This document shows, piece after piece, positions 1 to 55,094 of a stretch of 55,094 bases of DNA. This DNA is from a virus. Lineage: Duplodnaviria; Caudoviricetes. The DNA lies in IMG/VR virus record IMGVR_UViG_3300020074_000024, positions 1 to 55,094 of that record. One strand, given 5' to 3'. The notes beneath the pieces were generated by a model. It did no database searches. It worked only from the letters and a program-made list of their open reading frames with translations, and had not been told where the DNA came from. Position 1 is the first letter of the stretch, and the number at the start of each line of letters is the position of its first letter. Both the position numbers and the translations under genes were made by a program.

Positions 1-271
1 GCCGGGGGCATTGCCGGAGCTCTCGTCAGAGTCATCGGGGCCTTGGCCGCCACCAGAGTCACTATCAGAGTCCTCGTCACCGGAGCCATCGCCAGAGTCA
101 CCATCGGAATCCTCGCCGTCAGAGTCCCCGTCATCAGGGCCGTCGCCGGGGGCATTGCCGGAGCTCTCGTCAGAGTCATCGGGGCCTTGGCCGCCACCAG
201 AGTCACTATCAGAGTCCTCGTCACCGGAGCCATCGCCAGAGTCACCATCGGAATCCTCGCCGTCAGAGTCC
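1..271. repeat. 144-bp tandem duplication (48 aa) in the acidic Gly/Asp/Ser linker
   Basis: 1-127 recurs at 145-271. Confidence 0.9.
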
Positions 272-846
272 TCGTCGCCAGCACCGGAACCCTCGTCATC
301 ACCGGAACCTTCGCCGCCTTCACTGGAACCCTTGTCACCTCCACTTTTGCCAAAGTCCTCGCCATCCCCTTCACCAGAGTCGCCGCCGCCTCCAAATCCC
401 CCGTTGGGGTCGTCTGGTGTTTCGGCCATGAACGTCAGGAGCCGGTAGTATTCCTCAGCGGTCATGTTCTCTGGGAAGCCGTATGCGGTTGCGGTCACCG
501 GCGCGCAGCCTTGAACGGTGGGCAAGGAGTAGCCTTCCCGCCGGAGACGGGAGTTGACTTCCATGTCAACGGCCAGCCGCCAGGGCTCAAGTTCCTTGCC
601 CTCCCCGCGCTGAAAATGGCGGAGAATCAAATGATAGACTTCGTGGAGTACGATGGTCGCCAGTGAGTCCACCGGCTGGGCTGCCACCAAGTCGGGCCGG
701 AAGTAGAGGTCAAGCCCTTGACTCACGCTCATAATGAAAGGCGATTTGGTTGTGGGCTTCATGTTCAGCGCCCAAATGTAGGAGCCGTAGTACCTCGTTC
801 TCGCCGCCTGCCTGAGCCTTGCTGCCTGCAAATTCGGTGGTATCAT
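1..846 (-). CDS. DUF2201-like putative metallopeptidase domain protein (partial, runs off left edge; vWA domain expected beyond the window)
   Basis: Not in ORF track (no stop in window). Manual translation from ATG 846 (RBS AGGAGGGG): MIPPNLQAARL...IVLHEVYHLILRH...LAVDMEVN...TAEEYYRLL, then a D/G/S/E-rich linker; HExxH motif; MoxR-like AAA gene upstream. Confidence 0.8.
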   Translation of the reverse strand, partial: MIPPNLQAARLRQAARTRYYGSYIWALNMKPTTKSPFIMSVSQGLDLYFRPDLVAAQPVDSLATIVLHEVYHLILRHFQRGEGKELEPWRLAVDMEVNSRLRREGYSLPTVQGCAPVTATAYGFPENMTAEEYYRLLTFMAETPDDPNGGFGGGGDSGEGDGEDFGKSGGDKGSSEGGEGSGDDEGSGAGDEDSDGEDSDGDSGDGSGDEDSDSDSGGGQGPDDSDESSGNAPGDGPDDGDSDGEDSDGDSGDGSGDEDSDSDSGGGQGPDDSDESSGNAPG

Positions 847-863
847 CTCCCCTCCTTGATACA

Positions 864-892
864 AGTATAGCATAAAGTCGCCATTTTGTCAA
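864..892 (-). promoter_or_regulatory. sigma70-type promoter TTGACA-N17-TATACT with extended -10 TG
   Basis: Plus strand agtata 864-869 and tgtcaa 887-892; just upstream of RBS/ATG 846. Confidence 0.8.
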
Positions 893-1239
893 GACAGGCC
901 CCATCCCAGGCTCGCCAGTCCAACCAGGGTCACCGCGCTGTCCCACGCCTCGCGAACCAGGTGAAAGTTACGATTTTTCGACACCCAACTCCGATGACGG
1001 GTAGCGTACTGCAACCAATAGTGGTAACCACGTACCGGGCTGTCCGAGTGCTCCCTGCTCGCCGTGACCAGGATGACCACGCGGTCATCGTGGCGAAGCA
1101 CCCTGGCGTCGGATGTCGCCAGCACGCCGCCGCTGTCAATGTATGAGCAGGCCATCGCGTAGTCACGCTTGAGCAGGAGTGGAAACTCCCCAGCGCGCGG
1201 GAGCAACTTGAACACCTTGTAGTCATCTTTCTTAGCCAT
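889..1239 (-). CDS. hypothetical protein
   Basis: ORF track 889..1251; ATG 1239 (MAKKDD) has a GGAGG RBS and follows the AAA stop. Confidence 0.7.
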   Translation of the reverse strand: MAKKDDYKVFKLLPRAGEFPLLLKRDYAMACSYIDSGGVLATSDARVLRHDDRVVILVTASREHSDSPVRGYHYWLQYATRHRSWVSKNRNFHLVREAWDSAVTLVGLASLGWGLS

Positions 1240-1240
1240 G

Positions 1241-2374
1241 CTACCTCCCAAGTCCAGCGGCTTCGAAAATCATCCGCAGTGGGGCGATGTCTGCCAACGG
1301 GATGTTGGTGACGTCGGAGGGCTTGTTCCTAACCAAGACGCTGCAATTGGCTGCTGCTAAGTCCGCGTGGCCGATTTTTGCCGCGTGGCTCATCACCTTG
1401 AACGCCTTCAGCCAATCGTCCTGGTGACCGTCCAAGACGTAGGCTACCAGACCGCTGAGCATTGCGTGAACCCTGTCGCCGGCCGTCTCCGCCTCAATCA
1501 GGCTGGGCTTCTTCAGCAACTCTTCTGGGGTGGGCAGGTCAAGACGCTCCACGAACTGAGCCAGCTCAAGCGCTGGCCCCTGACCAACGCAGCCGGCCAG
1601 CAGGTTAATGCCGACGTCGGAGCCAAGTTCCCAGCCAAGAGACGCCACCGCGCCAGCCAGTTCCATTGCGTTGCTCCATGACCTGCGGGACGGCCACGCC
1701 TTCCCAGCCTTGGCGGGGTCTTCAGGTCTCTGCCTGACCAACTCGCGGCGAGCGTCCAGAAACGAGATGACCAGGGCCGTCGCGGCAGAGATGTGGTCAG
1801 TCCAGTTAGCGGACAGCTTGGGTAGCTCAGAAGGCTTCTGCCAAATGCCCGTAAGACACCCTTCGCGCCAATCGTCATGAGACGTGGCGAATTCGAGGTG
1901 CACAAGCCGGTTTGCGACCGGGGCAGCCAAGTCGTAGCCATCGGTGGCAATTTCGGGGGGATTCGCGATTGCGAACCGGCGCACGTGCTCAGGGAGAACG
2001 TAGTCGCCAAGTTCCCGGTCCTGAAGCAGCGCCATCATAGGGGCTTGCATGGCGGGCCGGGCGCAGGTCAGTTCGTCTAGAACGATAACAGACGGGTTGT
2101 GCTCAGCGAGTTGTTTGCCGAGGTAGCTCGGCATCGAGTGGACGTAGCCGTCCACCGGAACCGGCAGAGACAGGTCGCAAGGGTCGTGCCGGGAAGGGAT
2201 GAACACCTGAGCGTAATATCCCATCTGCAAGGCGACGTTCTTGACCATGGACGACTTGCCTTCGCCGGAGTCGCCCCACAAAATAGCGGGCCGGTTTGCC
2301 TGCAACGTAATGGCTATGCAGGCCGCCAGGACCTGACCCTGCCTGTTAGAAGAACCAGTCTCCAAAAGTGACAC
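1241..2374 (-). CDS. MoxR-like AAA+ ATPase
   Basis: Walker A WGDSGEGKS, Walker B IVLDE, sensor AIANPP, arginine finger ANRLVHL. Confidence 0.88.
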   Translation of the reverse strand: MSLLETGSSNRQGQVLAACIAITLQANRPAILWGDSGEGKSSMVKNVALQMGYYAQVFIPSRHDPCDLSLPVPVDGYVHSMPSYLGKQLAEHNPSVIVLDELTCARPAMQAPMMALLQDRELGDYVLPEHVRRFAIANPPEIATDGYDLAAPVANRLVHLEFATSHDDWREGCLTGIWQKPSELPKLSANWTDHISAATALVISFLDARRELVRQRPEDPAKAGKAWPSRRSWSNAMELAGAVASLGWELGSDVGINLLAGCVGQGPALELAQFVERLDLPTPEELLKKPSLIEAETAGDRVHAMLSGLVAYVLDGHQDDWLKAFKVMSHAAKIGHADLAAANCSVLVRNKPSDVTNIPLADIAPLRMIFEAAGLGR

Positions 2375-2419
2375 GTTACCCCTCCTCGACTAGGATGGTG
2401 GCTTAACCACCTCCCCTAT

Positions 2420-2448
2420 AGTATAGCATATACTGCCTATTTTGTCAA
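2420..2448 (-). promoter_or_regulatory. sigma70-type promoter TTGACA-N17-TATACT (extended -10)
   Basis: agtata 2420-2425 and tgtcaa 2443-2448 on the plus strand. Confidence 0.8.
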
Positions 2449-2670
2449 GCGTTTTGACTGATTTTTCGCAAAGATTCTAACTCCATCATTAGAATTGAGG
2501 TACTCCTCAGTGAATCGCTGCAAGTCCGCCGTCGCCCTGACAAACGCAGCCACAGCCTCCTGGTATTCAGCAGAGTCCCTGCCACTGGCTTTGGCCCTGG
2601 CGTTCAGTTGCCTGCCCGCCTGCCCCCAAGTTTCCAGCAGATCCAGGGCAGTATCACCCCATGCCTTCAT
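2437..2670 (-). CDS. hypothetical protein
   Basis: 77-aa ORF, ATGA overlap with upstream gene, GGAGG RBS. Confidence 0.7.
   Translation of the reverse strand: MKAWGDTALDLLETWGQAGRQLNARAKASGRDSAEYQEAVAAFVRATADLQRFTEEYLNSNDGVRIFAKNQSKRLTK
2476..2493. promoter_or_regulatory. Palindromic site TCTAAT-N6-ATTAGA (1 mismatch)
   Basis: TCTAAC TCCATC ATTAGA, 27 bp upstream of the -35 at 2443-2448. Confidence 0.6.
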
Positions 2671-3356
2671 TCGTCCTCCTCAGCTATGTACGGGCGGATG
2701 TCCCCGCCTGTTATCCTCATCGTGTTTCTGCCAAACCTGCTCAGCAGGTAGCCCTCCACGCCCGCGTCATCGTTCCAAGCGGCTACGGTGAGCAACCTGT
2801 CTCTGTGAGTGTAGCGAAAGTCCACAACCCTGAACACGGTCTCGCGGGCCCAGTCAGTCAGCCGGGCCTTGTCTATCTCGTCAAGAGCCAGCACGGGCAC
2901 GTCGAGCGTCTGGTCAAAAAACTCGCGGACGGGCCTGGGTCGCTCAGGATTATACGCCTCGCGAAACCTGCCGAGAAGGTCAGGCAAGTTCTGGTACATG
3001 GCCGGGGTTCTAGCGCGAACCATCTCGGCAACCACTGTTTTGAGGATGTGTGTCTTGCCACATCCAAAACCTCCCTGTACCCCAAAGACGCCTGCCTTGC
3101 GCCCAAGCATCAGGGCCAGGTAGTCAAACAGCCCATCCCTGCCGGGGATGTCAAGTATGCCTGAAACGCTTAGCCCCAGGTCGCTGCCGCGCAGGTTGCT
3201 GCGCATGACAAACTGGGCGGTAACAAGCTCGGAGTTGTGAGTGCACTGTATGTAATGCACCCCCCATTGCCCGAACCCCTGCTGCCCAGGCGATATATCG
3301 TCGCGCCGCAACCAGCCAGGCGCGCCCGTGTCCATGTGGCACAACGCGCATATCAT
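2667..3356 (-). CDS. DnaC/IstB-like AAA ATPase (helicase loader)
   Basis: Walker A GGFGCGKT, Walker B LALDEI, DFRY and SRF motifs; N-terminal CxxC; start 3356 overlaps the Rep stop (ATGA). Confidence 0.85.
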   Translation of the reverse strand: MICALCHMDTGAPGWLRRDDISPGQQGFGQWGVHYIQCTHNSELVTAQFVMRSNLRGSDLGLSVSGILDIPGRDGLFDYLALMLGRKAGVFGVQGGFGCGKTHILKTVVAEMVRARTPAMYQNLPDLLGRFREAYNPERPRPVREFFDQTLDVPVLALDEIDKARLTDWARETVFRVVDFRYTHRDRLLTVAAWNDDAGVEGYLLSRFGRNTMRITGGDIRPYIAEEDE

Positions 3357-4291
3357 GTTACCCCCCTGATTTTTTGTATCGTCTCGGCATCTATCCGAGG
3401 AGCCTCGTGGAATGAAAAAGAGGCCCACTCCGCACGAATCTGCCCAGGGTGCGGGCGGCTTCCCTGCTTGCCTCTCCAGTCGTAACGCCTCCACCAGATA
3501 GCGAAGCGCGCCAGTGATTCGGGAGACTCTCCCTGCTTCACCAAAAAGCCGACCAGAGAGTTGAGCATCTGCCGCTGACGCTTGGTCAGAGTCGCCATGT
3601 CATACCCACAGACTTCACAGGCCTTAACGAAAAGAGAACCCGCAGGGGCCTTCTCCGTAGGAGAAGGCGAGCTATCTTCTAAGCCAGGCTTAAGGCTCTT
3701 AGGCTTAAGGCTCTGAGTATTTCGCTTATTTGACGAAGTACTCACCGGAGTATTTCGCCGTTTTGACGAAGTACTCGCCGATTCTACTCTCTCACAATAT
3801 TGTGGGAAAGTACTCTCCTGCTCTACTCTCTCACGGTGTTGTGGGAGAGAAGCGTTGCACTCATTTGCGAAAGTAACCAGGGCGTCGCCCCCAGGGCCCA
3901 CCCCTGCGCTAGCCTCTTCAGCAAGGCAGGTATCCTGCACGCCAACCCGAGCTTCCTCAGGGGCGTGGGAGCCAAGTGCGGTGTCCTCTGTGGGACATTC
4001 CGCGTTTCTAATTCCAAAATTAGAAACAAACCAATCGCAAATATCCTGGCGGGCCTCCCCGCACAGAATCGGCGCAACTCCGTTGTGACGGATAGTAAAC
4101 GTCGCCAGGCCCATGTCTTCAAGTTGTTTCCTGGCCCTGTCCAGCGAGGACAGGCTAATACCCAAGTCGTCGGCCATAACCTTGCGACCTGGGCAATCGC
4201 CGTCCAAAACAATGATGTACGAAAGCAACGCAGCGGCAACTAAGTCGCCCGTCTCGCTCAAGAAGCGATAGGGCACTACAAGGGCGTTCAT
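3353..4291 (-). CDS. Phage replication initiator (N-terminal wHTH)
   Basis: HTH PGRKVMADDLGISLSSLDRARKQLEDMG, low-complexity linker containing DNA repeats, directly upstream of the DnaC-like loader. Confidence 0.75.
   Translation of the reverse strand: MNALVVPYRFLSETGDLVAAALLSYIIVLDGDCPGRKVMADDLGISLSSLDRARKQLEDMGLATFTIRHNGVAPILCGEARQDICDWFVSNFGIRNAECPTEDTALGSHAPEEARVGVQDTCLAEEASAGVGPGGDALVTFANECNASLPQHRERVEQESTFPQYCERVESASTSSKRRNTPVSTSSNKRNTQSLKPKSLKPGLEDSSPSPTEKAPAGSLFVKACEVCGYDMATLTKRQRQMLNSLVGFLVKQGESPESLARFAIWWRRYDWRGKQGSRPHPGQIRAEWASFSFHEAPRIDAETIQKIRGVT
3686..3850. repeat. Iteron-like direct repeats inside the Rep gene (putative origin)
   Basis: aggcttaaggctct x2 (3686, 3701); gagtatttcgc..ttgacgaagtactc.ccg x2 (3715, 3748); tctactctctcac..ttgtggga x2 (3783, 3822). 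Confidence 0.6.
4004..4027. promoter_or_regulatory. Palindromic site TCTAAT-N6-ATTAGA
   Basis: GTTTCTAATT-CCAA-AATTAGAAAC, perfect 10-bp arms, inside Rep. Confidence 0.65.
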
Positions 4292-4467
4292 TCCTCAGCC
4301 CGCTCCACATAGAACAGGCAGCCCTTTCGCTGATGCTTTGCCTTGCATCCGTCGCAGTACATCTCCCTGGCCGACGACCGCTTCATAATCCAGGTATCGC
4401 CGACCTTGAGCCAAATGAGGCGGGGCCGCAGGCTATTCTGCGGCCCCAGGCAATTGTATTTGCTCAT
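4288..4467 (-). CDS. small Cys-containing hypothetical protein (59 aa)
   Basis: Below track cutoff; MSKYNCLGPQ...YCDGCKAKHQRKGCLFYVERAEE; ATGA overlaps at both ends. Confidence 0.7.
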   Translation of the reverse strand: MSKYNCLGPQNSLRPRLIWLKVGDTWIMKRSSAREMYCDGCKAKHQRKGCLFYVERAEE

Positions 4468-5069
4468 GGCAGCACCGGCACAATGCGGAACTTGACGTCA
4501 GCCCCGTCGTCAGGCAAGTAACCCTGCTCAGACGACGCCTTGATGACAATGATGACACGCTCACTGCCGTCAGGGAGCGTCTCGAAAGTAACCGTTCCCT
4601 CCCCAGTGTATGGGTCTGCGTAAACCTTCTGCACCCCGCTGGCAAGGTCAATCTCCCTGCGAAGGCGCTGGCAGCTCCAGCCACCCTGCTGAGCCTTGAG
4701 CAACCAGTCCTTCTTCACGTCGGGGCCGTCCAGCTTGGCGACCGGGGCCCAGTGAGAAAACGTAACACCATCGCCAAGAATGCGGGCCTCGGGCTCCATC
4801 CGGCGGGCGATGGAAGCAGTGTTCATCAGTGTACCCACCCCCAGCCCAGTGACCTTGACCGCCTGAGTGTACCTCTGACCCCAGCGGCGCTCGCCAAAAT
4901 TGAGCCAGTCACCCAAGTAAACATCCATGAGTTGCTTTTGCTCCTGGAGAACGCCGCCAATGCGTTCCCAGACAGCATACGGCGTGTCGTCGGCAAGCTC
5001 AAGCCCTTTGTCGGTGAAGCTCACATACTTCTCCAATTCCTGAATCCGAGTCGCGACCTCTGCTGCCAT
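4464..5069 (-). CDS. LmbU-like DNA-binding protein
   Basis: W..IG...YLGDWLNFGERRWG..Y..A...LMN.ASIARR...R....FSHW pattern; ATG 5069 with GGAGGG RBS below a promoter. Confidence 0.6.
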   Translation of the reverse strand: MAAEVATRIQELEKYVSFTDKGLELADDTPYAVWERIGGVLQEQKQLMDVYLGDWLNFGERRWGQRYTQAVKVTGLGVGTLMNTASIARRMEPEARILGDGVTFSHWAPVAKLDGPDVKKDWLLKAQQGGWSCQRLRREIDLASGVQKVYADPYTGEGTVTFETLPDGSERVIIVIKASSEQGYLPDDGADVKFRIVPVLP

Positions 5070-5092
5070 CTTACCCTCCCTCTTTGACCTAT

Positions 5093-5121
5093 AGTATAGC
5101 ATATAAACGCTATTTTGTCAA
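5093..5121 (-). promoter_or_regulatory. sigma70-type promoter TTGACA-N17-TATACT (extended -10)
   Basis: agtata 5093-5098, tgtcaa 5116-5121. Confidence 0.8.
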
Positions 5122-5463
5122 AGATGCCTTCAGCCTCTTGCTCTGCTCCTTGGAGCCGTGACACCACGTCCCCTCATCTGTGCGGTGGCTGTACCACTGA
5201 CCGTTGGGCCCCGACTTGAGCTTCATCGGCACTTGATGCGTCTCGCAGATGACGGTATCAGGCACGTCGCTGTTGCCAGCCTTGTTTGCAGCCTTGTCGC
5301 CAGGGAGCCAACGTCTCTCGACCAGCTTTTTTTCCAGTGCAGTCCACCTGTTGAGCAGGGCAGACGCTTCGTCTTCGGTAACATCCTCGCGCAGCGTCAG
5401 CAGCAGGTCATATCCCGCCGCTGTGCGCACCTTCACGGTCAGGCTCACTTTCGCCTCGTTCAT
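5110..5463 (-). CDS. hypothetical protein with C-terminal CxxH...H...C putative zinc site
   Basis: ATG 5463 (MNEAKV) with AGGAGG RBS; CETH...YSH...WC. Confidence 0.7.
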   Translation of the reverse strand: MNEAKVSLTVKVRTAAGYDLLLTLREDVTEDEASALLNRWTALEKKLVERRWLPGDKAANKAGNSDVPDTVICETHQVPMKLKSGPNGQWYSHRTDEGTWCHGSKEQSKRLKASLTK

Positions 5464-5896
5464 CGTTACCCTCCTTTGAAATGTTAATGGCTGTAACCCA
5501 GCCAAGCAGAAACGATAGCGCCCCGGCATACTCGATGGCTTCGAGTAGCCCGGGGCTGTAAAACGTAGTGAGTCCGTGCCCTCTCAGCTCGGTCAGAAAG
5601 ATACGCTCTGTGTATCCCTTGACTAGCCGCATGATAGCGGCCTGCTCGTCAGGCGAGTACACGTCCCACAGCGCCACCATCTTCTGGACAAGCAGGGCCG
5701 CATCCGCCGTGGCCATGTCTCGCCTCGTCGCTGTCGGGATAAGGCGTAGCAAGGACTCAAGTTTGTCAGCAGGGACGCCTGTGTCCCGCATGAATTGCCG
5801 CGCCTCAGGCGTGTCCATGAACGCTCCGAGGGACGGAGCAAGGGAGACATCAGCGTCACCAAACAGAGAATGATAAAGTTCGGCTAGTCCGTTCAT
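5408..5896 (-). CDS. hypothetical protein
   Basis: 162-aa ORF coupled (ATGA) to the upstream HTH gene. Confidence 0.65.
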   Translation of the reverse strand: MNGLAELYHSLFGDADVSLAPSLGAFMDTPEARQFMRDTGVPADKLESLLRLIPTATRRDMATADAALLVQKMVALWDVYSPDEQAAIMRLVKGYTERIFLTELRGHGLTTFYSPGLLEAIEYAGALSFLLGWVTAINISKEGNDERGESEPDREGAHSGGI

Positions 5897-6111
5897 GGCA
5901 GTGAGATAGTCCTGTGGCCTGCCGCCCTGCGAAGCTCGCCCTCAGCAACCATACGCTCGATGTGGAACCGCGTGGCCGTGTTGCTGAGGCCAATAGCCTT
6001 CGCGACCTCGACCAGGGTAGGGCCGTAACCACGCGAGCCTGTGTACGCCGCCACGTACGTCGCAATGCGGCGCCTGCGTTCAAGCCCCTTCTGTGTTGCA
6101 CCTTTTGGCAT
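5893..6111 (-). CDS. LexA-like winged-HTH DNA-binding protein (no peptidase domain)
   Basis: GYGPTLVEVAKAIGLSNTATRFHIERMVAEGELRR matches the LexA N-terminal domain pattern. Confidence 0.8.
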   Translation of the reverse strand: MPKGATQKGLERRRRIATYVAAYTGSRGYGPTLVEVAKAIGLSNTATRFHIERMVAEGELRRAAGHRTISLP

Positions 6112-6127
6112 AGTACCTCCTGACTAT

Positions 6128-6156
6128 AGTGTAGCGTATATTGCCTAGTTTGTCAA
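6128..6156 (-). promoter_or_regulatory. sigma70-type promoter TTGACA-N17-TACACT
   Basis: agtgta 6128-6133, tgtcaa 6151-6156; spacer similar to the other promoter copies. Confidence 0.7.
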
Positions 6157-6761
6157 GTCTCCAAGACCTTCGTGACCAAGATACCGAGCCTGCGAAGGAG
6201 CTCGTGGAGATGCGGGTTGTCAGACTTTGCAGCCAGTAGCGCTTGTTGGGCCGCCACGACGTTCATCTCGGAGTAGCCGTTCCCGTAGCGCCGCAAAATC
6301 CCGCACAGTTCTCGCCCGATGTCCCAATAGTAGTGCTGAGCCGAGGTCAAGCCACCCCTGTCAGTCCACTCCTGATAGCGCTGGCCTGGGACATACTCTC
6401 GGAACCCGCGCCCAGACCCCAGGCTCTCGGCAGCCTCCTCCAGTTGTGCGATTGCCCAGCGTTGCCGAAATGCTCTACGGGCCTGTGACTCGTCAATCTC
6501 CCACAGAGTAGCGATATGCCGTATGGTGCAACAGTGCCGCAGGTAAGAGAAGGGAAAGCGACGGGACGGAGGGGATATTTCGCGGCAGCAATCGCGAACC
6601 TCTCTCTCGTCGGGGTGCCAAATCCTTTTGGAATCCCAGTGACCGAACGTGGTCGTCGGCACCTTATGCGCCCGCCGTTGCCAGTACATGTGCCACGCAA
6701 ACTCAAGTCTCTGCTCAGGCGTTGAGCTTCTCATCAGCGCCTCGTCAAATGACTGTATCAT
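6153..6761 (-). CDS. hypothetical protein with CC...PSR..P.SYLRHC...H domain
   Basis: Start 6761 overlaps upstream TAA; domain paralogous to that in 7146..7766. Confidence 0.7.
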   Translation of the reverse strand: MIQSFDEALMRSSTPEQRLEFAWHMYWQRRAHKVPTTTFGHWDSKRIWHPDEREVRDCCREISPPSRRFPFSYLRHCCTIRHIATLWEIDESQARRAFRQRWAIAQLEEAAESLGSGRGFREYVPGQRYQEWTDRGGLTSAQHYYWDIGRELCGILRRYGNGYSEMNVVAAQQALLAAKSDNPHLHELLRRLGILVTKVLET

Positions 6762-6967
6762 TATTTGCTCCAGGCAACACAAGTGCAAGTGGCAGGCAAC
6801 TCGGCCACTATTTCAGCCCGTTCTCGCTCAGAATGAAAAATGGCGTCGGAGTCCTGTACCCATGTCTCCCCGTGCCAGTCCTTGCACTCGGCAAGTGTCT
6901 CCATGAAGCCAACGGGGTCATCAGTGCTGACCGCCGTACGTCCAGGATAGAACACGATATACATCAC
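6761..6967 (-). CDS. hypothetical protein
   Basis: 68-aa ORF coupled on both sides. Confidence 0.65.
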   Translation of the reverse strand: MMYIVFYPGRTAVSTDDPVGFMETLAECKDWHGETWVQDSDAIFHSERERAEIVAELPATCTCVAWSK

Positions 6968-7161
6968 CCCTCCAGCTTTCTAACCGCCCTCGATAACTCA
7001 AGGAACGGCCCTTGCTCCTCGATGAAGCGCTCAAACTCGTCAGGGTCAATCCGGCACATTACAGCCAGGTGATAACGCATATACTTACGGTACAACTCGG
7101 AGGGATTGCCATCCGTGCAGTTACGGTAATAATCCCATGCCCGAATCATAGCTTTTTGCAT
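6964..7161 (-). CDS. hypothetical protein
   Basis: 65-aa ORF; alternative start 7149 (ATGA overlap). Confidence 0.6.
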   Translation of the reverse strand: MQKAMIRAWDYYRNCTDGNPSELYRKYMRYHLAVMCRIDPDEFERFIEEQGPFLELSRAVRKLEG

Positions 7162-7766
7162 GACTGCTCAAACTCCAATCGCACCAATTCGCCCTTCAGG
7201 AATTTCTTGAACTCTCTTTCGTCAAGGCCGTACTTGACCGCGATGTGCTTGACCGTTGAGCAGTGCCTCAAGTATGAGTAGGGCCATCTCCTGGAGGGGC
7301 CGCGTATGTCGTTGCAGCAATCCTGATACTCGCCAGCATCGGGGAACCATTGCCCTGAGCGCCACTTCCCATATTGCGTAGGGCGAATCTTGCCCTCGGC
7401 CTTGCCGATGTACTCAGCAGCCGCCTGCTTCATGCGCGTGAGTTCAGCGATAGCCCCCTCGTACTCCTCGCGAGTCAACAACGGCGGGGGATTGTTCGGG
7501 TCAGTCGGGTCGTAGTCACACTCCTCGCATGGGTCGAAGCAACCAGAGTCGTTGACGGGAAAGGCCGTTCCGCACCTGGGGCAAAAGCCCCTACCGATGC
7601 AGTAAGGGCAATCCCCCGTGTTGACGACATCAACGCTTGTGTCCCCGTATGGAGCAGAGTCCGCAGAATCAACGGCCCCGTCACCGCCGCAAGCGGGACA
7701 CCAGAGCGAGGGCCGAGCCACCTCGTAACGGTGAATCATGCGCTCGTTCACCTCTCCTCCTCTCAT
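7146..7766 (-). CDS. Zn-finger (multiple CxxC) protein with C-terminal CC...PSR...HC domain
   Basis: CPACGG, CPYC, CPRC, CEEC; C-terminal DCCNDIRGPSRRWPYSYLRHCSTVKH. Confidence 0.7.
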   Translation of the reverse strand: MRGGEVNERMIHRYEVARPSLWCPACGGDGAVDSADSAPYGDTSVDVVNTGDCPYCIGRGFCPRCGTAFPVNDSGCFDPCEECDYDPTDPNNPPPLLTREEYEGAIAELTRMKQAAAEYIGKAEGKIRPTQYGKWRSGQWFPDAGEYQDCCNDIRGPSRRWPYSYLRHCSTVKHIAVKYGLDEREFKKFLKGELVRLEFEQSCKKL

Positions 7767-7775
7767 GTAGATGTG

Positions 7776-8141
7776 CTAATCCTCGTCGTCCCACCAGCGG
7801 ACGCGGTATTGTGGATACTCTGCGAGTGCGGCGCGAATCACTTCGAACACCTCGATGGCCACGGCTGGTGCGCTGCCCTCCATCTCCGCAAGCAGAGCGG
7901 TGCAGCGCGCTATCTCCTCACTCTGCCAGCCGAATTCGGCAAGAGTTGCACTGATAGCCTTGCCGAGACACCTGTGAAACTCTGTTCTTTCCATGTGACC
8001 TCCTACAGTTGCGGCGGCGGCCACGGCGTGGCACACCGGACATTCGACGGCTTGGTATGGTGTGACGTGGTAGCCGTCGTAGTTCGCGGTTTCAATGAGC
8101 GTACACACTGCGTCAGTCAGTGGGATGGGCTTGAGTTCCAT
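7776..8141 (-). CDS. hypothetical protein (CPVC)
   Basis: Likely start ATG 8141 (MELKPI) within track ORF 7776..8300. Confidence 0.6.
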   Translation of the reverse strand: MELKPIPLTDAVCTLIETANYDGYHVTPYQAVECPVCHAVAAAATVGGHMERTEFHRCLGKAISATLAEFGWQSEEIARCTALLAEMEGSAPAVAIEVFEVIRAALAEYPQYRVRWWDDED

Positions 8142-8361
8142 CGATAACCACCGCTCCCTGTCCCGCCAGCATGGGCGGAACGTATTCACTGTCACATGAC
8201 TCACAATGCACAGCATCGCTGTCACCCCAGGCGAGCCAATCCATGCGGTCCTCGCCGCAGACGGGACAAGCCCACGGCGCTGGCACGCGCTCATCCACAT
8301 GAGCGAGGTTAGCTGCTATTACTCGTGATGCTTCCAGTGCTGACAATTCCTCGTGGTTCAT
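8113..8361 (-). CDS. small zinc-ribbon protein
   Basis: CPVC...CESC; AGGAGGGG RBS. Confidence 0.7.
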   Translation of the reverse strand: MNHEELSALEASRVIAANLAHVDERVPAPWACPVCGEDRMDWLAWGDSDAVHCESCDSEYVPPMLAGQGAVVIDGTQAHPTD

Positions 8362-8372
8362 CTCGCCCCTCC

Positions 8373-8651
8373 TTAAGAGTTTGCCCAGACCACTCTGGGC
8401 ATCAGCTTCGTTGGCTGGCTAGTTCTGCGGAGAAAAACAGTGGTGACATTCCCGCCCCTGACTATCGCGCAGAGGCCGTCGCCGTTGCTTTCGCCAACCC
8501 AGACCTTTTGAGGAAGCCTGGCTATCCAGACCTGGGCGTCTGACTCACAAACCTTCGCCAGCCGGGCCTCCAGGTCTGCCACTGAAAGGCCGAATGCCTT
8601 TGGGAGCCTCTCGTCGATCCGTTCCCTTGCGTGCCTTGTCAGCTTAGCCAT
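8373..8651 (-). CDS. hypothetical protein with T.HA.ER motif (possible RelE/BECR-like fold)
   Basis: MAKLTRHARERIDERL...AIVRGGNVTTVF; first gene after promoter 8671-8699; fold call tentative. Confidence 0.6.
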   Translation of the reverse strand: MAKLTRHARERIDERLPKAFGLSVADLEARLAKVCESDAQVWIARLPQKVWVGESNGDGLCAIVRGGNVTTVFLRRTSQPTKLMPRVVWANS

Positions 8652-8670
8652 CTCACTTCCTCCTGACTAT

Positions 8671-8699
8671 AGTATAGCAGATATTGCCTATTTTGTCAA
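8671..8699 (-). promoter_or_regulatory. sigma70-type promoter TTGACA-N17-TATACT (extended -10), head of the early region
   Basis: agtata 8671-8676, tgtcaa 8694-8699. Confidence 0.82.
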
Positions 8700-8729
8700 G
8701 CGTTTTAGCGAAAATAGACGGCCAATTTT

Positions 8730-8747
8730 TCTAATTTTACGATTAGA
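8730..8747. promoter_or_regulatory. Palindromic site TCTAAT-N6-ATTAGA
   Basis: TCTAAT TTTACG ATTAGA, 30 bp upstream of the -35. Confidence 0.7.
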
Positions 8748-8781
8748 AATAAAACGAACGCGGGGCTGGTGAGGCCCCGCG
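8747..8781 (-). terminator. Intrinsic terminator ending the late operon
   Basis: Minus strand CGCGGGGC-ctcacca-GCCCCGCG followed by TTCGTTTTATTT. Confidence 0.7.
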
Positions 8782-8799
8782 CTCTCTCGGAGGATACGG

Positions 8800-9096
8800 C
8801 TATCGCGTCCGCAAGTGCGCCACTTGACTCACTGTGAACGCGAGACAGCCCGCCGCAATGGAACAAACCACCGCAGCGGCATCAATTGCAATTGCGCACA
8901 TCCACGCGCTCAGGCCAAGGGCCAACAGGGGCGTTCCCAGGCAAAGCCCAAGGACGACCCAACGCTTCGCAGCAAAAGACAATGCCTGAAACGCCGGGAT
9001 GGCCTCGACCAAAAAAGACCACAGGGCCCCCACGAACGCAGCAATGGCAATATCCTCACTCGCCAGTCTCAGCAGTGTCGGACAAATCGCTGTCAT
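8800..9096 (-). CDS. holin-like membrane protein
   Basis: About three hydrophobic segments, basic C-terminus, last gene of the late operon. Confidence 0.5.
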   Translation of the reverse strand: MTAICPTLLRLASEDIAIAAFVGALWSFLVEAIPAFQALSFAAKRWVVLGLCLGTPLLALGLSAWMCAIAIDAAAVVCSIAAGCLAFTVSQVAHLRTR

Positions 9097-9388
9097 CTCT
9101 CTCCTTTCCCACAAAATATACCCAAGTCATCCTGGGCTGCCCACTGCGCCCAGACACAAACATCTTCCGCCTGTACATGCGCCCCTCCCTGATGGCGCGG
9201 TCTACCTTCCTTCGGGTCGTCTCGTAGCATAGCCCCAGAGCCTCAGCCAGCTCGGTCATAGTTAGCCCGTCGCCCCTGACCTCCGGTCCATATCTAAGTG
9301 CCGTCCGGTATTGCTCGATGACGTCGTCTTCGGTTGCTCCGAGTTGATGCTCACCCAATTGTCCCTCCTCCAGTGATAGCGCCTCCAA
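9056..9388 (-). CDS. small HTH protein
   Basis: GLTMTELAEALGLCYETTRRKV; probable start TTG 9358 (GGAGGAGG RBS). Confidence 0.6.
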   Translation of the reverse strand: MEALSLEEGQLGEHQLGATEDDVIEQYRTALRYGPEVRGDGLTMTELAEALGLCYETTRRKVDRAIREGRMYRRKMFVSGRSGQPRMTWVYFVGKERDDSDLSDTAETGE

Positions 9389-10164
9389 CCAAACTCGTAG
9401 GAGCCGGAGTCCACAATGAAAAAGATACCGCCAACAGGCGTAAACCGTGAGGCAGCCCCCAGCTTGAACAGAAACTCGCTACGCATCTGCCAACCAGGGG
9501 TCAGCACAACCCTGGGGCGTGATACCTGCCCGCTATCCCCCAGTGTGTGAAGATGACTGAACACAGCCACGTCGGGCGGGGCGACGCCCTCCTCGGCGTG
9601 CCAGTCATAGAGTATTTTTGACAGACGCGCAGGCAATTGCGGTAACGTCCAAGGCATACTGGCGCGACCAGGTGGATGATGCTCAAAAAGAAACCTGACT
9701 CCCTCAACCTCCAGTCTGAGCGACCACCACGCAGGAGAACCCGGGGCAGGAACTGCCCCGATGACCCTGGCCAGTAAATCCTCGCTGGAGCCAGCGTAGC
9801 CGACGTGGAACCGAGACCCCTTCACAATGAAAATCTGCTCCGCTACTTCAACGGCGGGCTTCATGCAAGCTTCTGCATAAATCACCGCGTCGGCGCTGGA
9901 TTCACTAATCCTGCCATAGCGGGCCATCTCAGGGTCGTCAACACCATCCCCATTGAGCACGCAGATAACCGTGGCCCCGTGCTTCTTTTTCAGGGCGGCT
10001 ATGTCACGCCAGTAACTACAGTATGCCTCCCACAAAGCCTCCTGTGCCCTGGACAGAATGACAGGACTGGGACCCTCTGTGGTTTGCCGAACCTGGCCCG
10101 GCGGACACAAACCGACGCTGGAGTTTGGGTGCGTGTCAGCTATGCCTGCTATGATGACGGTCAT
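9262..10164 (-). CDS. Calcineurin-like metallophosphoesterase
   Basis: IADTH, LNGDGVD, VKGS..H, EHH, SHLH motifs. Confidence 0.8.
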   Translation of the reverse strand: MTVIIAGIADTHPNSSVGLCPPGQVRQTTEGPSPVILSRAQEALWEAYCSYWRDIAALKKKHGATVICVLNGDGVDDPEMARYGRISESSADAVIYAEACMKPAVEVAEQIFIVKGSRFHVGYAGSSEDLLARVIGAVPAPGSPAWWSLRLEVEGVRFLFEHHPPGRASMPWTLPQLPARLSKILYDWHAEEGVAPPDVAVFSHLHTLGDSGQVSRPRVVLTPGWQMRSEFLFKLGAASRFTPVGGIFFIVDSGSYEFGWRRYHWRRDNWVSINSEQPKTTSSSNTGRHLDMDRRSGATG

Positions 10165-10460
10165 TGCAGCAGCCTCGCCAAGATAACTGCCTGCAACAAC
10201 GCGATAGTCACGGTGGCTACCCTGTCCCAATTCGTCTTTCCGGTAGCAACATGAACCTGGAGCCTTTCCAGACAGTTATCTAACCGGTGCAAGCTGGCCT
10301 GCACCTCTTTCATGACGGAGTCCGTGGCCTGCTGGTCGCGTTCCAGCCTGAGCTGGCACGCCTTCAGCAAAGCAATCTCCCCGTGGGAGACCTTCACGTC
10401 GCCGTTGATTTCAGTGATTTTTTTCTCTATCCTGTCGAGCTGCGTTGTGCGCGTCATCAT
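10161..10460 (-). CDS. coiled-coil protein with C-terminal TM helix (holin/XhlA-like)
   Basis: Heptad-rich N-terminus, VATVTIALLQAVILARLL C-terminus. Confidence 0.55.
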   Translation of the reverse strand: MMTRTTQLDRIEKKITEINGDVKVSHGEIALLKACQLRLERDQQATDSVMKEVQASLHRLDNCLERLQVHVATGKTNWDRVATVTIALLQAVILARLLQ

Positions 10461-12712
10461 GCTCCCAGGCGTGTGAGGATTATTTCCAGTGAGTCCGGGG
10501 GGAGGTCAGGGTTAAGCGTCAGCACGCCGGAGTCCGCGTCATATTCTGTAGAAACGATGAAAAAGCAACGCCCCTCTACTGGCGTGAAGGTAGGGAAGTC
10601 TTGTAGCTGCAAAACACTGCCAGGACGAACCATCGCCAGGTTGACTGAGTGGCCATGCCTGTCACGCAGCCTCCTCACCTTGATACCAGACGCCTTCCAC
10701 GCCAGCTCGCTGTGGCGGGCAAGGTGCATGTCGCGAATGTTTTGCGCCTGCGCCGCTGAAACCCCTGAGCCAGCCGCAATACGCGCCTCCCGCCTGTCGT
10801 AACGCTCTATGGAACTCATGTCCTCCGCTGCCGCAGTCGCTCCAGCCGAGTGAGTTACAACCACGCTGTTAGCCAACTCCTCGGTGCTCTGAGTCAGCCC
10901 AAAGTCGCCTTCCAAGTCGCTCATGGAGACGAGGTAGTCAACGTACTCCTGGGTTGCCGTCCGGCGTGGAATGAACTCGGAGATAAAGGCCATGACCTGC
11001 CCCTCAGACGGCCCCCAGGTTACAGTCAACGATGCCTGTAAGACCCCAGGGTCATCCCATGCCTCAATTTGCTTGCGTGTGTCGAACCCAGCGTTAGGAT
11101 TACTCCGAAAGATAATGTCAGCGTCACAACCCGACCTCCAGGCAGGCATATTGACAAGCTCCTGTAGAAGCTGGCTGAGGTCAGGGGAATTGACCAGGCC
11201 AGCCGCAGGCCATACGCGGCTCCACGCAACCGCAGCGTGCGACTTCACCCTGGCAGAAGGCCAAGACACAGCAAATGTAGCTGGATTCACGCTGCGCTCG
11301 GCATAGAACGACCCTGTGACCGGCTCGTCAGCACCCAAGTCGCCCGCGCTGTTGAATGTAATTACCGCGCTCAGGATGCGGGCGTAGCGCGGGATAGTCA
11401 GGTTGCGGAATATCCATCCCGCGTGATAGTAGTTTACACCCGAGGCCCCGATACGCACCACGGCAGCATTGTGGGAGCTGTCAGCGCCGTCTGACCTGTC
11501 GTGCGCGTCGTCCGGCCCAGCACTGACCTGTACGGTCTGACCGCCGTTCAAGAACATGGCCACTGTATGCCACAGATTCAAGTAGAACCGTCGGGGCGGT
11601 GACTGAGAATCGCCCGCCTTGCCAACGGCCTCCAGGATAGCCTGTAGCGTCTCGTCCTCCCACTCGCCGCCATCCAAGTCAAATCCAGGAGTCCAGACGT
11701 TTTGCCAGTTCGTGCTGACTAACGGGCTCAACGGCAATACTCGCTCCACTACCTCGTCGCCGGTCTCGCCTGGGGCAGCGGTGACCGTGGCCCTGCGTTG
11801 CTGGAGCGACTCCCAAGCCCCAAACGCTGTTAACTCAGCCATACCGCCACTGCTGGTAGAACGGGCTATGTCGGCAATTCTTCCGGCCCACGCCTGCCCC
11901 ATACCGCAACGCAATTCCAGCCGATAGGCGCTCTTTGCAAATAACTCCGTGCGAACGCGCTGCGGTATCCAAAAGCGAGCTTCGCGAAAACCGCCCGGTA
12001 TAGACGCATTGAACCGCAGCCCCTTGACGTGCTGAATCAAACTAAGCGGGTCGCCCAGTAACGCGCCTGCTCGATTGAAAATGTAGGGCAAAACTCGCGC
12101 CGGGGCATGCGACACCGCATACGTGCGGGGCTCCTGCCACTCTATGAGCAAAAAATAAGGGGAAGCTCCTTCGGTAGAAAAAATGGCCGCCCACTCAGTT
12201 GTGGCGTCAGCGGGAACATCAGCGTTGACATCCCTGTTAGACACAAGCGTGTACTTCGTGTCGCCGGACAAGTTAACCCTCGAAGGGTCAACATCCATCT
12301 CGTACCACTGTCCCAAGGCAAACCTTCCGTCGCCAGTGTCAAAAAGGGCGCCCTCGTAAACACCGCCATAAGCGCCGTCATAGTTAGCCTCCCTATTTGC
12401 CGCTAATGTCTCCGCCCAGTCCCAGCGGTACACCATGCCAACAAAATCCTGGGTGGACGAGTCGGCCTGAACGCGAGCGCAGAGGCGGGCGCGCACAATC
12501 CTGGCCCTGGCAGGGAGATTAAGGCCAGCGGTAGGGATGCTCAAGAAGCCGCGCCGGACACGGTACGTCCCTGCCTCATGCCCCTGCCCAACGCGGATGT
12601 CCGCGCCCGCCGCGTATGATGCGGAGGATGTAGAACGAGCCGTTGCATACACCGCGTTGCTCCCCACGATATAGCCGTCAACGTCCTCGCCATACACCCG
12701 TATCTGTGGCAT
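10457..12712 (-). CDS. minor tail/baseplate hub protein with beta-sandwich insertions
   Basis: Second gene after the TMP; WAGRI and LTAFG hub-like motifs, C-terminal VRPG...YD; two related carbohydrate-binding-like modules. Confidence 0.65.
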   Translation of the reverse strand: MPQIRVYGEDVDGYIVGSNAVYATARSTSSASYAAGADIRVGQGHEAGTYRVRRGFLSIPTAGLNLPARARIVRARLCARVQADSSTQDFVGMVYRWDWAETLAANREANYDGAYGGVYEGALFDTGDGRFALGQWYEMDVDPSRVNLSGDTKYTLVSNRDVNADVPADATTEWAAIFSTEGASPYFLLIEWQEPRTYAVSHAPARVLPYIFNRAGALLGDPLSLIQHVKGLRFNASIPGGFREARFWIPQRVRTELFAKSAYRLELRCGMGQAWAGRIADIARSTSSGGMAELTAFGAWESLQQRRATVTAAPGETGDEVVERVLPLSPLVSTNWQNVWTPGFDLDGGEWEDETLQAILEAVGKAGDSQSPPRRFYLNLWHTVAMFLNGGQTVQVSAGPDDAHDRSDGADSSHNAAVVRIGASGVNYYHAGWIFRNLTIPRYARILSAVITFNSAGDLGADEPVTGSFYAERSVNPATFAVSWPSARVKSHAAVAWSRVWPAAGLVNSPDLSQLLQELVNMPAWRSGCDADIIFRSNPNAGFDTRKQIEAWDDPGVLQASLTVTWGPSEGQVMAFISEFIPRRTATQEYVDYLVSMSDLEGDFGLTQSTEELANSVVVTHSAGATAAAEDMSSIERYDRREARIAAGSGVSAAQAQNIRDMHLARHSELAWKASGIKVRRLRDRHGHSVNLAMVRPGSVLQLQDFPTFTPVEGRCFFIVSTEYDADSGVLTLNPDLPPDSLEIILTRLGA

Positions 12713-15288
12713 TAGCGAAGCCTCCTGTATCGGGGCCGATACTTAAGCCAAACACGGGTAAAGTCCCCTTTCCGCCAGGGATAACCCGTGCCAAAGTTGC
12801 GCCACATCAAATTGAGCTTCGCTGGAATGCGGACAGGGGCCAGTATCCAGCCGTAAAAGTCGCATCCTGACAGGAGGCGCTCCCAGTCATAGTCATATAC
12901 CGTGCTGCCGCATCGCCCTGACTCGATGGAGTCGAGCATCAGCAATGACAGGTAAGGCAGGCTTTCCTCGTTAGGGACTTCCACCAGGCCCTCCATGTCG
13001 TTAGCCAGCAGCTCCACCCCGTCCATGTCCACAGGAGAGCCGGTGCTAATCGCCCGTATCCAAACTTCCAGGCGGCAATAAACTCCGTCCACAGAGGAGT
13101 CCCAGTCGCCAGGGCGGTATTGCTGGGCGTCAGACGGGTCAACGTAATGGCTGGGTATAGCCACAACCTGCTGCTCCAGCTCCGGCACTCGCCAAACACT
13201 GTCGGCGTCAACCAAAAACTCAGGTGTGAACGGGCCATAATGCGCCCCCGTAGCGACCCTGTATCGCACATAGAAGTTGTCTGCCGCCCCTGTCTTGAAT
13301 CTTCCCGCTATCCTCCAAATGCCCAGGATGCGCCACAAGTCCTCCGGCTCCGCTGCAAGAGGGATGTCATACCGTTTTACACTTGCTGTCGTGGTGGGAG
13401 TGGTACGCGCGCAATTCCCGCCAGAGGCAGTAGCGTCTACCTGTGTGGCTGAGTCTACATCATACGTAGCCGCTCCAGCCTCGGCCTCAAACCAATGCAG
13501 GGAGTGGTTGCCCTTCAGTGCTCTCTTGCTGGGTATATCATCCCTGGGAACCCCGCGCCGAATCAAGCTGAAGTAGAACTGGCGCGGCTCCGAGCCTTCC
13601 AAGTAGTTTTGGATGAAAATCTTCACCCCCGCAGGGTAGTCACCAGGTACATTCTGAATCTCCGCCGCGTTCTGTCGCCCGGAAGGGTCATTCGCAATAA
13701 TACTGCTGCTTCCCTTAATGCGTGACCAGGGCAACTCGGCAGCCCCAAGTCCAGCCATTACAATGTCCGTCATCTCTGAGACCCTCAGAATGCTGTGCCA
13801 TGTCCTACAGTCGAGAACGGGGCCGCAATGTTCCCCAGAGGCAGAACAGCCAATGTACAAACTGGCACTCAGGGCAGGGCAGGCAAAGGCCGCAAACGCT
13901 ACGGGCGTCAGTAGCCCACCGGAGTTACTGTATATCCAGAAGCGAATGCCGTCATACGCCCATTGCGCGAACGCCCACAATCTAGTCCCCTTGGCAAATG
14001 TCACCGCCGCGCTGTTCGCTATGTTCGTCCCGTCCGTCATGGTGAAGCGGGTATTAACGCGATCATATGCCAGTGATATGCTGTCGCTCTGAAACACTTT
14101 CCCGTCGTCCCAATATCCGTCGTGCGCCTGAAGCGTGTCAAACACAACCAGTATTGTCGTGTCGGTGCGCTCGATAGCTGGCGGGATTAGCCCCCTGGAG
14201 TTGAGTACTCTATATGTGCCCGTGGCGCGAACGGACATGCTCAGGTGCGCCGCCCCACTGAATGAAAATCCGAGGCCAAGGTCGCCGTAAATGTACTCAG
14301 TACAACGAGGGGTCTCCTCCAACTGGAAGCAGTCGGCGTAAACAACCCTGTTAGCCTTGACCTCCAAACCAAACTCCACCGCCGCGTTGACGCCCGCAAA
14401 GCCTTGTGAGTAGGCCCTGTACCAGCCGTCATCAAGAGCCTCATAGAAGGTAGGCAAAGGGCCGTTGTAGTATAGCCGAGCGTCCGCTACCGTGACTGGA
14501 GCACCGTCAGGCCGCCTGAGCCAAACCTGCGCCGAGTGGCTATTGACGTTGCCGACGTTCACCGAACGGGTCAGTCGCCTGTCTGCACCGCCCGTCTCTG
14601 TGAGGAGCAGGCTGGCAAAGCCGTTCCGGACGTATGTGGGGTCTGTGTTCTCGTCCACGGTCAGGGCAGGGTTGGACGGACTCCAGCCATTATCCCTGTC
14701 CGCCTCGTATTCAAAGTCAGAATTAACGCACTTGTTGTAACAGCCGTGCTCCAATGAAAATCCGTTGCCGTAAGGCTCTATGGCCCCCTCGGCTTCGCCA
14801 ATCCACCTGTCCCACATGGGCTCCCAGCAGAAAATGCGCTCCCCGTTTTGCCCGAACCTGTGCCGAGTCCGACAGATGACGGCCAGCTCAGTGATTACAG
14901 CAAGCCTGCCCAGGGTGTCATACGCCGCCCCAGGTATCTCGTAGGTGATGGCGGGCGCATCCGTCTCATGGAAGCCGGTCAATCGCTTCCAGAGCCAGCC
15001 GCGACCAAAAGCGGTATCCAGCGACGTCCCGTCCCAGACCTTCACTCCCAGGAAGACGGGTTGGGAGCCAGCCACGCCGTTCTCATAATCTATGGCAGAC
15101 ATATTCATGCGCCCCAGCTCATGGAGTGCAGAGATAACGGCCTGGGATGCGTTCTCCTTGACGTATAGCCGGAGCTTGACGAACTCGCCGTCATCAGATA
15201 CCGGCTCCTCCAGGGGGTAGAAAAGACCCCAGTCAGCCAGGTCAACCTCGCGGCTACCACAAACGACCCGCACGGCTAACTTACCCAT
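12712..15288 (-). CDS. distal tail-like protein with CBM/LamG-like domains
   Basis: Directly after the TMP; N.DFE, QLEE...TEYI.G, LYIG, C-terminal YRPRY. Confidence 0.65.
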   Translation of the reverse strand: MGKLAVRVVCGSREVDLADWGLFYPLEEPVSDDGEFVKLRLYVKENASQAVISALHELGRMNMSAIDYENGVAGSQPVFLGVKVWDGTSLDTAFGRGWLWKRLTGFHETDAPAITYEIPGAAYDTLGRLAVITELAVICRTRHRFGQNGERIFCWEPMWDRWIGEAEGAIEPYGNGFSLEHGCYNKCVNSDFEYEADRDNGWSPSNPALTVDENTDPTYVRNGFASLLLTETGGADRRLTRSVNVGNVNSHSAQVWLRRPDGAPVTVADARLYYNGPLPTFYEALDDGWYRAYSQGFAGVNAAVEFGLEVKANRVVYADCFQLEETPRCTEYIYGDLGLGFSFSGAAHLSMSVRATGTYRVLNSRGLIPPAIERTDTTILVVFDTLQAHDGYWDDGKVFQSDSISLAYDRVNTRFTMTDGTNIANSAAVTFAKGTRLWAFAQWAYDGIRFWIYSNSGGLLTPVAFAAFACPALSASLYIGCSASGEHCGPVLDCRTWHSILRVSEMTDIVMAGLGAAELPWSRIKGSSSIIANDPSGRQNAAEIQNVPGDYPAGVKIFIQNYLEGSEPRQFYFSLIRRGVPRDDIPSKRALKGNHSLHWFEAEAGAATYDVDSATQVDATASGGNCARTTPTTTASVKRYDIPLAAEPEDLWRILGIWRIAGRFKTGAADNFYVRYRVATGAHYGPFTPEFLVDADSVWRVPELEQQVVAIPSHYVDPSDAQQYRPGDWDSSVDGVYCRLEVWIRAISTGSPVDMDGVELLANDMEGLVEVPNEESLPYLSLLMLDSIESGRCGSTVYDYDWERLLSGCDFYGWILAPVRIPAKLNLMWRNFGTGYPWRKGDFTRVWLKYRPRYRRLR

Positions 15289-15299
15289 CGTCCCTCAAT

Positions 15300-15317
15300 T
15301 CTAATTCCAGAATTAGA
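15300..15317. promoter_or_regulatory. Palindromic site TCTAAT-N6-ATTAGA
   Basis: TCTAAT TCCAGA ATTAGA within the 30-bp gap between the TMP stop and the next start. Confidence 0.7.
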
Positions 15318-15318
15318 T

Positions 15319-18300
15319 TCACGGCGTCCTCACCCCGTACCGGCTGGCGTTTCTGTAGCCACGCCCAACCCGCTCGCTTATCTGTCGCGCCAACTCGTCA
15401 ATGTCGGCGTCAGAACGGATAGACACCGGCCCCGTGATATAGACATTGGTGCTAACCCCCTGCCCAAGCAGCTCCCTCGTTTCCCCTGCGGGAATAACCA
15501 GCTCTGGCCCCTTCTCGGCCAGGAGGTAAAGCCCCTTCTTCGTCGCCAGGCCGCCCGCCTGCATAGCGGGAACCTCCGTCGGAATAAGCGAGGGCCCGAC
15601 TATACCAGCGAGCGAACCGTTGATGGCTCCGATAGCTCCTTCCAGAACGCCAAGCCCCGACAGAAGCCCAGCCGCCAGGCTGTTCACGATTGACGCGCCA
15701 ATGTCAAACAGAGATACGGCTCCCAGTCGAGCAACAAAGGCGTCCATAATGCCGAGTATCTCCCCGAGGGCGTCGGGGAACACACTGACGCTCAGGGCGT
15801 CCTGCAAGCCAAACATCAGCGAAGATAGCGCAGCCGTCACGCCCTCTAACCAACCGCCGACTTCTACCCACTCAGGGTGGGCCTCAAACAGGGTGGCCAA
15901 ACCCGTTGGCCCTGTCATCAGGCTGGTGACTGTCCAACGAATCAGGTCAACCACCGCCCTGATAGTGTTCTGAGTCGGCAAATTGCCATGTCGCGCCCCG
16001 AGTGCAAAGCGGTCAAAGAAACTCAGGAACGAGTCCAGCACGCGATTGATGGACTCCAGGGCCGGAGCCAGTGTACTCATGCGGCTGACCTGCTCCGTGC
16101 TGATGTCCAAATCAATAAACTTGTCCATCGTATAAGAGACAAGCGTAAATAGCTTATCCAACTGGCTGGCGTCAGGCATGGCTTGACCCACCAGCCCCCG
16201 CACGACGTTCAGAACTGTGCCAAGCGCGCCAAAGGCAGGTTCGATGCCGGAGAACGCCTCCGTGACTTCGGGCGTCAACCCTGCCGCCATAGCCGTTCTA
16301 AGCCCGCCACTCAGCTCTATGAGCAGCTTGGTCATAACCGACACAAAGGTGGCTATCTGGTGACGATTGACATGAAGTGCCTTCCCAGACAGGTCGGACA
16401 GGAACCTCAGGGACCCTGTCGCAATTGACAGTACCCTGGTAACCGTCTCGTTGAAGCCCTCGGCTACGGATATGCCCTCGCGCTCAAACCACTCCTGGAG
16501 CTCCCGCAGGCCCAAGACCAGCACCCGTAGCACAGTGCCAGTATCCTCGGTGAATCGCTGTGCTTGTAGCTGCGCGTTCGCCAGCTTAGTGTACGCTCCA
16601 AGGTTTGCCAGGAAAGAGAAGGATGAACCGAGCGCGCTCATCAGGGAGCCGATTGCCTCCGCCCATGTTCGCGCCGCTTCCACTCCTTCCATATTGAATC
16701 GCTTGCCTGCCTGAACGAGTACAGGCAATACCGACAGGACGTCCCCCACAAAAACAGTTGCCTTGTCAGCCAGCCCGGATACAGACTCGAAGGCAGCCAG
16801 CCCCTTCAAGAATGAAAAAGATGCATTCAGGGAGCTGAATAGCTTGCCAGTCCCATCGGCCCATTCCCCCGCCGCCTTGAGGCCCTCAGTGCCAAAGCGC
16901 GTGCCGGCATCTACAACAATCGGCAGAATGGCGAGGATGTCTCCAATGAGCGTCTGCACTCTTATCGCCGCATCAGTAAGGCCCTGATAAGCGCCTAACT
17001 CGCGCATGAAGTTGAACCCGGACTGGAGACTGCCGAATATGCCCCCTGCTCCCTCTGCGAACTCCCTGGCTGCCTGAATTCCGTCAAGCCCGAAAGAGGC
17101 CGCTAGCGCCCGCAGGTGGGGATAAATGGCCGCCACGTCCATCGTAAACGCCTGGATACGAGCCAGCAGATTACTGGGAGTGACGTACTCTGCCAAGGAG
17201 CGCATGTAGGCAAAGACAGAACTCAGCGAGTTGAATATGGCCCCTGCGCCTTCCGCCCAACCCCGCGCGACTTCCATACCCTCCAGGCCGAGCCTTCTGC
17301 CCAAGTCACGCAGGGAGGGATAAGTCGCGGCAACGTCCTCACAGAACCTCCCTATGCGGGCCAATAAGTCAGCGGGGGTCGTGTACCCTGCCAACGCTTG
17401 CATATAGTTGAACACAGAACCAAGGGCGGAGAAGATAGCCCCGGCGCCCTCTGCCCAGCCCCGCGCAACCTCCAGGCCGTCAACGCCAAACGACAAGCCG
17501 AGGGCCTTAAGCGAGGGATATACAGTGGCTATGTCCTGCGTGAACGCGGCAATCTTCGCGGAGAGGCCCACGGGCGTCGTGTACTCGGCCAGGCCGGACA
17601 TCAGGCGAAACACGCTAGACAGGGCATTGAAAATCGCCCCAGCCCCTTCCGCCCAGCCGCGAGCCTCCTGCAAGCCCGCCGTGCCAAAGAGCTCGCCCAG
17701 GGCCTTCAAGTGGGGGAACGTCCCCAAGACATCTCCGGTAAAGGCCCCAATGCGAGCCGACAAGTCAAGGGGGGTTACGTATGTCGCCAGGCTAGACATG
17801 AACGAGTAGGCAGAGCTAAGCGCGCTATAGATAGCCCCGGCGCCCTCAGCCCATTCCCTGGAAGCAGCAAGGCCCTCACTGCCGAGCCGAAGCCCAAGGG
17901 CGACAATGTGCGGCAGCGTCGCCTCTACATCGCGCAACAAAAGCCCGATGCGGTCAGATGTCCCTGCGTAAACAGACAAGCTGGCCATGAAGTCAAAAGC
18001 CGACCTCATGCCGCTGAAGATGGCCCCCGCGCCTTCTGCCCAATTGCGAGCCGTCTGGTCAGACTCAGACCACAACCGCAGGCCAACCTCCCGCAAGGCT
18101 GTGAACGCCACTTCCACGTCGGACGTGAACAGGCCCAGTTTGGCCGCCACGTCGAAAGTGACATACGTGGAGAGGGCGGACAGGGCGGAGAACGCGCTCT
18201 GTATGCCGTTGAACACGGCCCCAGCCGACCCGGCCCACTCAGCGGCTATCTCGTCAGACTCGGACGCCATGCGTACACCAAGCTCACGCAAAACGGAGTA

Positions 18301-21300
18301 GGCAAGTCCCACGTCCGCCGCGAAGGCCCCCACCACCTCCGAGAGGCGCAACACGGAAACATACGTGCGAATGCTGTCCAAGAAGTCAAAGGCGGAGGAA
18401 AGGGACGAAAACACCTGCCCCGCCGCTGTAGCAAACTCCACAGCCCCTTTGCTGACCTCAAGGCTTGCGGCTGCAAGAATATCTACTGCCTGCCAGGCAT
18501 CTTCTGCGAAAGCCGTCGCCTTTCCACTCAAGTCCGACACGGCCACATATTCTGCCAGCGCCTCCATGAACTTGAATCCAGCGTGAAGGCTGGAGAACAC
18601 CTTGCCAGCCGCGTCACTCCATTCCGCTGTGGCCCTGACCTGCTCAGCGCCAAGCGAGCTTTTCAGCCCAGCGACCAACATCTCCGTCGCCGTTCGGACG
18701 TCTGCCGTAAAGGACTCCATCTTGCTCGGCAAGTCCCGGACGGACGTGTACTCAGCTATGGAGCCGAGGAAGTCAAAGGCCCTGGTCAAGTTGCTCAGAA
18801 CGTCACCGGCGTGTTTCGCCCATTCGGACACGGCCTCCAGGAGGTCTGTGCCCAGGAATTGCGACGTGAGTCTCAGCCCAAAAACAAGACCCATGAGCGC
18901 AGCAGAGACGTCCGCTGTAAACGCTTCCATGCGATCTGCGATATTGGACACCCTGGAGTAGTCCGTCAGCTTCTCCAGGAAGGCGAACCCGCCCTGTAAA
19001 GCCGTGACGACCCGACCAGCCGTGACGAACCAATCAGCCGCCTCGTCCAGGGCCTCCTGACCAATAGACGTAGAGTCAATCCCCTGCATGAGGCCAGCCA
19101 TAATGCTCTCGACGTCCTGAGCAAAGGCGTGCGCCCTGGCCCTCATATCCTCTCGCGCGATATACAGAAACACGCCCTCCAGGAAACTGAAAGCCGAAGA
19201 CAGCGCGTTGAACATTGCCCCAGCGCCCTCGGCCCACAGGCGCGCAGTCTCCAGCCCGTCAGTGCCGAGGGAAACCCCGACATCGCGAAGCGCCTGGAAT
19301 ACCAGGCTCAGCGAGTCCGTCAGGGCATCAGCGTTGTCAACCAGGTCGGCGGCGGTCAACGAGAATACCGCCAGCTTCGATAAGAAGTCGAAGCTCCCCT
19401 GGAGAGAACCAATCATCCCGCCTACAGCAGTCGCCCAAGCGGTGTCAAACTCCATGTCCGCATAACGCTCTCCGAGTGACAAGAGCGCGTCCAGGATAAC
19501 GGAGATGTCCTGGCAAAAAGCCTCAGCCCTCTGAACGATGTCCGGCAGAGGCCGAAACTCAGCCAAAGAGGTCAAGAATGAAAATCCACGCGAGACGGAG
19601 TCGAGTATGGCCCCCGTGCTCTCCGCCCAATTCGCCGCCGTCATCACGTCGGCCTCTCTCCAAACCGAGAACAGGGCCCACAACGCCACAAGGACAGAGT
19701 GCAGGTCAGCAGCAAATCGCTCCGTGACCGCCACGGCATTAGAAAGGCCAGTATAGCCGGACAGAGCCGTTATAGCCACTACGGCCTTAGAAACGCTGTC
19801 CATGACCCGTCCGAGTCCCTGCGCCCAAACGACCATCATATCCCATTCGTAAATCTGCAAGTGCCTGCTGGCAACCCGTATCTGCTCACCGATGGCCGCC
19901 AGGTCGAGGATGAACTGTTGTGCCCCGCGCACCGCCTCGGCACTCACCTGCTGATACTCAGACAAGGCAGTCATCGTACCCAAGGAAGACCCCAGGTATT
20001 CGAATATCAGACCGAGCTTGCGGGTAACTGCCTCCAGTTGATTGAGGCGGCCAAGGGTGTCCACCAAGTCAAGCTCAGAGAAAACGGTCACAAACAACTC
20101 CACGTCGGAAGCCAGCTTGCGTATCTGCCGCCCAAGGTCGCCGGTGCGGTATCCGGCGATGGCCTGGAACATATCCAGCACGTCCTTAATCTGAGCTGCC
20201 ACCGTAGCCATGCGCTCCGAAGTCGTGAGCAGAGGAGCGGCGGTTGCGTGCGTGAAAGCGTCCTGCCAACGAGCAATAAAGTCGAGCATCAGTCGCATGG
20301 ACTGATTCATGTAAGTGAGTGCTGCCTCACCAGACGTGGCCCTGGCAAACGCAGACGGAACCTGCTGCAAGGCCGTCTCCAGAGAAGGGATAGCCCCACG
20401 TATGCCCTGGGCAATCCCAATGATAAAATCAGCCCCCATAGAAGTGTCCAGCGGCTGAGCCAACGGGCCGACCTTCGCAGGCGAGTGCGGGAACAGCTCG
20501 GATAGGGAAGCCAGCGCCGCTTGCACGCTGCCGATGCCAGCCGTTATGCCGCTGGCGATTGTTTTGACCCACGCCTCCGCCTCCGCATGGTAGCTCAGAC
20601 CGGCGATTTGCCCACGGTAAGTCACAGCAAGGTAGGCGTACAGAGACTCTAGCTGGGCCTGTATCCCCGCAATGCCCGTCTCAATTGTCCTGGCAACCTC
20701 AGATAAGGCTCCTTCTTCGTAGCCCTCCTGTTCCCTCTGCCCATAGGCAATTATCTGAAGCGAAACCGCCAGGGCGTCGAAGATGTCGCGCATGATTTTA
20801 CCGAGTGACTCAGCTAGCGGCAGGCACGCCTCCATTTGCGGCTTAATGTACTGCAACTGCTCCTTGAGTCCCAGCAGGGTTGGCTTAATGAAGCCCAAGA
20901 AGATATGGTTGACCCGGCTAGGATTAAGCGCCTGCCCCGCGCTGAGGACATCGTCAATTGCCCTGCTCAACTCAGCGATGGGCTGAATGGCCGCCTTGAA
21001 AGCGTCAAGGGATGGCCCAAACGTCTCCTTGAAGGCAATCATCTCCGCTTTGAATCCCTCACCCTGGTTGGTCAGCCATTCACCTACCTGATTCATCACC
21101 TTCATTGTGGCGTCGAAAATCCAGGCCACGGCATAGTTGACTTGTTCTGCTTTTTTGCTGGCCGCGTCCAGAATCGGCAGCATCAAATCAAACGCTGCCT
21201 TAAGGGGAGCCAGGGCCTCGGCCAGGCCCTTCAGCGTTCCCTCATGCCTGCGTAGCTTGCTTATTGCGTCGGTAACCGCTGAACTCGATGTGTCCAGGTA

Positions 21301-24300
21301 GGCAGAGACCTGATTCATCACCTCGACAACGCCGTCAAAGAACAAGCGGACGCTGCTCTGAACCGTAGCCACGTCAGTCGCCGCAGCATTCAGAACCCCA
21401 CTCATGGCAGAGATGGCGTCCTGGAGGGGCCGTAGCTTTGTCCCCAAGTCCTCCAAGAGCCGCGAGTGGACGTCCAGCCTGGTAAGTGAAGCAGATACGT
21501 TGCTGGAGTTCACGTCCAGGTAGCCAGTGATAGCCCCAATGAAGTCATCCAGCTTGCCGAAAAAGTCTTCCACGGCAAAGTGCCCGTCCTCAAGCTCGGC
21601 GCTCGCCGCCTGCAACAAACCGGCGCCAGCAGAGACCGCCCTACTGAGCAGGTCAAACCCCGCCGCCATGTCTAGCAATAAACTGGCGTGGCGGGCTATC
21701 CCAGCGATGACTGCCTGGACTTGTGACTGATATGTGGTCAGGAACGCCGTTATCCCTGTTACCAGCAAGGCAAGCCGAATGAAAAAGTTACTTGCGTCAA
21801 ACTGTGTTTCTTCGACCTCTTTGGCGCAAGCGTCGAAAAGCCTGCCCGCCAGGTCAAGAGCGTCCACCAATGGAGACAGAGACTCGGACATCTGAGCCAG
21901 TAACTCTCCGTGAACGGCAAGGCGAGCCGCTGCGTCAGCCAAAAGCCCCGCCCCCATGTCCAGAGTCGCAATAGCCGAGTTGAGCAGCGTCAGCAGGCGT
22001 AGCCCGAACAGGTCAAACGCCATGCTAATTTCAGGGACCTCCTTTGCCGCCAGCGCCATCAGGTCAGCAGCAGCAGAGAGGGCGTCCTTCAACGGGGATA
22101 GCGCCTCTGCCAGCTTCTTGAGCGCATCCTCGTGAACCGAGATGCCAGCAGTAACGTGGCCCAGCTCCGCGATGGATGTGTCAAGGAAGGCCAAGATGTT
22201 ATGAAGCGTTGCCAGCAGATTGCCTGAGAACTCATCCCAGTCCAGGCGCAACTTGCCAGCCCCCTCGCCAGCGAAGGAGACCAGGTCAGCCGCCAACCCC
22301 AGGAATTGCGGCAGAGGCCCCAACGCGCTGTACATCTCCTCCAGCTCCGCACGAAATACGGCCAGCCTGGCGGTGATTGTAGATAGCTCCCTCGACCCCT
22401 CCAGGTAAGTCGCTATGTCTGTGGTCATCAGAAGCAAGCGGTCGAGGGCTATGTCAATCTGCCCCCGCGAGTAGCTTGCCTGGTCAGCCAGCAACTTGGC
22501 AATGTCATCGCCGGCCCGCAAAACGGCGGACAATGCACCAAGCTCTTTTGCCCAGTCCTCAAAATAGACCGAGGCAAAGGAGATGCGCTGGGTAGTCGCG
22601 ATTACGTGAGCTGTGTTGCGAACGAACCACCAGAAAGCTTCGTTGGTGAGGTCAAGCAGTGAACTGAGGGCGTCAGACAGAGTGGTCTTTGCCGTTTCTG
22701 CCTCACTCGCGAGTATGCCCAGGGTATCCCTTGCGAGCGCCAGCAGAGCAACGACGGGGGAGAACGCAGCAATCCACCTCTCAAGTGTATCGGTAAAGTC
22801 AGCCTCGTACATAAAACACATGCGTAGCATCTGCGGCCAGTTAGCGGCAATCCAAGCGGCTCCTTCCTCGGTGATTCGCAGCAAAGCGCCGAGGAAGTTG
22901 GCGACGCTGGAGCGCGTGTCACTGGCCCGCTTGCTCAGCAATTCAAGTGTGTCCTGCGCCAGGCTGAGTAGCTTGGAGATGGGTTCGAGCGCGGTATTCC
23001 AGTCTTTCAGCAATTCAACCGTGTCCTTGTCGAAGGATTGAATCATCTCGGTCAGAGACGAACGGTTTGCGCGAAGCCACTCAAGGCTGCTGAGGGCTAT
23101 GTCTCTCAGGCGATTGAAAACGTCCCCGATGGCAACCCTGGCGCGCACAAGGCGAGTGCTAAGCCCCTCGGACATGCTGCGGGCGAGGTCAATCAGCGAC
23201 CCGATAGAACCCATGCCCTCGGCGAACTTTTCCAGGTTGACCCTCTGCCCCTTGAGGGCCTCAGTCACGTCGCCAAAACGCGCCGCGTTAACCTGGAGCC
23301 AATTCCGGGCCTCCACAGCATAGCGGAGTATCCCGTCCAGAGCTTGTGTAACCGAAAGGCGAGCAACCTCTGTGTCGGCGGCCAGTGTCTCACCGATGGA
23401 CTTGTTTACGCCAAGCAGGCCACTGATGGTCTGCATGACCCCGTTCCAGTCGTTCAAGATGGGCCCCATCTCCGTAGCCATCCAGTGAGTCCACTCACCA
23501 AGGCCCTGCTGGGCGGGGCTGGTCATCCACTGGCCCACCTGTTGCCCGATACGATACAGCTCATCCAACCATCTGCCAACAGTCGCCTCCGGCAGCGAGG
23601 GAAGCTCGGACGACAACGTCTCTAGAATATTCTGTATGGAGTTGAACAAGCTCTCCAGCGTTTGGGCAATGTCCAGAGTGACTTCTTCAGCCCTTCTCTC
23701 GGTCTGCCGTCCAACCTCAGACATGCCCTCCACAGAGATAGCCGCGATTTTGCCGTAGGCTCCTTGTATCATCGCCTCCTGGCGTGACCAGTCCACCTGC
23801 CCGACCTGCCCCGCCGCCATTGCCGCTGCCTCTGCCTCGGCCTTGTACGCCAGTATGATGCCCTCGATGGAAGATATCTGCGCTGAAGCGAACCCCGCCA
23901 CCCCGTCGGCTTTTGCGGAAGCAATGCGCAGAATAGCCAGGCTGGCATCGGCTTGCGCTGTGACCTCCGCGCCAAGAGCGTTTCGCAAGCCAGCCAGGAT
24001 GTTAGATGCTGTCTCCTGGCCAATCTCCTGCTCCATGACCGCTTCCATGACCCACAGAGCCATCTTCTGCCCAAACGCTTTGGTCGCCTCGTCCAGCTCG
24101 GCCTTGTATTTCGCCTGCTCTTGCATCAATGATAATTTGGCGTCTAACTCACGCAAGATTTGCTGCTTCTGGTATGAGGCGTCCAGAGAAGCGACCCGCT
24201 TCTCGTCGCCTGCCGCTAACGCCGCCTCGCGCTCGGCGTTATATTCCGCAAACGAGCGGATGGATGCCAGTTGCGCCGAGGATTGCTTGTCTGCCAGCGA

Positions 24301-25971
24301 CTTGTAGTGACGAGTCATGACGCTTTGTACCTGGCTCCAGCCGTCCGACCAGGCCGCAGAGAATTCCTTGGCAAAGGCAGCGGACACGGTAGAGACGGAC
24401 TCGGCAAGACCCTCGACAGAATGCGCTACCTCCCTGGTAATTGCCGTAACGTCCATCTGGTCATCGCCGAACTTGCGCGCTGCCGCCCCTGCCTGGCCGT
24501 ATTTCTCGGTCAGCCTTTCCACGCCCTTCTGAGCAATGTTCAGTTGAGACGTGTGGGAGAGATACTGCGCGCGGAGATTCTGGAACTCCTTAATCTGGTA
24601 GCTCTGGGTCAGGGTCATCTGTCCAGTGGCCTGAGCCGCCGCCTTCACCCGCTTCTCGTACTCCTCGAAGGAGGAAGATGTCTCAAGCGCCTGTTGGGAC
24701 ATTTCCTGGAAAGATGCCTTGTTGCGTGCGTCCACTTCTTGCAACTTCTTGAACCCGACGTACAAAAGCCCGATTGCGGCAACCAAGGCGGTCACAGCAA
24801 TGACTACCGGCCCAAGAGCAACGCCAAAGCCAATGAGCTTCGCGGCGACAGTCGCCAACTCCGCGCCGAGTTTGATTTTGCCGGTCACAAGCCCTGCGAT
24901 GGAGGTCTGATATTTCAGCATCGCCGCCATTAACCCAACCCAAACCAGCAGTAGCTTTTGCGCCCAGGGCTCCAGCCCCGTGAACGCCTCGATGATTTTG
25001 GACACGCCAAGAACCACCTTGGCAAAGGCCGGAACCAGCTTCGACACGGCCTCAGTGGCCACTTTTGCCAATATGGGCAAAATCACGTTCAGCGCCTTGC
25101 CGATGTTCTCAAGCGCCTTGGCAAGCGAGCCGCCCGTCTTGGCCTCGTCCAGCATGGCCTTGATGAACTGCGTCTTAATCTGAATCACAGACTCGTAGGC
25201 AGGGTACAGCTTGTTCCCGATAAGCTCCATCAGGTCTTCTTGCAAGCGCTCCAGGGAACGAGACTGCTTGCCAGCAGAAGACATGGCCGCCTCATATGTG
25301 CCGTAAATGCCTTTACCGGCATCCAGGACAGCGTTGACCATCGCCGCTACCCGTTCTTGTGAAGATAGCTCCTTGGTCGTCTTGTCAATGCTCTTGGCGT
25401 ATGTGTCCATAGCCTCAGAGGTCTGCACCATCAGGCCTTGTGTCCTCAGCACGCGGTTGTTCTGAGTGGTAATACCGTATATCAGGTCTTGCATCACCTC
25501 TGAGGAGTTACGCATGGTGAGTACCGCCGCGTCCTGAGCTACACGCGCCAGGTCCGTCGCCTTTGCCAGGTCAATCTCGTAACGCATTAGCTGGGAGACG
25601 GCGTCCTGGGCCCCTCTGTGTGTAATACCCATTTGTCGGATGCCGTTGACGTAGGAGTCCATTTGCTCGGAGGAGTAGCCAAAGCGACTGCCCAGGTTTT
25701 GCAGCACAAAGTCCATCTCCATGACCCTGGCAGAGACAGCAACGCTTTGCTGCAAGAACTGCACGCCGGACGACACGGCCCTTTGCACGCCCTCAGACAG
25801 TTTGCGGAATGCCTCTACCGCAAACCCTGTCTTGATAGCCATCTCGTTGGCACTGCCGCCAACGCGCCCCATCGCCTGGGCCATCTTGCTGTCTAGTTGT
25901 GACAGGGCCCTGTCAATATCGGATAAATCCGCTCCGAAGCTGACATAGGCCGAACCGACCTCAATGGGCAC
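15319..25971 (-). CDS. Tape measure protein (3550 aa)
   Basis: N-terminal EVGSAYVSFGAD, Ala/Leu/Gly-rich helical repeats, TM segments, C-terminal AGG...EKGPELVIP; follows the chaperone pair. Confidence 0.93.
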   Translation of the reverse strand: MPIEVGSAYVSFGADLSDIDRALSQLDSKMAQAMGRVGGSANEMAIKTGFAVEAFRKLSEGVQRAVSSGVQFLQQSVAVSARVMEMDFVLQNLGSRFGYSSEQMDSYVNGIRQMGITHRGAQDAVSQLMRYEIDLAKATDLARVAQDAAVLTMRNSSEVMQDLIYGITTQNNRVLRTQGLMVQTSEAMDTYAKSIDKTTKELSSQERVAAMVNAVLDAGKGIYGTYEAAMSSAGKQSRSLERLQEDLMELIGNKLYPAYESVIQIKTQFIKAMLDEAKTGGSLAKALENIGKALNVILPILAKVATEAVSKLVPAFAKVVLGVSKIIEAFTGLEPWAQKLLLVWVGLMAAMLKYQTSIAGLVTGKIKLGAELATVAAKLIGFGVALGPVVIAVTALVAAIGLLYVGFKKLQEVDARNKASFQEMSQQALETSSSFEEYEKRVKAAAQATGQMTLTQSYQIKEFQNLRAQYLSHTSQLNIAQKGVERLTEKYGQAGAAARKFGDDQMDVTAITREVAHSVEGLAESVSTVSAAFAKEFSAAWSDGWSQVQSVMTRHYKSLADKQSSAQLASIRSFAEYNAEREAALAAGDEKRVASLDASYQKQQILRELDAKLSLMQEQAKYKAELDEATKAFGQKMALWVMEAVMEQEIGQETASNILAGLRNALGAEVTAQADASLAILRIASAKADGVAGFASAQISSIEGIILAYKAEAEAAAMAAGQVGQVDWSRQEAMIQGAYGKIAAISVEGMSEVGRQTERRAEEVTLDIAQTLESLFNSIQNILETLSSELPSLPEATVGRWLDELYRIGQQVGQWMTSPAQQGLGEWTHWMATEMGPILNDWNGVMQTISGLLGVNKSIGETLAADTEVARLSVTQALDGILRYAVEARNWLQVNAARFGDVTEALKGQRVNLEKFAEGMGSIGSLIDLARSMSEGLSTRLVRARVAIGDVFNRLRDIALSSLEWLRANRSSLTEMIQSFDKDTVELLKDWNTALEPISKLLSLAQDTLELLSKRASDTRSSVANFLGALLRITEEGAAWIAANWPQMLRMCFMYEADFTDTLERWIAAFSPVVALLALARDTLGILASEAETAKTTLSDALSSLLDLTNEAFWWFVRNTAHVIATTQRISFASVYFEDWAKELGALSAVLRAGDDIAKLLADQASYSRGQIDIALDRLLLMTTDIATYLEGSRELSTITARLAVFRAELEEMYSALGPLPQFLGLAADLVSFAGEGAGKLRLDWDEFSGNLLATLHNILAFLDTSIAELGHVTAGISVHEDALKKLAEALSPLKDALSAAADLMALAAKEVPEISMAFDLFGLRLLTLLNSAIATLDMGAGLLADAAARLAVHGELLAQMSESLSPLVDALDLAGRLFDACAKEVEETQFDASNFFIRLALLVTGITAFLTTYQSQVQAVIAGIARHASLLLDMAAGFDLLSRAVSAGAGLLQAASAELEDGHFAVEDFFGKLDDFIGAITGYLDVNSSNVSASLTRLDVHSRLLEDLGTKLRPLQDAISAMSGVLNAAATDVATVQSSVRLFFDGVVEVMNQVSAYLDTSSSAVTDAISKLRRHEGTLKGLAEALAPLKAAFDLMLPILDAASKKAEQVNYAVAWIFDATMKVMNQVGEWLTNQGEGFKAEMIAFKETFGPSLDAFKAAIQPIAELSRAIDDVLSAGQALNPSRVNHIFLGFIKPTLLGLKEQLQYIKPQMEACLPLAESLGKIMRDIFDALAVSLQIIAYGQREQEGYEEGALSEVARTIETGIAGIQAQLESLYAYLAVTYRGQIAGLSYHAEAEAWVKTIASGITAGIGSVQAALASLSELFPHSPAKVGPLAQPLDTSMGADFIIGIAQGIRGAIPSLETALQQVPSAFARATSGEAALTYMNQSMRLMLDFIARWQDAFTHATAAPLLTTSERMATVAAQIKDVLDMFQAIAGYRTGDLGRQIRKLASDVELFVTVFSELDLVDTLGRLNQLEAVTRKLGLIFEYLGSSLGTMTALSEYQQVSAEAVRGAQQFILDLAAIGEQIRVASRHLQIYEWDMMVVWAQGLGRVMDSVSKAVVAITALSGYTGLSNAVAVTERFAADLHSVLVALWALFSVWREADVMTAANWAESTGAILDSVSRGFSFLTSLAEFRPLPDIVQRAEAFCQDISVILDALLSLGERYADMEFDTAWATAVGGMIGSLQGSFDFLSKLAVFSLTAADLVDNADALTDSLSLVFQALRDVGVSLGTDGLETARLWAEGAGAMFNALSSAFSFLEGVFLYIAREDMRARAHAFAQDVESIMAGLMQGIDSTSIGQEALDEAADWFVTAGRVVTALQGGFAFLEKLTDYSRVSNIADRMEAFTADVSAALMGLVFGLRLTSQFLGTDLLEAVSEWAKHAGDVLSNLTRAFDFLGSIAEYTSVRDLPSKMESFTADVRTATEMLVAGLKSSLGAEQVRATAEWSDAAGKVFSSLHAGFKFMEALAEYVAVSDLSGKATAFAEDAWQAVDILAAASLEVSKGAVEFATAAGQVFSSLSSAFDFLDSIRTYVSVLRLSEVVGAFAADVGLAYSVLRELGVRMASESDEIAAEWAGSAGAVFNGIQSAFSALSALSTYVTFDVAAKLGLFTSDVEVAFTALREVGLRLWSESDQTARNWAEGAGAIFSGMRSAFDFMASLSVYAGTSDRIGLLLRDVEATLPHIVALGLRLGSEGLAASREWAEGAGAIYSALSSAYSFMSSLATYVTPLDLSARIGAFTGDVLGTFPHLKALGELFGTAGLQEARGWAEGAGAIFNALSSVFRLMSGLAEYTTPVGLSAKIAAFTQDIATVYPSLKALGLSFGVDGLEVARGWAEGAGAIFSALGSVFNYMQALAGYTTPADLLARIGRFCEDVAATYPSLRDLGRRLGLEGMEVARGWAEGAGAIFNSLSSVFAYMRSLAEYVTPSNLLARIQAFTMDVAAIYPHLRALAASFGLDGIQAAREFAEGAGGIFGSLQSGFNFMRELGAYQGLTDAAIRVQTLIGDILAILPIVVDAGTRFGTEGLKAAGEWADGTGKLFSSLNASFSFLKGLAAFESVSGLADKATVFVGDVLSVLPVLVQAGKRFNMEGVEAARTWAEAIGSLMSALGSSFSFLANLGAYTKLANAQLQAQRFTEDTGTVLRVLVLGLRELQEWFEREGISVAEGFNETVTRVLSIATGSLRFLSDLSGKALHVNRHQIATFVSVMTKLLIELSGGLRTAMAAGLTPEVTEAFSGIEPAFGALGTVLNVVRGLVGQAMPDASQLDKLFTLVSYTMDKFIDLDISTEQVSRMSTLAPALESINRVLDSFLSFFDRFALGARHGNLPTQNTIRAVVDLIRWTVTSLMTGPTGLATLFEAHPEWVEVGGWLEGVTAALSSLMFGLQDALSVSVFPDALGEILGIMDAFVARLGAVSLFDIGASIVNSLAAGLLSGLGVLEGAIGAINGSLAGIVGPSLIPTEVPAMQAGGLATKKGLYLLAEKGPELVIPAGETRELLGQGVSTNVYITGPVSIRSDADIDELARQISERVGRGYRNASRYGVRTP
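16500..19800 (-). repeat. Approx. 66-aa (198-bp) degenerate repeats in the TMP
   Basis: ARGWAEGAGAIF..L.S.F.. recurs; the best copies are exactly 66 aa apart; boundaries approximate. Confidence 0.8.
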
Positions 25972-26278
25972 TACGTTTCCCCTTTGACAAGATAGCGTGG
26001 AACTGAGTCACGACACCCTGCCGTCTTGCCTCTAATTTTTCAGCTCTCTCGCCCCAGTAACCACGCGCCTGTTGCTGCATTGAGCGAACGAAGCCCTTGT
26101 CGCCAGCCATTGCCGCCGCAACCGCCGCATAAGTCCTGAGGCTCTCCTCGGCCTGCAAGCGGTGCATCATTTCGTGCAATAGTATAGTGTCAGCCGCGCC
26201 GTACTCAGCCAGGTCAAGCGGCCCGTAGAAGCGCAATAAGCGCGCCTCTAGTGCTATGCCTGGCTCGTCGCTTCCCCC
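25961..26278 (-). CDS. Tail assembly chaperone, -1 frameshift extension (gpGT-like C-terminal part)
   Basis: The -1 frame from the slippery site reads GSDEPGIALEARLLRFYGPLD..., open into track ORF 25961..26236. Confidence 0.75.
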   Translation of the reverse strand, partial: GGSDEPGIALEARLLRFYGPLDLAEYGAADTILLHEMMHRLQAEESLRTYAAVAAAMAGDKGFVRSMQQQARGYWGERAEKLEARRQGVVTQFHAILSKGKRSAH

Positions 26279-26643
26279 GACTCGACCTCAGACAAAAGGT
26301 CTTTGTGCGAGTCAGTTATGGCCTGAAGGATTTTGCCCCTCTGCAAGAAGGACATGGACAGCACGATGTCTTGGGTAAGTCCAGGCACAATCGTCACCAG
26401 CATGGAGGCGTCCAACTCGCTAATCTGCGCCTCGATTTTGGCAATCTCGCCATCGGCGTTTTCGTCACCAGCCGTCAACGCCTCCTCAAGCGATGTCTGT
26501 TTGCGCTCGAGCCTGTTGCGCCTACGCATGGCCTCCCGCCAGCGCAGCCAACTGCGGCCATCCAAGTCCTTGACCTCGTATGTCTTGCCCCCGAACTGAA
26601 AGGCGATGTTCGACTTGATTTCATCCAGATTGATTGTCTTCAC
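26254..26643 (-). CDS. Tail assembly chaperone (gpG-like)
   Basis: Between tail tube and TMP; AGGAGG RBS; slippery site near the 3' end. Confidence 0.8.
   Translation of the reverse strand: MKTINLDEIKSNIAFQFGGKTYEVKDLDGRSWLRWREAMRRRNRLERKQTSLEEALTAGDENADGEIAKIEAQISELDASMLVTIVPGLTQDIVLSMSFLQRGKILQAITDSHKDLLSEVESGEATSQA
26272..26278 (-). other. Programmed -1 frameshift slippery sequence G GGG GAA
   Basis: TCG GGG GAA, five sense codons before the TAG; canonical position. Confidence 0.75.
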
Positions 26644-26657
26644 CGTATCCTCCTGTT

Positions 26658-26675
26658 TCTAATCCCAAAATTAGG
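26658..26675. promoter_or_regulatory. Palindromic site TCTAAT-N6-ATTAGA (1 mismatch)
   Basis: TCTAAT CCCAAA ATTAGG abutting the chaperone RBS. Confidence 0.6.
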
Positions 26676-26678
26676 TTT

Positions 26679-26702
26679 CAGGGAGGGCCGAGGCCCTCCC
26701 TG
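26679..26702 (-). terminator. Strong hairpin after the tail tube gene (no U-tract)
   Basis: CAGGGAGGGC-ctcg-GCCCTCCCTG. Confidence 0.5.
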
Positions 26703-26709
26703 TCACGTC

Positions 26710-27258
26710 TCAGGCCGTTCGGTGCGTGATTACGTACGGCCTCATGTCCGGGTCAACGGGGTCATATGTCGCCTTGAACACCACAGCGAAGTGCATGTGC
26801 CCCTGGTCTTCCCATGTGACCTCAAGGTCGCCGTCGAAGATGGCTCGCTTGAGAGTGATAGTTGTATTGTGACCGTCGCACTGCTGGCCCTGGAAAACCA
26901 CGTCAACGTAGTTATCCACGCCAATGCAGCCGACAACGTCGGACGAGTCGTCGCTAGAACCCAGCACCTCGCTCGACGCGTTGCTGGAAACGCTGATGCC
27001 ACTGATGGCATAAGCAATTGCCAGTAGAGTCCACTCCACAACCTCACCAGCGAGGAATGCTTCCTCGCGGAGCCGGAACCGTGTCCCGGTAACTTCACCA
27101 GCGGCTCCAGCAAGCGTGGGAATGTGGTCGGTCTTGCGAACCGAAAATACGATATTCCCCTGGAGTGCGCCTACGCTTACCCCGTTCACCGTCAGCGTGC
27201 CCGTCCGAAAGAACAAGTTTTGGGGCGTCGCTGCGCGGATATTCGTCAGAACAGCCAC
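26710..27258 (-). CDS. Major tail tube protein
   Basis: GTG 27258 with GGGAGG RBS; beta-rich sequence; position before the chaperones. Confidence 0.75.
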   Translation of the reverse strand: MAVLTNIRAATPQNLFFRTGTLTVNGVSVGALQGNIVFSVRKTDHIPTLAGAAGEVTGTRFRLREEAFLAGEVVEWTLLAIAYAISGISVSSNASSEVLGSSDDSSDVVGCIGVDNYVDVVFQGQQCDGHNTTITLKRAIFDGDLEVTWEDQGHMHFAVVFKATYDPVDPDMRPYVITHRTA

Positions 27259-27260
27259 TT

Positions 27261-28253
27261 TTACCTCCCTAAGTTGCGATATAGCTCCCAGCGCGCCCGC
27301 AGGCCCGCTCGGAACCACGTCCATTCCCTCCGGACATACTCCGCCGCCATGCGGCCTCTAGCGAGAACCTCATCGCGATTTTTGTATGCCCATACCATTT
27401 GCTCCATAAGCACGGATTCGTCCCAGCCAACGGGCAGCGCCGTCATACAGTCGGCGTTCAGATATTCCTGGACTCCGCTGTAGTCCGTTACCAGGGCCGT
27501 TCCTCCCGTGCTCATAAACTCCAGAGGGATAAGACCAAAGCCCTCACCAACGTGAGGATATATCAGTATGTCCGCAAGCTGCATAAGCTGCACGTACTCG
27601 TCCTGCGGCATAGTGCCAAAATGAAAATAAACGTCGGGGGCGCGGATATTCTTGATGCACCCCTGCTGTAGCTTGACCAGAAGGCGGGCGTCCCCAAGCT
27701 CACCTTTTCGCTTCAGGGTCATGAATGCCTTCAGTGTTGCCATCTGCCCCTTGCGCCCGTGCAATGCGTGACCGAGTGTCAGGAAGGTGAACGGGCAGTC
27801 AGCCCTGCGCTCCAGGTACGGGAACTTCTCCGCGTCAACCCCGTATCCACTGACCATAATGGGCCGCTCGACTCCCCACTGCTCAAAAAGCAGCTTGCAC
27901 CACTGGGAGGGCGTCCAAATCAAGCCAAAACGATTTAGAACGTCCACCCAGCCCTCAGGCTCCGCCTCAGATTCAAACATCGTGTGGATAATTGCATCCT
28001 CGTAAACCCCGCCTTTGCCCAGCATCCAGGAGCGAGGCCAGCCGAAGTACAACCGATAGTCGTACTCGAATGATGTCTCGGCTACCCACTCTATCCCTCC
28101 CGCCGCGTCCAGCGCGTCGAAGATGCTCTCCTTGACCCGTCCGTATCCGATTTGCGCTCCTGCGGCCCTTGCTTGCGGTAGTACGCGAACCAGAGGAGCG
28201 TCAATCCAAGGAGGGCGGCCTCCAGGCAGAGTAAAAGCGTCATTCCCCAGCAT
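27261..28253 (-). CDS. Glycosyltransferase, GT-B/GT4
   Basis: RKG, ADILIYPHVGEGFGLIPLEFMSTG (E-x7-E) motif. Confidence 0.88.
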   Translation of the reverse strand: MLGNDAFTLPGGRPPWIDAPLVRVLPQARAAGAQIGYGRVKESIFDALDAAGGIEWVAETSFEYDYRLYFGWPRSWMLGKGGVYEDAIIHTMFESEAEPEGWVDVLNRFGLIWTPSQWCKLLFEQWGVERPIMVSGYGVDAEKFPYLERRADCPFTFLTLGHALHGRKGQMATLKAFMTLKRKGELGDARLLVKLQQGCIKNIRAPDVYFHFGTMPQDEYVQLMQLADILIYPHVGEGFGLIPLEFMSTGGTALVTDYSGVQEYLNADCMTALPVGWDESVLMEQMVWAYKNRDEVLARGRMAAEYVRREWTWFRAGLRARWELYRNLGR

Positions 28254-28260
28254 ATGTACC

Positions 28261-28974
28261 TCAGCGACACAGTGTCCATGCGCCAACCGCAGCCGCATAT
28301 CGCGCATTGTTTGTTGTCGCATACAGCGCGCCTTTGACCTCGTCCTCTGCCGCGTTGCGCCACCACCGCCCGTCCCAGCGAAACAAGCGCTCGTTTACAA
28401 TCTGCAACTTGGCCTCCTCTGCCATCTTGCGGAACTCGGAGACGCCAAACTGATGCCAGCCAGCAAAGTCAGTGGAGAATCCGACGGGAACAGTCAGAAC
28501 AATAATCCCCGCGTCGGATAGTGACCCGCGCAACGCCCGTAGCGCGGAGTGAAAATTATCGCCAACCTGCTCACAATGCTCGAATGTGGACACGCAGAGG
28601 ATAAAATCAAAGTGCCCCCAGGGCATGTCCGAGATAAGGCATTGCATCACCTCGTCATAAACGTCGCTCTGTGGCATCTCCTTCACGTCAATCGCAGACC
28701 ACGCAACGTGCCGGGTGCGCCATACATGCCGCAGCTTGGGGGCCTCGGCGTTCTCCGCCGCCCCGACGTCCAGACAATGGACGGGTATCAGCCCAGAGTG
28801 GTTGTCCAGGTAAGCCCTCAAGGCACCCTCCGCATAGACCATCTCGACCTGACGCTCATCGTGACCGCCCTGGCAATACGCAACGCACGGCGGAACGCCA
28901 AATACCAGGAAGGCCCCGTCGCCAAGCGCCCCGACCCGCAGGTTGCTGGACAGGTTTCTGTGCGACTCTCTCAT
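28261..28974 (-). CDS. Class I SAM-dependent methyltransferase
   Basis: CLDVGA, FDFILCVSTFEH, L...GIIVLTVP. Confidence 0.8.
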   Translation of the reverse strand: MRESHRNLSSNLRVGALGDGAFLVFGVPPCVAYCQGGHDERQVEMVYAEGALRAYLDNHSGLIPVHCLDVGAAENAEAPKLRHVWRTRHVAWSAIDVKEMPQSDVYDEVMQCLISDMPWGHFDFILCVSTFEHCEQVGDNFHSALRALRGSLSDAGIIVLTVPVGFSTDFAGWHQFGVSEFRKMAEEAKLQIVNERLFRWDGRWWRNAAEDEVKGALYATTNNARYAAAVGAWTLCR

Positions 28975-29606
28975 ACTACCTCCAAGACGAATGAGCTGTG
29001 CCGCCAAATCTCCGTCAGTTGTTGCCCGTGTCCTAACCTGCCGAGGTTGGACAAGTAGTACGGCTCAAGGGCATGTCTGCGGAACCCGTTCGCCTCAAAC
29101 AATCGCTGCCAAGAGTCCTTGTCCATGATGGTGACGTGGTCATCCGCGTGCTTCCCCACGACGTTCTTGTCAACCCCAGGGATAAATGTCTGGATGATTG
29201 CCGCCATACGCATGGACGTGCGAATGTTAGCCAAAGCCGCAGGCAAATCTTCCATGTCTATGTGCTCCAGAACGTCAACGCACATCACGATGTCAGCCTG
29301 CTCATCAATTACGTCCGTGACCACGTCGAGCCGGTGGATGGGCAGCAGGGCCGTTTTGACCGCGTATTCGGAAAAATCACACCCCCAAACCTCCCACCCC
29401 TTTTGCTTCAGCCACCACAAGGTAAATCCTCGCCCACAGCCGATGTCCATGATGCTGCTGGCCCCTATGGTCGGACCAAAGGACAAGGTGATTGCGCGAG
29501 CAAGCCTCTCCCAGGGCGCGCAGCCCATGTCATACGTGCCGGGATATCCCTTCAAAGGGTTGGTGTCGTAGTATTCCTCGTCGTAGTATTCGCTAGGCTT
29601 CGCCAC
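28971..29606 (-). CDS. Class I SAM-dependent methyltransferase
   Basis: IMDIGCGRG, GCDFS, DIVMCVDVLEHI. Confidence 0.9.
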   Translation of the reverse strand: MAKPSEYYDEEYYDTNPLKGYPGTYDMGCAPWERLARAITLSFGPTIGASSIMDIGCGRGFTLWWLKQKGWEVWGCDFSEYAVKTALLPIHRLDVVTDVIDEQADIVMCVDVLEHIDMEDLPAALANIRTSMRMAAIIQTFIPGVDKNVVGKHADDHVTIMDKDSWQRLFEANGFRRHALEPYYLSNLGRLGHGQQLTEIWRHSSFVLEVV

Positions 29607-30177
29607 GTCTCTCCCTCATGACCAAAATCTCTGTGGCCACAAAAACGGTCTGCAATGAATGAAAAATTACCTCCATGCCACGTTCCTCCCAGAGTCGCAG
29701 CCAATCGCCAGGCTGGATAAGATGCGCGGGTTCTTTGTCGGGAACGCCAGGTGTGGCCTGGCAGACATATCCCCCTGGACGGAGAACCCTCTGAATCTGC
29801 CGCAACGCCGCAGGCAAGTCATAGACATGCTCCATTGTGTGAATCGAGATGACGCAATTTACACTGGCCTCCGGCATGACCTTGTCAAGCAGCTCGACGG
29901 GGCAGCACATCACCCCGTCCCCGCACAACTCAGGCAGCAGCTCGATTGCGTAAAGCTCGCTCGCCCCGGCGCTGCGTAGGAAGGGAAGGTACTTGCCGTC
30001 AGACGCCCCCAACTCCAGCATGGGGGTACGCATCTCCTTCGGGACATGGTGTAGCATTATGGAATACACGGTGCGTGCCGCCTGTTCCACGGCAAACCTC
30101 GCGGGCCCCAGTTTCCTGAGCCACTCATCCATGTCAATTCTGTGCTTGCGGTTCAATCGTAGCGCCGCTTGCATCAT
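29593..30177 (-). CDS. Class I SAM-dependent methyltransferase
   Basis: MLELGASDG, HTMEHV, RVLRPGG; start 30177 by ATGA overlap. Confidence 0.85.
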   Translation of the reverse strand: MMQAALRLNRKHRIDMDEWLRKLGPARFAVEQAARTVYSIMLHHVPKEMRTPMLELGASDGKYLPFLRSAGASELYAIELLPELCGDGVMCCPVELLDKVMPEASVNCVISIHTMEHVYDLPAALRQIQRVLRPGGYVCQATPGVPDKEPAHLIQPGDWLRLWEERGMEVIFHSLQTVFVATEILVMRERRGEA

Positions 30178-30569
30178 GCCTCCGAGAACACAAACGAGTA
30201 CAGACAGACGAAGCGAGGCCACTTGGTCTCCGGCTCCAGAACGAAGGAGCCTGAGTCCATCACATCTGCCGCATAGAAAAAAGTTGCCCCTATCATAGCG
30301 GAACCCCCTCGCTTCAGCCCGTCGTGAAGCGCCCTGGCCACTTCGTATGCCTCCACATTAGACGCGCCATAGCAGTGAAACGTGGCCCTGATGTCCAGTC
30401 GCGGAACCAGAGACACGGCAGGCATCCCATCCACAACAAGAACAACGCACTTGCGCGGCATGGCCGCAACCTCCTGGGTGGGGAGTTGCAGGCCAAACAC
30501 CCGCGTGCCCACCTGTGCCCCCATGAATGATAAAAGGTGCGTTCTGATGACTGCCACCGGGTCAATCAA
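30174..30569 (-). CDS. tail terminator/completion protein
   Basis: TTG 30569 with GGAGG RBS; size and position after the gp10-like gene. Confidence 0.6.
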   Translation of the reverse strand: MIDPVAVIRTHLLSFMGAQVGTRVFGLQLPTQEVAAMPRKCVVLVVDGMPAVSLVPRLDIRATFHCYGASNVEAYEVARALHDGLKRGGSAMIGATFFYAADVMDSGSFVLEPETKWPRFVCLYSFVFSEA

Positions 30570-30951
30570 GGCGTTCCTCCGACAGGAAGGCGTCCGCGTA
30601 ATTCCAGATTCGCAGCGCGGAAGGCCACAGCCACGGGTAGCGAAAGAAGTTGCCAGCCTTAGAATGCCAGCCGACCTCCAAGAATAATCCATAAGGCGCA
30701 GCGTTCGTATTCCCAATTGCAGAGTTGAGCACAGCCCCACGCCAGCGCATCTGTTCCAGCCATACGATGTTTACCATCAGCCAGCCGGTGTCAATGTGCT
30801 TGTGCGGATGCGGCCCAGGCCCGACCCCAGGTGTTACATAGTGCTGGGCAGTCTGTATAATCGCGTCCCCCATGCGCCCAACGACCCTCTCGGCCAATTC
30901 CATCAAAGGAACCTTCAAGCGCGCGGGGTACAGCTTGTACGTCACCTTCAT
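30562..30951 (-). CDS. HK97 gp10-like neck/tail completion protein
   Basis: DTG.L..., APYGLFLEVG...YPWLWPS motif. Confidence 0.75.
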   Translation of the reverse strand: MKVTYKLYPARLKVPLMELAERVVGRMGDAIIQTAQHYVTPGVGPGPHPHKHIDTGWLMVNIVWLEQMRWRGAVLNSAIGNTNAAPYGLFLEVGWHSKAGNFFRYPWLWPSALRIWNYADAFLSEERLD

Positions 30952-31316
30952 GTGCCCGCCTCCCCAACTCGCTCCAAGCTAAGCTCAAGGTGGTGACGAT
31001 TGTGCCTGTCGGAAAAATCTTTGACCTCCGCCACGTTGAACGGGCCTGGCTCAAATACCGTGCCGTTGGAGTACGTTATGTTATAGATTCTATCCTCATG
31101 CCGAACGTCCTGCGCCCTTGGCACAAACAGCTTGTAGCGCCTGACGCTAGCCACCGGAATGGAAAAGCGCTCGGTCTGGTCGTGCCAGTTGAGCCTGCAC
31201 CTGACCCCTGTAGCCAGGTCATCCCAAGTCACGACGGGCTGCCCGTGCGAGTCCGTGCCCGTCTCCGTGTAGCGTCTCACTGTGCATCTGTGAATCAGCA
31301 GAGAGTTGTAGCTCAT
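30948..31316 (-). CDS. head-closure/stopper protein
   Basis: D.HGQP...W....CR, D..DRI, HHLEL pattern; position. Confidence 0.7.
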   Translation of the reverse strand: MSYNSLLIHRCTVRRYTETGTDSHGQPVVTWDDLATGVRCRLNWHDQTERFSIPVASVRRYKLFVPRAQDVRHEDRIYNITYSNGTVFEPGPFNVAEVKDFSDRHNRHHLELSLERVGEAGT

Positions 31317-32479
31317 AGCACCACCTTGACGAAGTACGGCCCAAGTCCAGACAACGCCATGTGCCAGGCGTCCGCCGCTTTGCCTTTGGTGTATGAGTAG
31401 TCCCCCATGCGCTCGGACTGATATGTCCCGTCCAGCATTCCCTCAATCTCGTACTGCGCCAACAAGACCAGGGCGTTGATGAACGCAGCAGGGCATAGGC
31501 CAAACCAGCGAGGGATATACGTCACGCATACGTTGCACGGCGCGTAGCAAGACCAATATCCAGCCTGGAAGCAGTGACCAACGCAACCCATCCGTACCAG
31601 CCAGGAGTCTTTGATGTAGTAGTCCGACCCAGCAGACAAGGCCCTGCCATCCTCGATGACCGACACAGTGGTGCGGATGGTCATAGAGGTAAACAGGCAA
31701 TGCTCGTTGTTGCCGCTGAAGCACTCAGTCCACTGGCCGTACTGGAGCGCATGTCGTATCCCAAATACGTTTCCATGCGACAGCCGGAGGTTAGCCGATG
31801 GCTGCTCATACGGGATGACCTCCAGCAACTCTGCCGTGAACCCGATAGCTGCCGCGTTAATTGCGTCCACAAGCTGCCCCGTCTGAGGGTATTCCGTGAA
31901 TGAAAAAGTGTGGTCTCCAGCATGAAGTCCGCCAACCAGGGTCAGGACAAGCGCGTCCGCCGTGACCTCAAATGTCGCATCGTCGGCAGACATATCGTGC
32001 GCCAAGCGGAAGGCCCGCCCAAACGTATGCCCAAGTCTAGAATATAGCTTCCCGGCGATGCGGTCAATGACGCCCTGGATGACAGACGCGCTGTATTCCC
32101 CTGTGTCAATCTGCGCCTGAAGCTCCTCCACAGTCAAGCATTCCCCTGTAGCAGGAGAAGTTGGACTGTATGTCGTTGCCGCCGGGATGACCTCGAAAAC
32201 GTGCCAGGCGTTCGACTCGACCCCCGCAACCGTAGCCTCGACGAGCACCTGGTACATCCCAGGCGCCAACGGGGCTGTGTCAATCACCGCGTACCAGGCG
32301 CCGGTCTCAGTATTGAACTGGTTGAACACAAGGGCCGTCCCTGCCCCAGGAGCGCCAGTCATTCTCTGGTAATACCCACCACAGAAGGTAGGGTCAAACT
32401 CCTGCCCCGTCAGGGGATGGGTGGCAATCGCGGGAACCCAAACAACTCGCCCCTGTGAGTACGCCCCAAGATAAGACAT
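31313..32479 (-). CDS. head-tail adaptor with extra domains
   Basis: C-terminal SERMGDYSYT...L.PY adaptor signature. Confidence 0.7.
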   Translation of the reverse strand: MSYLGAYSQGRVVWVPAIATHPLTGQEFDPTFCGGYYQRMTGAPGAGTALVFNQFNTETGAWYAVIDTAPLAPGMYQVLVEATVAGVESNAWHVFEVIPAATTYSPTSPATGECLTVEELQAQIDTGEYSASVIQGVIDRIAGKLYSRLGHTFGRAFRLAHDMSADDATFEVTADALVLTLVGGLHAGDHTFSFTEYPQTGQLVDAINAAAIGFTAELLEVIPYEQPSANLRLSHGNVFGIRHALQYGQWTECFSGNNEHCLFTSMTIRTTVSVIEDGRALSAGSDYYIKDSWLVRMGCVGHCFQAGYWSCYAPCNVCVTYIPRWFGLCPAAFINALVLLAQYEIEGMLDGTYQSERMGDYSYTKGKAADAWHMALSGLGPYFVKVVL

Positions 32480-32486
32480 TGGCCTC

Positions 32487-32981
32487 CTATTCCAGCGGCT
32501 TAGATGCGCCCATGTACTGCTCTGGGTCGTCTAAGTCTGCTTGAACGGCGTCAATCTGGCCACTGATGCCTGTGAGGGAGTGCCCGCCCGGTCCCTGTAT
32601 GTCATTTACGATATTGAGCTCCGCAATAGCCAGCGCCGCCGCCGTAGCCAGACCGCTCTGAATTGCCGCCACGGTCGGGTCCTGCAAGTCACTTGTCAGT
32701 TTCGTGTCTGCCGTCTCCTGCCAGACCGTGCCGCCGGTGGCCACGCCGTCAACTGTGGCGGCAATGCGCAACGAGACAAGCTGCCCCGCTGTTAGTGCAG
32801 GCAGCGTCACCGACCAGGAGTAGACGCCCGTGGCGATGTTGGTAATCGTCACCGCAGCCGCATTGTTCGCACCCGCCACGATGAGTGTACCTGTTGGCAA
32901 TGCATCCGCATTCACCAGCGCGCCGGTTGCGGATATGACTTCGAATTGGTCAGCTACAAGTTGGCCCGTCTTGACTGCCAT
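32487..32981 (-). CDS. putative virion structural protein
   Basis: Ig-like beta-rich Ala/Thr/Gly composition within the head module. Confidence 0.55.
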   Translation of the reverse strand: MAVKTGQLVADQFEVISATGALVNADALPTGTLIVAGANNAAAVTITNIATGVYSWSVTLPALTAGQLVSLRIAATVDGVATGGTVWQETADTKLTSDLQDPTVAAIQSGLATAAALAIAELNIVNDIQGPGGHSLTGISGQIDAVQADLDDPEQYMGASKPLE

Positions 32982-32984
32982 GCG

Positions 32985-35384
32985 CTAGCCTCCGATACTC
33001 GCCCGACGCGGTAGGATATGCGGCGCTCCGCCTGCCCCGCCCGACGACACTACCATAAACCAGTACAGATACTCCGTCCCCGTCCCGCCCGCGTTACCGC
33101 CAATACCCTGTACCCGCAGACGCAGCTCCCGGTCATATACTGGCGTGTACGTAGCCGTCAGCGTCTGCCAGTTCGTGTTGCTCGCCATCTGCGCCGAGAC
33201 GTTCAGCGCCTCCGCTGCGTCTTGCCACGGCTCGTTCGGGTCATAGATGCCAATAGTCGGGCGTGCCGTCCACAACGACACGCCCGTGAGCTTGCCGTAG
33301 AATGTCACTGTCACCGGCTTGCCCGCCAGTGCCCGAATCGGTAGCTCGACCCAGTTCCATCTGTCGTTATCCTCGAACAGCATCTCGTGGATGAGCGCTG
33401 GCGGCGTGACCGGCGGTGTGCCGTGCATTGGCGCTGAGTACGCCGCGCTCTTGCAGTATCCGCCCAGTGTCCAGAATCCCAATGCTCCGCTCGTCCCTCC
33501 CAGATCCACAACACAGACAGATGTATAGCGATTCGACGGCACAGCGATGGACGCATGTTTGTAAGAGGCAACTTGCGTGCTACTGTTCAACTGTACAGCC
33601 CAGCCGAGATAGTAGCCGCCTGCGGGAAGTAGGTCACGAGTGTTGTTACTGAACACAGCACCATGCAGATACACCACGCCACCATTGAGGCCGTTACTGC
33701 ACCCGCTTACTACGCCAGACACGGTGTGGCCCGTGCCGTAATAGACGCCGTTGCCACACCCGCTCACTACGCCAGAGATAATGTGGCCTCTGCCGTAGAC
33801 GACGCCGTCGTAACACCCGCTCACTGAGCCAGACACGGTGTGGCCTGTGCCACCGTAGACGCCGTAGTAACACCCGCTCACTGAGCCAGACACGGTATAG
33901 CTTGTGCCATAGATGATGCCGTTACTGCACCCGCTCACTGCGCCAGACACGGTATGGCCCGTGCCACTGCTGATGCCGTCACTGCACCCGCTTACTACGC
34001 CAGAGATGGTATGGCCCGTGCCATAGATGACGCCGTAGAGACACCCGCTCACTACGCCAGAGATGGTGTGACCTGTGCCACCATTGACGCCGTAGTAACA
34101 CCCGCTCACTACGCCAGAGATGGTGTGACCTGTGCCACCATTGACGCCATAGTAGCACCCGCTCACTACGCCAGAGATGGTGTGACCTGTGCCACCATTG
34201 ACACCGTAGAGACACCCGCTCACTACGCCAGAGATGGTGTGACCTGTGCCACCATTGACGCCATAGTAGCACCCGCTCACTACGCCGGAGATAATGTGGC
34301 CTCTGCCGTAGACGACGCCGTTGCCGTAGAATGTCGTTCCAGTCCCAGCAGTGCTTCGTATCTCGCACTGGAACACGCCACCATGAAGCGCGCCTACGCC
34401 ATAATCCACGATATTTTGCCCGGCAGTTGTCGTGCTACAACGGATGCTGATGTTGCGGCTCGACAGCCACACCCGTGCGCCCGGGTACTGTGCACTGTCC
34501 ACGTTCGCGCTCAGCGTCAACGTCCCGGCAGCGATAGCGTTCAACTGCACTCGCTGCTGATCATATATCTCAGGCGCTGCTGCATCTACGAGCACTACAT
34601 AGTCATGCCCGTCCATCGTCGTCCAGCACGGGTCACCGGTAACGTCGTCCAGCACGTTTACCGTGGCCGTGCCCGTGTTGGTGTGTCCGTCGTATAGTTC
34701 TATCGTGCCGGTTCCGGCGCTGGTAATGTCTACCGCCGGGTCACCAGCGAATTGGCTCAGCTTCAAATCCGCCCCAGACGGCGAACGCACATAGTAGACC
34801 GTATCCGCTGCCAGGCCGCCAGGCAGTGTGCCACTGGACCTTACCATAACCCGCGTGTTGGCCGTCCATCCGTGCGCGGCAGTCATGGTGATGACGTCCG
34901 TAGCAGTGTTTATGCTGGACACTGTTTTGAGTGTGTTGTAGACGCGGGCGCTCGTGTATATCGGCTGCGTGCAGTACAGAGCGATGTCCAGATACAGCGC
35001 GTTGATGTACGCAGTGGTGACCAGATCAATGATGGCTTTGCGCCCGAACGGCAACGCCCCGCTGTTGCCCCACGCGCCGTCAGAGTTGGCTAACAGACGA
35101 CCGAAGACAGTGTGGGCCGTGCCTCGCAGCTGCGTACCTGTCTTGATCTTTAGATGATACGTACCATCCACATCGTACTTGAAAACCAGCATTCCCGGCG
35201 TGCCCGCAGCAATACCAGTAATCGTCACTCCCGCCATGCCGTTGGCGAACGCACTCTGGTCAACATCGAAGACAACCGTGTGTCCAGCAGCAATAATGAC
35301 AGTGTCGTTGTCAACCGGAATACCAGAGTCCCAAGTCGCCGGGTTGCTCCAGTTGCCAGACGCTACGCTCGTTATGGTCGCCAC
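32985..35384 (-). CDS. G8-like N-terminus plus parallel beta-helix repeat protein (fibre/decoration-like)
   Basis: SGNWS.PATW..G.P...D.VII..GHTV.FD N-terminus; 19-aa repeats. Confidence 0.75.
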   Translation of the reverse strand: MATITSVASGNWSNPATWDSGIPVDNDTVIIAAGHTVVFDVDQSAFANGMAGVTITGIAAGTPGMLVFKYDVDGTYHLKIKTGTQLRGTAHTVFGRLLANSDGAWGNSGALPFGRKAIIDLVTTAYINALYLDIALYCTQPIYTSARVYNTLKTVSSINTATDVITMTAAHGWTANTRVMVRSSGTLPGGLAADTVYYVRSPSGADLKLSQFAGDPAVDITSAGTGTIELYDGHTNTGTATVNVLDDVTGDPCWTTMDGHDYVVLVDAAAPEIYDQQRVQLNAIAAGTLTLSANVDSAQYPGARVWLSSRNISIRCSTTTAGQNIVDYGVGALHGGVFQCEIRSTAGTGTTFYGNGVVYGRGHIISGVVSGCYYGVNGGTGHTISGVVSGCLYGVNGGTGHTISGVVSGCYYGVNGGTGHTISGVVSGCYYGVNGGTGHTISGVVSGCLYGVIYGTGHTISGVVSGCSDGISSGTGHTVSGAVSGCSNGIIYGTSYTVSGSVSGCYYGVYGGTGHTVSGSVSGCYDGVVYGRGHIISGVVSGCGNGVYYGTGHTVSGVVSGCSNGLNGGVVYLHGAVFSNNTRDLLPAGGYYLGWAVQLNSSTQVASYKHASIAVPSNRYTSVCVVDLGGTSGALGFWTLGGYCKSAAYSAPMHGTPPVTPPALIHEMLFEDNDRWNWVELPIRALAGKPVTVTFYGKLTGVSLWTARPTIGIYDPNEPWQDAAEALNVSAQMASNTNWQTLTATYTPVYDRELRLRVQGIGGNAGGTGTEYLYWFMVVSSGGAGGAPHILPRRASIGG
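33676..34323. repeat. 11 tandem 57-bp repeats (19 aa, GVNGGTGHTISGVVSGCYY)
   Basis: cacccgct recurs at 33700, 33757 ... 34270 with an exact 57-nt period. Confidence 0.92.
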
Positions 35385-35596
35385 TGCCGCATCCTCTCTG
35401 CCAAGCCTATTAGCCTCGCGAAGGTCGGCGCGACGGCCAATACATCCTGCCGTACACCCTCAGGCGACTGTGACCACTGCGCCAGCACGGCGGCGATGCC
35501 CGGCTCGGCCATGTAATCGTTGATTGTGTCAACAGCGGAGGCAATCTGCTTGAGCTTCCCCGGCGTCAGTTTCAGACTCAACTTGACTTTCTTCAC
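35372..35596 (-). CDS. hypothetical protein
   Basis: GTG 35596 overlapping the upstream stop (GTGA). Confidence 0.6.
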   Translation of the reverse strand: MKKVKLSLKLTPGKLKQIASAVDTINDYMAEPGIAAVLAQWSQSPEGVRQDVLAVAPTFARLIGLAERMRQWRP

Positions 35597-35781
35597 TCGC
35601 CCTCGATCGCATACTCTACCCGTTCTGGCAAGCTGGCAACCCACGCGGCGATCGCTGCCTGTACATCGGTGGGTTTAGTTGCAAAGTGCACGGTCTGACA
35701 GTCGCCGTTAGCCAGCACGCGCACATCGTAGCCGTCGCTCACGGTATGTTGCGACAGTACACGGAACTCAATCGCGCTCAT
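35593..35781 (-). CDS. hypothetical protein
   Basis: 62-aa coupled ORF. Confidence 0.65.
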   Translation of the reverse strand: MSAIEFRVLSQHTVSDGYDVRVLANGDCQTVHFATKPTDVQAAIAAWVASLPERVEYAIEGE

Positions 35782-35864
35782 CTCTGTATAATCTCCGCGA
35801 TGAACCGTATCAGCAACTGCGATAATAGAAACACAATGATCCCAACGCTTATTATCTCTAACAT
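35778..35864 (-). CDS. 28-aa single-TM peptide
   Basis: MLEIISVGIIVFLLSQLLIRFIAEIIQR; stop overlaps the next ATG; below track cutoff. Confidence 0.5.
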   Translation of the reverse strand: MLEIISVGIIVFLLSQLLIRFIAEIIQR

Positions 35865-35883
35865 GCGTTCGTCACCCCTCTCC

Positions 35884-36192
35884 TCACAGCTTATCCCGCA
35901 CAATTCCAGCCACCGCGCTCACTGCGAGCCACAGCATCACCAGCTCAGCAAAGCGCCCGGCCAACACGACAAACAAGCCGACGTAAAGAGCCGTGCACCA
36001 ATGGCAATCCAGCGTCTTGGCGACCCTGTTTGTGGCTATTGTGATCATCTCCCGTCTGCCGTCCACCGCCACCCACTTGCGCTGCAATCCGCACAATTTG
36101 CGAATCCTGTAGCCTATCTCCAGCGGGCCAGTCTCCTCGGTCAGGAGTTTCGTCAACCGGAATGTAGCCAAGGCGTATATCAGCAGAATCAC
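35884..36192 (-). CDS. DUF1360-like membrane protein
   Basis: LATFRLTKLL.EE.GP...R...LDCHWCTALY; GTGA overlap. Confidence 0.7.
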   Translation of the reverse strand: MILLIYALATFRLTKLLTEETGPLEIGYRIRKLCGLQRKWVAVDGRREMITIATNRVAKTLDCHWCTALYVGLFVVLAGRFAELVMLWLAVSAVAGIVRDKL

Positions 36193-36524
36193 TCGGCCTC
36201 CTTCAGGGACGGTGCGATGGGCGGCTGAGCGTGGTTCAGCGCGTTTTGTGTTATCGGCATATCTACCGGCTCCGTCGGTTGCTGCTGCTCCAGGGTCATG
36301 TCCCCCAATCCAAGCAGCCAAGACGCGTCGCGGGCGTCAGCCGCAAACACCGCCCTGTTGGGATGTGAAGATATTTGGTACTGCTTCTTGGACACAGGCC
36401 CCACCACCGTAAATGTGCCCGTGCGGTTCCCTGTGTAGCGCAGGATGACCAGGCCCTCTTGCATTGTGATAGCCGCCTTCTGTCCCACCTCACGGGCAGG
36501 ACGTGATTTCTTGCATCAGCCCAT
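36189..36524 (-). CDS. small head-module protein; candidate selenoprotein (M-G-UGA-C-K-K...)
   Basis: ATG 36524 is in frame with track ORF 36189..36488, interrupted only by TGA at codon 3 (36516-36518); the CDS is likely real, the Sec start is hypothetical. Confidence 0.55.
36482..36502 (-). other. Candidate bacterial SECIS-like hairpin
   Basis: GUCCUGCC-CGUGA-GGUGGGAC, 8-bp stem (2 G-U pairs) starting 13 nt after the UGA. Confidence 0.45.
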
Positions 36525-36528
36525 TGTT

Positions 36529-36546
36529 TCTAATTCCAAAATTAGA
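36529..36546. promoter_or_regulatory. Palindromic site TCTAAT-N6-ATTAGA
   Basis: TCTAAT TCCAAA ATTAGA overlapping the GT stop, 4 nt from ATG 36524. Confidence 0.7.
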
Positions 36547-38764
36547 TTGTTCCAGCCGCCTCTTGGCGGTAGAACTCATAGACGGGTCGAAACTTGTCCC
36601 AAAGCTGAGCCTTAATCTGTTCCCGTCGCGAATCGGCCTGCTCCCTCATGCTCCCGTCTCGCTGCCTGTACCAGAACAACGGCTCAGCAACCTTGACCCC
36701 ATACCAGCCCCGTGTGCCCGCCATTATCCAAAAGGCGTAGTCCTCCCAACCAAGGGTAAAGTCCTCGGGGTATCCCCCAATCTCCTCCCACATGCAGCGG
36801 GGGTATAGGGATGTAGCAAACATCATGCCCCGCTGAAGCATGGCCTCAAAGCTGTACTCCGGCTGGACGTGAGTGGTTTTCGAACCATCGTCCCGGAAGG
36901 CGACAAAGTCGGTATAGACAATGTTTCGCCCGTTCTGGGCAGCCAGCGTCCTCTCCAGAAAAGTTGGGGCGATGGCATCGTCTGCGTCGAGAGGCAGAAT
37001 GTACGTCCCCCTGGCCCGGCTTACCCCAGCGTTACGCGCCGCCGGAAGGCCCTTGTTGCGCTGGCTGATGTAGCGCACCCGCGGCTCATCCTCGTATGCC
37101 CGCAATGCCTTGCGAGTATCCCCAGGCGAGCCGTCATTCACAACGATGCATTCCCAGTCCTGGAACGTCTGCCCGATAACGCTGTCCACCGCCTGCGCGA
37201 GGTATTGCTCATGAGCGTAGCATGGAATGATAATACTCACAGTGGGTTTGTACACTCTGGGGTGATACGCATTCACCACCGCCCGCAGTCGGGCAACCTG
37301 GCTTTGGCTCTCCGCGTTGCGGCCAGTGTCATTCATGCGGTAGCCCCACAAGTATTCGTCCACCCACTTGCCAGTGTACCCAGCCTCCGCGATGGACAAC
37401 CAGAACTCATAATCTTCCCAAGACGGGTTGATGTCCTTGTACCCGCCGGCCCTCTCCCACGCCTCCCTGCGAAACAGGGACGCGCAACCGACATAGTTGC
37501 CAGCCTGTAGCTTGCGGGCATTGTACTCCTGGGAGCGAACCCCATTGCTCGTACCGATAATTGCAAAGTTGCTGTAGGCAAAACCAACCCCAGGAGCCAT
37601 GTGAGGCAACATCTTCTCCAGGTAGTTAACGCTCAAAACATCGTCCCCGTCCAGGCACACAACGAACCGCCCCCTGGCCTTCTGAACGCCAAGGTTGCGA
37701 GCCTTGGCCGCGCTGCCAGTGTTCCTGCGAGTGCGAATGGCCTTAACCCGCCCCTTGGATATAATCCCCCAGGAGCCGTCAGTGCTCCTGTCGTCCACGA
37801 CAATTACCTCAGCGGGTACAGTTTGCCGCAGGGCAGACTCGATGGCGTCCCCGATGTACTGCTCCTTGTTGTAGCAGGTGATTACAATACTGGCCTCCGG
37901 CCCCTTATGAACAACGCGCCTGGAGTCCTCGTAACAGGATATGTACTGCCGGATGACCCTGTCCCACGTATAGTGCGCCGCCACTATCTCGCGGCCAGCC
38001 TCGCCGAGGCGACCCCTGTTGGCTATAGCCTGCCTCACCGCCTCAGGCAAATCCACCTGCCTGTCGCATAGCACGCCGGGCACGCCATGCTCGAACACCT
38101 CCTGCGTTCCGCCGTAAGCCATGCTAACCACAGAAACGGCCATAGACATGGCTTCCAAGACCTGAATGGAAAAACACTCCAGGGTGGTTGCCAGCAAACA
38201 AGCCGCCCCGCCAAGCCACGCCAGCGCGTCCTCGCGGCTCAACTTGCCAGTGACCCGCACGTTCGGTGGAATAGCCACCCCGTCCGGCACACTCACGAAA
38301 ACATAGGGGATGTCCGGGGTCTGCTCAGCCACCCACAAGGCTAGGCGCGCTCCCTCGTCCACCACGCCGCCTCCACACACTTTGCCAAAGAACACGTATC
38401 CCTGCGGCTCGACACGCGCAAATAAATCTGTGCCGTTAGGGATGATACGCACGTCCCTGCGCCTGTAGGAGCCAACGCCCCAGCGGCAAGGGCTGGTGAC
38501 TGTGGTGGCAGTCAAGAGGTTCCAGTAAATTGTGTTGTTGGCCTCCCTCTCCCAATCACTGCGAACGGGAGGGGGATATACGCCGTGACACGTGTACACA
38601 TCCACCTGGGGAGATGCGGCAATCGCATGACAGTGAACAATGTCCGCTACGTCAGCTTCCACAATCTCTATCCCGAAAGAAGGAAGCCTGGCGCGAAGCT
38701 CCTGCGTCACGCGGGCGACCCCGCCAAACCCAACCTCCTCAGGCAGAACAGCTACCCTCACCAT
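36542..38764 (-). CDS. Triple-domain glycosyltransferase (GT4 + GT2 + GT2)
   Basis: ECFSIQVLEAMS (GT4); ASIVITCYN..VDDRSTD..LDGDD and VSIIIPCY..VNDGSP..LDADD..EDY (two GT2); ATG 38764 with AGGAGG RBS. Confidence 0.92.
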   Translation of the reverse strand: MVRVAVLPEEVGFGGVARVTQELRARLPSFGIEIVEADVADIVHCHAIAASPQVDVYTCHGVYPPPVRSDWEREANNTIYWNLLTATTVTSPCRWGVGSYRRRDVRIIPNGTDLFARVEPQGYVFFGKVCGGGVVDEGARLALWVAEQTPDIPYVFVSVPDGVAIPPNVRVTGKLSREDALAWLGGAACLLATTLECFSIQVLEAMSMAVSVVSMAYGGTQEVFEHGVPGVLCDRQVDLPEAVRQAIANRGRLGEAGREIVAAHYTWDRVIRQYISCYEDSRRVVHKGPEASIVITCYNKEQYIGDAIESALRQTVPAEVIVVDDRSTDGSWGIISKGRVKAIRTRRNTGSAAKARNLGVQKARGRFVVCLDGDDVLSVNYLEKMLPHMAPGVGFAYSNFAIIGTSNGVRSQEYNARKLQAGNYVGCASLFRREAWERAGGYKDINPSWEDYEFWLSIAEAGYTGKWVDEYLWGYRMNDTGRNAESQSQVARLRAVVNAYHPRVYKPTVSIIIPCYAHEQYLAQAVDSVIGQTFQDWECIVVNDGSPGDTRKALRAYEDEPRVRYISQRNKGLPAARNAGVSRARGTYILPLDADDAIAPTFLERTLAAQNGRNIVYTDFVAFRDDGSKTTHVQPEYSFEAMLQRGMMFATSLYPRCMWEEIGGYPEDFTLGWEDYAFWIMAGTRGWYGVKVAEPLFWYRQRDGSMREQADSRREQIKAQLWDKFRPVYEFYRQEAAGTI

Positions 38765-38776
38765 ATCCTCCTGGAT

Positions 38777-38803
38777 AAGGGGGCGGGGTAGCCCCGCCCC
38801 CTT
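38777..38803 (-). terminator. Hairpin after the major capsid gene
   Basis: AAGGGGGCGGGG-cta-CCCCGCCCCCTT, 12-bp arms, weak U-tract. Confidence 0.55.
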
Positions 38804-38810
38804 GCATTCG

Positions 38811-40226
38811 TTATCGTGGCGGAGAGGTCTGAACTGGCGACCAATCCTCCCATCCACCGCACGGCCCGTACGTGTACGGGAGCTGTGCGTATGCAGCCGG
38901 ATTCGTGGGTGGCCTGCCTCCGAAGAAGTACGGGTCACCCGGCTTGGGCTGCATCGGCGGGATGTTGAATGGCGCACAAACGTCCGTGATTCTACCCTGC
39001 AACCAAGGCGTCCGGAGAACCATGCGCGCCTTGGCATAGACCGTCTCGTTGAAACACTCGTTCACATTCTTGCTGTGGGTCAGGAAGCGCCCACCGTCTG
39101 TCACCATCGCGCCCTGGACAAGCCTGTCCTGCGGAATGCCTGCCAGCGTACTGGCAAAGTCCTGGTGCTCCATATACAGGGCCCGACCGCCGCCAACACG
39201 CCTGGTCAGCACGAAGATGTCTGAGCAGAAGAACGGCGCTTCGGATGTCTGTGGTATCCAGTCATTCGTCAAGATACTCACCGGAATACCGTCCACCTCG
39301 AAGATACCCTGGCCGAACGTGCCGGCAGTAGCGATTCGCGCCCGTTCCCTCTGGGACTCTAGCGGGTTGACGTTCACCTCGTTGTACTGCTGCCCCTGGC
39401 ATGGCCCGCAGCCGCAGGCCACGAAGTCAATCAGGGCGTCTCGCATCAAGGACGTCATAACCAGCGCGATGTCGTCAGGAGCAACCCCGCCCAAGAAGCG
39501 GGCCCTTGTCCTGATGCGCCGCACGATGTCCCTGATGTAGTCACATATGCTGTTGTTCATGGCATTGGCGCCCCACTGCACGATAAGTGGCTCGGCGTCC
39601 TGGCAGCGCGCCCCTGTCCGGTAGTCAATCACCGGCGTGCTGATGAGGCGCTGAAGCCCGTCAAAGTGCAAGGCGCTTGTCTGCCGGTTGCCAATGACGA
39701 GCATCCTCTCGTATGCCTGGCGCAAAACGAAGCTGGCCAGGCTTATCTGCCACATGCGCTCGTCTGTGATTCGCTGGTTTGCGCTTGGCCCGCGTATCAC
39801 GTATCGCGGCTCAATGTCGCATCCCCGCAAGCCCAACTGAAGCAGGCTGAGGTCTGCGCCTGAGAAGGACATCTCGCCAAAACAGTAGAGTAGCTCGCAC
39901 TTGCCATGCTCTACCCTGGGCGAGTCCTCGCAGGGGCCCTCGCGTTCCCACACAGGGCTGTTCGCAGACGTCCCTTGCGGCCCAATCCAGCCCATCAGCT
40001 TGACCGGGTGGGGGTCAACATCGCTGCCCTCCGTGCCCAACCAGGTGCTCAGCATGTCGTCGGTGATAAGAGTAGATATCAACTCGTTGCCACCACAATA
40101 GCTGAACATCCCCTGGCCGTATATCCATGTCTGCGGCTGCAACAGGGCAGTGCCAGCCGCCACATTCACCTTCTCTCGCTCGAGGTAGCCCTTGATGGCC
40201 TCAAGCAGTCCAGTCTCAATGCTCAT
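38811..40226 (-). CDS. Major capsid protein
   Basis: Follows protease/scaffold; ATG 40226 (MSIETG); G.....HFDGL and DGIPV HK97-fold-like motifs; followed by a hairpin. Confidence 0.8.
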   Translation of the reverse strand: MSIETGLLEAIKGYLEREKVNVAAGTALLQPQTWIYGQGMFSYCGGNELISTLITDDMLSTWLGTEGSDVDPHPVKLMGWIGPQGTSANSPVWEREGPCEDSPRVEHGKCELLYCFGEMSFSGADLSLLQLGLRGCDIEPRYVIRGPSANQRITDERMWQISLASFVLRQAYERMLVIGNRQTSALHFDGLQRLISTPVIDYRTGARCQDAEPLIVQWGANAMNNSICDYIRDIVRRIRTRARFLGGVAPDDIALVMTSLMRDALIDFVACGCGPCQGQQYNEVNVNPLESQRERARIATAGTFGQGIFEVDGIPVSILTNDWIPQTSEAPFFCSDIFVLTRRVGGGRALYMEHQDFASTLAGIPQDRLVQGAMVTDGGRFLTHSKNVNECFNETVYAKARMVLRTPWLQGRITDVCAPFNIPPMQPKPGDPYFFGGRPPTNPAAYAQLPYTYGPCGGWEDWSPVQTSPPR

Positions 40227-40227
40227 G

Positions 40228-41322
40228 TCATCCACCCCTCGCTGCCCTGTGCTCCTGAATCGCCTTGATGCTGTCCGCGAGATTGCGGGGCTTGGGAGCC
40301 TCGGCAGGTGCGGGAGCCTCCTTCTGGGCCTCCCCCCTGGTAGCGAACCACACCTCGCGCTTAGGAAGCGCCTCAAGTGCAGCCTTGATTTTTTCGTCGT
40401 CATTCTCTTTCAGTGCCTTGACCTGGTCGGCAAGAACAACCAAAGCGTCCTTCACCGAGTCAAGGTCTGCGGGCTTCAGCAAAGCGGCGACTTTTCCTGC
40501 AATAGCCTCAATGACGTCGTCACTGAGCACGATGCTCTGCACGGTCTGCTCTTCTTTGCTTTGCAAGCCCGCCAGCTCAGCGGCTTTGTCCCTGGCCTCC
40601 ACGGCCTCCAGAAAAGCCTTGGCTTGTTCAGGCCCAACCAGCTCACTGAGCGCGTTTCTCTGCTCGTCAGTCATCTCCATCTCCTCTGGGGCCGAAAACG
40701 AAGTCAGCACATTGGCCGCCCTGCCCTTTGGTAACAGGCTCAGCTCCACCGTGCGGAACCAGTCGTAGACCCCATCTGTGAATTGCTTCTCGTCCCACAT
40801 GAACCGGTGGGACATGCCCCAGTCACCCCAGTCCTGAATGGCGCTGGCGATTTTGAGGCCCCACTCGTTCAGTGTTCCAGCGGCCACTCCGAAGCGGCCC
40901 TGAATGTCCATCCACTCCACCGTGCCGATGGGGTGAGGCATGTGCCAGAACCAAAGCTCCGGCAGCCTGTGTTCCTTGTTCGCCCATTCCGTGTACTCGG
41001 CAATGGCTGCGGTGGAAAGTATTTCTCTGTCCCTGTCCTCAAAGGCGTTAGTCCACGCCCCGACCCACTTGTTGCCGATGGCCTTGAAGCCAACCTGCTT
41101 TTTGTGCTCCTTGACCCAAGCCTCGGCTTTCTCCTCGTCCCATTTCTCCTTGTCAAACAGGTAGGTCTGAATTGTCGTGGACTCCTCGCCTTCGAGCTTG
41201 CCAACCACCGCCTTAATGCCCTTCTCCTCAGACACATCAATCGTGCGGAAAGAATCCTTCTCAAAATCCTCAGGGTCGCGGACTCTCACCCGCACATAGT
41301 TATCCGTTGTTTCTACCGGCAT
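40228..41322 (-). CDS. Prohead protease/scaffold with extra N-terminal domain
   Basis: NAFEDRDRE, LWFWH...IG, GMSHRF, ELSLLP..RAAN..T (HK97-type protease), then an acidic coiled-coil scaffold. Confidence 0.82.
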   Translation of the reverse strand: MPVETTDNYVRVRVRDPEDFEKDSFRTIDVSEEKGIKAVVGKLEGEESTTIQTYLFDKEKWDEEKAEAWVKEHKKQVGFKAIGNKWVGAWTNAFEDRDREILSTAAIAEYTEWANKEHRLPELWFWHMPHPIGTVEWMDIQGRFGVAAGTLNEWGLKIASAIQDWGDWGMSHRFMWDEKQFTDGVYDWFRTVELSLLPKGRAANVLTSFSAPEEMEMTDEQRNALSELVGPEQAKAFLEAVEARDKAAELAGLQSKEEQTVQSIVLSDDVIEAIAGKVAALLKPADLDSVKDALVVLADQVKALKENDDEKIKAALEALPKREVWFATRGEAQKEAPAPAEAPKPRNLADSIKAIQEHRAARGG

Positions 41323-41999
41323 AGCTCCTCCCAGGGCCATTCATCGAGCAGGCCCTTGGCTTCCACTTGTCTGTCGGCAAGGCAGTGTTGCTTCTGCTTG
41401 CCAAGTCGCATGTACACGTCCCCGTCCCTGGCGCTGCGCTTGAGGCGATGGACGTGCAGCCCGTGATAAGGCCGTTTGTAGCTGTTGAAGTAATGAAAAA
41501 GCGCCTTGTCATGCAGCGCGAGGTCAAATGACTCAGGGCATTCAAAAGGGTACTCGCCGTTCCAAGCGTCTGTCAACGGGAAGAGCGCCGCCCGGTTGAA
41601 CACGTCGTCAAGCAAGATAAAGTCCTGGCCCTGCTGTTCAATCGTCACCAGCTTGGTCATGCCCATTCGCGCAGGCATGTCCTGGGACAGTATCTCGTCA
41701 ATGCCGCTGGGATAGTATATCTCGTCGCCGTCCACCTGGAAGCCCCAGGTGAACCCCTCCCTGATCGCCTGCTGCGCCAAATCACCACGAATCCCGCCGA
41801 GCTTTCGGGCATCGCACTCCCCGTACTGAGTCAGCCTGGCCCAGGGCTCAAACTGCTGAACACTCGCCACGGTAGCATCGGTTGACCCCGTATCGCCAAC
41901 AAAGCAAGCGGAGAACCTGTGCAGCGAGGAGAGAATGGCGTGAATGAAAAACTCCTCGTTGCGTATCATCAGCAAGGGAGCTATACTTGCGGGAACCAC
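41313..41999 (-). CDS. Glycosyltransferase family 2
   Basis: MIRNEE, VGDTGSTDAT, QVDGDE. Confidence 0.85.
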   Translation of the reverse strand: MVPASIAPLLMIRNEEFFIHAILSSLHRFSACFVGDTGSTDATVASVQQFEPWARLTQYGECDARKLGGIRGDLAQQAIREGFTWGFQVDGDEIYYPSGIDEILSQDMPARMGMTKLVTIEQQGQDFILLDDVFNRAALFPLTDAWNGEYPFECPESFDLALHDKALFHYFNSYKRPYHGLHVHRLKRSARDGDVYMRLGKQKQHCLADRQVEAKGLLDEWPWEELCR

Positions 42000-42346
42000 T
42001 CGACCTCACAGCACTGCACGTAGCCGAACGGCGCGGTCGTGCCTGCGCCGACCACGCTCTCCACGTCGCCTGAGTGTATGGTCAGTCGCACCCTCTCCAG
42101 TCCAGAACATGACACGGCGTAAAGGCCCGATGCATTGATGGTGTTGGCCATCTCCCTGTCGTCGAGGCTTATCGCCGCAATGGGATACCAGACCGACCCG
42201 TCCAGTGCGCCAAAGACACGGATGACCGGCGACATCTTGCTCACGACCTGCAACAGGAGCGCGGCCCGCCCATCCACCACATAATCGGCAGAGACCCCCG
42301 CGTCCGTCTTACCGAAAAGTTGCTTAACGTCTGTCTGCCACTTCAT
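41981..42346 (-). CDS. hypothetical beta-rich protein
   Basis: ATG 42346 with GGAGGGGG RBS. Confidence 0.65.
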   Translation of the reverse strand: MKWQTDVKQLFGKTDAGVSADYVVDGRAALLLQVVSKMSPVIRVFGALDGSVWYPIAAISLDDREMANTINASGLYAVSCSGLERVRLTIHSGDVESVVGAGTTAPFGYVQCCEVEWFPQV

Positions 42347-42356
42347 GTCCCCCTCC

Positions 42357-42391
42357 AAAAAGAAAAGAGCCGCGAGTTGGCTCGCGGCTCT
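42357..42391 (-). terminator. Intrinsic terminator
   Basis: AGAGCCGCGAG-ccaa-CTCGCGGCTCT followed by TTTCTTTTT. Confidence 0.82.
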
Positions 42392-42397
42392 ATCCTT

Positions 42398-42425
42398 AGT
42401 ATAGGGAAAACTATTTACTTGTCAA
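42398..42425 (-). promoter_or_regulatory. Promoter-like TTGACA-N16-TATACT immediately upstream of a terminator
   Basis: agtata 42398-42403, tgtcaa 42420-42425. Confidence 0.55.
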
Positions 42426-42683
42426 ATTGGGTAAAGTCCACCGAATGCTCATTGCTTTCCCCCCTTCACGATTCTCACGACCGGCGCCCCTTGCTTGCGG
42501 AACCCCTCGATTATGTTTCTCACTGGGCTCCTCTCTACGCAACAGAATGCCGTCGCGCACCGGCACAATACACAAGACGTCGCCGGGCTTCACGTACTCC
42601 GTGAGGTAGTCACCGCGGATGCGAATCATGACAGTGTTCTTGGCGTCACCGGCAGCGTAGGTGGTTACTGTAGTCTTTCTCAT
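42411..42683 (-). CDS. AbrB/SymE-like swapped-hairpin protein
   Basis: MIRIRGDYL...KPGDVL.IVP..DGILLRR; ATG 42683 by ATGA overlap. Confidence 0.55.
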   Translation of the reverse strand: MRKTTVTTYAAGDAKNTVMIRIRGDYLTEYVKPGDVLCIVPVRDGILLRREEPSEKHNRGVPQARGAGRENREGGKAMSIRWTLPNLTSK

Positions 42684-43150
42684 TTGACCTCCTTCCACTC
42701 GCAGCCAGTGTATCGCCAGCGGGTGTCCGGGTGAGCCTTGACCATCTTCGCCAAAGTCCCGGAGTCGAGCTTCCAAGACAAGCTCGGAGATAGCCACGCA
42801 ATGACGCCCCACTTGAACGCCTGGTATCTCTCCAGGGCGAACTGCTTGCCGTACTCCTTGCACAGGATTGCCAGGGCCAATTGCGCGGGCCCACTGCCCC
42901 CGTATCCCCAATTGAACTCAGTCGAGTGGTTGACCACATTGCGGAACAGGGGCAGGGGCTCGCCGTTGACCGTCACCTCTTTGTCGAAGGCCCCGTGTAC
43001 GATACCTTCGTACACGTTGCCAAATGTGTATGCCCCATCAGCGAAGCCGGTGGCGTCGCCCACATCAGGCATTTCCGGCTCAAACTCCCAAGGCTCCGGC
43101 ACAACCGAGTGGTCAGCGTCCGGGTCATGAAGATAAGAGATACCGTCCAT
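42680..43150 (-). CDS. DUF6166-like protein
   Basis: NHSTEFNWGYGGSGPAQLALAIL...YQAFK..VIA signature. Confidence 0.75.
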   Translation of the reverse strand: MDGISYLHDPDADHSVVPEPWEFEPEMPDVGDATGFADGAYTFGNVYEGIVHGAFDKEVTVNGEPLPLFRNVVNHSTEFNWGYGGSGPAQLALAILCKEYGKQFALERYQAFKWGVIAWLSPSLSWKLDSGTLAKMVKAHPDTRWRYTGCEWKEVK

Positions 43151-43178
43151 TTTACCCCTCCTTCTCTAATCTAACTAT

Positions 43179-43207
43179 AGTATAGCATATATTGCCTAGT
43201 TTGTCAA
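43179..43207 (-). promoter_or_regulatory. sigma70-type promoter TTGACA-N17-TATACT (extended -10)
   Basis: agtata 43179-43184, tgtcaa 43202-43207; near-identical to the early promoters. Confidence 0.82.
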
Positions 43208-43237
43208 GCGTTTTGACAAAGATTGGCCGACGAGTTT

Positions 43238-43255
43238 TCTAATATTAACATTAGA
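43238..43255. promoter_or_regulatory. Palindromic site TCTAAT-N6-ATTAGA
   Basis: TTTTCTAAT ATTAAC ATTAGAAAA, 30 bp upstream of the -35. Confidence 0.7.
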
Positions 43256-43280
43256 AAAAAAGAGGGGGTTCTACCCCCTC
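43255..43280 (-). terminator. Intrinsic terminator
   Basis: GAGGGGG-tagaa-CCCCCTC followed by T7. Confidence 0.8.
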
Positions 43281-43540
43281 ATGCCGAGCCGCTTCATCAG
43301 CGTCTCCAGGTCGATCAGCACCCCTTCGTGCTTCTTCCTGTTGTACAGCTCCAAATGCCAGTGGCCGTCAATCAGGACAGCCCTGGCAAGTTTCGCCTCC
43401 CCACTACTGATAAAGCCGTTCCCTTGCACGCTCCAGTCGCCAGTGGTGCGCCGAGGGCGCTTGCAGACAGGGCAACAGTGGACGTCACCGTCCAGAGCGT
43501 AACTGATGACCAGCCCGCAGGCACTACACTGCCACGTCAT
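43271..43540 (-). CDS. small zinc-ribbon protein
   Basis: CSAC...CCPVC. Confidence 0.6.
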   Translation of the reverse strand: MTWQCSACGLVISYALDGDVHCCPVCKRPRRTTGDWSVQGNGFISSGEAKLARAVLIDGHWHLELYNRKKHEGVLIDLETLMKRLGMRG

Positions 43541-43745
43541 CGTCCGGCTTGCTCAGGAAAGAGAGCAGTGCCTTCACGGAGACAAGCCCGCCAAATAACC
43601 CCATGAGCATCATCGCCATGAGGCCAAGGCAGCCGGGCGGCTTGTCAACTTCGGCGCGCCTGTAGTAGACCAGGGCCTTGAACGAGCCGTACACGAAATA
43701 CAATACCGGGAACACCAACAACCCTGCCAAAAACTGAATCATCAA
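43524..43745 (-). CDS. small two-TM membrane protein
   Basis: Two hydrophobic segments; overlapping start/stop. Confidence 0.6.
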   Translation of the reverse strand: MMIQFLAGLLVFPVLYFVYGSFKALVYYRRAEVDKPPGCLGLMAMMLMGLFGGLVSVKALLSFLSKPDDDVAV

Positions 43746-43963
43746 TCCTCCATAATCTCGGCTCTGAGGTACGCCCCGTCATACCTCTGCGGCGCACCTT
43801 CGATGGCTTTGCGTACAGCGGCCTCGTCCTTGCGGTCTATGTCGCGCAGCATGTTATCCAGGATTCGCCTGGCAATTACCGTATCTGCCTTAAGGGGCGG
43901 GAATGTGACAAAGCCAAGTGTCACCGGCCCGTCCGCGCTTGTTGTTTCAAAACGAATCCGCAT
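43742..43963 (-). CDS. 73-aa protein, candidate immunity/antitoxin of the portal-fused kinase
   Basis: Overlaps the portal-kinase stop, GGAGGG RBS; function inferred from position only. Confidence 0.6.
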   Translation of the reverse strand: MRIRFETTSADGPVTLGFVTFPPLKADTVIARRILDNMLRDIDRKDEAAVRKAIEGAPQRYDGAYLRAEIMED

Positions 43964-46259
43964 AGCTAGACCCTCCTTCAGTGTACAGATTGAACCCTCC
44001 TACCTGAATCATATTTTGAAAATTGTCCCACATAGCATCAACATCATGCTTTTTAGGGCTTTTTGACACAAGCGTTAACTTGCCCACGGATTGCTTGAAT
44101 TGCTTCTCAGTTATCCCTTTCCATCGCGCGAGCTTTTCGGGCGTAAATTGGGCGAACTCGCGTCGGTTGCTGGCGGGATAACGCACCCATAGCGCCACAA
44201 CATTCTTCCCGCTCACTATCTTGCGCCCGTTGTCGGCGTGCCCGTGGTCTATGGCCCACAGCTTGCCCTTACTGTCAAATATGTAATTGCCGCCATGCCT
44301 GTCGCCGTTCCCCATTACAATGTCCAGCGCAAGCATATCCTCAGCCCTGCTCCTGTTGTCCTTCAAGGACTTCTCCAGGTTGTCAACGTAGTCGGCAACT
44401 TTGGCGTTCTCAACAAAATACTGCACCGTCCCTTTGTTCCCCTGAAACGTCAGCTCCTTTGTTTCCGGGACAACGGGGTCATCGGGGTTAAGCATCTTCG
44501 CTACCCTGTATGCGGCAATTTCATTGTTTGCATTGTGTCCATATGCATTGTCCGCGTCCTTGTAAACCCCAGAGCCGTCACCGGCCAGCCCAACAACATA
44601 CGAGTAGTTGATGCCCCCACCGAGCTTCTTCGACGTAGCGACCTCAGTGGCCCTGCCAAAGGCGGTCCCTCTAGGCGCAGCCACCGCCGCTGCGTGACCG
44701 GCAGGATTGCGATGAATCCCGCCACCGGGCCGGCTTCCTCCCCTGTGTCCAGGCCTGCCTTCATGTCCCCAGTTACCGCTGCCAGGGCCACCCTTCTCGC
44801 CAAGCAATCTCTCGGCCTTGCGGTCGAGCAAGCTACCAAAGGCCTCATTCCATGAGCGAATCGAGGCAACAATTTGCCTTTTCCGCCACTCAGGCAATTC
44901 CTCATAGTCCGCTGCCTTTGTCTCCTCTGGAGCTTCGCTAGACACGTCGGTCACGGTCTCCTCAGTCTCCTGTGGGACAATCACCGCCGCGTCCAGTTCC
45001 TCCTCAGTCAAACAGTTCTCCCTGGCCAGGATGCGCAGCGCAACCTCTTTGGGCAAAAGTCCCGTCTCCATACCCTGCGGTGGCGACCAGAGCTTGGTCA
45101 CATAGTCGCCCCAAGCCCCTGCCAGTTGGGCTCTGTGCAAATCCCCGGCGTCGTCCTGCTCATCAAAGACAAACTCTGCCCCTTCGGGGAGCACTTCGTA
45201 GTTGAGCGCCCTCTCCAGGATACGCAGAATCTCACCAACGCCCTTCCCCTGCCCTTTGAGGTGTTGAACCTCACCGACAGCCTTGGTGGAGCCGGTGTGT
45301 GTAAACAGCCAAAACTCCCCGGCGTCCACGCCAGCGCAAGCGGACAGTGTCTTCACATACGTCTCAACTACATCCTTGCGGGTGAAGCTAGCAGGCGGCT
45401 CGCTGAAGGGAACCCACTTCACATCCACGCCCGGCCCCATCTCGTTGTTAGAAGCCAGCCACAGAAGTTTCTTGAATGTCAAGTCTCGGCTGCCCCTGTT
45501 CGCCTTCCACAAGTCAAGGGCGTCCTTGACCTGCTGCTGGTTCATGCCCGTCACCGCCGCAATGCCCTCAGGCGGCATATCGTCCAGGGCGTCTTCTTCG
45601 TACTTGTGTAAAGCAAGAAGCAGCGAGATGGTGCGGATAGCCCTGCTCACCAAAGACACGCCCGTCCAGTGAGTGGCCTCTACATCGGAGGGCATAGACG
45701 TTCTGTGAACCACGTCCCTGCTCCGCAGGGGAACAACCCTTCCAGCCGATGTGTAGTACACCAAGTCGCCGTCAGTGCCAGGAGGAAACCCCGACTCGCC
45801 CCTGAAGCGACAGTTAGCGATGTCCAGATAGGCAAGCCCTGTTACAGGGCCGTTCTTGCTGGTGCGGCCCTTCTCAAACAACGCCCCCCTGTCCTGAGTC
45901 AAAAAGCAGCGCACCCACCGCTTCAGTTCTGTGTCCCAGCCGGCGCCCTCTCCAGCAGACAGCAACATCTCCGTGGCCTGCTGAGCCAGGCGCGGCTTGC
46001 CAGTGACCTTCCATGCCGTGGTCGCCACCCTGCTGACGATGGTGTAAATCACCCCTGCCAGCAAAGGCTCCTCCAGCCAAACGTCCCTGAGCCGCTTGTC
46101 TCTCTCCACCGTCCCTGCTGGCGGCAATTGCCCGACCTTGCCCGCCAACATGGACATCATCATGAATGCCTGCCCGACATCCCCATCAAAGCGGCTCTGG
46201 ACGAACTCAGGCCGTTTGGCTTTCGTTAGTTGCCTCTGTATCCATTCCTGATAGCCCAT
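43947..46259 (-). CDS. Portal protein with C-terminal HipA/PI3K-like kinase domain
   Basis: Portal position after TerL with about 450-aa portal-like body; C-terminal LGGGIN, GVYK, NEIAAY, DRHGGNY, AIDHG kinase motifs. Confidence 0.85.
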   Translation of the reverse strand: MGYQEWIQRQLTKAKRPEFVQSRFDGDVGQAFMMMSMLAGKVGQLPPAGTVERDKRLRDVWLEEPLLAGVIYTIVSRVATTAWKVTGKPRLAQQATEMLLSAGEGAGWDTELKRWVRCFLTQDRGALFEKGRTSKNGPVTGLAYLDIANCRFRGESGFPPGTDGDLVYYTSAGRVVPLRSRDVVHRTSMPSDVEATHWTGVSLVSRAIRTISLLLALHKYEEDALDDMPPEGIAAVTGMNQQQVKDALDLWKANRGSRDLTFKKLLWLASNNEMGPGVDVKWVPFSEPPASFTRKDVVETYVKTLSACAGVDAGEFWLFTHTGSTKAVGEVQHLKGQGKGVGEILRILERALNYEVLPEGAEFVFDEQDDAGDLHRAQLAGAWGDYVTKLWSPPQGMETGLLPKEVALRILARENCLTEEELDAAVIVPQETEETVTDVSSEAPEETKAADYEELPEWRKRQIVASIRSWNEAFGSLLDRKAERLLGEKGGPGSGNWGHEGRPGHRGGSRPGGGIHRNPAGHAAAVAAPRGTAFGRATEVATSKKLGGGINYSYVVGLAGDGSGVYKDADNAYGHNANNEIAAYRVAKMLNPDDPVVPETKELTFQGNKGTVQYFVENAKVADYVDNLEKSLKDNRSRAEDMLALDIVMGNGDRHGGNYIFDSKGKLWAIDHGHADNGRKIVSGKNVVALWVRYPASNRREFAQFTPEKLARWKGITEKQFKQSVGKLTLVSKSPKKHDVDAMWDNFQNMIQVGGFNLYTEGGSSYADSF

Positions 46260-46461
46260 GCTTCCCCCAACGTTCGCTGTATCTCGCTTCCCTATCCTCG
46301 TCTATGTCCAGGCCGTGTAAAAGACAGATTTGCTCAGCCGCCCAGTCCTCTACCCGCCAGCCGAAGCGCTCGAATGAAAATAACAGACGATACCACGTCA
46401 ACACAACCCAAGCCGCAACCCCGCTGAGTAAGAATCTAATTTTGCTATTAGATTTACTCAC
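46207..46461 (-). CDS. small membrane-anchored hypothetical protein
   Basis: GTGA overlap with the TerL stop; N-terminal hydrophobic helix. Confidence 0.55.
   Translation of the reverse strand: MSKSNSKIRFLLSGVAAWVVLTWYRLLFSFERFGWRVEDWAAEQICLLHGLDIDEDREARYSERWGKHGLSGMDTEATNESQTA
46435..46452. promoter_or_regulatory. Palindromic site TCTAAT-N6-ATTAGA
   Basis: AATCTAAT TTTGCT ATTAGATT just downstream of the TerL stop. Confidence 0.7.
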
Positions 46462-47747
46462 GCCATGAATCCCCCACCGCCGCCATCGTCGTCCATCGCG
46501 TAGCGGAGGGCGTCAACCCGGTGGAATGTCTCCTTGTCCTGTATCTTTTCCGTCGGCTTGCCGTCAGTCCCCAAGGTACGCTGGTATGATTGTACGTCAT
46601 CTATCAGCCCAGGACAACTACGGAAGACGAACAGCCTATCTTGCCCCCACAGCGCGTTGAGCCTATCTATCCCCGATTCTACTGATGACACAACAGGCGG
46701 GTCAAGCGGGACCCCACACGCTCTCCAGTCCATCCGGGACTGTGTTTCGGATTTACTGCCGCCCTTCCAGACAACGACTCTCTCAGCCCGTGCGTGTTGC
46801 AGTGCCCTGGCCGAATGCTCAGCCGTTGTCAGCCCGCCGGAAAGTGTCTCGCGATACACGTAGAATGCCCTGCGCTCCCTGTCCTCAGCCACCCATACCA
46901 AGGCAGTGTTCGCACCGCCAAAGTCCACCCCTACTCGACGTGGCCACTCAGGTGGGACGTCGAAGGGCTCGACTGCGTGCCGCGCTTCCTGAAACTTGCT
47001 GAACACTAGCCACTCAGGGCGCTCGAATTGCCCGTCGTAGAACATCCTGAACTTGGAGTGGCTCACAGTGCTTCTGGCTCTCTCGTACTCAGCGGCGGGA
47101 AAGGCCGGATTGACTATACTTGGCGCTTGACAGACAAAGTAATTGGGGTCTCCACTCCTGGCCCTGTCCAAGACTTCGTGCTTCAGCCAATTCACCGCAT
47201 AAGGAGTCGTGCCCCCGAAAAACCTCCCCTGGGAGAGGCTAAGGCGTCGCAAGATAGCCTGCCAGGAGTCCAGCCTGAAAGACGGCTGGCCTATCTCGTC
47301 ACCAATCACCGCCTGAACGGTAGCTGACTCTAGCCCGCCCGGACTTTCGGCAGACCGCAGGATGACGCGGCCCCACATGGGGTCACTCGCCCGTTCAGCC
47401 CAAAATCTCCCAGTGTTCGGGTCGCGCAGTTCCAGCACTTTGTCCCCAGACCAATACTTCCCCATCTTCATGCCGTACACAAACACTTCCAGCATCGCCG
47501 GTAGCATCTTGAGCTTGAACAGGTCGTAGGTCGCCGTGACCGCCAGGTAGTCCCCCTTGCCCCTGCCCTTGTAGCCGTCAAGCCCGTATATCTCCCTGTA
47601 GAGAATCCAGGGGAGAAAAGTAGTCTTCCCGCCCTGCGTCCCGATAATCAGGAATGAAAAACGGGCCTGCGAATCCCAAAGCGACTCCTGGGCCTTGTGC
47701 AACCTGAGGCGAACCCCGCCGTCCTCGAATCCCCATAACGGCTTCAC
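46458..47747 (-). CDS. terL: Terminase large subunit
   Basis: Walker A GTQGGKTT, Walker B VIGDE, coupling motif GTTP, RNase H-like GVDFGG and HRVDALRY. Confidence 0.93.
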   Translation of the reverse strand: MKPLWGFEDGGVRLRLHKAQESLWDSQARFSFLIIGTQGGKTTFLPWILYREIYGLDGYKGRGKGDYLAVTATYDLFKLKMLPAMLEVFVYGMKMGKYWSGDKVLELRDPNTGRFWAERASDPMWGRVILRSAESPGGLESATVQAVIGDEIGQPSFRLDSWQAILRRLSLSQGRFFGGTTPYAVNWLKHEVLDRARSGDPNYFVCQAPSIVNPAFPAAEYERARSTVSHSKFRMFYDGQFERPEWLVFSKFQEARHAVEPFDVPPEWPRRVGVDFGGANTALVWVAEDRERRAFYVYRETLSGGLTTAEHSARALQHARAERVVVWKGGSKSETQSRMDWRACGVPLDPPVVSSVESGIDRLNALWGQDRLFVFRSCPGLIDDVQSYQRTLGTDGKPTEKIQDKETFHRVDALRYAMDDDGGGGGFMA

Positions 47748-48187
47748 GTGGGCCTTTCCACAAAGACTGGCATGGAGAGGCCAGGAATGACCTCTCCATC
47801 CGCGTCAGCCATGCGGTGCTGGGCCACGGTGGGCGCGTCCAGCCCCAAGAGCCTGGCCCTGCGCTCCATGATTCGCAGAACGCGGTCAATCGCCCCAAGG
47901 TTTCCGTCTCGAACCTGCCCCCAGACAGAGAGCAGCATACGGTCTAGCCGCTCAATCTCTATCTTCCTGACCTCTTGGGCAGGCTCTTCGATGATGGCCT
48001 GCATCGCCCTCACGACCGCCTTGTGGGCCCCGGTGGCGCTTGCGTAACGCAGTTTGCTCGCAATATCCTCGTAGGTGGCCCCCGCCTTTCGCAGCTCCAA
48101 CGCCTGCCTCTGGCGTTCCTTCGCCTGAATCCTCCGAGGACTTGACGCGCTCTCCCCTTTCCCTCGTCCCGGATTTATACTCGCCAT
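47744..48187 (-). CDS. terS: Terminase small subunit
   Basis: ALELRKAGATYEDIA HTH, ERRARLLGLDAP; coupled to TerL. Confidence 0.85.
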   Translation of the reverse strand: MASINPGRGKGESASSPRRIQAKERQRQALELRKAGATYEDIASKLRYASATGAHKAVVRAMQAIIEEPAQEVRKIEIERLDRMLLSVWGQVRDGNLGAIDRVLRIMERRARLLGLDAPTVAQHRMADADGEVIPGLSMPVFVERPT

Positions 48188-48240
48188 GTATGCCCTCTCA
48201 CCTGCCCTTCGTAAGCAGCAAGTAACGGTTTACCCACTGG

Positions 48241-49599
48241 TCAATCATCCAGCGAGTGGAAAGTATAGAATACGTCGCCATCCACAATGCGCGTAGGCCG
48301 CAACGCGCCTTGAAAATACTGGTAAGGCGAGCGCTCCCTCTGGGGGTCGTTCCATAGGTCGCGCAGAAAGTCGGCCCAAGTGTAATATTTGCGCTTATGC
48401 CGCTTGAGCGGCCCGGCGGGGACAGGAACCATGTTGTCCCAGGGCACAGAGTAGGCCCATGGCGGCGTTATGTCCTGCGGGCCAATCTCCGTGCCAGTGG
48501 CTTTGGCTCGCAGCAATTGATTCGTGGCGCTCTCGCGCTGCCAATTGCCGAAGACTGGGTCGTCAGGCATGATTCCGCAACAGCAGCCGGTATCGCCGAG
48601 TTCCTTCCAGACCGGGTCACTAATGCCCACGACCATGCCGTGCCTGTGCGCAACGTCGCGCACGTCATGCATGACAGCCCGCGTCCAGGCCGCAGCGGGC
48701 CGGACACATGCCCTTTGGCCGAACTTGGCGTAAGTACCCAGGTGGTCAAACCCCGTTACGTCACTCAAGAGCTTCCACCGGGCGCGCACATCGTTTGTGG
48801 GCGCACCCGGGGTGAAGGCAACCTCGTAGGAAACGGCCCTTGCGCCCGCCTCTGCCGCCGCTGCGATCAACTCGCGGTATGCATACGGGTTCGCCGGATG
48901 GCCCCAAGTCACGCCTGCCAGCATGGGCCGCAAGCGCAGTGACGTCTTCACGCCGATGCCGGACAGGGCCTTCATGGTCGCTAGTCGCTCCGAGGGCACC
49001 GGGGCCTTGCGGTCAATCTTACGCACTAGGGAATCGTCCGGGCTGACGATACTGAACGCAACCCAGAACAAGTGCGGGGCGCGTTCTAGCACCCGCAGAT
49101 AGTCAGGCTGGGCCAAGACGACGCCCTTTGTGGAGATTCTCGTCGGCTGGTTGTATTTGATTGCTAGTTCTAGATACCGCAATAGCCAGCCCTGCTGCTG
49201 CTCGATGTAATCGCATGGGTCGTTGAGTGCGCCTAACTGCACCGGACCAGGGTAGCCGTTACGCCTGTCGTCATACTTGAGAGCCTTGCGCATGACGTCA
49301 AACCGCTTGCCCTCGCCAGCGAAGAGGTTCTCTATAGAGCGCAAGCTCGTCTGCCCGACGCCCCATCCAGTACTCTGCCGGTGCGACAACAGGTTGTTGG
49401 AAAAACAGTACAGGCAAGCAAAAGAGCAGAACGAATGGCTGTCTATGCTTACCGGCAACGCACAGTCAAAACCGTCGCTAGTAAACCGGATGCCGTCGTA
49501 GGCCCGCAATCGTTGCCGAACCGGCGCGCAGTATGAGCCATCGCAACGCCGACAAGTCGCGCAAACGTTCATTGCCTCATGGCGCGGATTCTGTAGCAT
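48241..49599 (-). CDS. Radical SAM enzyme (SPL-like)
   Basis: CSFACLYC (CxxxCxxC), DP, ISTK, ERL, LRLRP; additional Cys clusters (CCCG). Confidence 0.85.
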   Translation of the reverse strand: MLQNPRHEAMNVCATCRRCDGSYCAPVRQRLRAYDGIRFTSDGFDCALPVSIDSHSFCSFACLYCFSNNLLSHRQSTGWGVGQTSLRSIENLFAGEGKRFDVMRKALKYDDRRNGYPGPVQLGALNDPCDYIEQQQGWLLRYLELAIKYNQPTRISTKGVVLAQPDYLRVLERAPHLFWVAFSIVSPDDSLVRKIDRKAPVPSERLATMKALSGIGVKTSLRLRPMLAGVTWGHPANPYAYRELIAAAAEAGARAVSYEVAFTPGAPTNDVRARWKLLSDVTGFDHLGTYAKFGQRACVRPAAAWTRAVMHDVRDVAHRHGMVVGISDPVWKELGDTGCCCGIMPDDPVFGNWQRESATNQLLRAKATGTEIGPQDITPPWAYSVPWDNMVPVPAGPLKRHKRKYYTWADFLRDLWNDPQRERSPYQYFQGALRPTRIVDGDVFYTFHSLDD

Positions 49600-50212
49600 A
49601 TTTCCTGACCGCCTTGGCGAACCAGTCGGGGTCTAGTTCGTGCACGCCGCGTTGTAGCGCTGGGGCTAGCAACAGCGACAATTCAGCAAATAGTTCTGGC
49701 CGCCCGTAGAACGTTACGTAGAACCAATTCTCGTCTTTGGTCGTACAGCCGCGCTGTTCCGTGAACTCGGGCAGAATGTCCGGCAACTCAATTGGGCCAG
49801 CAAGCTCTGCCCCTAGCTCAGCGTCCGTCCATAGACCCCTTAGGTCTATCTCCTTGCCAATATCCGCCAGCACCTCCGCATCCCACTCCGCCAGTTCCGC
49901 TGTGCGGTTGTCGTACAGTGCCAGCTTGGCCTTCTGTTCCGGTGTCAATCCCTTGCGCCGCACGGCCACAATCGTCTCGCCGTCAGCATCTACCACCTGG
50001 ACCCGCTCGATACCCGCCTGGGCTGCCGCTTCGACGAGGCCATTTCCAGCCAGGATCGTGCCATCCTCGTCAATGACGATAGACCTCGCTGCACCAACCT
50101 CGCCGAGTGCCTTCTCTATCATGCCGATGTTGCGCGCGTTGTGCTTCCGCGCGTTGCGCTTGTCCGGCCTCAGTTGCCCGATGCGCTCAATCGCTTCGAG
50201 TGACTCTGCCAT
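49577..50212 (-). CDS. ParB/Srx-like N-terminal domain protein
   Basis: LRPDKRNARKH, SIVID...ILAGNG, LALYDNR.AE..WD. Confidence 0.8.
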   Translation of the reverse strand: MAESLEAIERIGQLRPDKRNARKHNARNIGMIEKALGEVGAARSIVIDEDGTILAGNGLVEAAAQAGIERVQVVDADGETIVAVRRKGLTPEQKAKLALYDNRTAELAEWDAEVLADIGKEIDLRGLWTDAELGAELAGPIELPDILPEFTEQRGCTTKDENWFYVTFYGRPELFAELSLLLAPALQRGVHELDPDWFAKAVRKYATESAP

Positions 50213-50360
50213 TCACGTCCTCATCGTACAAATGCCGCTTGGAAAACTCCAACCGCTTCGCTTCGCCCCAATCGCCCACCGGGCGCAGGTAGCCAACGAC
50301 GCGGGAATACACCTCACAGGGAATGCGCCGCTGCTCTAGTTGCTCAAGTTCGTCATTCAC
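50187..50360 (-). CDS. 57-aa stand-alone NrdD C-terminal (glycyl-radical loop)-like protein
   Basis: Below track cutoff; GTG 50360 with GAGGG RBS; IPCEVYSRVVGYLRPVGDWGEAKRLEFSKR. Confidence 0.75.
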   Translation of the reverse strand: MNDELEQLEQRRIPCEVYSRVVGYLRPVGDWGEAKRLEFSKRHLYDEDVNGRVTRSD

Positions 50361-50407
50361 TAATCGCCCTCGTTATCGTGTCTAATGCACACAACGCCTG
50401 GAATCAT

Positions 50408-51160
50408 CTAACACCCCGCTATAGGCACACTGACCTTGCTGTTCAAATAGTTCTTTCCCTTGGCACTTGCCCCACCAGACATGCCCCCTGGCCGATAAAT
50501 TTTTGTGCCCCACTTCTTCCGCATCCTCTCAATGCCAGCGAGTTCGGTTTCCTTGGTACGCTGCGATACGAAGCCGCCAGGCATTTTCCCGTGGTCATGG
50601 ACGTAGAAGTAGCGGTTTATGCGGAGGGTCTTGCGGTACGCCCTGATGTTCTGTAGCCAAAAATCATAGTCGTCTTTGCCCAAAACGCTCTCATCATAGC
50701 GTAAAACCGGCTCCAAGTGTCCGACGAAAGGCCCAAGCACGGGCGCCAATAAGTTGAATGGCCTGTACGTATAATAGCCGAGCGGGTCACTGTTCAGGTT
50801 TATTCCCCACAACCTGACCCCAAACTGCTCGGCTAGCAGGAAGCCCGCCAAGATGATGCTCTGTAGCCTGTCAGGCTCTACGGTGTATTGTGCGCCACCC
50901 TCCCACATGCCGATTCTGCTGATGTCATCGTCCAGGATAAGCGTCCATTTGCAGGGAGACCTGTCCAGTATTGCGTTTTGCTTCCTGCCCAGGTTGCCAT
51001 CGCATTCGTCGGGAATGGTAATGATTCTGTCCCCGTAGTGGCGACGGTATTCATCCCCCTGAGACTCAGGAACCCAAACGTGGGCGAATGGCGCTACCTC
51101 CAAGGTACGCACGCGCCCTGCGCGCCCAAACGACCTGATGGCAACGTGGATGTCATCCAT
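50408..51160 (-). CDS. TAGT/GREB1-like glycosyltransferase
   Basis: IRSFGRA, ILDDDI, KDDYDFWLQ, GG motifs; ATG 51160 overlapping the ParB-like gene stop. Confidence 0.75.
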   Translation of the reverse strand: MDDIHVAIRSFGRAGRVRTLEVAPFAHVWVPESQGDEYRRHYGDRIITIPDECDGNLGRKQNAILDRSPCKWTLILDDDISRIGMWEGGAQYTVEPDRLQSIILAGFLLAEQFGVRLWGINLNSDPLGYYTYRPFNLLAPVLGPFVGHLEPVLRYDESVLGKDDYDFWLQNIRAYRKTLRINRYFYVHDHGKMPGGFVSQRTKETELAGIERMRKKWGTKIYRPGGMSGGASAKGKNYLNSKVSVPIAGC

Positions 51161-51821
51161 CGAGCAGCCCCAGTAGCACGCTGGCCGGCAGCACGCGCCC
51201 CAAGCCAACGTGCTTTATAGTCTTGCCCTTCACCGTGCCAGTCATGGCGGGCGTTATGCCGAGCTTTTCCACCGCCACCTGCCAATCAAACTCGTTGTCA
51301 AAGTAAAACACCAGATAGTCCTGGCGCTCAAAAAGCTCGGGGCTGATGGTTAGCTCCGGTTTGTCAGCCTCAGCAGCCGGGGCGGCCTCGCTGGACAAGC
51401 TCTGTAAAAGCGACCGCACGGCAGCGCTCTGTGTCTCGATGTCTCCAAGTAGCTCGGCGACTTTGGCATCATCGCGGGATGAAAGGGCGCTAATCGGGTC
51501 TAGCGTGGCCAGTACCAGCCTCTCATCCTCAGGGCTAAGGTTTACGTATGTCACAGGGAGGGTCTTCTGCCCACCGCGCATGGCCAACACCACCCGCATA
51601 TGCCCGTCCACAAGTGTCTCGACGCCGCGCTCCCCGTCCGGCCATTCCTCGCCAAGACGCCTGTTTATGATGATGTTCTGAACGACGCCGACCTCGTCAA
51701 AAATGTCCCGCATAGCAGCCTGCTGCTCCGCTGGATGAACGCGCCAATTGTTCTCGTTTGCCATCACCTGGTCAACGGCCACGTCCCCATAGCCGACTAT
51801 CCTATTCTTCCATTGCTCCAT
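51153..51821 (-). CDS. ParB/Srx-like N-terminal domain protein
   Basis: NWRVHP..Q, GVVQNIIIN, LVDGHMRV, LATLDP. Confidence 0.8.
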   Translation of the reverse strand: MEQWKNRIVGYGDVAVDQVMANENNWRVHPAEQQAAMRDIFDEVGVVQNIIINRRLGEEWPDGERGVETLVDGHMRVVLAMRGGQKTLPVTYVNLSPEDERLVLATLDPISALSSRDDAKVAELLGDIETQSAAVRSLLQSLSSEAAPAAEADKPELTISPELFERQDYLVFYFDNEFDWQVAVEKLGITPAMTGTVKGKTIKHVGLGRVLPASVLLGLLDG

Positions 51822-51825
51822 CTTT

Positions 51826-51843
51826 TCTCATTTCAAAATTAGT
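51826..51843. promoter_or_regulatory. Degenerate palindromic site TCTAAT-N6-ATTAGA (2 mismatches)
   Basis: TCTCAT TTCAAA ATTAGT spanning the PDE stop up to the ParB-like ATG. Confidence 0.5.
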
Positions 51844-52687
51844 AATAACCAAGCGCGGTTAGCCTTGCGTTGGGCGCGAGTTCATCCGCCTCTTTTGCGC
51901 CTGAATGAAAATCCGCGTACTCGAAGCCGAAGATGACAAAAATCTTCTCAGCAACGTGGTGAGTCATGCCTACATAGCCGCCGCGCTTGTAGTTGTCACT
52001 GTCCCACAGAACACCGTCCTTGGTGTGGTTTGTTCCGCAACGCTCAAACCCATGGTCGCTCACAACAATCAGCCTGCGGGCAATGTCCCTGGCCATAACG
52101 ACTATCTTGGCCGCCAAAGAACAGACAAACAGCCACGCCTCATCAGTGTAGAAGGAATGCAGGATGCGGTCTGGGAAGGTGAGTCCAAGACAGCCCAAGT
52201 CTCCCTTTGCGTTATTCCCGAACCAATCCAGCAGGAACAGAGCATCGTCGGTTGCCTTTTCAGCACAGAATGAAAAACCGGCCTTCTTGAGGCTGTCGCT
52301 CCAGCCATCAATGGTCATCGGCTGAGCCATCTGCGCCAGGTCGCCGCGTTCCTGCCAGCACACTTCAAGCGCTTCGGGAAGTGTAGCGAATGGCCCTGGG
52401 AAGCCCGACACAAAAATCGGCTTTCTGCCAACCGTTGCTATCGGCATATTGCACACCGTCCCAGGCACAGGCAGCCTGTTCCAAAACCACCTGCCAGCCC
52501 ACTCGGTCGCCAAGCGTCCGTCGGGGCCATCGCCCCATACGCTCGTTACCCCATGACGTTCAGCGGTCATACCTGTGTAGATGCTTTGCCAGGCAGGGCC
52601 GCTAACCGGCAGTGGGGAGTGGAGCCTTCCCGCGCCGTCTAGCGCCGTCACGTCGAGGCCGTCCAGCCCCAGTATCATCAACTTCAT
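51839..52687 (-). CDS. Alkaline-phosphatase-superfamily phosphodiesterase/nucleotide pyrophosphatase
   Basis: ILGLDG, SGPAWQSIYTG...HG, DRILH, VSDHGF, H...G, RL.ALGY. Confidence 0.85.
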   Translation of the reverse strand: MKLMILGLDGLDVTALDGAGRLHSPLPVSGPAWQSIYTGMTAERHGVTSVWGDGPDGRLATEWAGRWFWNRLPVPGTVCNMPIATVGRKPIFVSGFPGPFATLPEALEVCWQERGDLAQMAQPMTIDGWSDSLKKAGFSFCAEKATDDALFLLDWFGNNAKGDLGCLGLTFPDRILHSFYTDEAWLFVCSLAAKIVVMARDIARRLIVVSDHGFERCGTNHTKDGVLWDSDNYKRGGYVGMTHHVAEKIFVIFGFEYADFHSGAKEADELAPNARLTALGYY

Positions 52688-52755
52688 CCTCGTCCTCCCA
52701 GGACGCCGCAAACGCTCCGTTCAAGTGCCTCAAGCGATTCCTTGCGCTCTGTCAT
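52684..52755 (-). CDS. 23-aa coupling mini-ORF
   Basis: MTERKESLEALERSVCGVLGGRG; ATGA overlaps at both ends. Confidence 0.4.
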   Translation of the reverse strand: MTERKESLEALERSVCGVLGGRG

Positions 52756-53075
52756 TGAAAGCACCTTCCTGAAAACTCAAGTGCCTGCGGGCCCTGCTCC
52801 CCCTGCAAACCCGGTCCCTCCGGCCCCTCGCCATAGAGCATCTGGCCGCAGTAGGGGCAGTAGCTGACCAGATAGTTGTACTCTGCATCCCACAGCATCC
52901 AGATACCACCATGCTCCACAACGGGCAGCAACCCGCCGCTCAGCGCTCCCTGGCCCCGCGTAACCTCCCTCAGCCAACGGCGAGCAGAGGCGCACGAATG
53001 CACGCGAAACCCCTTCTCGCTCAGCCTCTGCTCCTCAGCCGCATCCTCCGACTCCAAGACATCCAGATCAATCAT
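52752..53075 (-). CDS. hypothetical protein with HxC...YCPYCG
   Basis: Coupled ORF; short G-x-x collagen-like tail. Confidence 0.65.
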   Translation of the reverse strand: MIDLDVLESEDAAEEQRLSEKGFRVHSCASARRWLREVTRGQGALSGGLLPVVEHGGIWMLWDAEYNYLVSYCPYCGQMLYGEGPEGPGLQGEQGPQALEFSGRCFQ

Positions 53076-53278
53076 GCCCCGCCCTTGGACGCCTCACCGA
53101 CCGCCTCGAATTGTAAGCCGTTATCGCCGTCTATCGGGGATGAGTGCCTGTTCCGTCCGGCGCGAATATCGTCTGGTATTCCGTCAGGAAAGGCGAAACA
53201 CCGAGGCCATGCCGCTAGGTAGATACACCCACGGCAGACGGGTTCAGGGATGTCGCCTGTGTCTGGGAAGGCGGTCAT
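53072..53278 (-). CDS. small Cys/His protein (CxxC...C.AFP.GIP..I..G...H..P..GD.G..F), candidate immunity protein
   Basis: ATGA overlap with the effector gene; motif recognised by eye from small genes that follow phage head-associated toxin domains. Confidence 0.65.
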   Translation of the reverse strand: MTAFPDTGDIPEPVCRGCIYLAAWPRCFAFPDGIPDDIRAGRNRHSSPIDGDNGLQFEAVGEASKGGA

Positions 53279-55092
53279 TTCTTTATCCCGTCAATGGCAA
53301 TCCAGTCGCCACCCTCGTTCAACTCCTGGATAGAGATGCCCCCACAGGGAGTCCAGTTGTCTCCGTCCGCTGAGACAAACAAGCCGCCGTCCTCCAGTTT
53401 GATATACAACGCCTGCCTCTGCTCCTCGCCGTAAACGCGCGCCCAGTACAACGTCTCCATAGCCTTCACCTTCCATGCCAGTGTTTCAATTTGAGGGGGC
53501 GGGGGCACTGTTCTCTCCACGTTTCTTTGCATCTGCACAAGGTATTTCCCCCACCGGGAGTCGCCTGGCGGCAATGCTCGTTGCCTTTGGTATGTTTTGT
53601 GGTTAAGAGTCTCCTTGGCGTGGTATGATTGCCTTGTGTGGAATTGCACCTCGAAGATGGCCCCCGTCTTCTTGTCCTGCCAATTTGTGTTAAGTCCCCA
53701 GTAGCCATAATTCTTTGTGCCCCAAAAGTTGCGGAGTTTCTTGTCATAGACCTCAAGTCCCGCAGCTCGCAGTTGCTTGAATATCTCCTTCGTTCCTGAC
53801 ACATAGTTTTCGGGCGATAGCCGTACTGTGTAGCGCAGAGCGTCGTGTACCCTATGGTAAGCTATGGCCTCCGGCACTCCATGCGACACCTCCCATAGGG
53901 CCTTACGCTCGATGCCTTCGGCAGTTTTGAAGCGGTGGTCGAGCCCGACAAGCTCCCCTCCCCCCGCCGCCGTTGCCCCTGATAGCGCGGCAGTTATTTC
54001 AGGCTCCGCTTCCGTGACGCGGGACAATAACGCCTCGGCGTTCATTGGCAGTCTGTGGTGTCCCCCTCCGGGCCTGCTCCCGCCCACATGCGGCGGGTTG
54101 CCTTCGTGCGCCCAGTGACCGGAGCCAGCCCCTCCCTTAATGACCTCAGATTGTACGGTCTGCATCAATAATGAAAAAAGTTCCTCAGACTCGCGGGACT
54201 GGAAGCCCTTTTTCCCTGCCACTGTCAACGCCCATGTTTCCGCAAACCACTCATGGAAGCCATCGCGGGCCCGTGCCGTTGCGCCGTGCTGTCTCGCAAA
54301 TGCGTCCCAAGTCGTCTTTTGGATAGTCCCACCTGCCGCCAAAAGCCCCGCCACCTGGGAGAACGTCTCCCGATGTTTTGGGTCGCGTAGATTTTTCAGG
54401 GCCCTATACCCAACCGCGTGGCCGAATTCATGCCTGGCGCACCCTTCGTAGGGGTCAGAAAATGCGTAGCTGCTGTGTTCGCGCCACAGTTCGTCCCGGC
54501 CATCCTCCATCAACTTGCCAACCCTGGCCAGGACGGCGCCCTCCATGCGGTCAGCATCGCCCATTCTCTGCTGGTGCTCTTCCGTGGTTATCAGCCCTTT
54601 CTGGAGTGCGTCGCCGGCCTTTGCACGCACCCTGTCTGCCACGGCTCCGCCATCGTTCATGAGTCTGTTGGCCTCGTCATCCCAAGATTCGTGCGGCCCA
54701 ATGATAATAGTACCGTCAGCTTTGTAGTGCCCTTGCCCTAACACGTCCCCCTGGTCAAAAATGAGCGTGCCATTCCAGTCCGACTCATGGTCCATGTTCA
54801 TCTCCTGAACCATGCCTTGCATCCGGCGGCGGACGTCCTCAGGTATCTCCCTGGGCCCGTCGCGAACCTCGGTATGATAGCGGAGCGCGGAGTCAGCAGG
54901 AGTGCCCGGCGCGCCCCCGCCCCCCGTCCACTGCCCACCTTCCGGCGCCCCTGCCGGCGCACGCGGTTGGTTCGGGTCGAACTTAGCGACGGCATCCTGC
55001 GCTTCCTTCACCGCCTGCTCTGCGCCTATCATGTCTACCCACGCCCTGCCCGCTTCCAGTGATTTCTGTGCCGCATATACCGAACCGGGCAT
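53275..55092 (-). CDS. Multi-domain (polyvalent) effector: zincin metallopeptidase + RelA/SpoT-like nucleotidyltransferase (may extend past the right edge)
   Basis: KFDPNQPR..G...GGQWT; HEFGH...EWFAE; RFK...RK, DALRYT, Y.GLN, FEVQFHT..S...KE. Confidence 0.8.
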   Translation of the reverse strand: MPGSVYAAQKSLEAGRAWVDMIGAEQAVKEAQDAVAKFDPNQPRAPAGAPEGGQWTGGGGAPGTPADSALRYHTEVRDGPREIPEDVRRRMQGMVQEMNMDHESDWNGTLIFDQGDVLGQGHYKADGTIIIGPHESWDDEANRLMNDGGAVADRVRAKAGDALQKGLITTEEHQQRMGDADRMEGAVLARVGKLMEDGRDELWREHSSYAFSDPYEGCARHEFGHAVGYRALKNLRDPKHRETFSQVAGLLAAGGTIQKTTWDAFARQHGATARARDGFHEWFAETWALTVAGKKGFQSRESEELFSLLMQTVQSEVIKGGAGSGHWAHEGNPPHVGGSRPGGGHHRLPMNAEALLSRVTEAEPEITAALSGATAAGGGELVGLDHRFKTAEGIERKALWEVSHGVPEAIAYHRVHDALRYTVRLSPENYVSGTKEIFKQLRAAGLEVYDKKLRNFWGTKNYGYWGLNTNWQDKKTGAIFEVQFHTRQSYHAKETLNHKTYQRQRALPPGDSRWGKYLVQMQRNVERTVPPPPQIETLAWKVKAMETLYWARVYGEEQRQALYIKLEDGGLFVSADGDNWTPCGGISIQELNEGGDWIAIDGIKK

Positions 55093-55094
55093 GT

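Follow-up and report, generated by a model that had tools for sequence, protein, structure and literature searches.

What is the meaning of a short A/T-rich word that recurs throughout a phage genome of 58% GC, always on the same strand, within genes and in all three reading frames? The question is raised by an uncultured, long-tailed phage from a lake, present in 7 sequencing runs from which assembled contigs were used. The window analysed is the whole IMG/VR record of 55,094 nucleotides, so that counts for the window are counts for the record, and about 26% of the phage genome is absent from it. Genes were taken as crude longest-ORF calls; all of them are on the minus strand, and the coding strand therefore reads WTTWTCATT wherever the plus strand carries the word.

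A nine-base word enriched on one strand

By exact match the octamer AATGAAAA has 19 copies on the plus strand of the 55-kb window and 0 on the minus strand, and it is the most frequent octamer of the window. The 19 positions noted in the first-pass annotation are all exact plus-strand copies, with none on the minus strand, and 13 of 19 copies are preceded by G. Chance expectations are low under every model used. Dinucleotide shuffles give a mean of 0.73 and a maximum of 3 (n = 100), an order-3 Markov model expects 0.73 copies on the plus strand and 0.23 on the minus strand, and codon permutation gives a mean of 0.58 and a maximum of 4 (n = 300). Shuffling of synonymous codons gene by gene gives a mean of 1.64 and a maximum of 6 (n = 300), and in a repeat 1.58 and 7. 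The word is enriched some 15-35 fold over chance (0.6-1.6 expected), and a codon-preserving null, under which the first-pass annotation had expected a spurious signal to disappear, leaves the enrichment in place (19 against 1.6, with a maximum of 6-7 in 300 shuffles). The zero on the minus strand is uninformative alone, chance predicting no more than about 0.2-0.4 copies for that strand, and the signal is the one-strand enrichment rather than the minus-strand absence.

The base 3' of AATGAAAA is A in 12 copies, T in 7 and G or C in 0. Among one-mismatch variants the sole enriched form is AATGATAA, found 6:0 (plus:minus) against 0.56 expected and likewise always followed by A or T. Taken together AATGAWAAW occurs 25:0 and AATGAWAAS 0:0, with A or T at position 9 in 25/25, and the true word is the 9-mer AATGAWAAW, mostly with G before it. 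One-mismatch variants pooled stand at background, with 17 observed on the plus strand against 14.3 expected and 4 on the minus strand against 7.6, a sharpness of the kind expected of an enzyme site.

Coding context, placement and cost to the protein

All 19 copies of AATGAAAA fall within minus-strand ORFs, in frames 0, 1 and 2 in the numbers 10, 4 and 5, which bears out the earlier statement that they are all inside coding sequences in three frames. The peptide is read as F-S-F or F-S-L at 10 copies, as F-F-I or I-F-I at 4 and as x-F-H at 5. As AATGAAAAW on the plus strand (complement WTTTTCATT), the frame 0 copies are at 3411-3419 (F-S-F, in a 312-aa ORF), 14261-14269 (F-S-F) and 14753-14761 (F-S-L) in an 858-aa ORF, 16811-16819 and 19577-19585 in a 3550-aa ORF that is helical-repeat and tape-measure-like, 31899-31907 in a 388-aa ORF, 46373-46381 in an 84-aa ORF between terminase and portal, 47653-47661 in the terminase large subunit, 52269-52277 in a 290-aa phosphodiesterase-like ORF and 54170-54178 in a 605-aa head-morphogenesis ORF. 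Frame 1 is used at 9415-9423 (F-F-I) and 9826-9834 (I-F-I) of a 322-aa ORF, at 21778-21786 of the 3550-aa ORF and at 41943-41951 of a 228-aa ORF. Frame 2 is used at 6832-6840 (F-H, in a 68-aa ORF), 27620-27628 (a 353-aa glycosyltransferase ORF), 29658-29666 (a 209-aa ORF), 41492-41500 (the 228-aa ORF) and 51904-51912 (the phosphodiesterase-like ORF). Two of the ORFs that carry copies are small, at 68 and 84 aa. The variant AATGATAAW, also on the plus strand, lies at 5869-5877 and 30526-30534, twice in the 3550-aa ORF (20419-20427 and 24128-24136), at 37226-37234 in an 831-aa glycosyltransferase ORF and at 54700-54708 in the head-morphogenesis ORF.

The terminase copy occupies codons 30-32, read as F-S-F, and the Ser imposed by the word adjoins the ATP-binding motif; Ser is found at that position in 1 of 78 homologues, 61 of which have V, I or T. 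Judged from this comparison of homologues, the copy forces Ser against the protein constraint. Because the enrichment survives codon-preserving nulls, three frames are used and the terminase Ser is forced, the word is supported as a directional signal under nucleotide-level selection and not a protein by-product. That was the core of what the first-pass annotation had proposed and it stands, whereas the antitermination or pause role suggested alongside it draws no support from position or structure.

A functionless by-product of composition, of codon or peptide usage or of repeated DNA is accordingly very hard to credit. The plus strand is somewhat A-rich in places and TTT makes up 45% of Phe codons, but TCA supplies just 10% of the Ser and CAT 31% of the His codons, the flanks of the copies are unrelated so that the copies are not repeat units, and the codon-shuffle nulls and the terminase Ser refute such an origin in practice.

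Copies are spread with a mean spacing of 2.8 kb, or about 2.1 kb with variants included (a density of one per 2.2-2.9 kb), the largest gap being 5.3 kb including variants, and no clustering was found (P = 0.31; coefficient of variation of gaps 0.80). The distance from a copy to the next start codon does not differ from random (P = 0.11-0.23), with 6 of 19 copies at most 152 nt upstream of the following start codon. This placement fits a property of the whole-genome DNA and not a gene-linked signal. No antisense ORF linked to the copies was found in the window. No hairpin was found at the copies, the 40 nt upstream folding no better than random sites (z = -1.0), and intrinsic terminators were rejected, there being no G+C-rich hairpin before a T run.

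Candidate readers of the word

A transcription-linked signal, read in the RNA (UUUUCAUU) or from the non-template strand, be it a pause or anti-pause element, a stoperator-like repressor roadblock, a promoter (internal or late) or a site of RNA processing, would account for each copy being oriented alike relative to transcription, all genes being co-oriented. It could also draw on the copies close upstream of start codons and on the one copy that overlaps a weak sigma-70-like match (54177-54150; 9/12). Such a signal seems unlikely, however, given positions random with respect to starts and the lack of hairpin or terminator structure, and RNA processing within coding regions would wreck the messages. 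The window has five consensus sigma-70 promoters (TTGACA-N16/17-TATACT), 0/5 of which contain the word, and the late genes seem to be expressed from a single sigma-70 promoter accompanied by a terminator (42425-42366), together with a weak match to a Q-like protein. Among the window ORFs searched there was neither an RNA polymerase nor a sigma factor, in a record from which about a quarter of the genome is absent. Phage-specific promoters of the T7 or T4 late type were rejected, positions being random and no cognate polymerase or sigma factor having been found among the window ORFs searched. Stoperator-type repressor sites were also rejected, since the five promoters are without the word and so there is no shared operator. 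The stoperators of cluster A mycobacteriophages are 13-14 bp long, mostly intergenic and of the same sequence as the early-promoter operator; they resemble the present word in their many asymmetric copies oriented with transcription genome-wide, and differ in that copies here are inside genes and the promoters lack the word. Genome contigs scanned with the phage promoter in search of a host matched it only at generic consensus promoters, spread over many phyla.

The window also encodes a TET-associated glycosyltransferase (PF20691), a radical-SAM protein, two ParB-like N-domain proteins, a phosphodiesterase-like protein and two methyltransferases, and the word has exactly one C:G pair. It might be a site of this modification machinery, at which the single C:G pair or an adenine is modified on one strand and the mark itself is the signal, for example in self-recognition. 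We consider this improbable, as selection does not normally enrich modification targets and the word is not enriched in phages that have a close homologue of the ParB-like protein (up to 78% identity, 67 loci) or of the radical-SAM protein (49-57%, 5 loci), the 72 loci amounting to 843 kb. The same holds for relatives at large, no enrichment being found in about 1.45 Mb of related contigs, which besides those 72 loci comprise 2 IMG/VR relatives and 80 metagenome loci (551 kb), where 7 copies lie on the terminase strand. The terminases of relatives are all at most 55% identical, and because of this distance the relatives may lack the nicking system proposed below.

That the word is missing from relatives would follow naturally if it were read by the host, since their hosts are probably different (GC of relatives 34-66%). 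In that case a host end-processing nuclease of RecBCD or AddAB type, or a translocase, would recognise the word, which the phage would have gathered in whichever orientation serves to protect or recombine its linear or rolling-circle DNA. Host Chi sites are unusually abundant in phage P1, and like E. coli Chi (GCTGGTGG), which an enzyme reads on one strand as it translocates, the present word is octamer-scale, strictly oriented and found once per few kb. Against this, a word qualifies as Chi through the host enzyme that reads it and through its enrichment and skew in the host chromosome, and the known Chi and KOPS words are G-rich, whereas the word here is 8/9 A/T in a 58% GC genome, with 9-10 specified positions. 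Moreover, shielding both ends of a linear genome needs two orientations and only one is present across 55 kb, so a Chi-like role is at best a slim prospect. Word counts in five arbitrary bacterial genomes are uninformative, because AATGAAAA matches the common gene start ATG-AAA.

The strict one-strand use of the word, its mean spacing and its even spread would also suit lagging-strand priming, in which a phage primase or primase-polymerase would take WTTWTCATT(C) as its template word at intervals of Okazaki-fragment length. Forks moving with transcription would make the coding strand the lagging-strand template, and the GC skew, of one sign throughout the window, is compatible with one replication direction. 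Yet no replication gene was found among the window ORFs searched, the primase recognition words described are 3-5 nt long, and none is known to be strand-exclusive or enriched to this degree, so that priming too is not a likely explanation. Similar statistics would suit any strand-reading enzyme, a primase or a RecBCD-like nuclease among them. It is possible, if doubtful, that the word marks no nicks and is a new kind of genome-wide directional signal in a tailed phage, either a 9-nt template word for lagging-strand starts or the Chi equivalent of an uncharacterised GC-rich freshwater host; on this reading it would have been written some 25 times into coding sequence even at amino-acid cost.

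One-strand interruptions in phage genomes as precedent

The reading favoured here, tentatively and at less than even odds, is that the word is what a strand-specific nicking system recognises. (G)AATGAWAAW / WTTWTCATT(C) would be read by a highly sequence-specific, strand-discriminating phage DNA enzyme, and through this nicking system one strand of the packaged genome would come to carry localised single-strand interruptions. We infer cutting at a word whose exactness, strand exclusivity, enrichment, scatter and cost to protein are matters of direct observation. The ORFs searched yielded no nickase candidate, the record being incomplete as described, and for the assembled contigs of the 7 runs no points were listed at which molecules start or stop. 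Nick-associated one-strand phage motifs were not among the functions listed in the first-pass annotation.

The closest published precedent is found in the LUZ24-like Pseudomonas phages tf and Rembedalsseter. For tf, 14 copies of TACTRTGMC are reported over 46 kb; they are confined to the top strand and each is nicked, at 5'-TACT/RTGMC-3', and the motif is described as equally sharp, with one-mismatch variants rare (PMC3517423). Rembedalsseter is reported to have WACTRTGAC exactly 13 times, on one strand, where 0.7 would be expected per 45 kb; the motif is described as common to 61 related phages and concentrated toward one side of the genome, with 88% of 542 copies in those genomes overlapping coding sequences at least in part, for the most part on the coding strand (PMC11780129). 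The present word is likewise asymmetric, 9 bp long and degenerate at one or two positions, with exact copies that lie mostly inside coding sequences regardless of gene boundaries, and the copy numbers are 13-14 per 45 kb in tf and Rembedalsseter and 19-25 per 55 kb here, each on one strand. The differences are that those phages are podoviruses and this one is long-tailed, with its tape-measure-like gene and DNA-modification genes; that their motif is shared across a family and skewed to one side, whereas here no relative has the word and the spread is even; and that nicks are demonstrated there and predicted here.

One-strand interruptions at sequence-defined sites are also found in T5 and in phiKMV-like phages, as the word here is confined to one strand. 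The T5 nick word is given as 5'-R/GCGCRGG-3', degenerate and occurring also 5 times on the nick-less strand, and the phiKMV-like consensus as 5'-CGACxxxxxCCTA/CTCCGG-3', 19 bp long with few sites (PMC3517423). In sequence the present word is unrelated to the consensus of tf, Rembedalsseter, T5 or phiKMV. In the window the published consensus sequences count (plus/minus) 0/1 for TACTRTGMC, 0/2 for WACTRTGAC and 0/0 for phiKMV, and neither the T5 nor the phiKMV consensus is meaningfully enriched.

Among isolates the terminase is nearest to those of T5-like phages, at only about 25% identity, and one relative record is classed with direct terminal repeats; T5 has direct terminal repeats. This terminase nearness and the terminal-repeat relative may count weakly in favour of nicking. 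Direct terminal repeats are reported for tf and for the phiKMV-like phage phikF77 (PMC3517423). That phage genomes carry site-specific nicks has been known for about 50 years, yet what the nicks are for and which enzymes make them are described as still unexplained (PMC11780129).

Whatever reads it, the word offers a clean case of DNA-level selection overriding protein sequence, in a terminase residue found in 1 of 78 homologues. Were its role Chi-like or in priming, it would lead directly to a host enzyme not yet characterised or to a new mode of replication control. If the word marks nicks, the phenomenon reaches a freshwater phage, uncultured and unrelated, whose word is different and A/T-rich, and such systems would be findable from sequence by way of exact one-strand words that survive a codon-preserving null.

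A one-strand word selected at the DNA level

The octamer AATGAAAA occurs as 19 exact copies on the plus strand of the window and none on the minus strand; every plus-strand position read by eye in the first-pass annotation is exact, and no further copies exist on either strand. It is the commonest octamer of the window despite being A/T at seven of its eight positions in DNA of 58% GC. Dinucleotide shuffles give an expectation of 0.73 (at most 3 in 100 shuffles), an order-3 Markov model 0.73 on the plus and 0.23 on the minus strand, and codon permutation 0.58 (at most 4 in 300). Shuffling of synonymous codons within each gene, the kind of codon-preserving null that the first-pass annotation had proposed as a check, gives 1.6 (at most 6-7 of 300) and the word stays enriched. 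The base 3' of the octamer is A or T in 19/19 copies and the base 5' is G in 13/19. A variant, AATGATAA, is found 6:0 (plus:minus) with 0.56 expected, and its next base is again always A or T, so that AATGAWAAW stands at 25:0 and AATGAWAAS at 0:0; elsewhere in the window, AAAA is followed by A or T in only about half of cases. The word thus extends beyond eight bases. One-mismatch variants pooled are at background (17 seen, 14.3 expected), and together with the fixed A/T at position 9 this makes the target sharp and enzyme-site-like.

The coding-strand form of the word is WTTWTCATT. The 19 octamer copies lie in genes in all three frames (10, 4 and 5 in frames 0, 1 and 2), as first reported, and are translated as F-S-F/L, F/I-F-I or x-F-H; TCA makes up only 10% of Ser codons in the phage and CAT 31% of His codons. 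In the large terminase the copy spans codons 30-32, directly ahead of the P-loop. Of 78 homologous sequences, 30 have V, 23 have I and 8 have T as the middle residue, and S occurs in this phage alone; an amino-acid change was therefore the price of installing the word. The codon-preserving nulls and this unique Ser exclude a protein or codon artefact, and the earlier view that protein constraint alone is not the cause holds. The word is a DNA-level signal; its occurrence is confirmed and strengthened, and a directional nucleic-acid signal, as a general proposal, is supported. That no function at all stands behind the word is barely conceivable.

The flanks of the copies have nothing in common beyond positions −1 and +9, and being unrelated they exclude a repeat element. 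A terminator or other structured RNA was rejected, there being no hairpin on either side (z = −1.0 for the 40 nt upstream, z = −0.5 for the 40 nt downstream). Within 60, 120 and 200 nt of the next start codon lie 3, 5 and 6 copies versus 1.3, 2.6 and 4.2 expected (P = 0.13, 0.11 and 0.23); these distances fit random placement, and a promoter for gene starts was discarded. The gap coefficient of variation is 0.80, and clustering or pairing is not significant: four pairs have a spacing of 365-492 bp, and gaps below 500 bp are no commoner than chance (P = 0.31). Antisense ORFs starting at the ATG-AAA of the word on the plus strand were also rejected (median ORF length 30 codons from the ATG of the word versus 24 from all 774 plus-strand ATGs), and by eye no consistent ribosome-binding site was seen in the flanks.

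Another octamer confined to one strand, CCCAAGTC (coding strand GACTTGGG), is found 14:0 and is used in all three frames, nine of the 14 plus-strand copies being at 1247, 4161, 11334, 17300, 21443, 31223, 35330, 48903 and 54306. The Markov model predicts 2.1 copies and the synonymous shuffle 3.9 (at most 9 in 300), which makes the excess borderline given the number of octamers tested.

Gene content and transcription of the phage

The window is an entire IMG/VR record of 55,094 bp, linear and with an estimated completeness of 74%; GC is about 58%, GC skew is of one sign throughout and all substantial ORFs are on the minus strand. The sequence is present in 7 lake-water metagenome runs, with no RNA run among the listed runs that contain it. 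A head-morphogenesis protein (53275-55092) precedes a probable DNA-hypermodification cluster next to the terminase (48241-52711), which holds a type I phosphodiesterase-like protein (51839-52711), two ParB-like N-domain proteins (51153-51821 and 49577-50212) on either side of a TET-associated glycosyltransferase (PF20691, 50408-51208), and a radical-SAM protein (48241-49599); no TET/JBP dioxygenase was seen within the window. The large terminase (46458-47747) adjoins a small HTH protein, and is followed by a portal-like protein (43947-46259) whose Phage_portal match is below threshold. The C-terminal segment of the latter (residues 592-675) matches PI3/PI4-kinase (PF00454, E = 1e-8). Several glycosyltransferases and methyltransferases (36542-39037, 27261-28322, 41313-41999 and 28971-30222, minus strand) are interspersed among structural genes and may serve to glycosylate virion proteins, not DNA. 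A tail-fibre-like gene of 799 aa carries about ten tandem 57-bp (19-aa) repeats at 33757-34330 in plus-strand coordinates, an AAA ATPase and a DUF2201 protein lie at the left end on the minus strand, and a tRNA search of the window found none.

Downstream of a major-tail-protein-like gene (26710-27324, minus strand) and two small ORFs is an ORF of 3550 aa (15319-25971, minus strand) that consists of alpha-helical repeats, each of about 45-50 aa, and for which Pfam, PHROG and PDB gave no match. A virion RNA polymerase, the first guess from its size, was dropped in the absence of any such match; because of the helical-repeat sequence and the place downstream of the major-tail-protein gene it is probably the tape-measure protein. 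At about 1.5 Å per residue of tape measure, 3550 aa would correspond to a tail several hundred nm long.

The minus strand has five near-consensus sigma-70 promoters (TTGACA-N16/17-TATACT), at 2419-2460, 5092-5130, 8670-8708, 42398-42425 and 43179-43207, all intergenic and 4/5 with TG ahead of the −10 element; the window yielded neither an RNA polymerase nor a sigma factor. The promoter at 42425-42398, just upstream of a late-gene run of about 33 kb, is directly followed by a strong intrinsic terminator (42391-42366), a layout (42366-42425) similar to the lambda late-promoter arrangement. The product of 7146-7766 (206 aa) matches a Q-like antiterminator weakly (E = 3e-5). Taken together these suggest that the late genes form one long antiterminated transcript.

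Four of the five promoters are alike over some 40 bp that take in the spacer and an upstream GTCAAAACGC, and stretches of about 36 bp (8673-8708 and 5090-5126) recur in contigs of other organisms from the same lake runs, with only that stretch alike and the flanks unrelated and A/T-rich. Searched as a possible pointer to the host, the conserved phage promoter has 0 matches in IMG/VR and at least 57 in genome contigs, these being generic consensus promoters from many phyla. Ten Chloroflexota MAG contigs (L098, L104, L108-L111, L125, L135, L141 and L143) have a promoter with one common spacer, TTGACAAA(A/T/C)TAGAACATAT(G/T)TGCTATA, which looks like a promoter with a LexA-type box lying across it.

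Relatives and population data

An IMG/VR search with the terminase, portal and 858-aa protein returned only 2 loci, both distant, the only two terminase relatives there having 45% and 39% identity; metagenomes gave 80 terminase loci, all at ≤55% identity. The word is enriched in none of these, nor does any of them have another in-gene word that compares with it. The metagenome loci, 551 kb in all, have 7 copies on the strand of the terminase and 27 on the opposite one, the latter mostly ATG-AAA gene starts of A/T-rich loci. Nor is the word enriched in any of 72 further IMG/VR loci, 843 kb together, of which 67 have the ParB-like gene in common with the window (up to 78% identity) and 5 the radical-SAM gene. 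With no relative showing the enriched word, it looks specific to this lineage or its host; counts in five of the genomes matched by the phage promoter are confounded by gene starts.

The strong polar words that three IMG/VR loci (L154, L207 and L216) have of their own were set aside as ordinary gene-start signals, lying directly before start codons or between genes. That of L216, an unrelated phage with a distant ParB-like gene, is ACACAGAAC (8:0), found a few bases ahead of start codons (e.g. 3199, 5417, 14985 and 17558), an unusual leader or ribosome-binding word unlike a Shine-Dalgarno sequence.

Across 20 kb in four runs, the 40 differences listed out of 54 hit 0/9 octamer copies, with about 0.2 expected, so that these population variants are too scarce to carry information; contig breaks fall on variant positions and not on the word.

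Candidate readings of the word

Nick-associated motifs on one strand are described for two Pseudomonas phages. Phage tf has 14 nicks at 5'-TACT/RTGMC-3', all 14 occurrences being on the top strand and all nicked, with just 17 words one substitution away from the main one, on the same strand throughout (PMC3517423). Rembedalsseter has WACTRTGAC exactly 13 times on one strand, about 0.7 being expected per 45 kb; the 13 sites coincide with 13 drops in nanopore coverage of that strand, in 61 related genomes coding sequences contain 88% of 542 copies, for the most part on the coding strand, and the function is given as unknown (PMC11780129). The word described here is like these motifs in length, degeneracy, copy density, strand exclusivity, in-gene location and sharpness. 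However its sequence is unrelated, the phage is of another type, related phages do not share the word, and its spread is even where theirs is one-sided. Two weak hints are that the terminase is nearest to T5-like ones among isolates (about 25% identity) and that direct terminal repeats are assigned to the record of one relative. Literature searches gave nothing relevant on the two words and, for a known phage nickase, nothing beyond the nick-motif papers.

A transcription-linked element is unlikely, as the word is in 0/5 of the sigma-70 promoters and transcription seems explained without it. Strand polarity would also suit a Chi-like site read by the host or a word for lagging-strand priming, each of which we hold to be quite improbable, and a target of the DNA-modification genes, for which the probable hypermodification cluster offers candidate enzymes, is given similarly little credence. 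The rest of the probability is reserved for mechanisms not thought of. The best of the readings, though still a tentative one, is that the word may be recognised by a strand-specific nicking system, in which an enzyme would cut at these sites on one particular strand, with the cutting, the strand and the enzyme all inferred.

Follow-up and report, generated by a model that had tools for sequence, protein, structure and literature searches.

The portal gene of an uncultured lake phage appears to have gained a 1.05-kb C-terminal cargo cassette, and on balance we think it probable that the kinase encoded there is delivered with the virion and that a neighbouring 73-residue protein acts as its inhibitor. 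The phage is known from a metagenome-derived virus record with a completeness of 74% (IMGVR_UViG_3300020074_000024), and the window referred to below is the whole stretch analysed, 55,094 nucleotides. The minus-strand frame 43947..46259 reads in the ORF listing as a single open frame of 770 residues with an ATG start, so the portal-kinase fusion claimed in a preliminary description of this DNA is borne out. The features on which the argument draws are the following.

44988..46259, minus strand: portal body, residues 1-424 of the 770-residue protein (weak Pfam match, homologues, gene order, Foldseek)
44796..44987, minus strand: portal residues 425-488, with the acidic tail and the C-terminal helix (composition, AF2 model)
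44625..44795, minus strand: Gly-rich leader, residues 489-545 (motif GNWGHEGRPGHRGGS at 44733-44777)
43950..44624, minus strand: PI3/PI4-kinase-superfamily domain, residues 546-770 (PF00454, AF2, Foldseek); stop codon at 43947-43949
43742..43963, minus strand: 73-residue gene (P0002), candidate kinase inhibitor or immunity protein (ATG start; YDGAYLRA at 43760-43783)
43971..43979, minus strand: Shine-Dalgarno element GAAGGAGGG of the 73-residue gene (read from the sequence)
43744..44793, unstranded: 1050-bp cassette of leader, kinase and 73-residue gene (variably present in the natural population)
46458..47747, minus strand: large terminase, upstream neighbour of the portal-kinase gene (Terminase_6C, E 1.5e-6; phrog_2, E 5.9e-24)
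43262..43280, minus strand: terminator-like hairpin GAGGGGGTAGAACCCCCTC, then a T run
53275..55092, minus strand: second leader-bearing polyvalent protein, P0009 (leader GSGHWAHEGNPPHVGGS at 54079-54135)
53072..53278, minus strand: 68-residue ORF overlapping the P0009 stop (layout as for the 73-residue gene)

The identity of the portal part, residues 1-488, is established by several lines of evidence taken together. Residues 112-257 match Pfam Phage_portal (PF04860) with 24.7 bits and an E of 1.6e-5, which is below the gathering cut-off of 39.1, and a PHROG search with residues 1-488 gave no match. There are six portal homologues of 463-530 residues, five of them at 42-45% identity. In the packaging module the gene immediately follows that of the large terminase, an order also seen at the locus of a homologue. 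AF2 models residues 1-488 with low confidence (pLDDT 60.6, pTM 0.54); all the Foldseek matches listed for this model in the first 50 ranks are nevertheless phage portal or neck entries, with E from 2.1e-8 to 1.5e-4 and a TM of only about 0.3. The acidic linker that had been described is present, with 11 Asp and Glu against 5 Lys and Arg within the 46 residues 425-470, and the AF2 model places a helix at 457-487. The C-terminus is where portal relatives differ, a point the preliminary description had suggested checking: a kinase-less protein of 497 residues (P0003) is identical to the 770-residue protein through residue 488, five other homologues (P0004-P0008) have no C-terminal extension, and P0032, which has the same portal family (E 3.6e-98), carries a long multi-domain extension.

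The domain that follows carries a complete catalytic set. All five motifs named earlier are found, namely LGGGIN (546-551), GVYK (564-567), NEIAAY (579-584), DRHGGN (653-658) and IDHG (670-673), and with them the ATP-binding K567, the catalytic loop D653-R654-H655..N658 and the metal-binding DxG, D671-H-G. E580, R654, N658 and D671 do not vary across 65 sequences; G549, K567 and D653 are each conserved in at least 90% of them. Judged from sequence comparison, the kinase match exceeds chance: Pfam PI3_PI4_kinase (PF00454) scores 35.8 bits (E 1.1e-8) against a gathering cut-off of 27.1, and 874 relatives are found among 1.84 billion representatives at E<=1e-3, 115 of them at E<=1e-10. The AF2 model of the domain has a pLDDT of 83.4 and a pTM of 0.83. 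Foldseek ranks 1-4 are all PI4K II entries (beta and alpha, E 2.2e-6), and VIA-align to PI4KIIalpha gives a Z of 16.1 with an rmsd of 3.8 over 217 aligned residues at 21% identity; lower scores go to Fam20 (the next family, 13.1), actin-fragmin kinase (12.8) and CtkA (12.6). The domain had been described as a HipA/PI3K-like kinase. The PI3/PI4-kinase superfamily part of that assignment stands, whereas HipA is probably not the closest fold: HipT (7ab3) and HipA reach a Z of 10.1 and 10.0, well over noise but clearly under the 16.1 of the type II PI4-kinase, and none of the HipA Pfam families (HipA_C, HipA_2, Couple_hipA) is found at E<=1 in the 770-residue protein or in P0002. By its modelled fold, then, residues 546-770 form a PI4KII-like atypical kinase, to which protein kinases of related fold also match. 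The type II PI4-kinases (PI4KIIalpha/beta; PDB 4pla, 4hnd, 4wtv, 8a5x) are its best structural match and share its Pfam family; unlike them, the phage domain is minimal, about 225 residues, and the host may have no phosphatidylinositol.

A fusion read from a metagenome-derived record could be a chimeric assembly, or a sequencing error joining two genes, and the contigs of one other run (X5) do leave a 35-nt gap at 44487-44521. We regard this explanation as very improbable. The gap lies inside the kinase, away from the junction at 44700-44800, and is covered by record 13 of run X6 (44293-44838). The junction itself is bridged by that record, by record 7 of X5 (44522-46800, with 0 differences) and by records 19 and 20 of X7. 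The portal-kinase fusion is thus not an assembly artefact, as contigs of three other lake-water runs cross its junction; these are metagenome contigs rather than the raw reads that the preliminary description had called for, all from one year and perhaps from one campaign. Moreover, portal-kinase fusions recur on unrelated portals. Among 52 long kinase homologues (401-2000 residues) at least four are such fusions; Pfam finds Phage_portal in 3 of the 52, Phage_Mu_F in 7 and PF00454 in 44, with HipA_2 (7) and HipA_C (2) alongside PF00454.

The same lake population also contains the locus without its cargo. Record 10 of X6 (1296 nt, depth 6.33) joins 43743 to 44794 via 41 other letters, and this cassette-less allele, which corresponds to P0003, is without exactly 43744..44793. 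The run holds cassette-carrying records beside it. One border of the cassette coincides with the first codon of the leader, and the other lies one base ahead of the ATG of the next gene, which places the 73-residue ORF inside the cassette, and since the kinase and the small gene are missing together in a natural allele, the two belong to one unit. Leader, kinase and 73-residue gene come and go as one cassette.

The small gene had been described as an ORF with its own ribosome-binding site overlapping the stop of the long one, and so it is: GAAGGAGGG stands at 43971-43979, 7 nt ahead of the ATG, and the ORF overlaps the final 17 nt of the 770-residue ORF, stop included. Its suspected tie to the kinase is upheld by their joint absence from the natural allele and, at the level of a model, by a co-fold in which it would bind the cleft. 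The co-fold of kinase and 73-residue protein, a check proposed at the outset, gave an ipSAE of 0.69 (runs 0.69, 0.67 and 0.72); the best of 3 controls came to 0.43. It passes a mark that 58 of 80 solved complexes attained, as did 2 of 110 mismatched pairs; the score is a model confidence, and this calibration is only rough because the alignment was our own. Part of the score could also be memory, since HipT-HipS (7ab3), a kinase-inhibitor complex of a distantly related fold, has already been solved. The pLDDT of the partner is 85 or more, and the runs agree in no fewer than 72% of their contacts. The predicted interface comprises domain residues 25-36, 96-106, 136-141 and 151-152, that is, the Gly loop, the hinge, DRHGGN and IDHG, and the 73-residue protein is predicted to contact the active-site cleft through its C-terminal YDGAYLRA. 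At model level, the protein would bind across the active-site cleft of the kinase.

How far this pairing can be generalized is a matter of its relatives. In loci L005 and L006, a homologous ORF of about 80 residues comes immediately after each of the three other kinase genes; behind two closer kinase homologues (L008, L010) lie ORFs of 268 and 291 residues, with no small partner. The C-terminal motif of P0002 is common to the L006 partner ORFs: the pattern Y.[GS].Y[ILVFM][RN]A, loosened after P0002 had been seen, has 3 occurrences among 258,340 six-frame residues, one in P0002 and the others in the two L006 partners. It is shared loosely with gp17 of HCTV-6, a cultured haloarchaeal virus. GenBank annotates HCTV-6 gp16 as a "phosphatidylinositol kinase", and our kinase family finds it with 73 bits by profile and an E of 2e-3 by tblastn. 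Its gene stands in the structural module, flanked by genes for head completion and tail completion; the next ORF overlaps it and encodes 76 residues with the ending WDGSFYRV. Unlike the 770-residue fusion, gp16 is free-standing, 490 residues long, from an archaeal myovirus and not fused to a portal. Homologues are annotated in HSTV-2, HRTV-2, HRTV-11, HRTV-7 and HHTV-1; our literature searches found no functional study of gp16 or of these homologues. Virion proteomics and genetics are feasible in these cultured viruses, where relatives of both the kinase and the small ORF sit in structural modules.

The 73-residue ORF could instead be unrelated to the kinase, a hitch-hiker inside the same indel whose co-fold is a false pass. 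This we consider distinctly unlikely. What speaks for it is the isolation of P0002, whose homologue search returned 1 match, P0002 itself. P0002 has no Pfam or PHROG family; its profile aligns to the small-ORF family with an hhalign probability of 11.5% over 16 columns, which is weak, and the HMM of that family misses it (E 0.072 in a five-sequence set). The Atlas holds no usable feature match, and its structural match of P0002 to a HipA N-terminal domain, with TM 0.58 and 0.35, the sole link of P0002 to HipS, is below the bar of the tool. Two mismatched pairs did reach the co-fold mark in calibration, and one control here reached 0.43. On the other side are the cassette borders, the strong ribosome-binding site, the overlap with the kinase stop, and the C-terminal motif common to the L006 partners, which is the very stretch that the model puts in the cleft.

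In the explanation we favour, a cassette of leader, PI4KII-like kinase and translationally coupled 73-residue gene would have been acquired at the portal C-terminus. Portal C-termini point to the capsid interior, and the kinase would therefore ride inside the head, in up to twelve copies if each portal subunit retains it. It would enter the next host along with the DNA and phosphorylate a host target there, in takeover or to counter a defence. The 73-residue protein would hold the kinase inactive in the producing cell, lying across the ATP/catalytic cleft by its YDGAYLRA tail, much as an immunity protein does, and presumably stays behind at packaging. Packaging, copy number, cleavage, delivery, substrate, toxicity and inhibition are steps that we infer, and packaging might be obstructed by a portal crown bearing twelve domains of 31 kDa.

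The kinase may, alternatively, act only in the producing cell or in head assembly, on phage or host targets late in infection, with the 73-residue protein as its regulator, substrate or assembly chaperone and with no delivery at all. The gene does belong to a late structural transcription unit: the run of terminase, portal-kinase, 73-residue gene, membrane ORF and Zn-ribbon ORF is ended by the hairpin at 43262-43280. The position of HCTV-6 gp16 among completion genes fits this reading as well, and a Tyr-rich tail co-folded into a catalytic cleft would also suit a substrate. We nonetheless hold it to be unlikely. A closely related phage lives without the cassette, so the cassette is not needed for assembly, and the kinase domain is also found with portal, MuF and giant multi-leader proteins, a class which Iyer et al. 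2017 (PMC5512222), in the parts of that paper drawn on here, read as packaged and injected.

A further alternative is a polymorphic toxin-immunity pair of the MuF kind, used by lysogens in interbacterial competition, with the 73-residue protein shielding kin as well as the lysogen itself. Jamet et al. 2017 (PMC5576092) describe, in the sections consulted, MuF toxins of temperate phages, encoded by a portal-adjacent gene with a variable C-terminal toxic domain, and expect immunity genes downstream. The layout here matches, with a variable C-terminal enzymatic domain and a small gene directly downstream, and the cassette is polymorphic among near-identical phages. The anchor, however, is the portal. 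The absence of a MuF gene noted earlier holds, as PF04233 reaches a best E of 0.29 in the record, below cut-off; no tyrosine integrase (PF00589) is found at E<=1 in this 74%-complete record, and nothing in it indicates lysogeny. The word "kinase" occurs 0 times in the main text of PMC5576092. We rate this alternative as quite improbable.

Since 2012-2017, comparative genomics has predicted effector domains on the portal and MuF proteins of phages, and we rate the present locus as a new form of these known effectors. A literature search found no experimentally tested portal-anchored enzyme. The preliminary description had placed toxin extensions mainly on MuF proteins, which understates their known extent, because portals fused to PBECR, 2H and InPase are already in print in the portions of PMC5512222 used here. 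According to the same portions, kinases and RelA/SpoT domains occur in polyvalent proteins, one kinase clade is without the whole C-terminal subdomain, and zincin-like peptidases are proposed to cut polyvalent proteins into units. Like those effectors, ours comes from the packaging module and joins an enzymatic conflict domain to one that anchors in the head; the portal-kinase fusion, the cognate small partner gene, the Gly-rich leader motif and the present/absent cassette polymorphism are not mentioned in those portions. HipBST offers another comparison, in that HipS neutralises HipT, a kinase of related fold, by inserting a conserved Trp in the active site (Baerentsen et al. 2023, PMC10627512, as far as consulted), and the co-fold likewise would put the aromatic tail of the 73-residue protein in the cleft. 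In contrast to HipBST and HipBA, there is no HipB-type regulator here, the partner is downstream rather than upstream, and the fold is nearer PI4KII. What the locus provides is a compact, testable case: the active site of its atypical kinase is intact, the contact motif of the candidate cognate inhibitor is defined, and one lake population offers near-isogenic natural alleles with and without the cassette.

The leader leads beyond this locus. The claim that it is shared was sound: residues 472-548 align with the ORF 53275..55092 at 41% identity (E 1.5e-12), and in a six-frame translation of the window the Gly-rich motif occurs in exactly two places, 44736-44792 and 54079-54135. That second protein, P0009, runs from a FDPNQPRAPAG..GGQW linker through a HEFGH...EWFAE zincin-like region and the leader GSGHWAHEGNPPHVGGS to a small-alarmone-synthetase domain; it matches PDB 8vx3 "SaSAS" (E 1.1e-21) and phrog_7625 "head morphogenesis" (E 2.2e-16). 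A 68-residue ORF overlaps its stop (no Pfam family at E<=10). The leader would mark the module boundary, perhaps as a site of processing or as a tag that targets the capsid. The protease acting on it could be the zincin-like region of P0009, a candidate metallopeptidase by its HExxH...E pattern; Pfam PF14550 finds no prohead protease in the 74%-complete record. Carried further, G-[NH]-[WFYH]-x-H-x-G-R-P-G-x-x-G-G would be a general capsid address tag for swappable effectors (kinase, alarmone synthetase and others) and at the same time the cut site of the HEFGH-like metallopeptidase. A pseudosubstrate-like inhibitor of about 75 residues would come with every kinase cassette and be stripped at packaging, so that a dozen unleashed PI4KII-like kinases are injected, and the module would be common to bacterial phages and haloarchaeal tailed viruses. 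We offer this larger scheme as a speculation and find it rather doubtful as a whole. Should the leader prove to be a tag for packaging or processing, the loading of diverse enzymes into heads would have an explanation, and the motif could be used in a systematic search for head cargo. Of the 142 kinase homologues having DR[HN]xxN, 24 have a leader-type motif 90-230 residues ahead of the catalytic loop, and in giant polyvalent kinase homologues the motif is repeated up to 7 times.

The reading frame at 43947..46259 on the minus strand, the strand which holds all the major genes of the window, encodes 770 aa in a single unbroken frame. The preliminary description had read it as a portal carrying a kinase at its C-terminus and followed by a small overlapping gene, and this reading was confirmed. 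The portal occupies residues 1-488, the leader 489-545 and the kinase 546-770; the 73-aa ORF (P0002) overlaps the end of the frame, and every kinase motif named from the sequence was found, including LGGGIN (546-551), GVYK (564-567), NEIAAY (579-584), DRHGGN (653-658) and IDHG (670-673).

The portal-kinase fusion is real and recurrent. The concern that it could be an assembly artefact was answered by assembled contigs rather than by reads: the junction is bridged by Logan contigs from three lake-water metagenome runs, none flagged as the window's source, collected in one year and perhaps in one campaign, namely X5 (record 7, 44522-46800, with 0 differences), X6 (record 13, 44293-44838) and X7 (records 19 and 20). 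As for recurrence, the 150 best matches to the kinase include 52 homologues of 401-2000 aa (four of more than 3000 aa were left out), and among these 52 the Pfam family Phage_portal is found in three and Phage_Mu_F in seven. A fourth portal-kinase case is a 1639-aa protein (P0032) from locus L010, which carries the window's own portal family (E 3.6e-98) and has the kinase as its final domain.

The kinase is also naturally absent from a portal of the same sequence up to residue 488. A 497-aa protein from another contig (P0003) is identical to the window portal over residues 1-488 and then runs through nine different residues to its end. At the DNA level, X6 record 10 (1296 nt, depth 6.33) follows the window from 42534 to 43743, continues with 41 other letters and resumes at 44794, and the same run also contains contigs bearing the kinase. 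The existence of the kinase-less allele rests on P0003 and the X6 record 10 joint. The absent stretch, 43744-44793, starts at the first codon of the leader and stops one base short of the ATG of the next gene:

Next gene after the cassette: 73-aa hydrophobic ORF, its ATG one base beyond the absent stretch

Because the absent stretch spans exactly this interval, the leader, the kinase and P0002 are gained or lost together as one unit of 1050 bp. It had been asked whether portal homologues differ at their C-termini; they do, in that P0003 and five more distant homologues lack the extension, although P0032 likewise ends in a kinase. With the five distant homologues lacking it, gain of the cassette in the window's lineage is the simpler reading.

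The N-terminal part is a portal, an assignment we accept with sequence-family matches that are faint: Pfam Phage_portal scores 24.7 bits against the 770-aa protein, below its cut-off of 39.1, and a PHROG search of the portal part matched no family. Upstream of the gene lie a small-terminase-like ORF and a large terminase (Terminase_6C, E 1.5e-6; phrog_2, E 5.9e-24), and in locus L003 one of the six portal homologues (463-530 aa) holds the equivalent position after the terminase. The AF2 model of residues 1-488, built on 7 sequences, is poor (pLDDT 60.6); the Foldseek rows listed for it in the first 50 ranks are all phage portal or neck proteins (E 2.1e-8 to 1.5e-4, TM about 0.3). Relatives are scarce in these searches, which may omit records very close to the window. 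With the full-length protein as query, tblastn matched none of 50,697 phage records at E<=1e-3, IMG/VR scans with the whole protein and with the portal alignment found no relatives, and neither did a metagenome scan with P0003. The portal alignment recovered two loci from metagenomes, L003 and L004, and a further IMG/VR locus, L009, has a portal without a kinase.

Pfam PI3_PI4_kinase identifies the C-terminal part as a kinase, scoring 35.8 bits and so exceeding its gathering score of 27.1. A search of 1.84 billion representatives with residues 520-770 recovered 874 relatives at E<=1e-3, the top ones being 39-43% identical. An alignment of 65 sequences shows no variation at E580, R654, N658 or D671, and conservation of 90% or more at G549, K567 and D653 (residue numbers are domain numbers plus 519). 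Structure prediction of the domain gave a kinase fold of good quality (pLDDT 83.4, pTM 0.83), for which type II PI 4-kinases rank first in Foldseek (E 2.2e-6). Independently of Foldseek, a VIA search placed PI4KIIalpha first (Z 16.1, rmsd 3.8, 217 aligned residues, 21% identity), followed by Fam20 (13.1), actin-fragmin kinase (12.8) and CtkA (12.6), with HipT (10.1) and HipA (10.0) lower down. On this predicted structure the domain is a PI4KII-like atypical kinase. In the earlier label of a HipA/PI3K-like kinase, the likeness to HipA holds at superfamily distance only. With protein kinases so close in the ranking, the fold is compatible with more than one class of substrate.

Outside the window, six distinct kinase genes were viewed in their genomic context. 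IMG/VR kinase scans yielded loci L005, L006, L007 and L010, scans of the same resource with P0010 and P0085 gave no loci, and a scan of genomes added a single locus, L008. When 301 genomes from the order of the L008 genome were searched by profile, one match was strong, that of the L008 genome itself, and eight were weak, at 26-34 bits.

The small gene P0002 (43742..43963, minus strand) begins with an ATG 7 nt after GAAGGAGGG and overlaps the final 17 nt of the 770-aa ORF. Searches with it detected no homologue and matched no Pfam or PHROG family, and the Atlas gave no feature match that could be used; an Atlas structural row, 'HipA N-terminal domain', lies below the resource's own bar and is taken as a lead only. 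A partnership with the kinase gains support from a predicted complex. Co-folded with the kinase domain (65-row alignment), P0002 gave an ipSAE of 0.69 (runs 0.69, 0.67 and 0.72) vs 0.43 for the best of three controls, with a partner pLDDT of 85 or more and 72% or more of the contacts common to the runs. In calibration, 58 of 80 complexes with solved structures passed the mark that this co-fold passes, as did 2 of 110 mismatched pairs, counts that are rough here because a custom alignment was used. The confidently predicted interface would bring residues 60-67 of P0002 (RYDGAYLR) against the active-site motifs of the kinase, at domain residues 25-36 (Gly loop), 96-106 (hinge), 136-141 (DRHGGN) and 151-152 (IDHG).

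Other loci show a similar gene order and lend the partnership partial support. In L005 an ORF of about 80 aa comes immediately after a MuF-kinase gene. L006 (2552-7170) has a portal (PF04860), a first kinase (444 aa), an 84-aa ORF, a second kinase (376 aa, PF00454 E 1.6e-8) and an 81-aa paralogous ORF, that is, two kinase-partner pairs in tandem, and L007 has the same genes. These three small ORFs of L005 and L006 are mutually homologous (blastp 1e-7 to 1e-21 in a four-sequence set). Their hhalign comparison with P0002 gave a probability of 11.5% over 16 columns, which does not establish a profile relation. Their tails are nonetheless of a similar kind to that of P0002. Across 258,340 six-frame residues from 9 sources, Y.[GS].Y[ILVFM][RN]A matches three times, once in P0002 and once in each of the two L006 ORFs, and a looser pattern adds solely gp17 of HCTV-6. 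The count is supportive of P0002 as a kinase partner but is not a clean test, because one position of the pattern was widened after P0002 had been seen. What speaks against a small partner is that two closer kinase homologues, those of L008 and L010, precede ORFs of 268 and 291 aa; only the N-terminus of the L010 ORF is faintly like P0002 (E 0.04 in a ten-sequence set). The small-partner family comprises four sequences, since a homologue search with an L006 small ORF returned itself and one 70%-identical protein.

The leader carries the motif GNWGHEGRPGHRGGS at residues 495-509, and a second copy in the window, GSGHWAHEGNPPHVGGS, lies in P0009 (53275..55092, minus strand). Of 150 kinase homologues 142 have DR[HN]xxN, and in 24 of these a motif of this type precedes the catalytic loop by 90-230 residues, while six more have one of two other short motifs; in 21 of these 30 the protein is short and the motif is near the N-terminus. 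In giant homologues the leader motif is repeated between domains, up to seven times in P0081. Its positions ahead of kinases and between these domains are why we read it as a motif that travels with the effector domain. No paper was found containing the motif strings. Recent recombination between the two leader copies was considered and dropped: in a two-sequence alignment the DNA is alike at the motif level only (71% mean column identity) and has no long identical run. Two more types of short, conserved linker occur between domains in P0032 (L010, 4001-8920) and other homologues, [FY][DN]PxQPRxPxG..GGQW and GRF[IV]TKDG..IFIGG, the first of them also near the N-terminus of P0009.

P0009 is ordered as an FDPNQPRAPAG..GGQW linker, an HEFGH...EWFAE zincin-like region, the leader and a small-alarmone-synthetase domain (PDB 8vx3 'SaSAS', E 1.1e-21; phrog_7625 'head morphogenesis' also matches). 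Its frame runs to the window end and is possibly cut there. PMC5512222 describes this type of zincin pattern for polyvalent-protein metallopeptidases, and by that pattern the region is a candidate zincin-like metallopeptidase. Two small ORFs follow, which might be neutralisers of P0009:

53072-53278, minus strand: 68-aa ORF overlapping the P0009 stop
52752-53075, minus strand: 107-aa ORF, overlapping, after the 68-aa ORF

Portal C-termini point into the capsid interior, which would place a C-terminal kinase inside the head together with the DNA. The course proposed next, with the copy number of the kinase and its cleavage, delivery, target and inhibition by P0002, is inferred. In the producing cell, P0002 would sit in the cleft and keep the kinase inactive. 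At infection the kinase could exit via the portal channel, either freed by a cut at the leader or still tethered; hypothetically, it is the putative peptidase of P0009 that would cut at the shared leader and so set the kinase free.

Among solved structures, the nearest precedent for the proposed inhibition is HipS-HipT, where HipS places a Trp in the HipT kinase active site, according to PMC10627512. Portal fusions with PBECR, 2H and InPase domains, and phage polyvalent proteins containing kinase or RelA/SpoT domains, are described in PMC5512222, and MuF toxins with immunity genes in PMC5576092; given these portal fusions and MuF toxins, the kind of effector is already known. Within the literature searched, what is new is the architecture of a portal with a PI4KII-like kinase (family and architecture may already be listed in the files accompanying Iyer et al. 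2017, PMC5512222), the small ORF paired with the kinase through a defined predicted contact motif, the leader as a cassette border, and the natural present/absent polymorphism of the cassette. Searches for PI3_PI4_kinase/PF00454 with phage and portal, and for a haloviral 'phosphatidylinositol kinase', gave no functional study among the matches listed. A free-standing family member in a head-tail module is gp16 of HCTV-6, annotated 'phosphatidylinositol kinase', from the cultured haloarchaeal myoviruses. In its locus (L013, 5422-7330, gp16-gp18) the kinase lies between head-completion and tail-completion genes and is followed by two small ORFs, the first an overlapping 76-aa ORF ending WDGSFYRV. 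These cultured viruses offer an experimental entry point to the kinase and small-ORF pair.

The window record is a linear IMG/VR virus of 55,094 bases with an estimated completeness of 74%. Within this 74% complete record no tRNA gene, prohead protease (PF14550), integrase or MuF gene was found, the last in agreement with the preliminary description. Its other features are:

43175-43208, 8667-8700, 6124-6157 and 2416-2449, minus strand: 34-nt extended sigma-70-type promoter element (TTGACA, 17 nt, TATACT, upstream TG)
15319-25971, minus strand: giant ORF, 3550 aa
36542-39037, minus strand: 831-aa protein with GT1 and two GT2 glycosyltransferase domains (Glycos_transf_2, E 9.7e-63)
48241-49599, minus strand: 452-aa radical SAM protein (PF04055, E 7.2e-8), directly upstream of the small-terminase-like gene
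42680-43150, minus strand: DUF6166 protein (E 2e-19), downstream of the cassette
43271-43540, minus strand: 89-aa ORF with paired CxxC motifs (by eye), downstream of the cassette; Pfam zinc-ribbon matches far under cut-offs

The promoter element has four copies at no more than 2 mismatches, with 0 expected. The copy at 43175 comes after a terminator-like hairpin (43262-43280), and the element is also present in contigs whose match to the window is confined to about 43174-43217. The giant ORF has no Pfam family, no PDB sequence match and no leader motif. The glycosyltransferase protein lies within the structural region, and L003 has a similar large ORF after capsid-like genes (7866-9455), as judged by eye. 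By the same kind of inspection, an ORF with similar Cys pairs follows the portal in L003 (4624-4911).

Follow-up and report, generated by a model that had tools for sequence, protein, structure and literature searches.

The window analyzed here, the whole stretch of 55,094 nt, raises the question why two large and otherwise unrelated proteins encoded in it carry nearly the same glycine-rich stretch of 29 residues. The first-pass annotation had taken this stretch for a leader that is cut after a lysine by the prohead protease and precedes toxin-like effector domains delivered with the virion.

Two proteins of the window with a common motif

The two copies of the stretch, hereafter called motif A, KGGPGSGNWGHEGRPGHRGGSRPGGGIHR (44709..44795) and KGGAGSGHWAHEGNPPHVGGSRPGGGHHR (54052..54138), are identical at 22 of 29 residues as had been annotated, but they are encoded on the minus strand, and translation of the plus strand gives other peptides at both positions. 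When the complete proteins P0004 and P0005 were compared by BLASTP the motif stretch was the sole significant match (E 3e-11). When all six frames of the window were scanned by regex, no third full copy emerged; elsewhere there were just short GSG[NH]W matches or loose ones to the fuzzy pattern, at 30087-30125, 23795-23833 and 24623-24637. On the DNA level the identical runs between the copies are short and scattered, and many synonymous positions differ, which argues for conservation on the protein level and against a recent DNA repeat.

P0004 (770 aa, 43947..46259, minus strand) appears from its translation to be a fusion of a portal, motif A and a PI3/PI4-kinase-like domain, and its gene adjoins the gene of the terminase large subunit (46458..47747, minus strand, Terminase_6C E 1.5e-6). 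Residues 112-257 resemble Phage_portal (E 1.6e-5, under the Pfam cut-off) and residues 592-675 match PI3_PI4_kinase (E 1.1e-8, over the cut-off). Motif A, identified by translation, BLASTP and a local hmmsearch match to residues 488-520, covers residues 489-517, and its core from the presumed P1 lysine to GGS covers residues 489-509 (nt 44733-44795). A cut at the motif is predicted to release the kinase-like domain (residues 518-770, 43950..44708, minus strand), which matches PF00454 also when searched alone (E 1.6e-9) and TIGR03843 of NCBIfam with an E value of 2.5e-7, under the family cut-off.

P0005 (605 aa, 53275..55092, minus strand) is composed of a second type of leader (type B), a zincin-like domain, motif A and a small-alarmone-synthetase-like (SAS-like) domain. 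Only 2 nt separate the start of its reading frame from the end of the linear, about 74% complete record, so the protein may be truncated N-terminally. The Pfam search assigned no family to P0005, and PHROG 7625 ('head morphogenesis') matches residues 322-511 (E 2e-16). The motif copy (residues 319-347; core 319-339, nt 54076-54138), seen by translation, regex scan and hmmsearch, is deviant in having N-P-P in place of the consensus R-P-G. Downstream of it, profile and structure-database searches place a RelA/SpoT-type nucleotide pyrophosphokinase domain (residues 351-538, 53479..54042, minus strand), which resembles PDB 8vx3 'SaSAS' (E 4.1e-21) and the C-terminal region of XopAD in NCBIfam (E 3.6e-26). 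The annotated flanking domains are thus borne out in part. The annotated peptidase (54139..54924, minus strand) has no Pfam match, and we call it zincin-like on account of its HEFGH motif (residues 221-225, nt 54418-54432) and its HExxH-bearing relatives.

By tblastn the SAS-like domain matches C-terminal domains of MuF or head-morphogenesis proteins in phages of Streptococcus and of the Pasteurellaceae Aggregatibacter and Mannheimia. This domain is thus homologous to those of MuF toxins of temperate phages, among them proteins with Apk or RelA-SpoT-type C-terminal domains (Jamet et al. 2017, PMC5576092). In those systems, as here, the toxin gene is succeeded by small genes; in the window these are two ORFs of 68 and 107 aa directly 3′ of the P0005 gene (52752..53278, minus strand), neither of which has a Pfam family at E<=0.05. 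The first-pass annotation counted them as candidates for immunity. Unlike the MuF toxins, the possibly truncated P0005 has no detectable MuF domain. The MuF-SAS protein of Javan146 has no Gly-rich motif, and the terms 'linker', 'motif' and 'cleav' are absent from the text of PMC5576092.

Distribution, polarity and cargo of motif A

With a motif A profile of 39 columns made from 8 copies we searched 1.84 billion representatives. It matched 5250 protein clusters at E<=0.001, of which 848 reach <=1e-10 and 90 reach <=1e-30, far more than chance would give, and up to 10 copies were present in one protein. The almost universal part comprises 20 residues with the consensus GG-x-GSG-[NH]-[FWHY]-G-H-x-GRPG-x-x-GGS; the residues G, S, H, G, R, P, G, G, G and S are conserved at 86-100% in 685 anchored copies. 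All carriers are uncultivated phages or MAGs. The motif strings were not found in the literature searched, and as a recurrent mark of phage head-associated multi-enzyme proteins the motif is apparently undescribed.

The copies are placed with a clear polarity. Among 152 multi-copy proteins none ends within 15 residues of the last copy and a single one within 30 (median 257), yet 30 or fewer residues precede the first copy in 71; the segments between copies have a median length of 202 aa (n=531). Motif A is therefore the leader of a downstream domain and never the end of a protein. In 72 viral loci we found 194 motif-bearing ORFs, and many of them stand alone as genes in tandem that carry the motif close to the N-terminus.

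One could regard the motif as a flexible linker that is never cut, or as a docking peptide for the capsid interior, the portal, the scaffold or the DNA, comparable to the cargo-loading peptides of encapsulins, with an upstream residue that is uniform through shared ancestry alone. About half of its residues are Gly and it lies between domains, and uncleaved portal fusions are tolerated, such fusions being listed by Iyer et al. (PMC5512222). A plain linker, however, would not keep ten positions highly conserved, nor is there a reason why it should be required at the N-terminal and forbidden at the C-terminal side. Given also the behaviour of the preceding residue described below, we regard this explanation as unlikely.

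The genomic setting is that of the head and packaging module: the carriers stand near terminase, portal and MuF genes, and 111 neighbouring ORFs include Terminase_6N (9), Phage_Mu_F (6), Phage_portal_3 (3) and Portal_T4 (2). That an effector can be built onto the portal itself, as had been proposed for P0004, is borne out by other phages. Six of ten large single-copy motif proteins built like P0004 are recognised portal fusions, and portal-motif-effector fusions recur with three recognised portal Pfam families, to which a P23-45 barrel match on a Mu-type protein can be added. The downstream domains are diverse and of effector type. Across 86 stand-alone motif proteins 12 families were found, most commonly ADPrib_exo_Tox (22/86), and also Zeta_toxin, PARP, GNAT, ATLF and Gln_amidase; ART-PolyVal, MPTase-PolyVal and LPD1 occur in motif-bearing proteins as well.

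The bounded domains are highly variable, 731 motif-delimited segments falling into 318 BLAST clusters (the largest being a chaining artefact), and related motif proteins differ in domain order. Such variability would suit a junction at which effector cassettes are shuffled by recombination, without any role in the protein, similar to VENN or Rhs pre-toxin motifs. Against this, the identity of four-fold degenerate third positions between copies is 0.372 within a locus, compared with 0.300 predicted by composition and 0.273 for copies of different loci, and the copies of the window have only scattered short identical runs. With so little DNA identity there is little to recombine on and the conservation is one of protein, which makes a mere recombination junction most improbable.

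The residue before the motif and the head protease

The residue directly before the GG of motif A (P1) is the same in all copies of 114 of the 152 multi-copy proteins. The majority residue has a mean share of 0.92 within a protein (chance agreement 0.27), in 59 of 70 cases the N-terminal copy has the P1 that prevails among the internal ones, and separate genes on one contig agree in P1. Since the four-fold sites are barely more identical than composition predicts, this uniformity does not come from homogenisation of the DNA.

We compared P1 with the head protease on 37 long contigs. Two S77 contigs have E at 12/12 sites, with [LI]-x-E at 11/12; 13 contigs with strong DUF2213 matches have D at 45/45 sites; two S78_2 contigs have K at 9/9 sites and nine contigs with a core like that of the window's P0006 have K at 34/35. 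No candidate protease was found on 6 of the 37. For replication new contigs were picked by P1 alone: DUF2213 was present in 30/32 Asp contigs, including all 10 with a completeness of 90% or more, and in 0/18 Lys contigs, 13 of which have S78, S78_2 or a P0006-like core. Overall DUF2213 was found in 43/45 Asp contigs and as 2 weak matches in 47 others, counts in which the independent events are far fewer than the contigs because of near-duplicates (e.g., L014/L020 and L072/L073). P1 thus co-varies with the protease family, namely [LI]-x-Glu with S77, Asp with DUF2213 and Lys with the S78, S78_2 and P0006 types. Among Glu-type contigs a recognisable S77 is present in only 3/18, and five S77-less ones that were tested have no S78, S78_2 or DUF2213 either. 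The association between P1 and protease is phylogenetically structured.

The proteases of T4 (gp21), phiKZ, 201phi2-1 and SPN3US cleave after Glu, and Alt of T4 is cleaved at ITE-6 and LTE-619, according to PMC5694885. The Glu of the S77 contigs fits this gp21-type specificity and supports a prohead-protease site. By this comparative evidence the lysine before GG, which had been annotated as a cleavage site, behaves like a P1 residue, being uniform within a phage and following the prohead-protease family. The uncut linker or docking peptide does not account for this agreement with protease family and published specificity, nor for a P1 kept uniform while synonymous sites are near saturation; moreover N-terminal copies retain about 8 or more upstream residues which end in the same P1.

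The cut could also be made by a metallopeptidase embedded in the carrier or by a host protease instead of the prohead protease. In Iyer et al. (2017, PMC5512222) embedded MPTase domains are proposed to process polyvalent proteins into units, and in the window the zincin-like domain directly upstream of the second copy could act in cis. HExxH domains are found in P0005, P0007 and four of five type-B relatives (not P0193), and among 57 multi-copy proteins there are two ATLF and one each of MPTase-PolyVal, DUF6782, M78, M91 and SprT-like. This is only a small part of the 57, however; the 86 stand-alone proteins have one zincin-type match (ATLF) and no MPTase-PolyVal, and the Pfam search gave no peptidase domain in P0004. 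P1 goes with the genome's prohead-protease family and agrees with gp21-type specificity, and a host protease gives no account of a phage-specific P1. We therefore assign a low probability to such a cutter.

In the window the candidate is P0006 (370 aa, 40228..41340, minus strand), a putative protease-scaffold protein with a small N-terminal domain (residues 8-80), a protease-like core (residues ~85-215, nt 40696-41088) and a helical C-terminal tail. Its annotation as prohead protease is favoured by its family tracking P1 Lys, by the N-terminal domain common to S78 and DUF2213 proteins, and by the conserved His133, SxGF motif and E-x-S-x-LP..AAN; its structure neighbours in Atlas, a lead only, are mostly S78/S77 clusters. 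It lacks, on the other hand, a match in the Pfam, PHROG and NCBIfam searches, similarity to S78 is weak (hhalign E 8.5e-4, probability 24%), and an AF2 model with a pLDDT of 52.8 gave no significant Foldseek match, so that P0006 can be called a protease only tentatively. DUF2213 too is a putative protease, suggested by the N-terminal domain, an accessory domain common with S78, and an acidic scaffold-like tail; hhalign detected no DUF2213-S78 similarity. Next to P0006 lies a 472-aa ORF (38811..40229, minus strand), probably an HK97-fold major capsid protein (SU10_MCP-like), which has no Pfam match and for which Atlas gives, as a lead, a feature score of 0.97 and TM values of 0.5-0.69 to capsid clusters; it is consistent with a gene order portal, protease, capsid.

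A proposed cut-and-tag system and its relatives

We consider it reasonably probable that motif A combines a lineage-specific prohead-protease site with a universal Gly-rich tag and so marks each cargo domain of head-associated proteins. Judged from the sequences, the most likely course is a cut by the head protease inside the capsid which frees the enzymes. A short, often hydrophobic stretch and the one lineage-specific residue before Gly-Gly would form the P side and P1, and the 20 residues that follow would stay as the new N-terminus of the freed domain. P0004, as portal, and P0005 would be built or loaded into the procapsid, where a P0006-type protease would cut after Lys489 and Lys319, respectively. 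The PI3/4-kinase-like enzyme, in 12 copies per portal, and the alarmone-synthetase-like enzyme would then be free inside the head and be ejected with the DNA.

Why the 20 downstream residues are near-invariant across phages with different proteases is not accounted for by a protease site as such. The tag would act as a packaging, docking or ejection signal. Preservation of the universal part despite different proteases suits a conserved partner, for example the HK97-fold shell, a point which speaks for docking; docking by the tag could be compatible with cleavage.

A close parallel is the capsid targeting sequence (CTS) of T4, which gp21 removes from the internal proteins IPI-III and Alt (PMC5694885, PMC7411985): this cargo travels in the head and enters the host, as is proposed here, with a short N-terminal leader that ends in a prohead-protease site, and an [LI]-x-E at the leader's end is common to T4 and the S77-type contigs. 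The commonest cargo of motif A proteins, ADP-ribosyltransferase, is also the activity of Alt. In T4, however, the conserved CTS is removed and nothing conserved is left, whereas the 20-residue tag after the putative cut would be retained; unlike in T4, it is used across at least four protease families, also internally, and up to 10 times per polyprotein. Polyvalent proteins of phages and conjugative elements (Iyer, Burroughs, Anand, de Souza, Aravind 2017, PMC5512222) similarly have 2-15 effector domains per polypeptide, are encoded alongside the portal, terminase and MuF, are predicted to be packaged and injected, and include portal and MuF fusions as well as RelA/SpoT and ART-PolyVal domains. 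Their release is proposed to be due to embedded MPTase domains, in contrast to motif A boundaries with a P1 that tracks the prohead protease; 'linker' and 'glycine' are absent from the main text, which names no inter-domain motif of this kind. The polyvalent head protein gp030 of PSS2 (MuF-zeta toxin type) does not have motif A. As this protein and the Javan146 toxin have homologous domains without the motif, it is not generally needed there. Polyproteins of RNA viruses and retroviruses (Gag-Pol) also contain several enzymes in one chain, repeated protease sites and the protease as a module. They differ from the present case, a dsDNA tailed phage with a long conserved tag after the site, where an assemblin-like serine protease presumably does the processing inside the procapsid. 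Protease modules do occur within motif-bearing frames: S78 is fused to two motif copies in P0008, S78_2 is present in 3/57 multi-copy proteins and has a motif copy on either side in a frame of 1429 aa, and a P0006-like core is found inside a 1578-aa frame with five copies.

The third motif of the first-pass annotation, the type-B leader KFDPNQPRAPAGAPEGGQWT (FDPNQPR...GGQW; residues 37-56 of P0005, 54925..54984, minus strand), is indeed present ahead of the zincin-like domain, as translation and its recurrence indicate. The cut after Lys proposed for it is unsupported, since the preceding residue is not conserved, being A, D, H, K, R or L in the relatives. The type-B leader is a second recurrent leader: it occurs three times in P0190, twice each in P0191 and P0192, also in P0193 and P0194 and once in P0155. 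It precedes ART, zincin-like and other domains, and in P0190, P0191, P0192 and P0194 it is followed by HExxH.

Motif A in two otherwise unrelated proteins of the window

Motif A, which is GG-x-GSG-[NH]-[FWHY]-G-H-x-GRPG-x-x-GGS together with the residue directly before the GG (P1), occurs twice in the window, and the genes around the copies are all on the minus strand. The first copy, KGGPGSGNWGHEGRPGHRGGSRPGGGIHR, covers residues 489-517 of a 770-aa ORF (P0004; 43947-46259, minus strand), and the second, KGGAGSGHWAHEGNPPHVGGSRPGGGHHR, residues 319-347 of a 605-aa ORF (P0005; 53275-55092, minus strand). The first-pass annotation had located both copies exactly and had rightly counted 22 identical residues out of 29 in proteins which are otherwise unrelated, as BLASTP aligns the motif stretch alone (E 3e-11). 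When the same coordinates are read on the plus strand the peptides are unrelated, the genes being minus-strand genes. A six-frame scan of the window showed no third complete copy. The window is a linear virus record of IMG/VR and is about 74% complete. The 605-aa ORF starts 2 nt from the record end and may be truncated at its N terminus. A stretch shared by two unrelated proteins might be read as a recombination junction. On the DNA level the two copies have numerous synonymous differences, showing that their likeness is maintained at the protein level, and we consider a recombination junction very improbable.

Around the motif the first-pass annotation had placed a portal, a kinase, a zincin and a RelA/SpoT-like domain. 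The kinase is confirmed: residues 592-675 of P0004 match PI3_PI4_kinase (Pfam PF00454) with 35.8 bits, above the gathering score of 27.1, and the match spans GDRHGGN and IDHG and covers the catalytic loop. The RelA/SpoT-like domain stands as well, since residues 351-538 of P0005 are similar to the small alarmone synthetase (SAS)-like structure 8vx3 (SaSAS) in the PDB (E 4.1e-21). The Pfam RelA_SpoT model does not match P0005; it matches a relative, P0193, at E 4e-5, below the cut-off. Residues 351-538 also resemble the XopAD model in its C-terminal region, and MuF/head-morphogenesis proteins of 128 phage records match residues 338-548 with their C-terminal parts. For the portal, the match of residues 112-257 of P0004 to Phage_portal (PF04860) is weak and below the cut-off (24.7 versus 39.1 bits); the gene position after the terminase genes and six portal–motif–effector fusions elsewhere support P0004 as a putative portal protein. 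The zincin-like domain is represented by HEFGH (residues 221-225) in the middle portion of P0005, a protein that matches no Pfam family. Two ORFs of 68 and 107 aa directly downstream of P0005, candidates for the cognate immunity gene that MuF toxins have in this place, give no family match.

A second leader in P0005, type B (KFDPNQPRAPAGAPEGGQWT, residues 37-56), fits the pattern [aromatic]-[DN]-P-x-QPR-(APAG..GG|D..G)-[QR]-W-T-GGGG. It recurs in five other proteins (1-3 copies in each), before ART, zincin-like and other domains, is present once in the motif-A protein P0155, and is absent from the other motif-A proteins examined. Its description as Lys-initiated had to be given up, because the preceding residue varies among relatives and even within one protein; a Lys-specific cut at this leader is therefore unsupported.

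Spread, polarity and setting of motif A

A word-based search with the motif region yielded three proteins, each with 2-3 copies, and one carries a Peptidase_S78 fusion. The profile of motif A, consisting of eight copies, was searched against 1.84 billion representatives and matched 5250 proteins at E<=0.001; 848 of these reached <=1e-10 and 90 reached <=1e-30. Among the top 150 of the 5250 matches, lengths run from 545 to 3154 aa, with 3-10 motif stretches each. A local re-scan of 155 collected proteins counted 695 copies spread over 154; only P0006, the candidate prohead protease of the window, had none. The consensus of 685 anchored copies (figures in %) reads [K45 L18 R16 A5 E4]-G99-G96-P51-G96-S99-G100-[N65 H23]-[F67 H14 W6 Y6] in the first half and G83-H100-x-G99-R90-P86-G99-x-[V59 R17]-G99-G99-S99 in the second. 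On three viral contigs (L106, L117, L119) the start E-G-G-x-G-S-G is replaced by the variant E-[VAS]-G-T-[AS]-S-S-G, in which the Glu is retained and one residue is added.

Motif A is covered by no Pfam family, the commonest families matching 22 of 86 and 8 of 57 motif proteins. Twelve motif strings had no occurrence in a text search of 8.4 million papers, and the main texts on polyvalent proteins (PMC5512222) and MuF toxins (PMC5576092) name no linker or glycine motif. Judged by main texts, motif A is not in print; the alignments and architectures in the supplements of Iyer et al. might show it. No cultured carrier was found in 50,697 phage records, searched by tblastn, or in 185,579 species genomes. 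The tblastn queries (a 39-aa motif stretch, P0004 and the N-terminal half of P0005) had no match, which says little about cultured phages since the low-complexity filter probably masks the motif. The strict DNA pattern GSGNFGHxGRPG gave 29 stretches in the species genomes, nearly all in MAGs of diverse phyla. PSS2 gp030 and the Javan146 MuF-SAS protein lack motif A despite related domains.

The motif has a marked polarity. Among 152 multi-copy proteins the last copy is followed by <=15 residues in none and by <=30 in one (median 257), and the first copy is preceded by <=30 residues in 71 and by <=15 in 26. The segments between copies are domain-sized (median 202 aa, n=531). Of 470 candidate stretches in IMG/VR, 303 passed confirmation, and 72 loci were retained; their 194 motif ORFs are all co-oriented. 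Many of these loci are runs of separate genes each beginning with motif A (four in L022, six each in L030 and L048), and the motif thus belongs to the downstream domain. Gly-rich stretches between domain-sized segments could also be uncut linkers or docking peptides. The motif opens separate genes too and is preceded by a residue that goes with the protease family of the phage (see below), and we regard this alternative as unlikely.

The expectation of the first-pass annotation that diverse, effector-like domains follow the motif and that the genes lie in head modules is borne out. Pfam matches in 86 small motif ORFs are ADPrib_exo_Tox (22), Zeta_toxin (3), ART-PolyVal (2) and, once each, PARP, ATLF, PI3_PI4_kinase, Gln_amidase, ART, GNAT and DRAT; 57 multi-copy proteins contain ADPrib_exo_Tox (8), ART-PolyVal (6), Phage_Mu_F (4), Peptidase_S78_2 (3), MPTase-PolyVal (1) and LPD1 (1). 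Among 111 ORFs neighboring motif genes we find Terminase_6N and Terminase_6C (9 each), Phage_Mu_F (6), Phage_portal_3 (3) and Portal_T4 (2). In single-linkage clustering of the segments between motif copies, a giant cluster joining kinase and SAS segments was discarded as false, probably caused by leftover Gly-rich tails, and the cluster count alone is usable.

Portal fusions make up six of ten large single-copy motif proteins, with the portal families Phage_portal, Phage_portal_3 and Portal_Mu; the Mu-type fusion also matches the P23-45 barrel model, and the effectors behind the motif include topoisomerase IB. The portal–kinase protein of the window is thus one of a class. A seventh large single-copy protein (L063) has no portal match and a weak PI3/4-kinase-like match after the motif.

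Two observations concern the motif loci in general. Inteins split the large motif proteins at L010:7661-11482 and L032:6531-9956 (Intein_splicing; Hint with a DUF559/endonuclease insert). Beside motif-tagged ADP-ribosyltransferase genes there are ADP-ribosylglycohydrolase (ADP_ribosyl_GH, 6 of the 111 neighbors), NUDIX (4), 2H/2'-5' RNA ligase-like (3) and Acb1 (2) proteins, which may be antidotes or further anti-defence cargo.

The residue before the motif and the prohead protease

The prohead protease of HK97 has a Lys cleavage site, and the window has Lys at both of its P1 positions together with a P0006-type gene. In other phages P1 is conserved as the first-pass annotation supposed, in the sense that it is nearly uniform within a protein and a phage, but the residue differs between phages. 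It is identical across all copies in 114 of 152 proteins, with a mean majority share of 0.92 against a chance agreement of 0.27. The N-terminal copy has the same P1 as the internal copies in 59 of 70 cases, and P1 also agrees between separate genes of one contig. Identity at four-fold third positions is 37.2% within a locus, 27.3% between loci and 30.0% as expected from composition (208 copies, 60 loci); the within-locus value is near the expectation and the uniformity of P1 is therefore not a matter of DNA homogenisation. A ribosome-stalling or 2A-like function and intrinsic self-cleavage (N-O shift at GGS) were also considered; neither explains a phage-specific P1.

We compared P1 with the candidate prohead protease of the same contig in 37 long contigs. 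Two contigs with Peptidase_S77 (T4 gp21 type) have Glu at 12/12 sites, 11 of these being [LI]-x-E. Strong DUF2213 matches (13 contigs) go with Asp at 45/45 sites and weak ones (2 contigs) with Leu or Ala at 21/21. Lys is found at 9/9 sites with Peptidase_S78_2 (2 contigs) and at 34/35 with a P0006-like core at E<=1e-14 (9 contigs). Weak P0006-like matches are present on two Met/Lys contigs and one Arg contig, and on 6 of the 37 no candidate protease was found; the Peptidase_S78 and ClpP models matched none of these first 37.

For replication new contigs were chosen by P1 alone. With the Asp pattern (99 stretches) DUF2213 was present in 30 of 32 new contigs >=33 kb, including 10/10 of those >=90% complete. 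Some of the Asp-type carriers have a provirus classification. The Lys pattern gave at least 119 stretches; the matches listed include 18 new contigs >=31 kb, and among these the P0006-like core was found in 5 (4/4 of those >=90% complete), S78 in 5 and S78_2 in 5 (three over the cut-off), the union of the three in 13/18, and DUF2213 in none. In 18 contigs with the Glu pattern nearly all sites are [LIVM]-x-E, and S77 was found in only three; five of the remaining ones had no S78, S78_2 or DUF2213, and an S77-type protein taken from one contig had no relative in them. Overall DUF2213 is present in 43 of 45 Asp contigs, with 2 weak matches among 47 other contigs tested. As there are near-duplicate contigs and clades sharing both traits, these figures mean a strong association and not a count of events. 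In T4-type ejection proteins processed by the prohead protease the leader ends in the consensus site of the phage's own enzyme; in the motif proteins this agreement takes the form of co-variation only (S77 with [LI]-x-E, DUF2213 with D, S78_2 and P0006-like with K). When an S77-type protease domain and 67 aa of motif sequence from its own contig were predicted as a complex, the score was 0.00, which weighs neither way.

The Glu of the S77 contigs has a parallel in known enzymes. The passages of PMC5694885 on cleavage sites describe that T4 gp21 and the enzymes of phiKZ, 201phi2-1 and SPN3US cleave after Glu, with the sites ITE-6 and LTE-619 in T4 Alt. The T4 internal proteins and Alt have an N-terminal targeting peptide removed by gp21, according to the relevant passages of PMC5694885 and PMC7411985. 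Proteases are also found inside motif proteins. The motif protein P0008 consists of an S78 domain, an acidic stretch and two motif modules; in a 1429-aa five-copy frame S78_2 sits between two motif copies, and a 1578-aa five-copy frame has a P0006-like core in its last module. In the S77-type and DUF2213 proteins examined the protease domain is followed by a charged scaffold-like tail.

The candidate protease of the window itself, the 370-aa ORF P0006 (40228-41340, minus strand), had been taken for a prohead protease. Its position agrees with this, as it lies between the portal gene and a probable HK97-fold capsid gene (an Atlas lead) and has a scaffold-like tail; its Atlas neighbors are mostly S78/S77 clusters. 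No Pfam, PHROG or NCBIfam family, Peptidase_S78 included, matches it, and its likeness to nine S78 sequences in local hhalign is weak (E 8.5e-4, probability 24%). In the P0006 family His133 is nearly invariant, and SxGF and E-x-S-x-LP..AAN are in the consensus. The AF2 model is poor (pLDDT 52.8) with a helical C-terminal half, and a Foldseek search of the PDB with this model had no hit at E<=0.001. A small domain (residues 8-80; 41103-41319, minus strand; no Pfam match here) has the pattern ..Y-x-R-V-R-V-R-D-P..SFRTI..GIKAV.GK...Q.YLFDKEKW...A..WV.EH and is common to S78 and DUF2213 proteins. In P0006 it precedes the protease-like core, but relatives have it behind their S78 or DUF2213 domain. 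As an accessory domain of prohead proteases it is mobile. The DUF2213 and S78 families show no similarity in hhalign. Between the portal and the protease-like gene lies a DUF6166 protein (E 2e-19; 42680-43150, minus strand).

Proposed processing of motif proteins and comparison with known systems

The simplest account of these facts is that motif A is a cut-and-tag module. We arrive at it because of the polarity, the phage-wide P1, its match with the protease family and with known specificity, the head-module setting and the embedded proteases; the cleavage is what we infer from the sequences, and we think this account rather probable. The P side with P1 would be read by the phage's own prohead protease, and the Gly-rich 20-mer would be the universal element retained on the freed cargo. 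In the window the P0006-type enzyme is predicted to cut after Lys489 of the portal fusion and after Lys319 of the 605-aa protein. The universal part might serve as a signal for loading or docking, as a contact with a common protease fold on the prime side, or as an ejection leader. P0005 has a zincin-like portion in front of its motif, and an embedded zincin, or else a host protease, might do the cutting; with P1 following the family of the prohead protease we think this quite unlikely.

Polyvalent proteins (Iyer et al. 2017) are single polypeptides of phages or conjugative elements that combine at least two domains, effector or enzymatic, of unrelated kinds, as do P0005 (zincin-like and SAS-like) and P0004 (portal and PI3/4-kinase-like). 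The polyvalent signature domains (MPTase-PolyVal, ART-PolyVal and LPD families) have no Pfam match in P0004 or P0005 and are present in other motif proteins. With the MuF polymorphic toxins (Jamet et al. 2017) P0005 shares the variable C-terminal toxin domain. The N-terminal Phage_Mu_F was not found; since the ORF touches the contig end, an upstream MuF part may have existed. As in Gag-Pol, the protease may be a module of its own polyprotein. The cut-and-tag reading would give the polyvalent-protein concept a concrete processing mechanism, distinct from the embedded-metallopeptidase proposal.

Packaged and injected phage proteins such as anti-defence and host take-over enzymes and toxins are difficult to spot by their sequence. 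If the motif marks cargo, thousands of cargo domains could be listed at once, most of them without a known family. The pairing of P1 and protease leads to testable predictions of specificity (DUF2213, Asp; P0006 type and S78_2, Lys), and the motif suggests a general handle for protein loading into phage capsids in laboratory strains. A wider reading, which we put forward tentatively and consider rather doubtful, is a universal portable cargo tag across many tailed-phage lineages: proteins of the form own-protease-site-GGxGSG[NH][FW]GHxGRPGxxGGS would be loaded into the procapsid on a carrier or as a polyprotein, freed by the prohead protease, possibly itself a module, and ejected N-terminus first via the retained tag. 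Such phages would then be genuine polyprotein viruses whose cargo code can be read: from the sequence of an uncultivated phage alone one could list all the effectors it injects, and capsids could be designed to carry foreign proteins.

Several other minus-strand genes of the window deserve mention. Between the 605-aa gene and the terminase (48241-52711) are a radical SAM protein, a TET-associated glycosyltransferase (TAGT), a type I phosphodiesterase/nucleotide pyrophosphatase and two ORFs of 211 and 222 aa that match no family. Together they resemble a DNA-modification cluster, and what the SAS-like enzyme makes is, in principle, a possible substrate of the predicted phosphodiesterase. A DUF2201_N putative metallopeptidase (1-873; E 6e-19), whose Asp/Ser/Gly-rich repetitive tail runs off the contig, adjoins a weakly AAA-like ATPase (1241-2374; AAA_16, AAA_5 and AAA, all below cut-offs); the pair resembles the VWA/MoxR type and has no relation to motif A. 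The 3550-aa ORF at 15319-25971, with many degenerate repeats of ~70-75 aa (recurring W-A-E-G-A-G-A-I-F-S-A-L-S-S...Y), is probably a very long tape-measure protein, judging from its position after tail-like genes. The 799-aa ORF at 32985-35384 repeats a 17-aa unit (GTGHTISGVVSGC-Y-YGVNG) in tandem about 12 times and has the look of a fibre or spike protein with a beta-helix.
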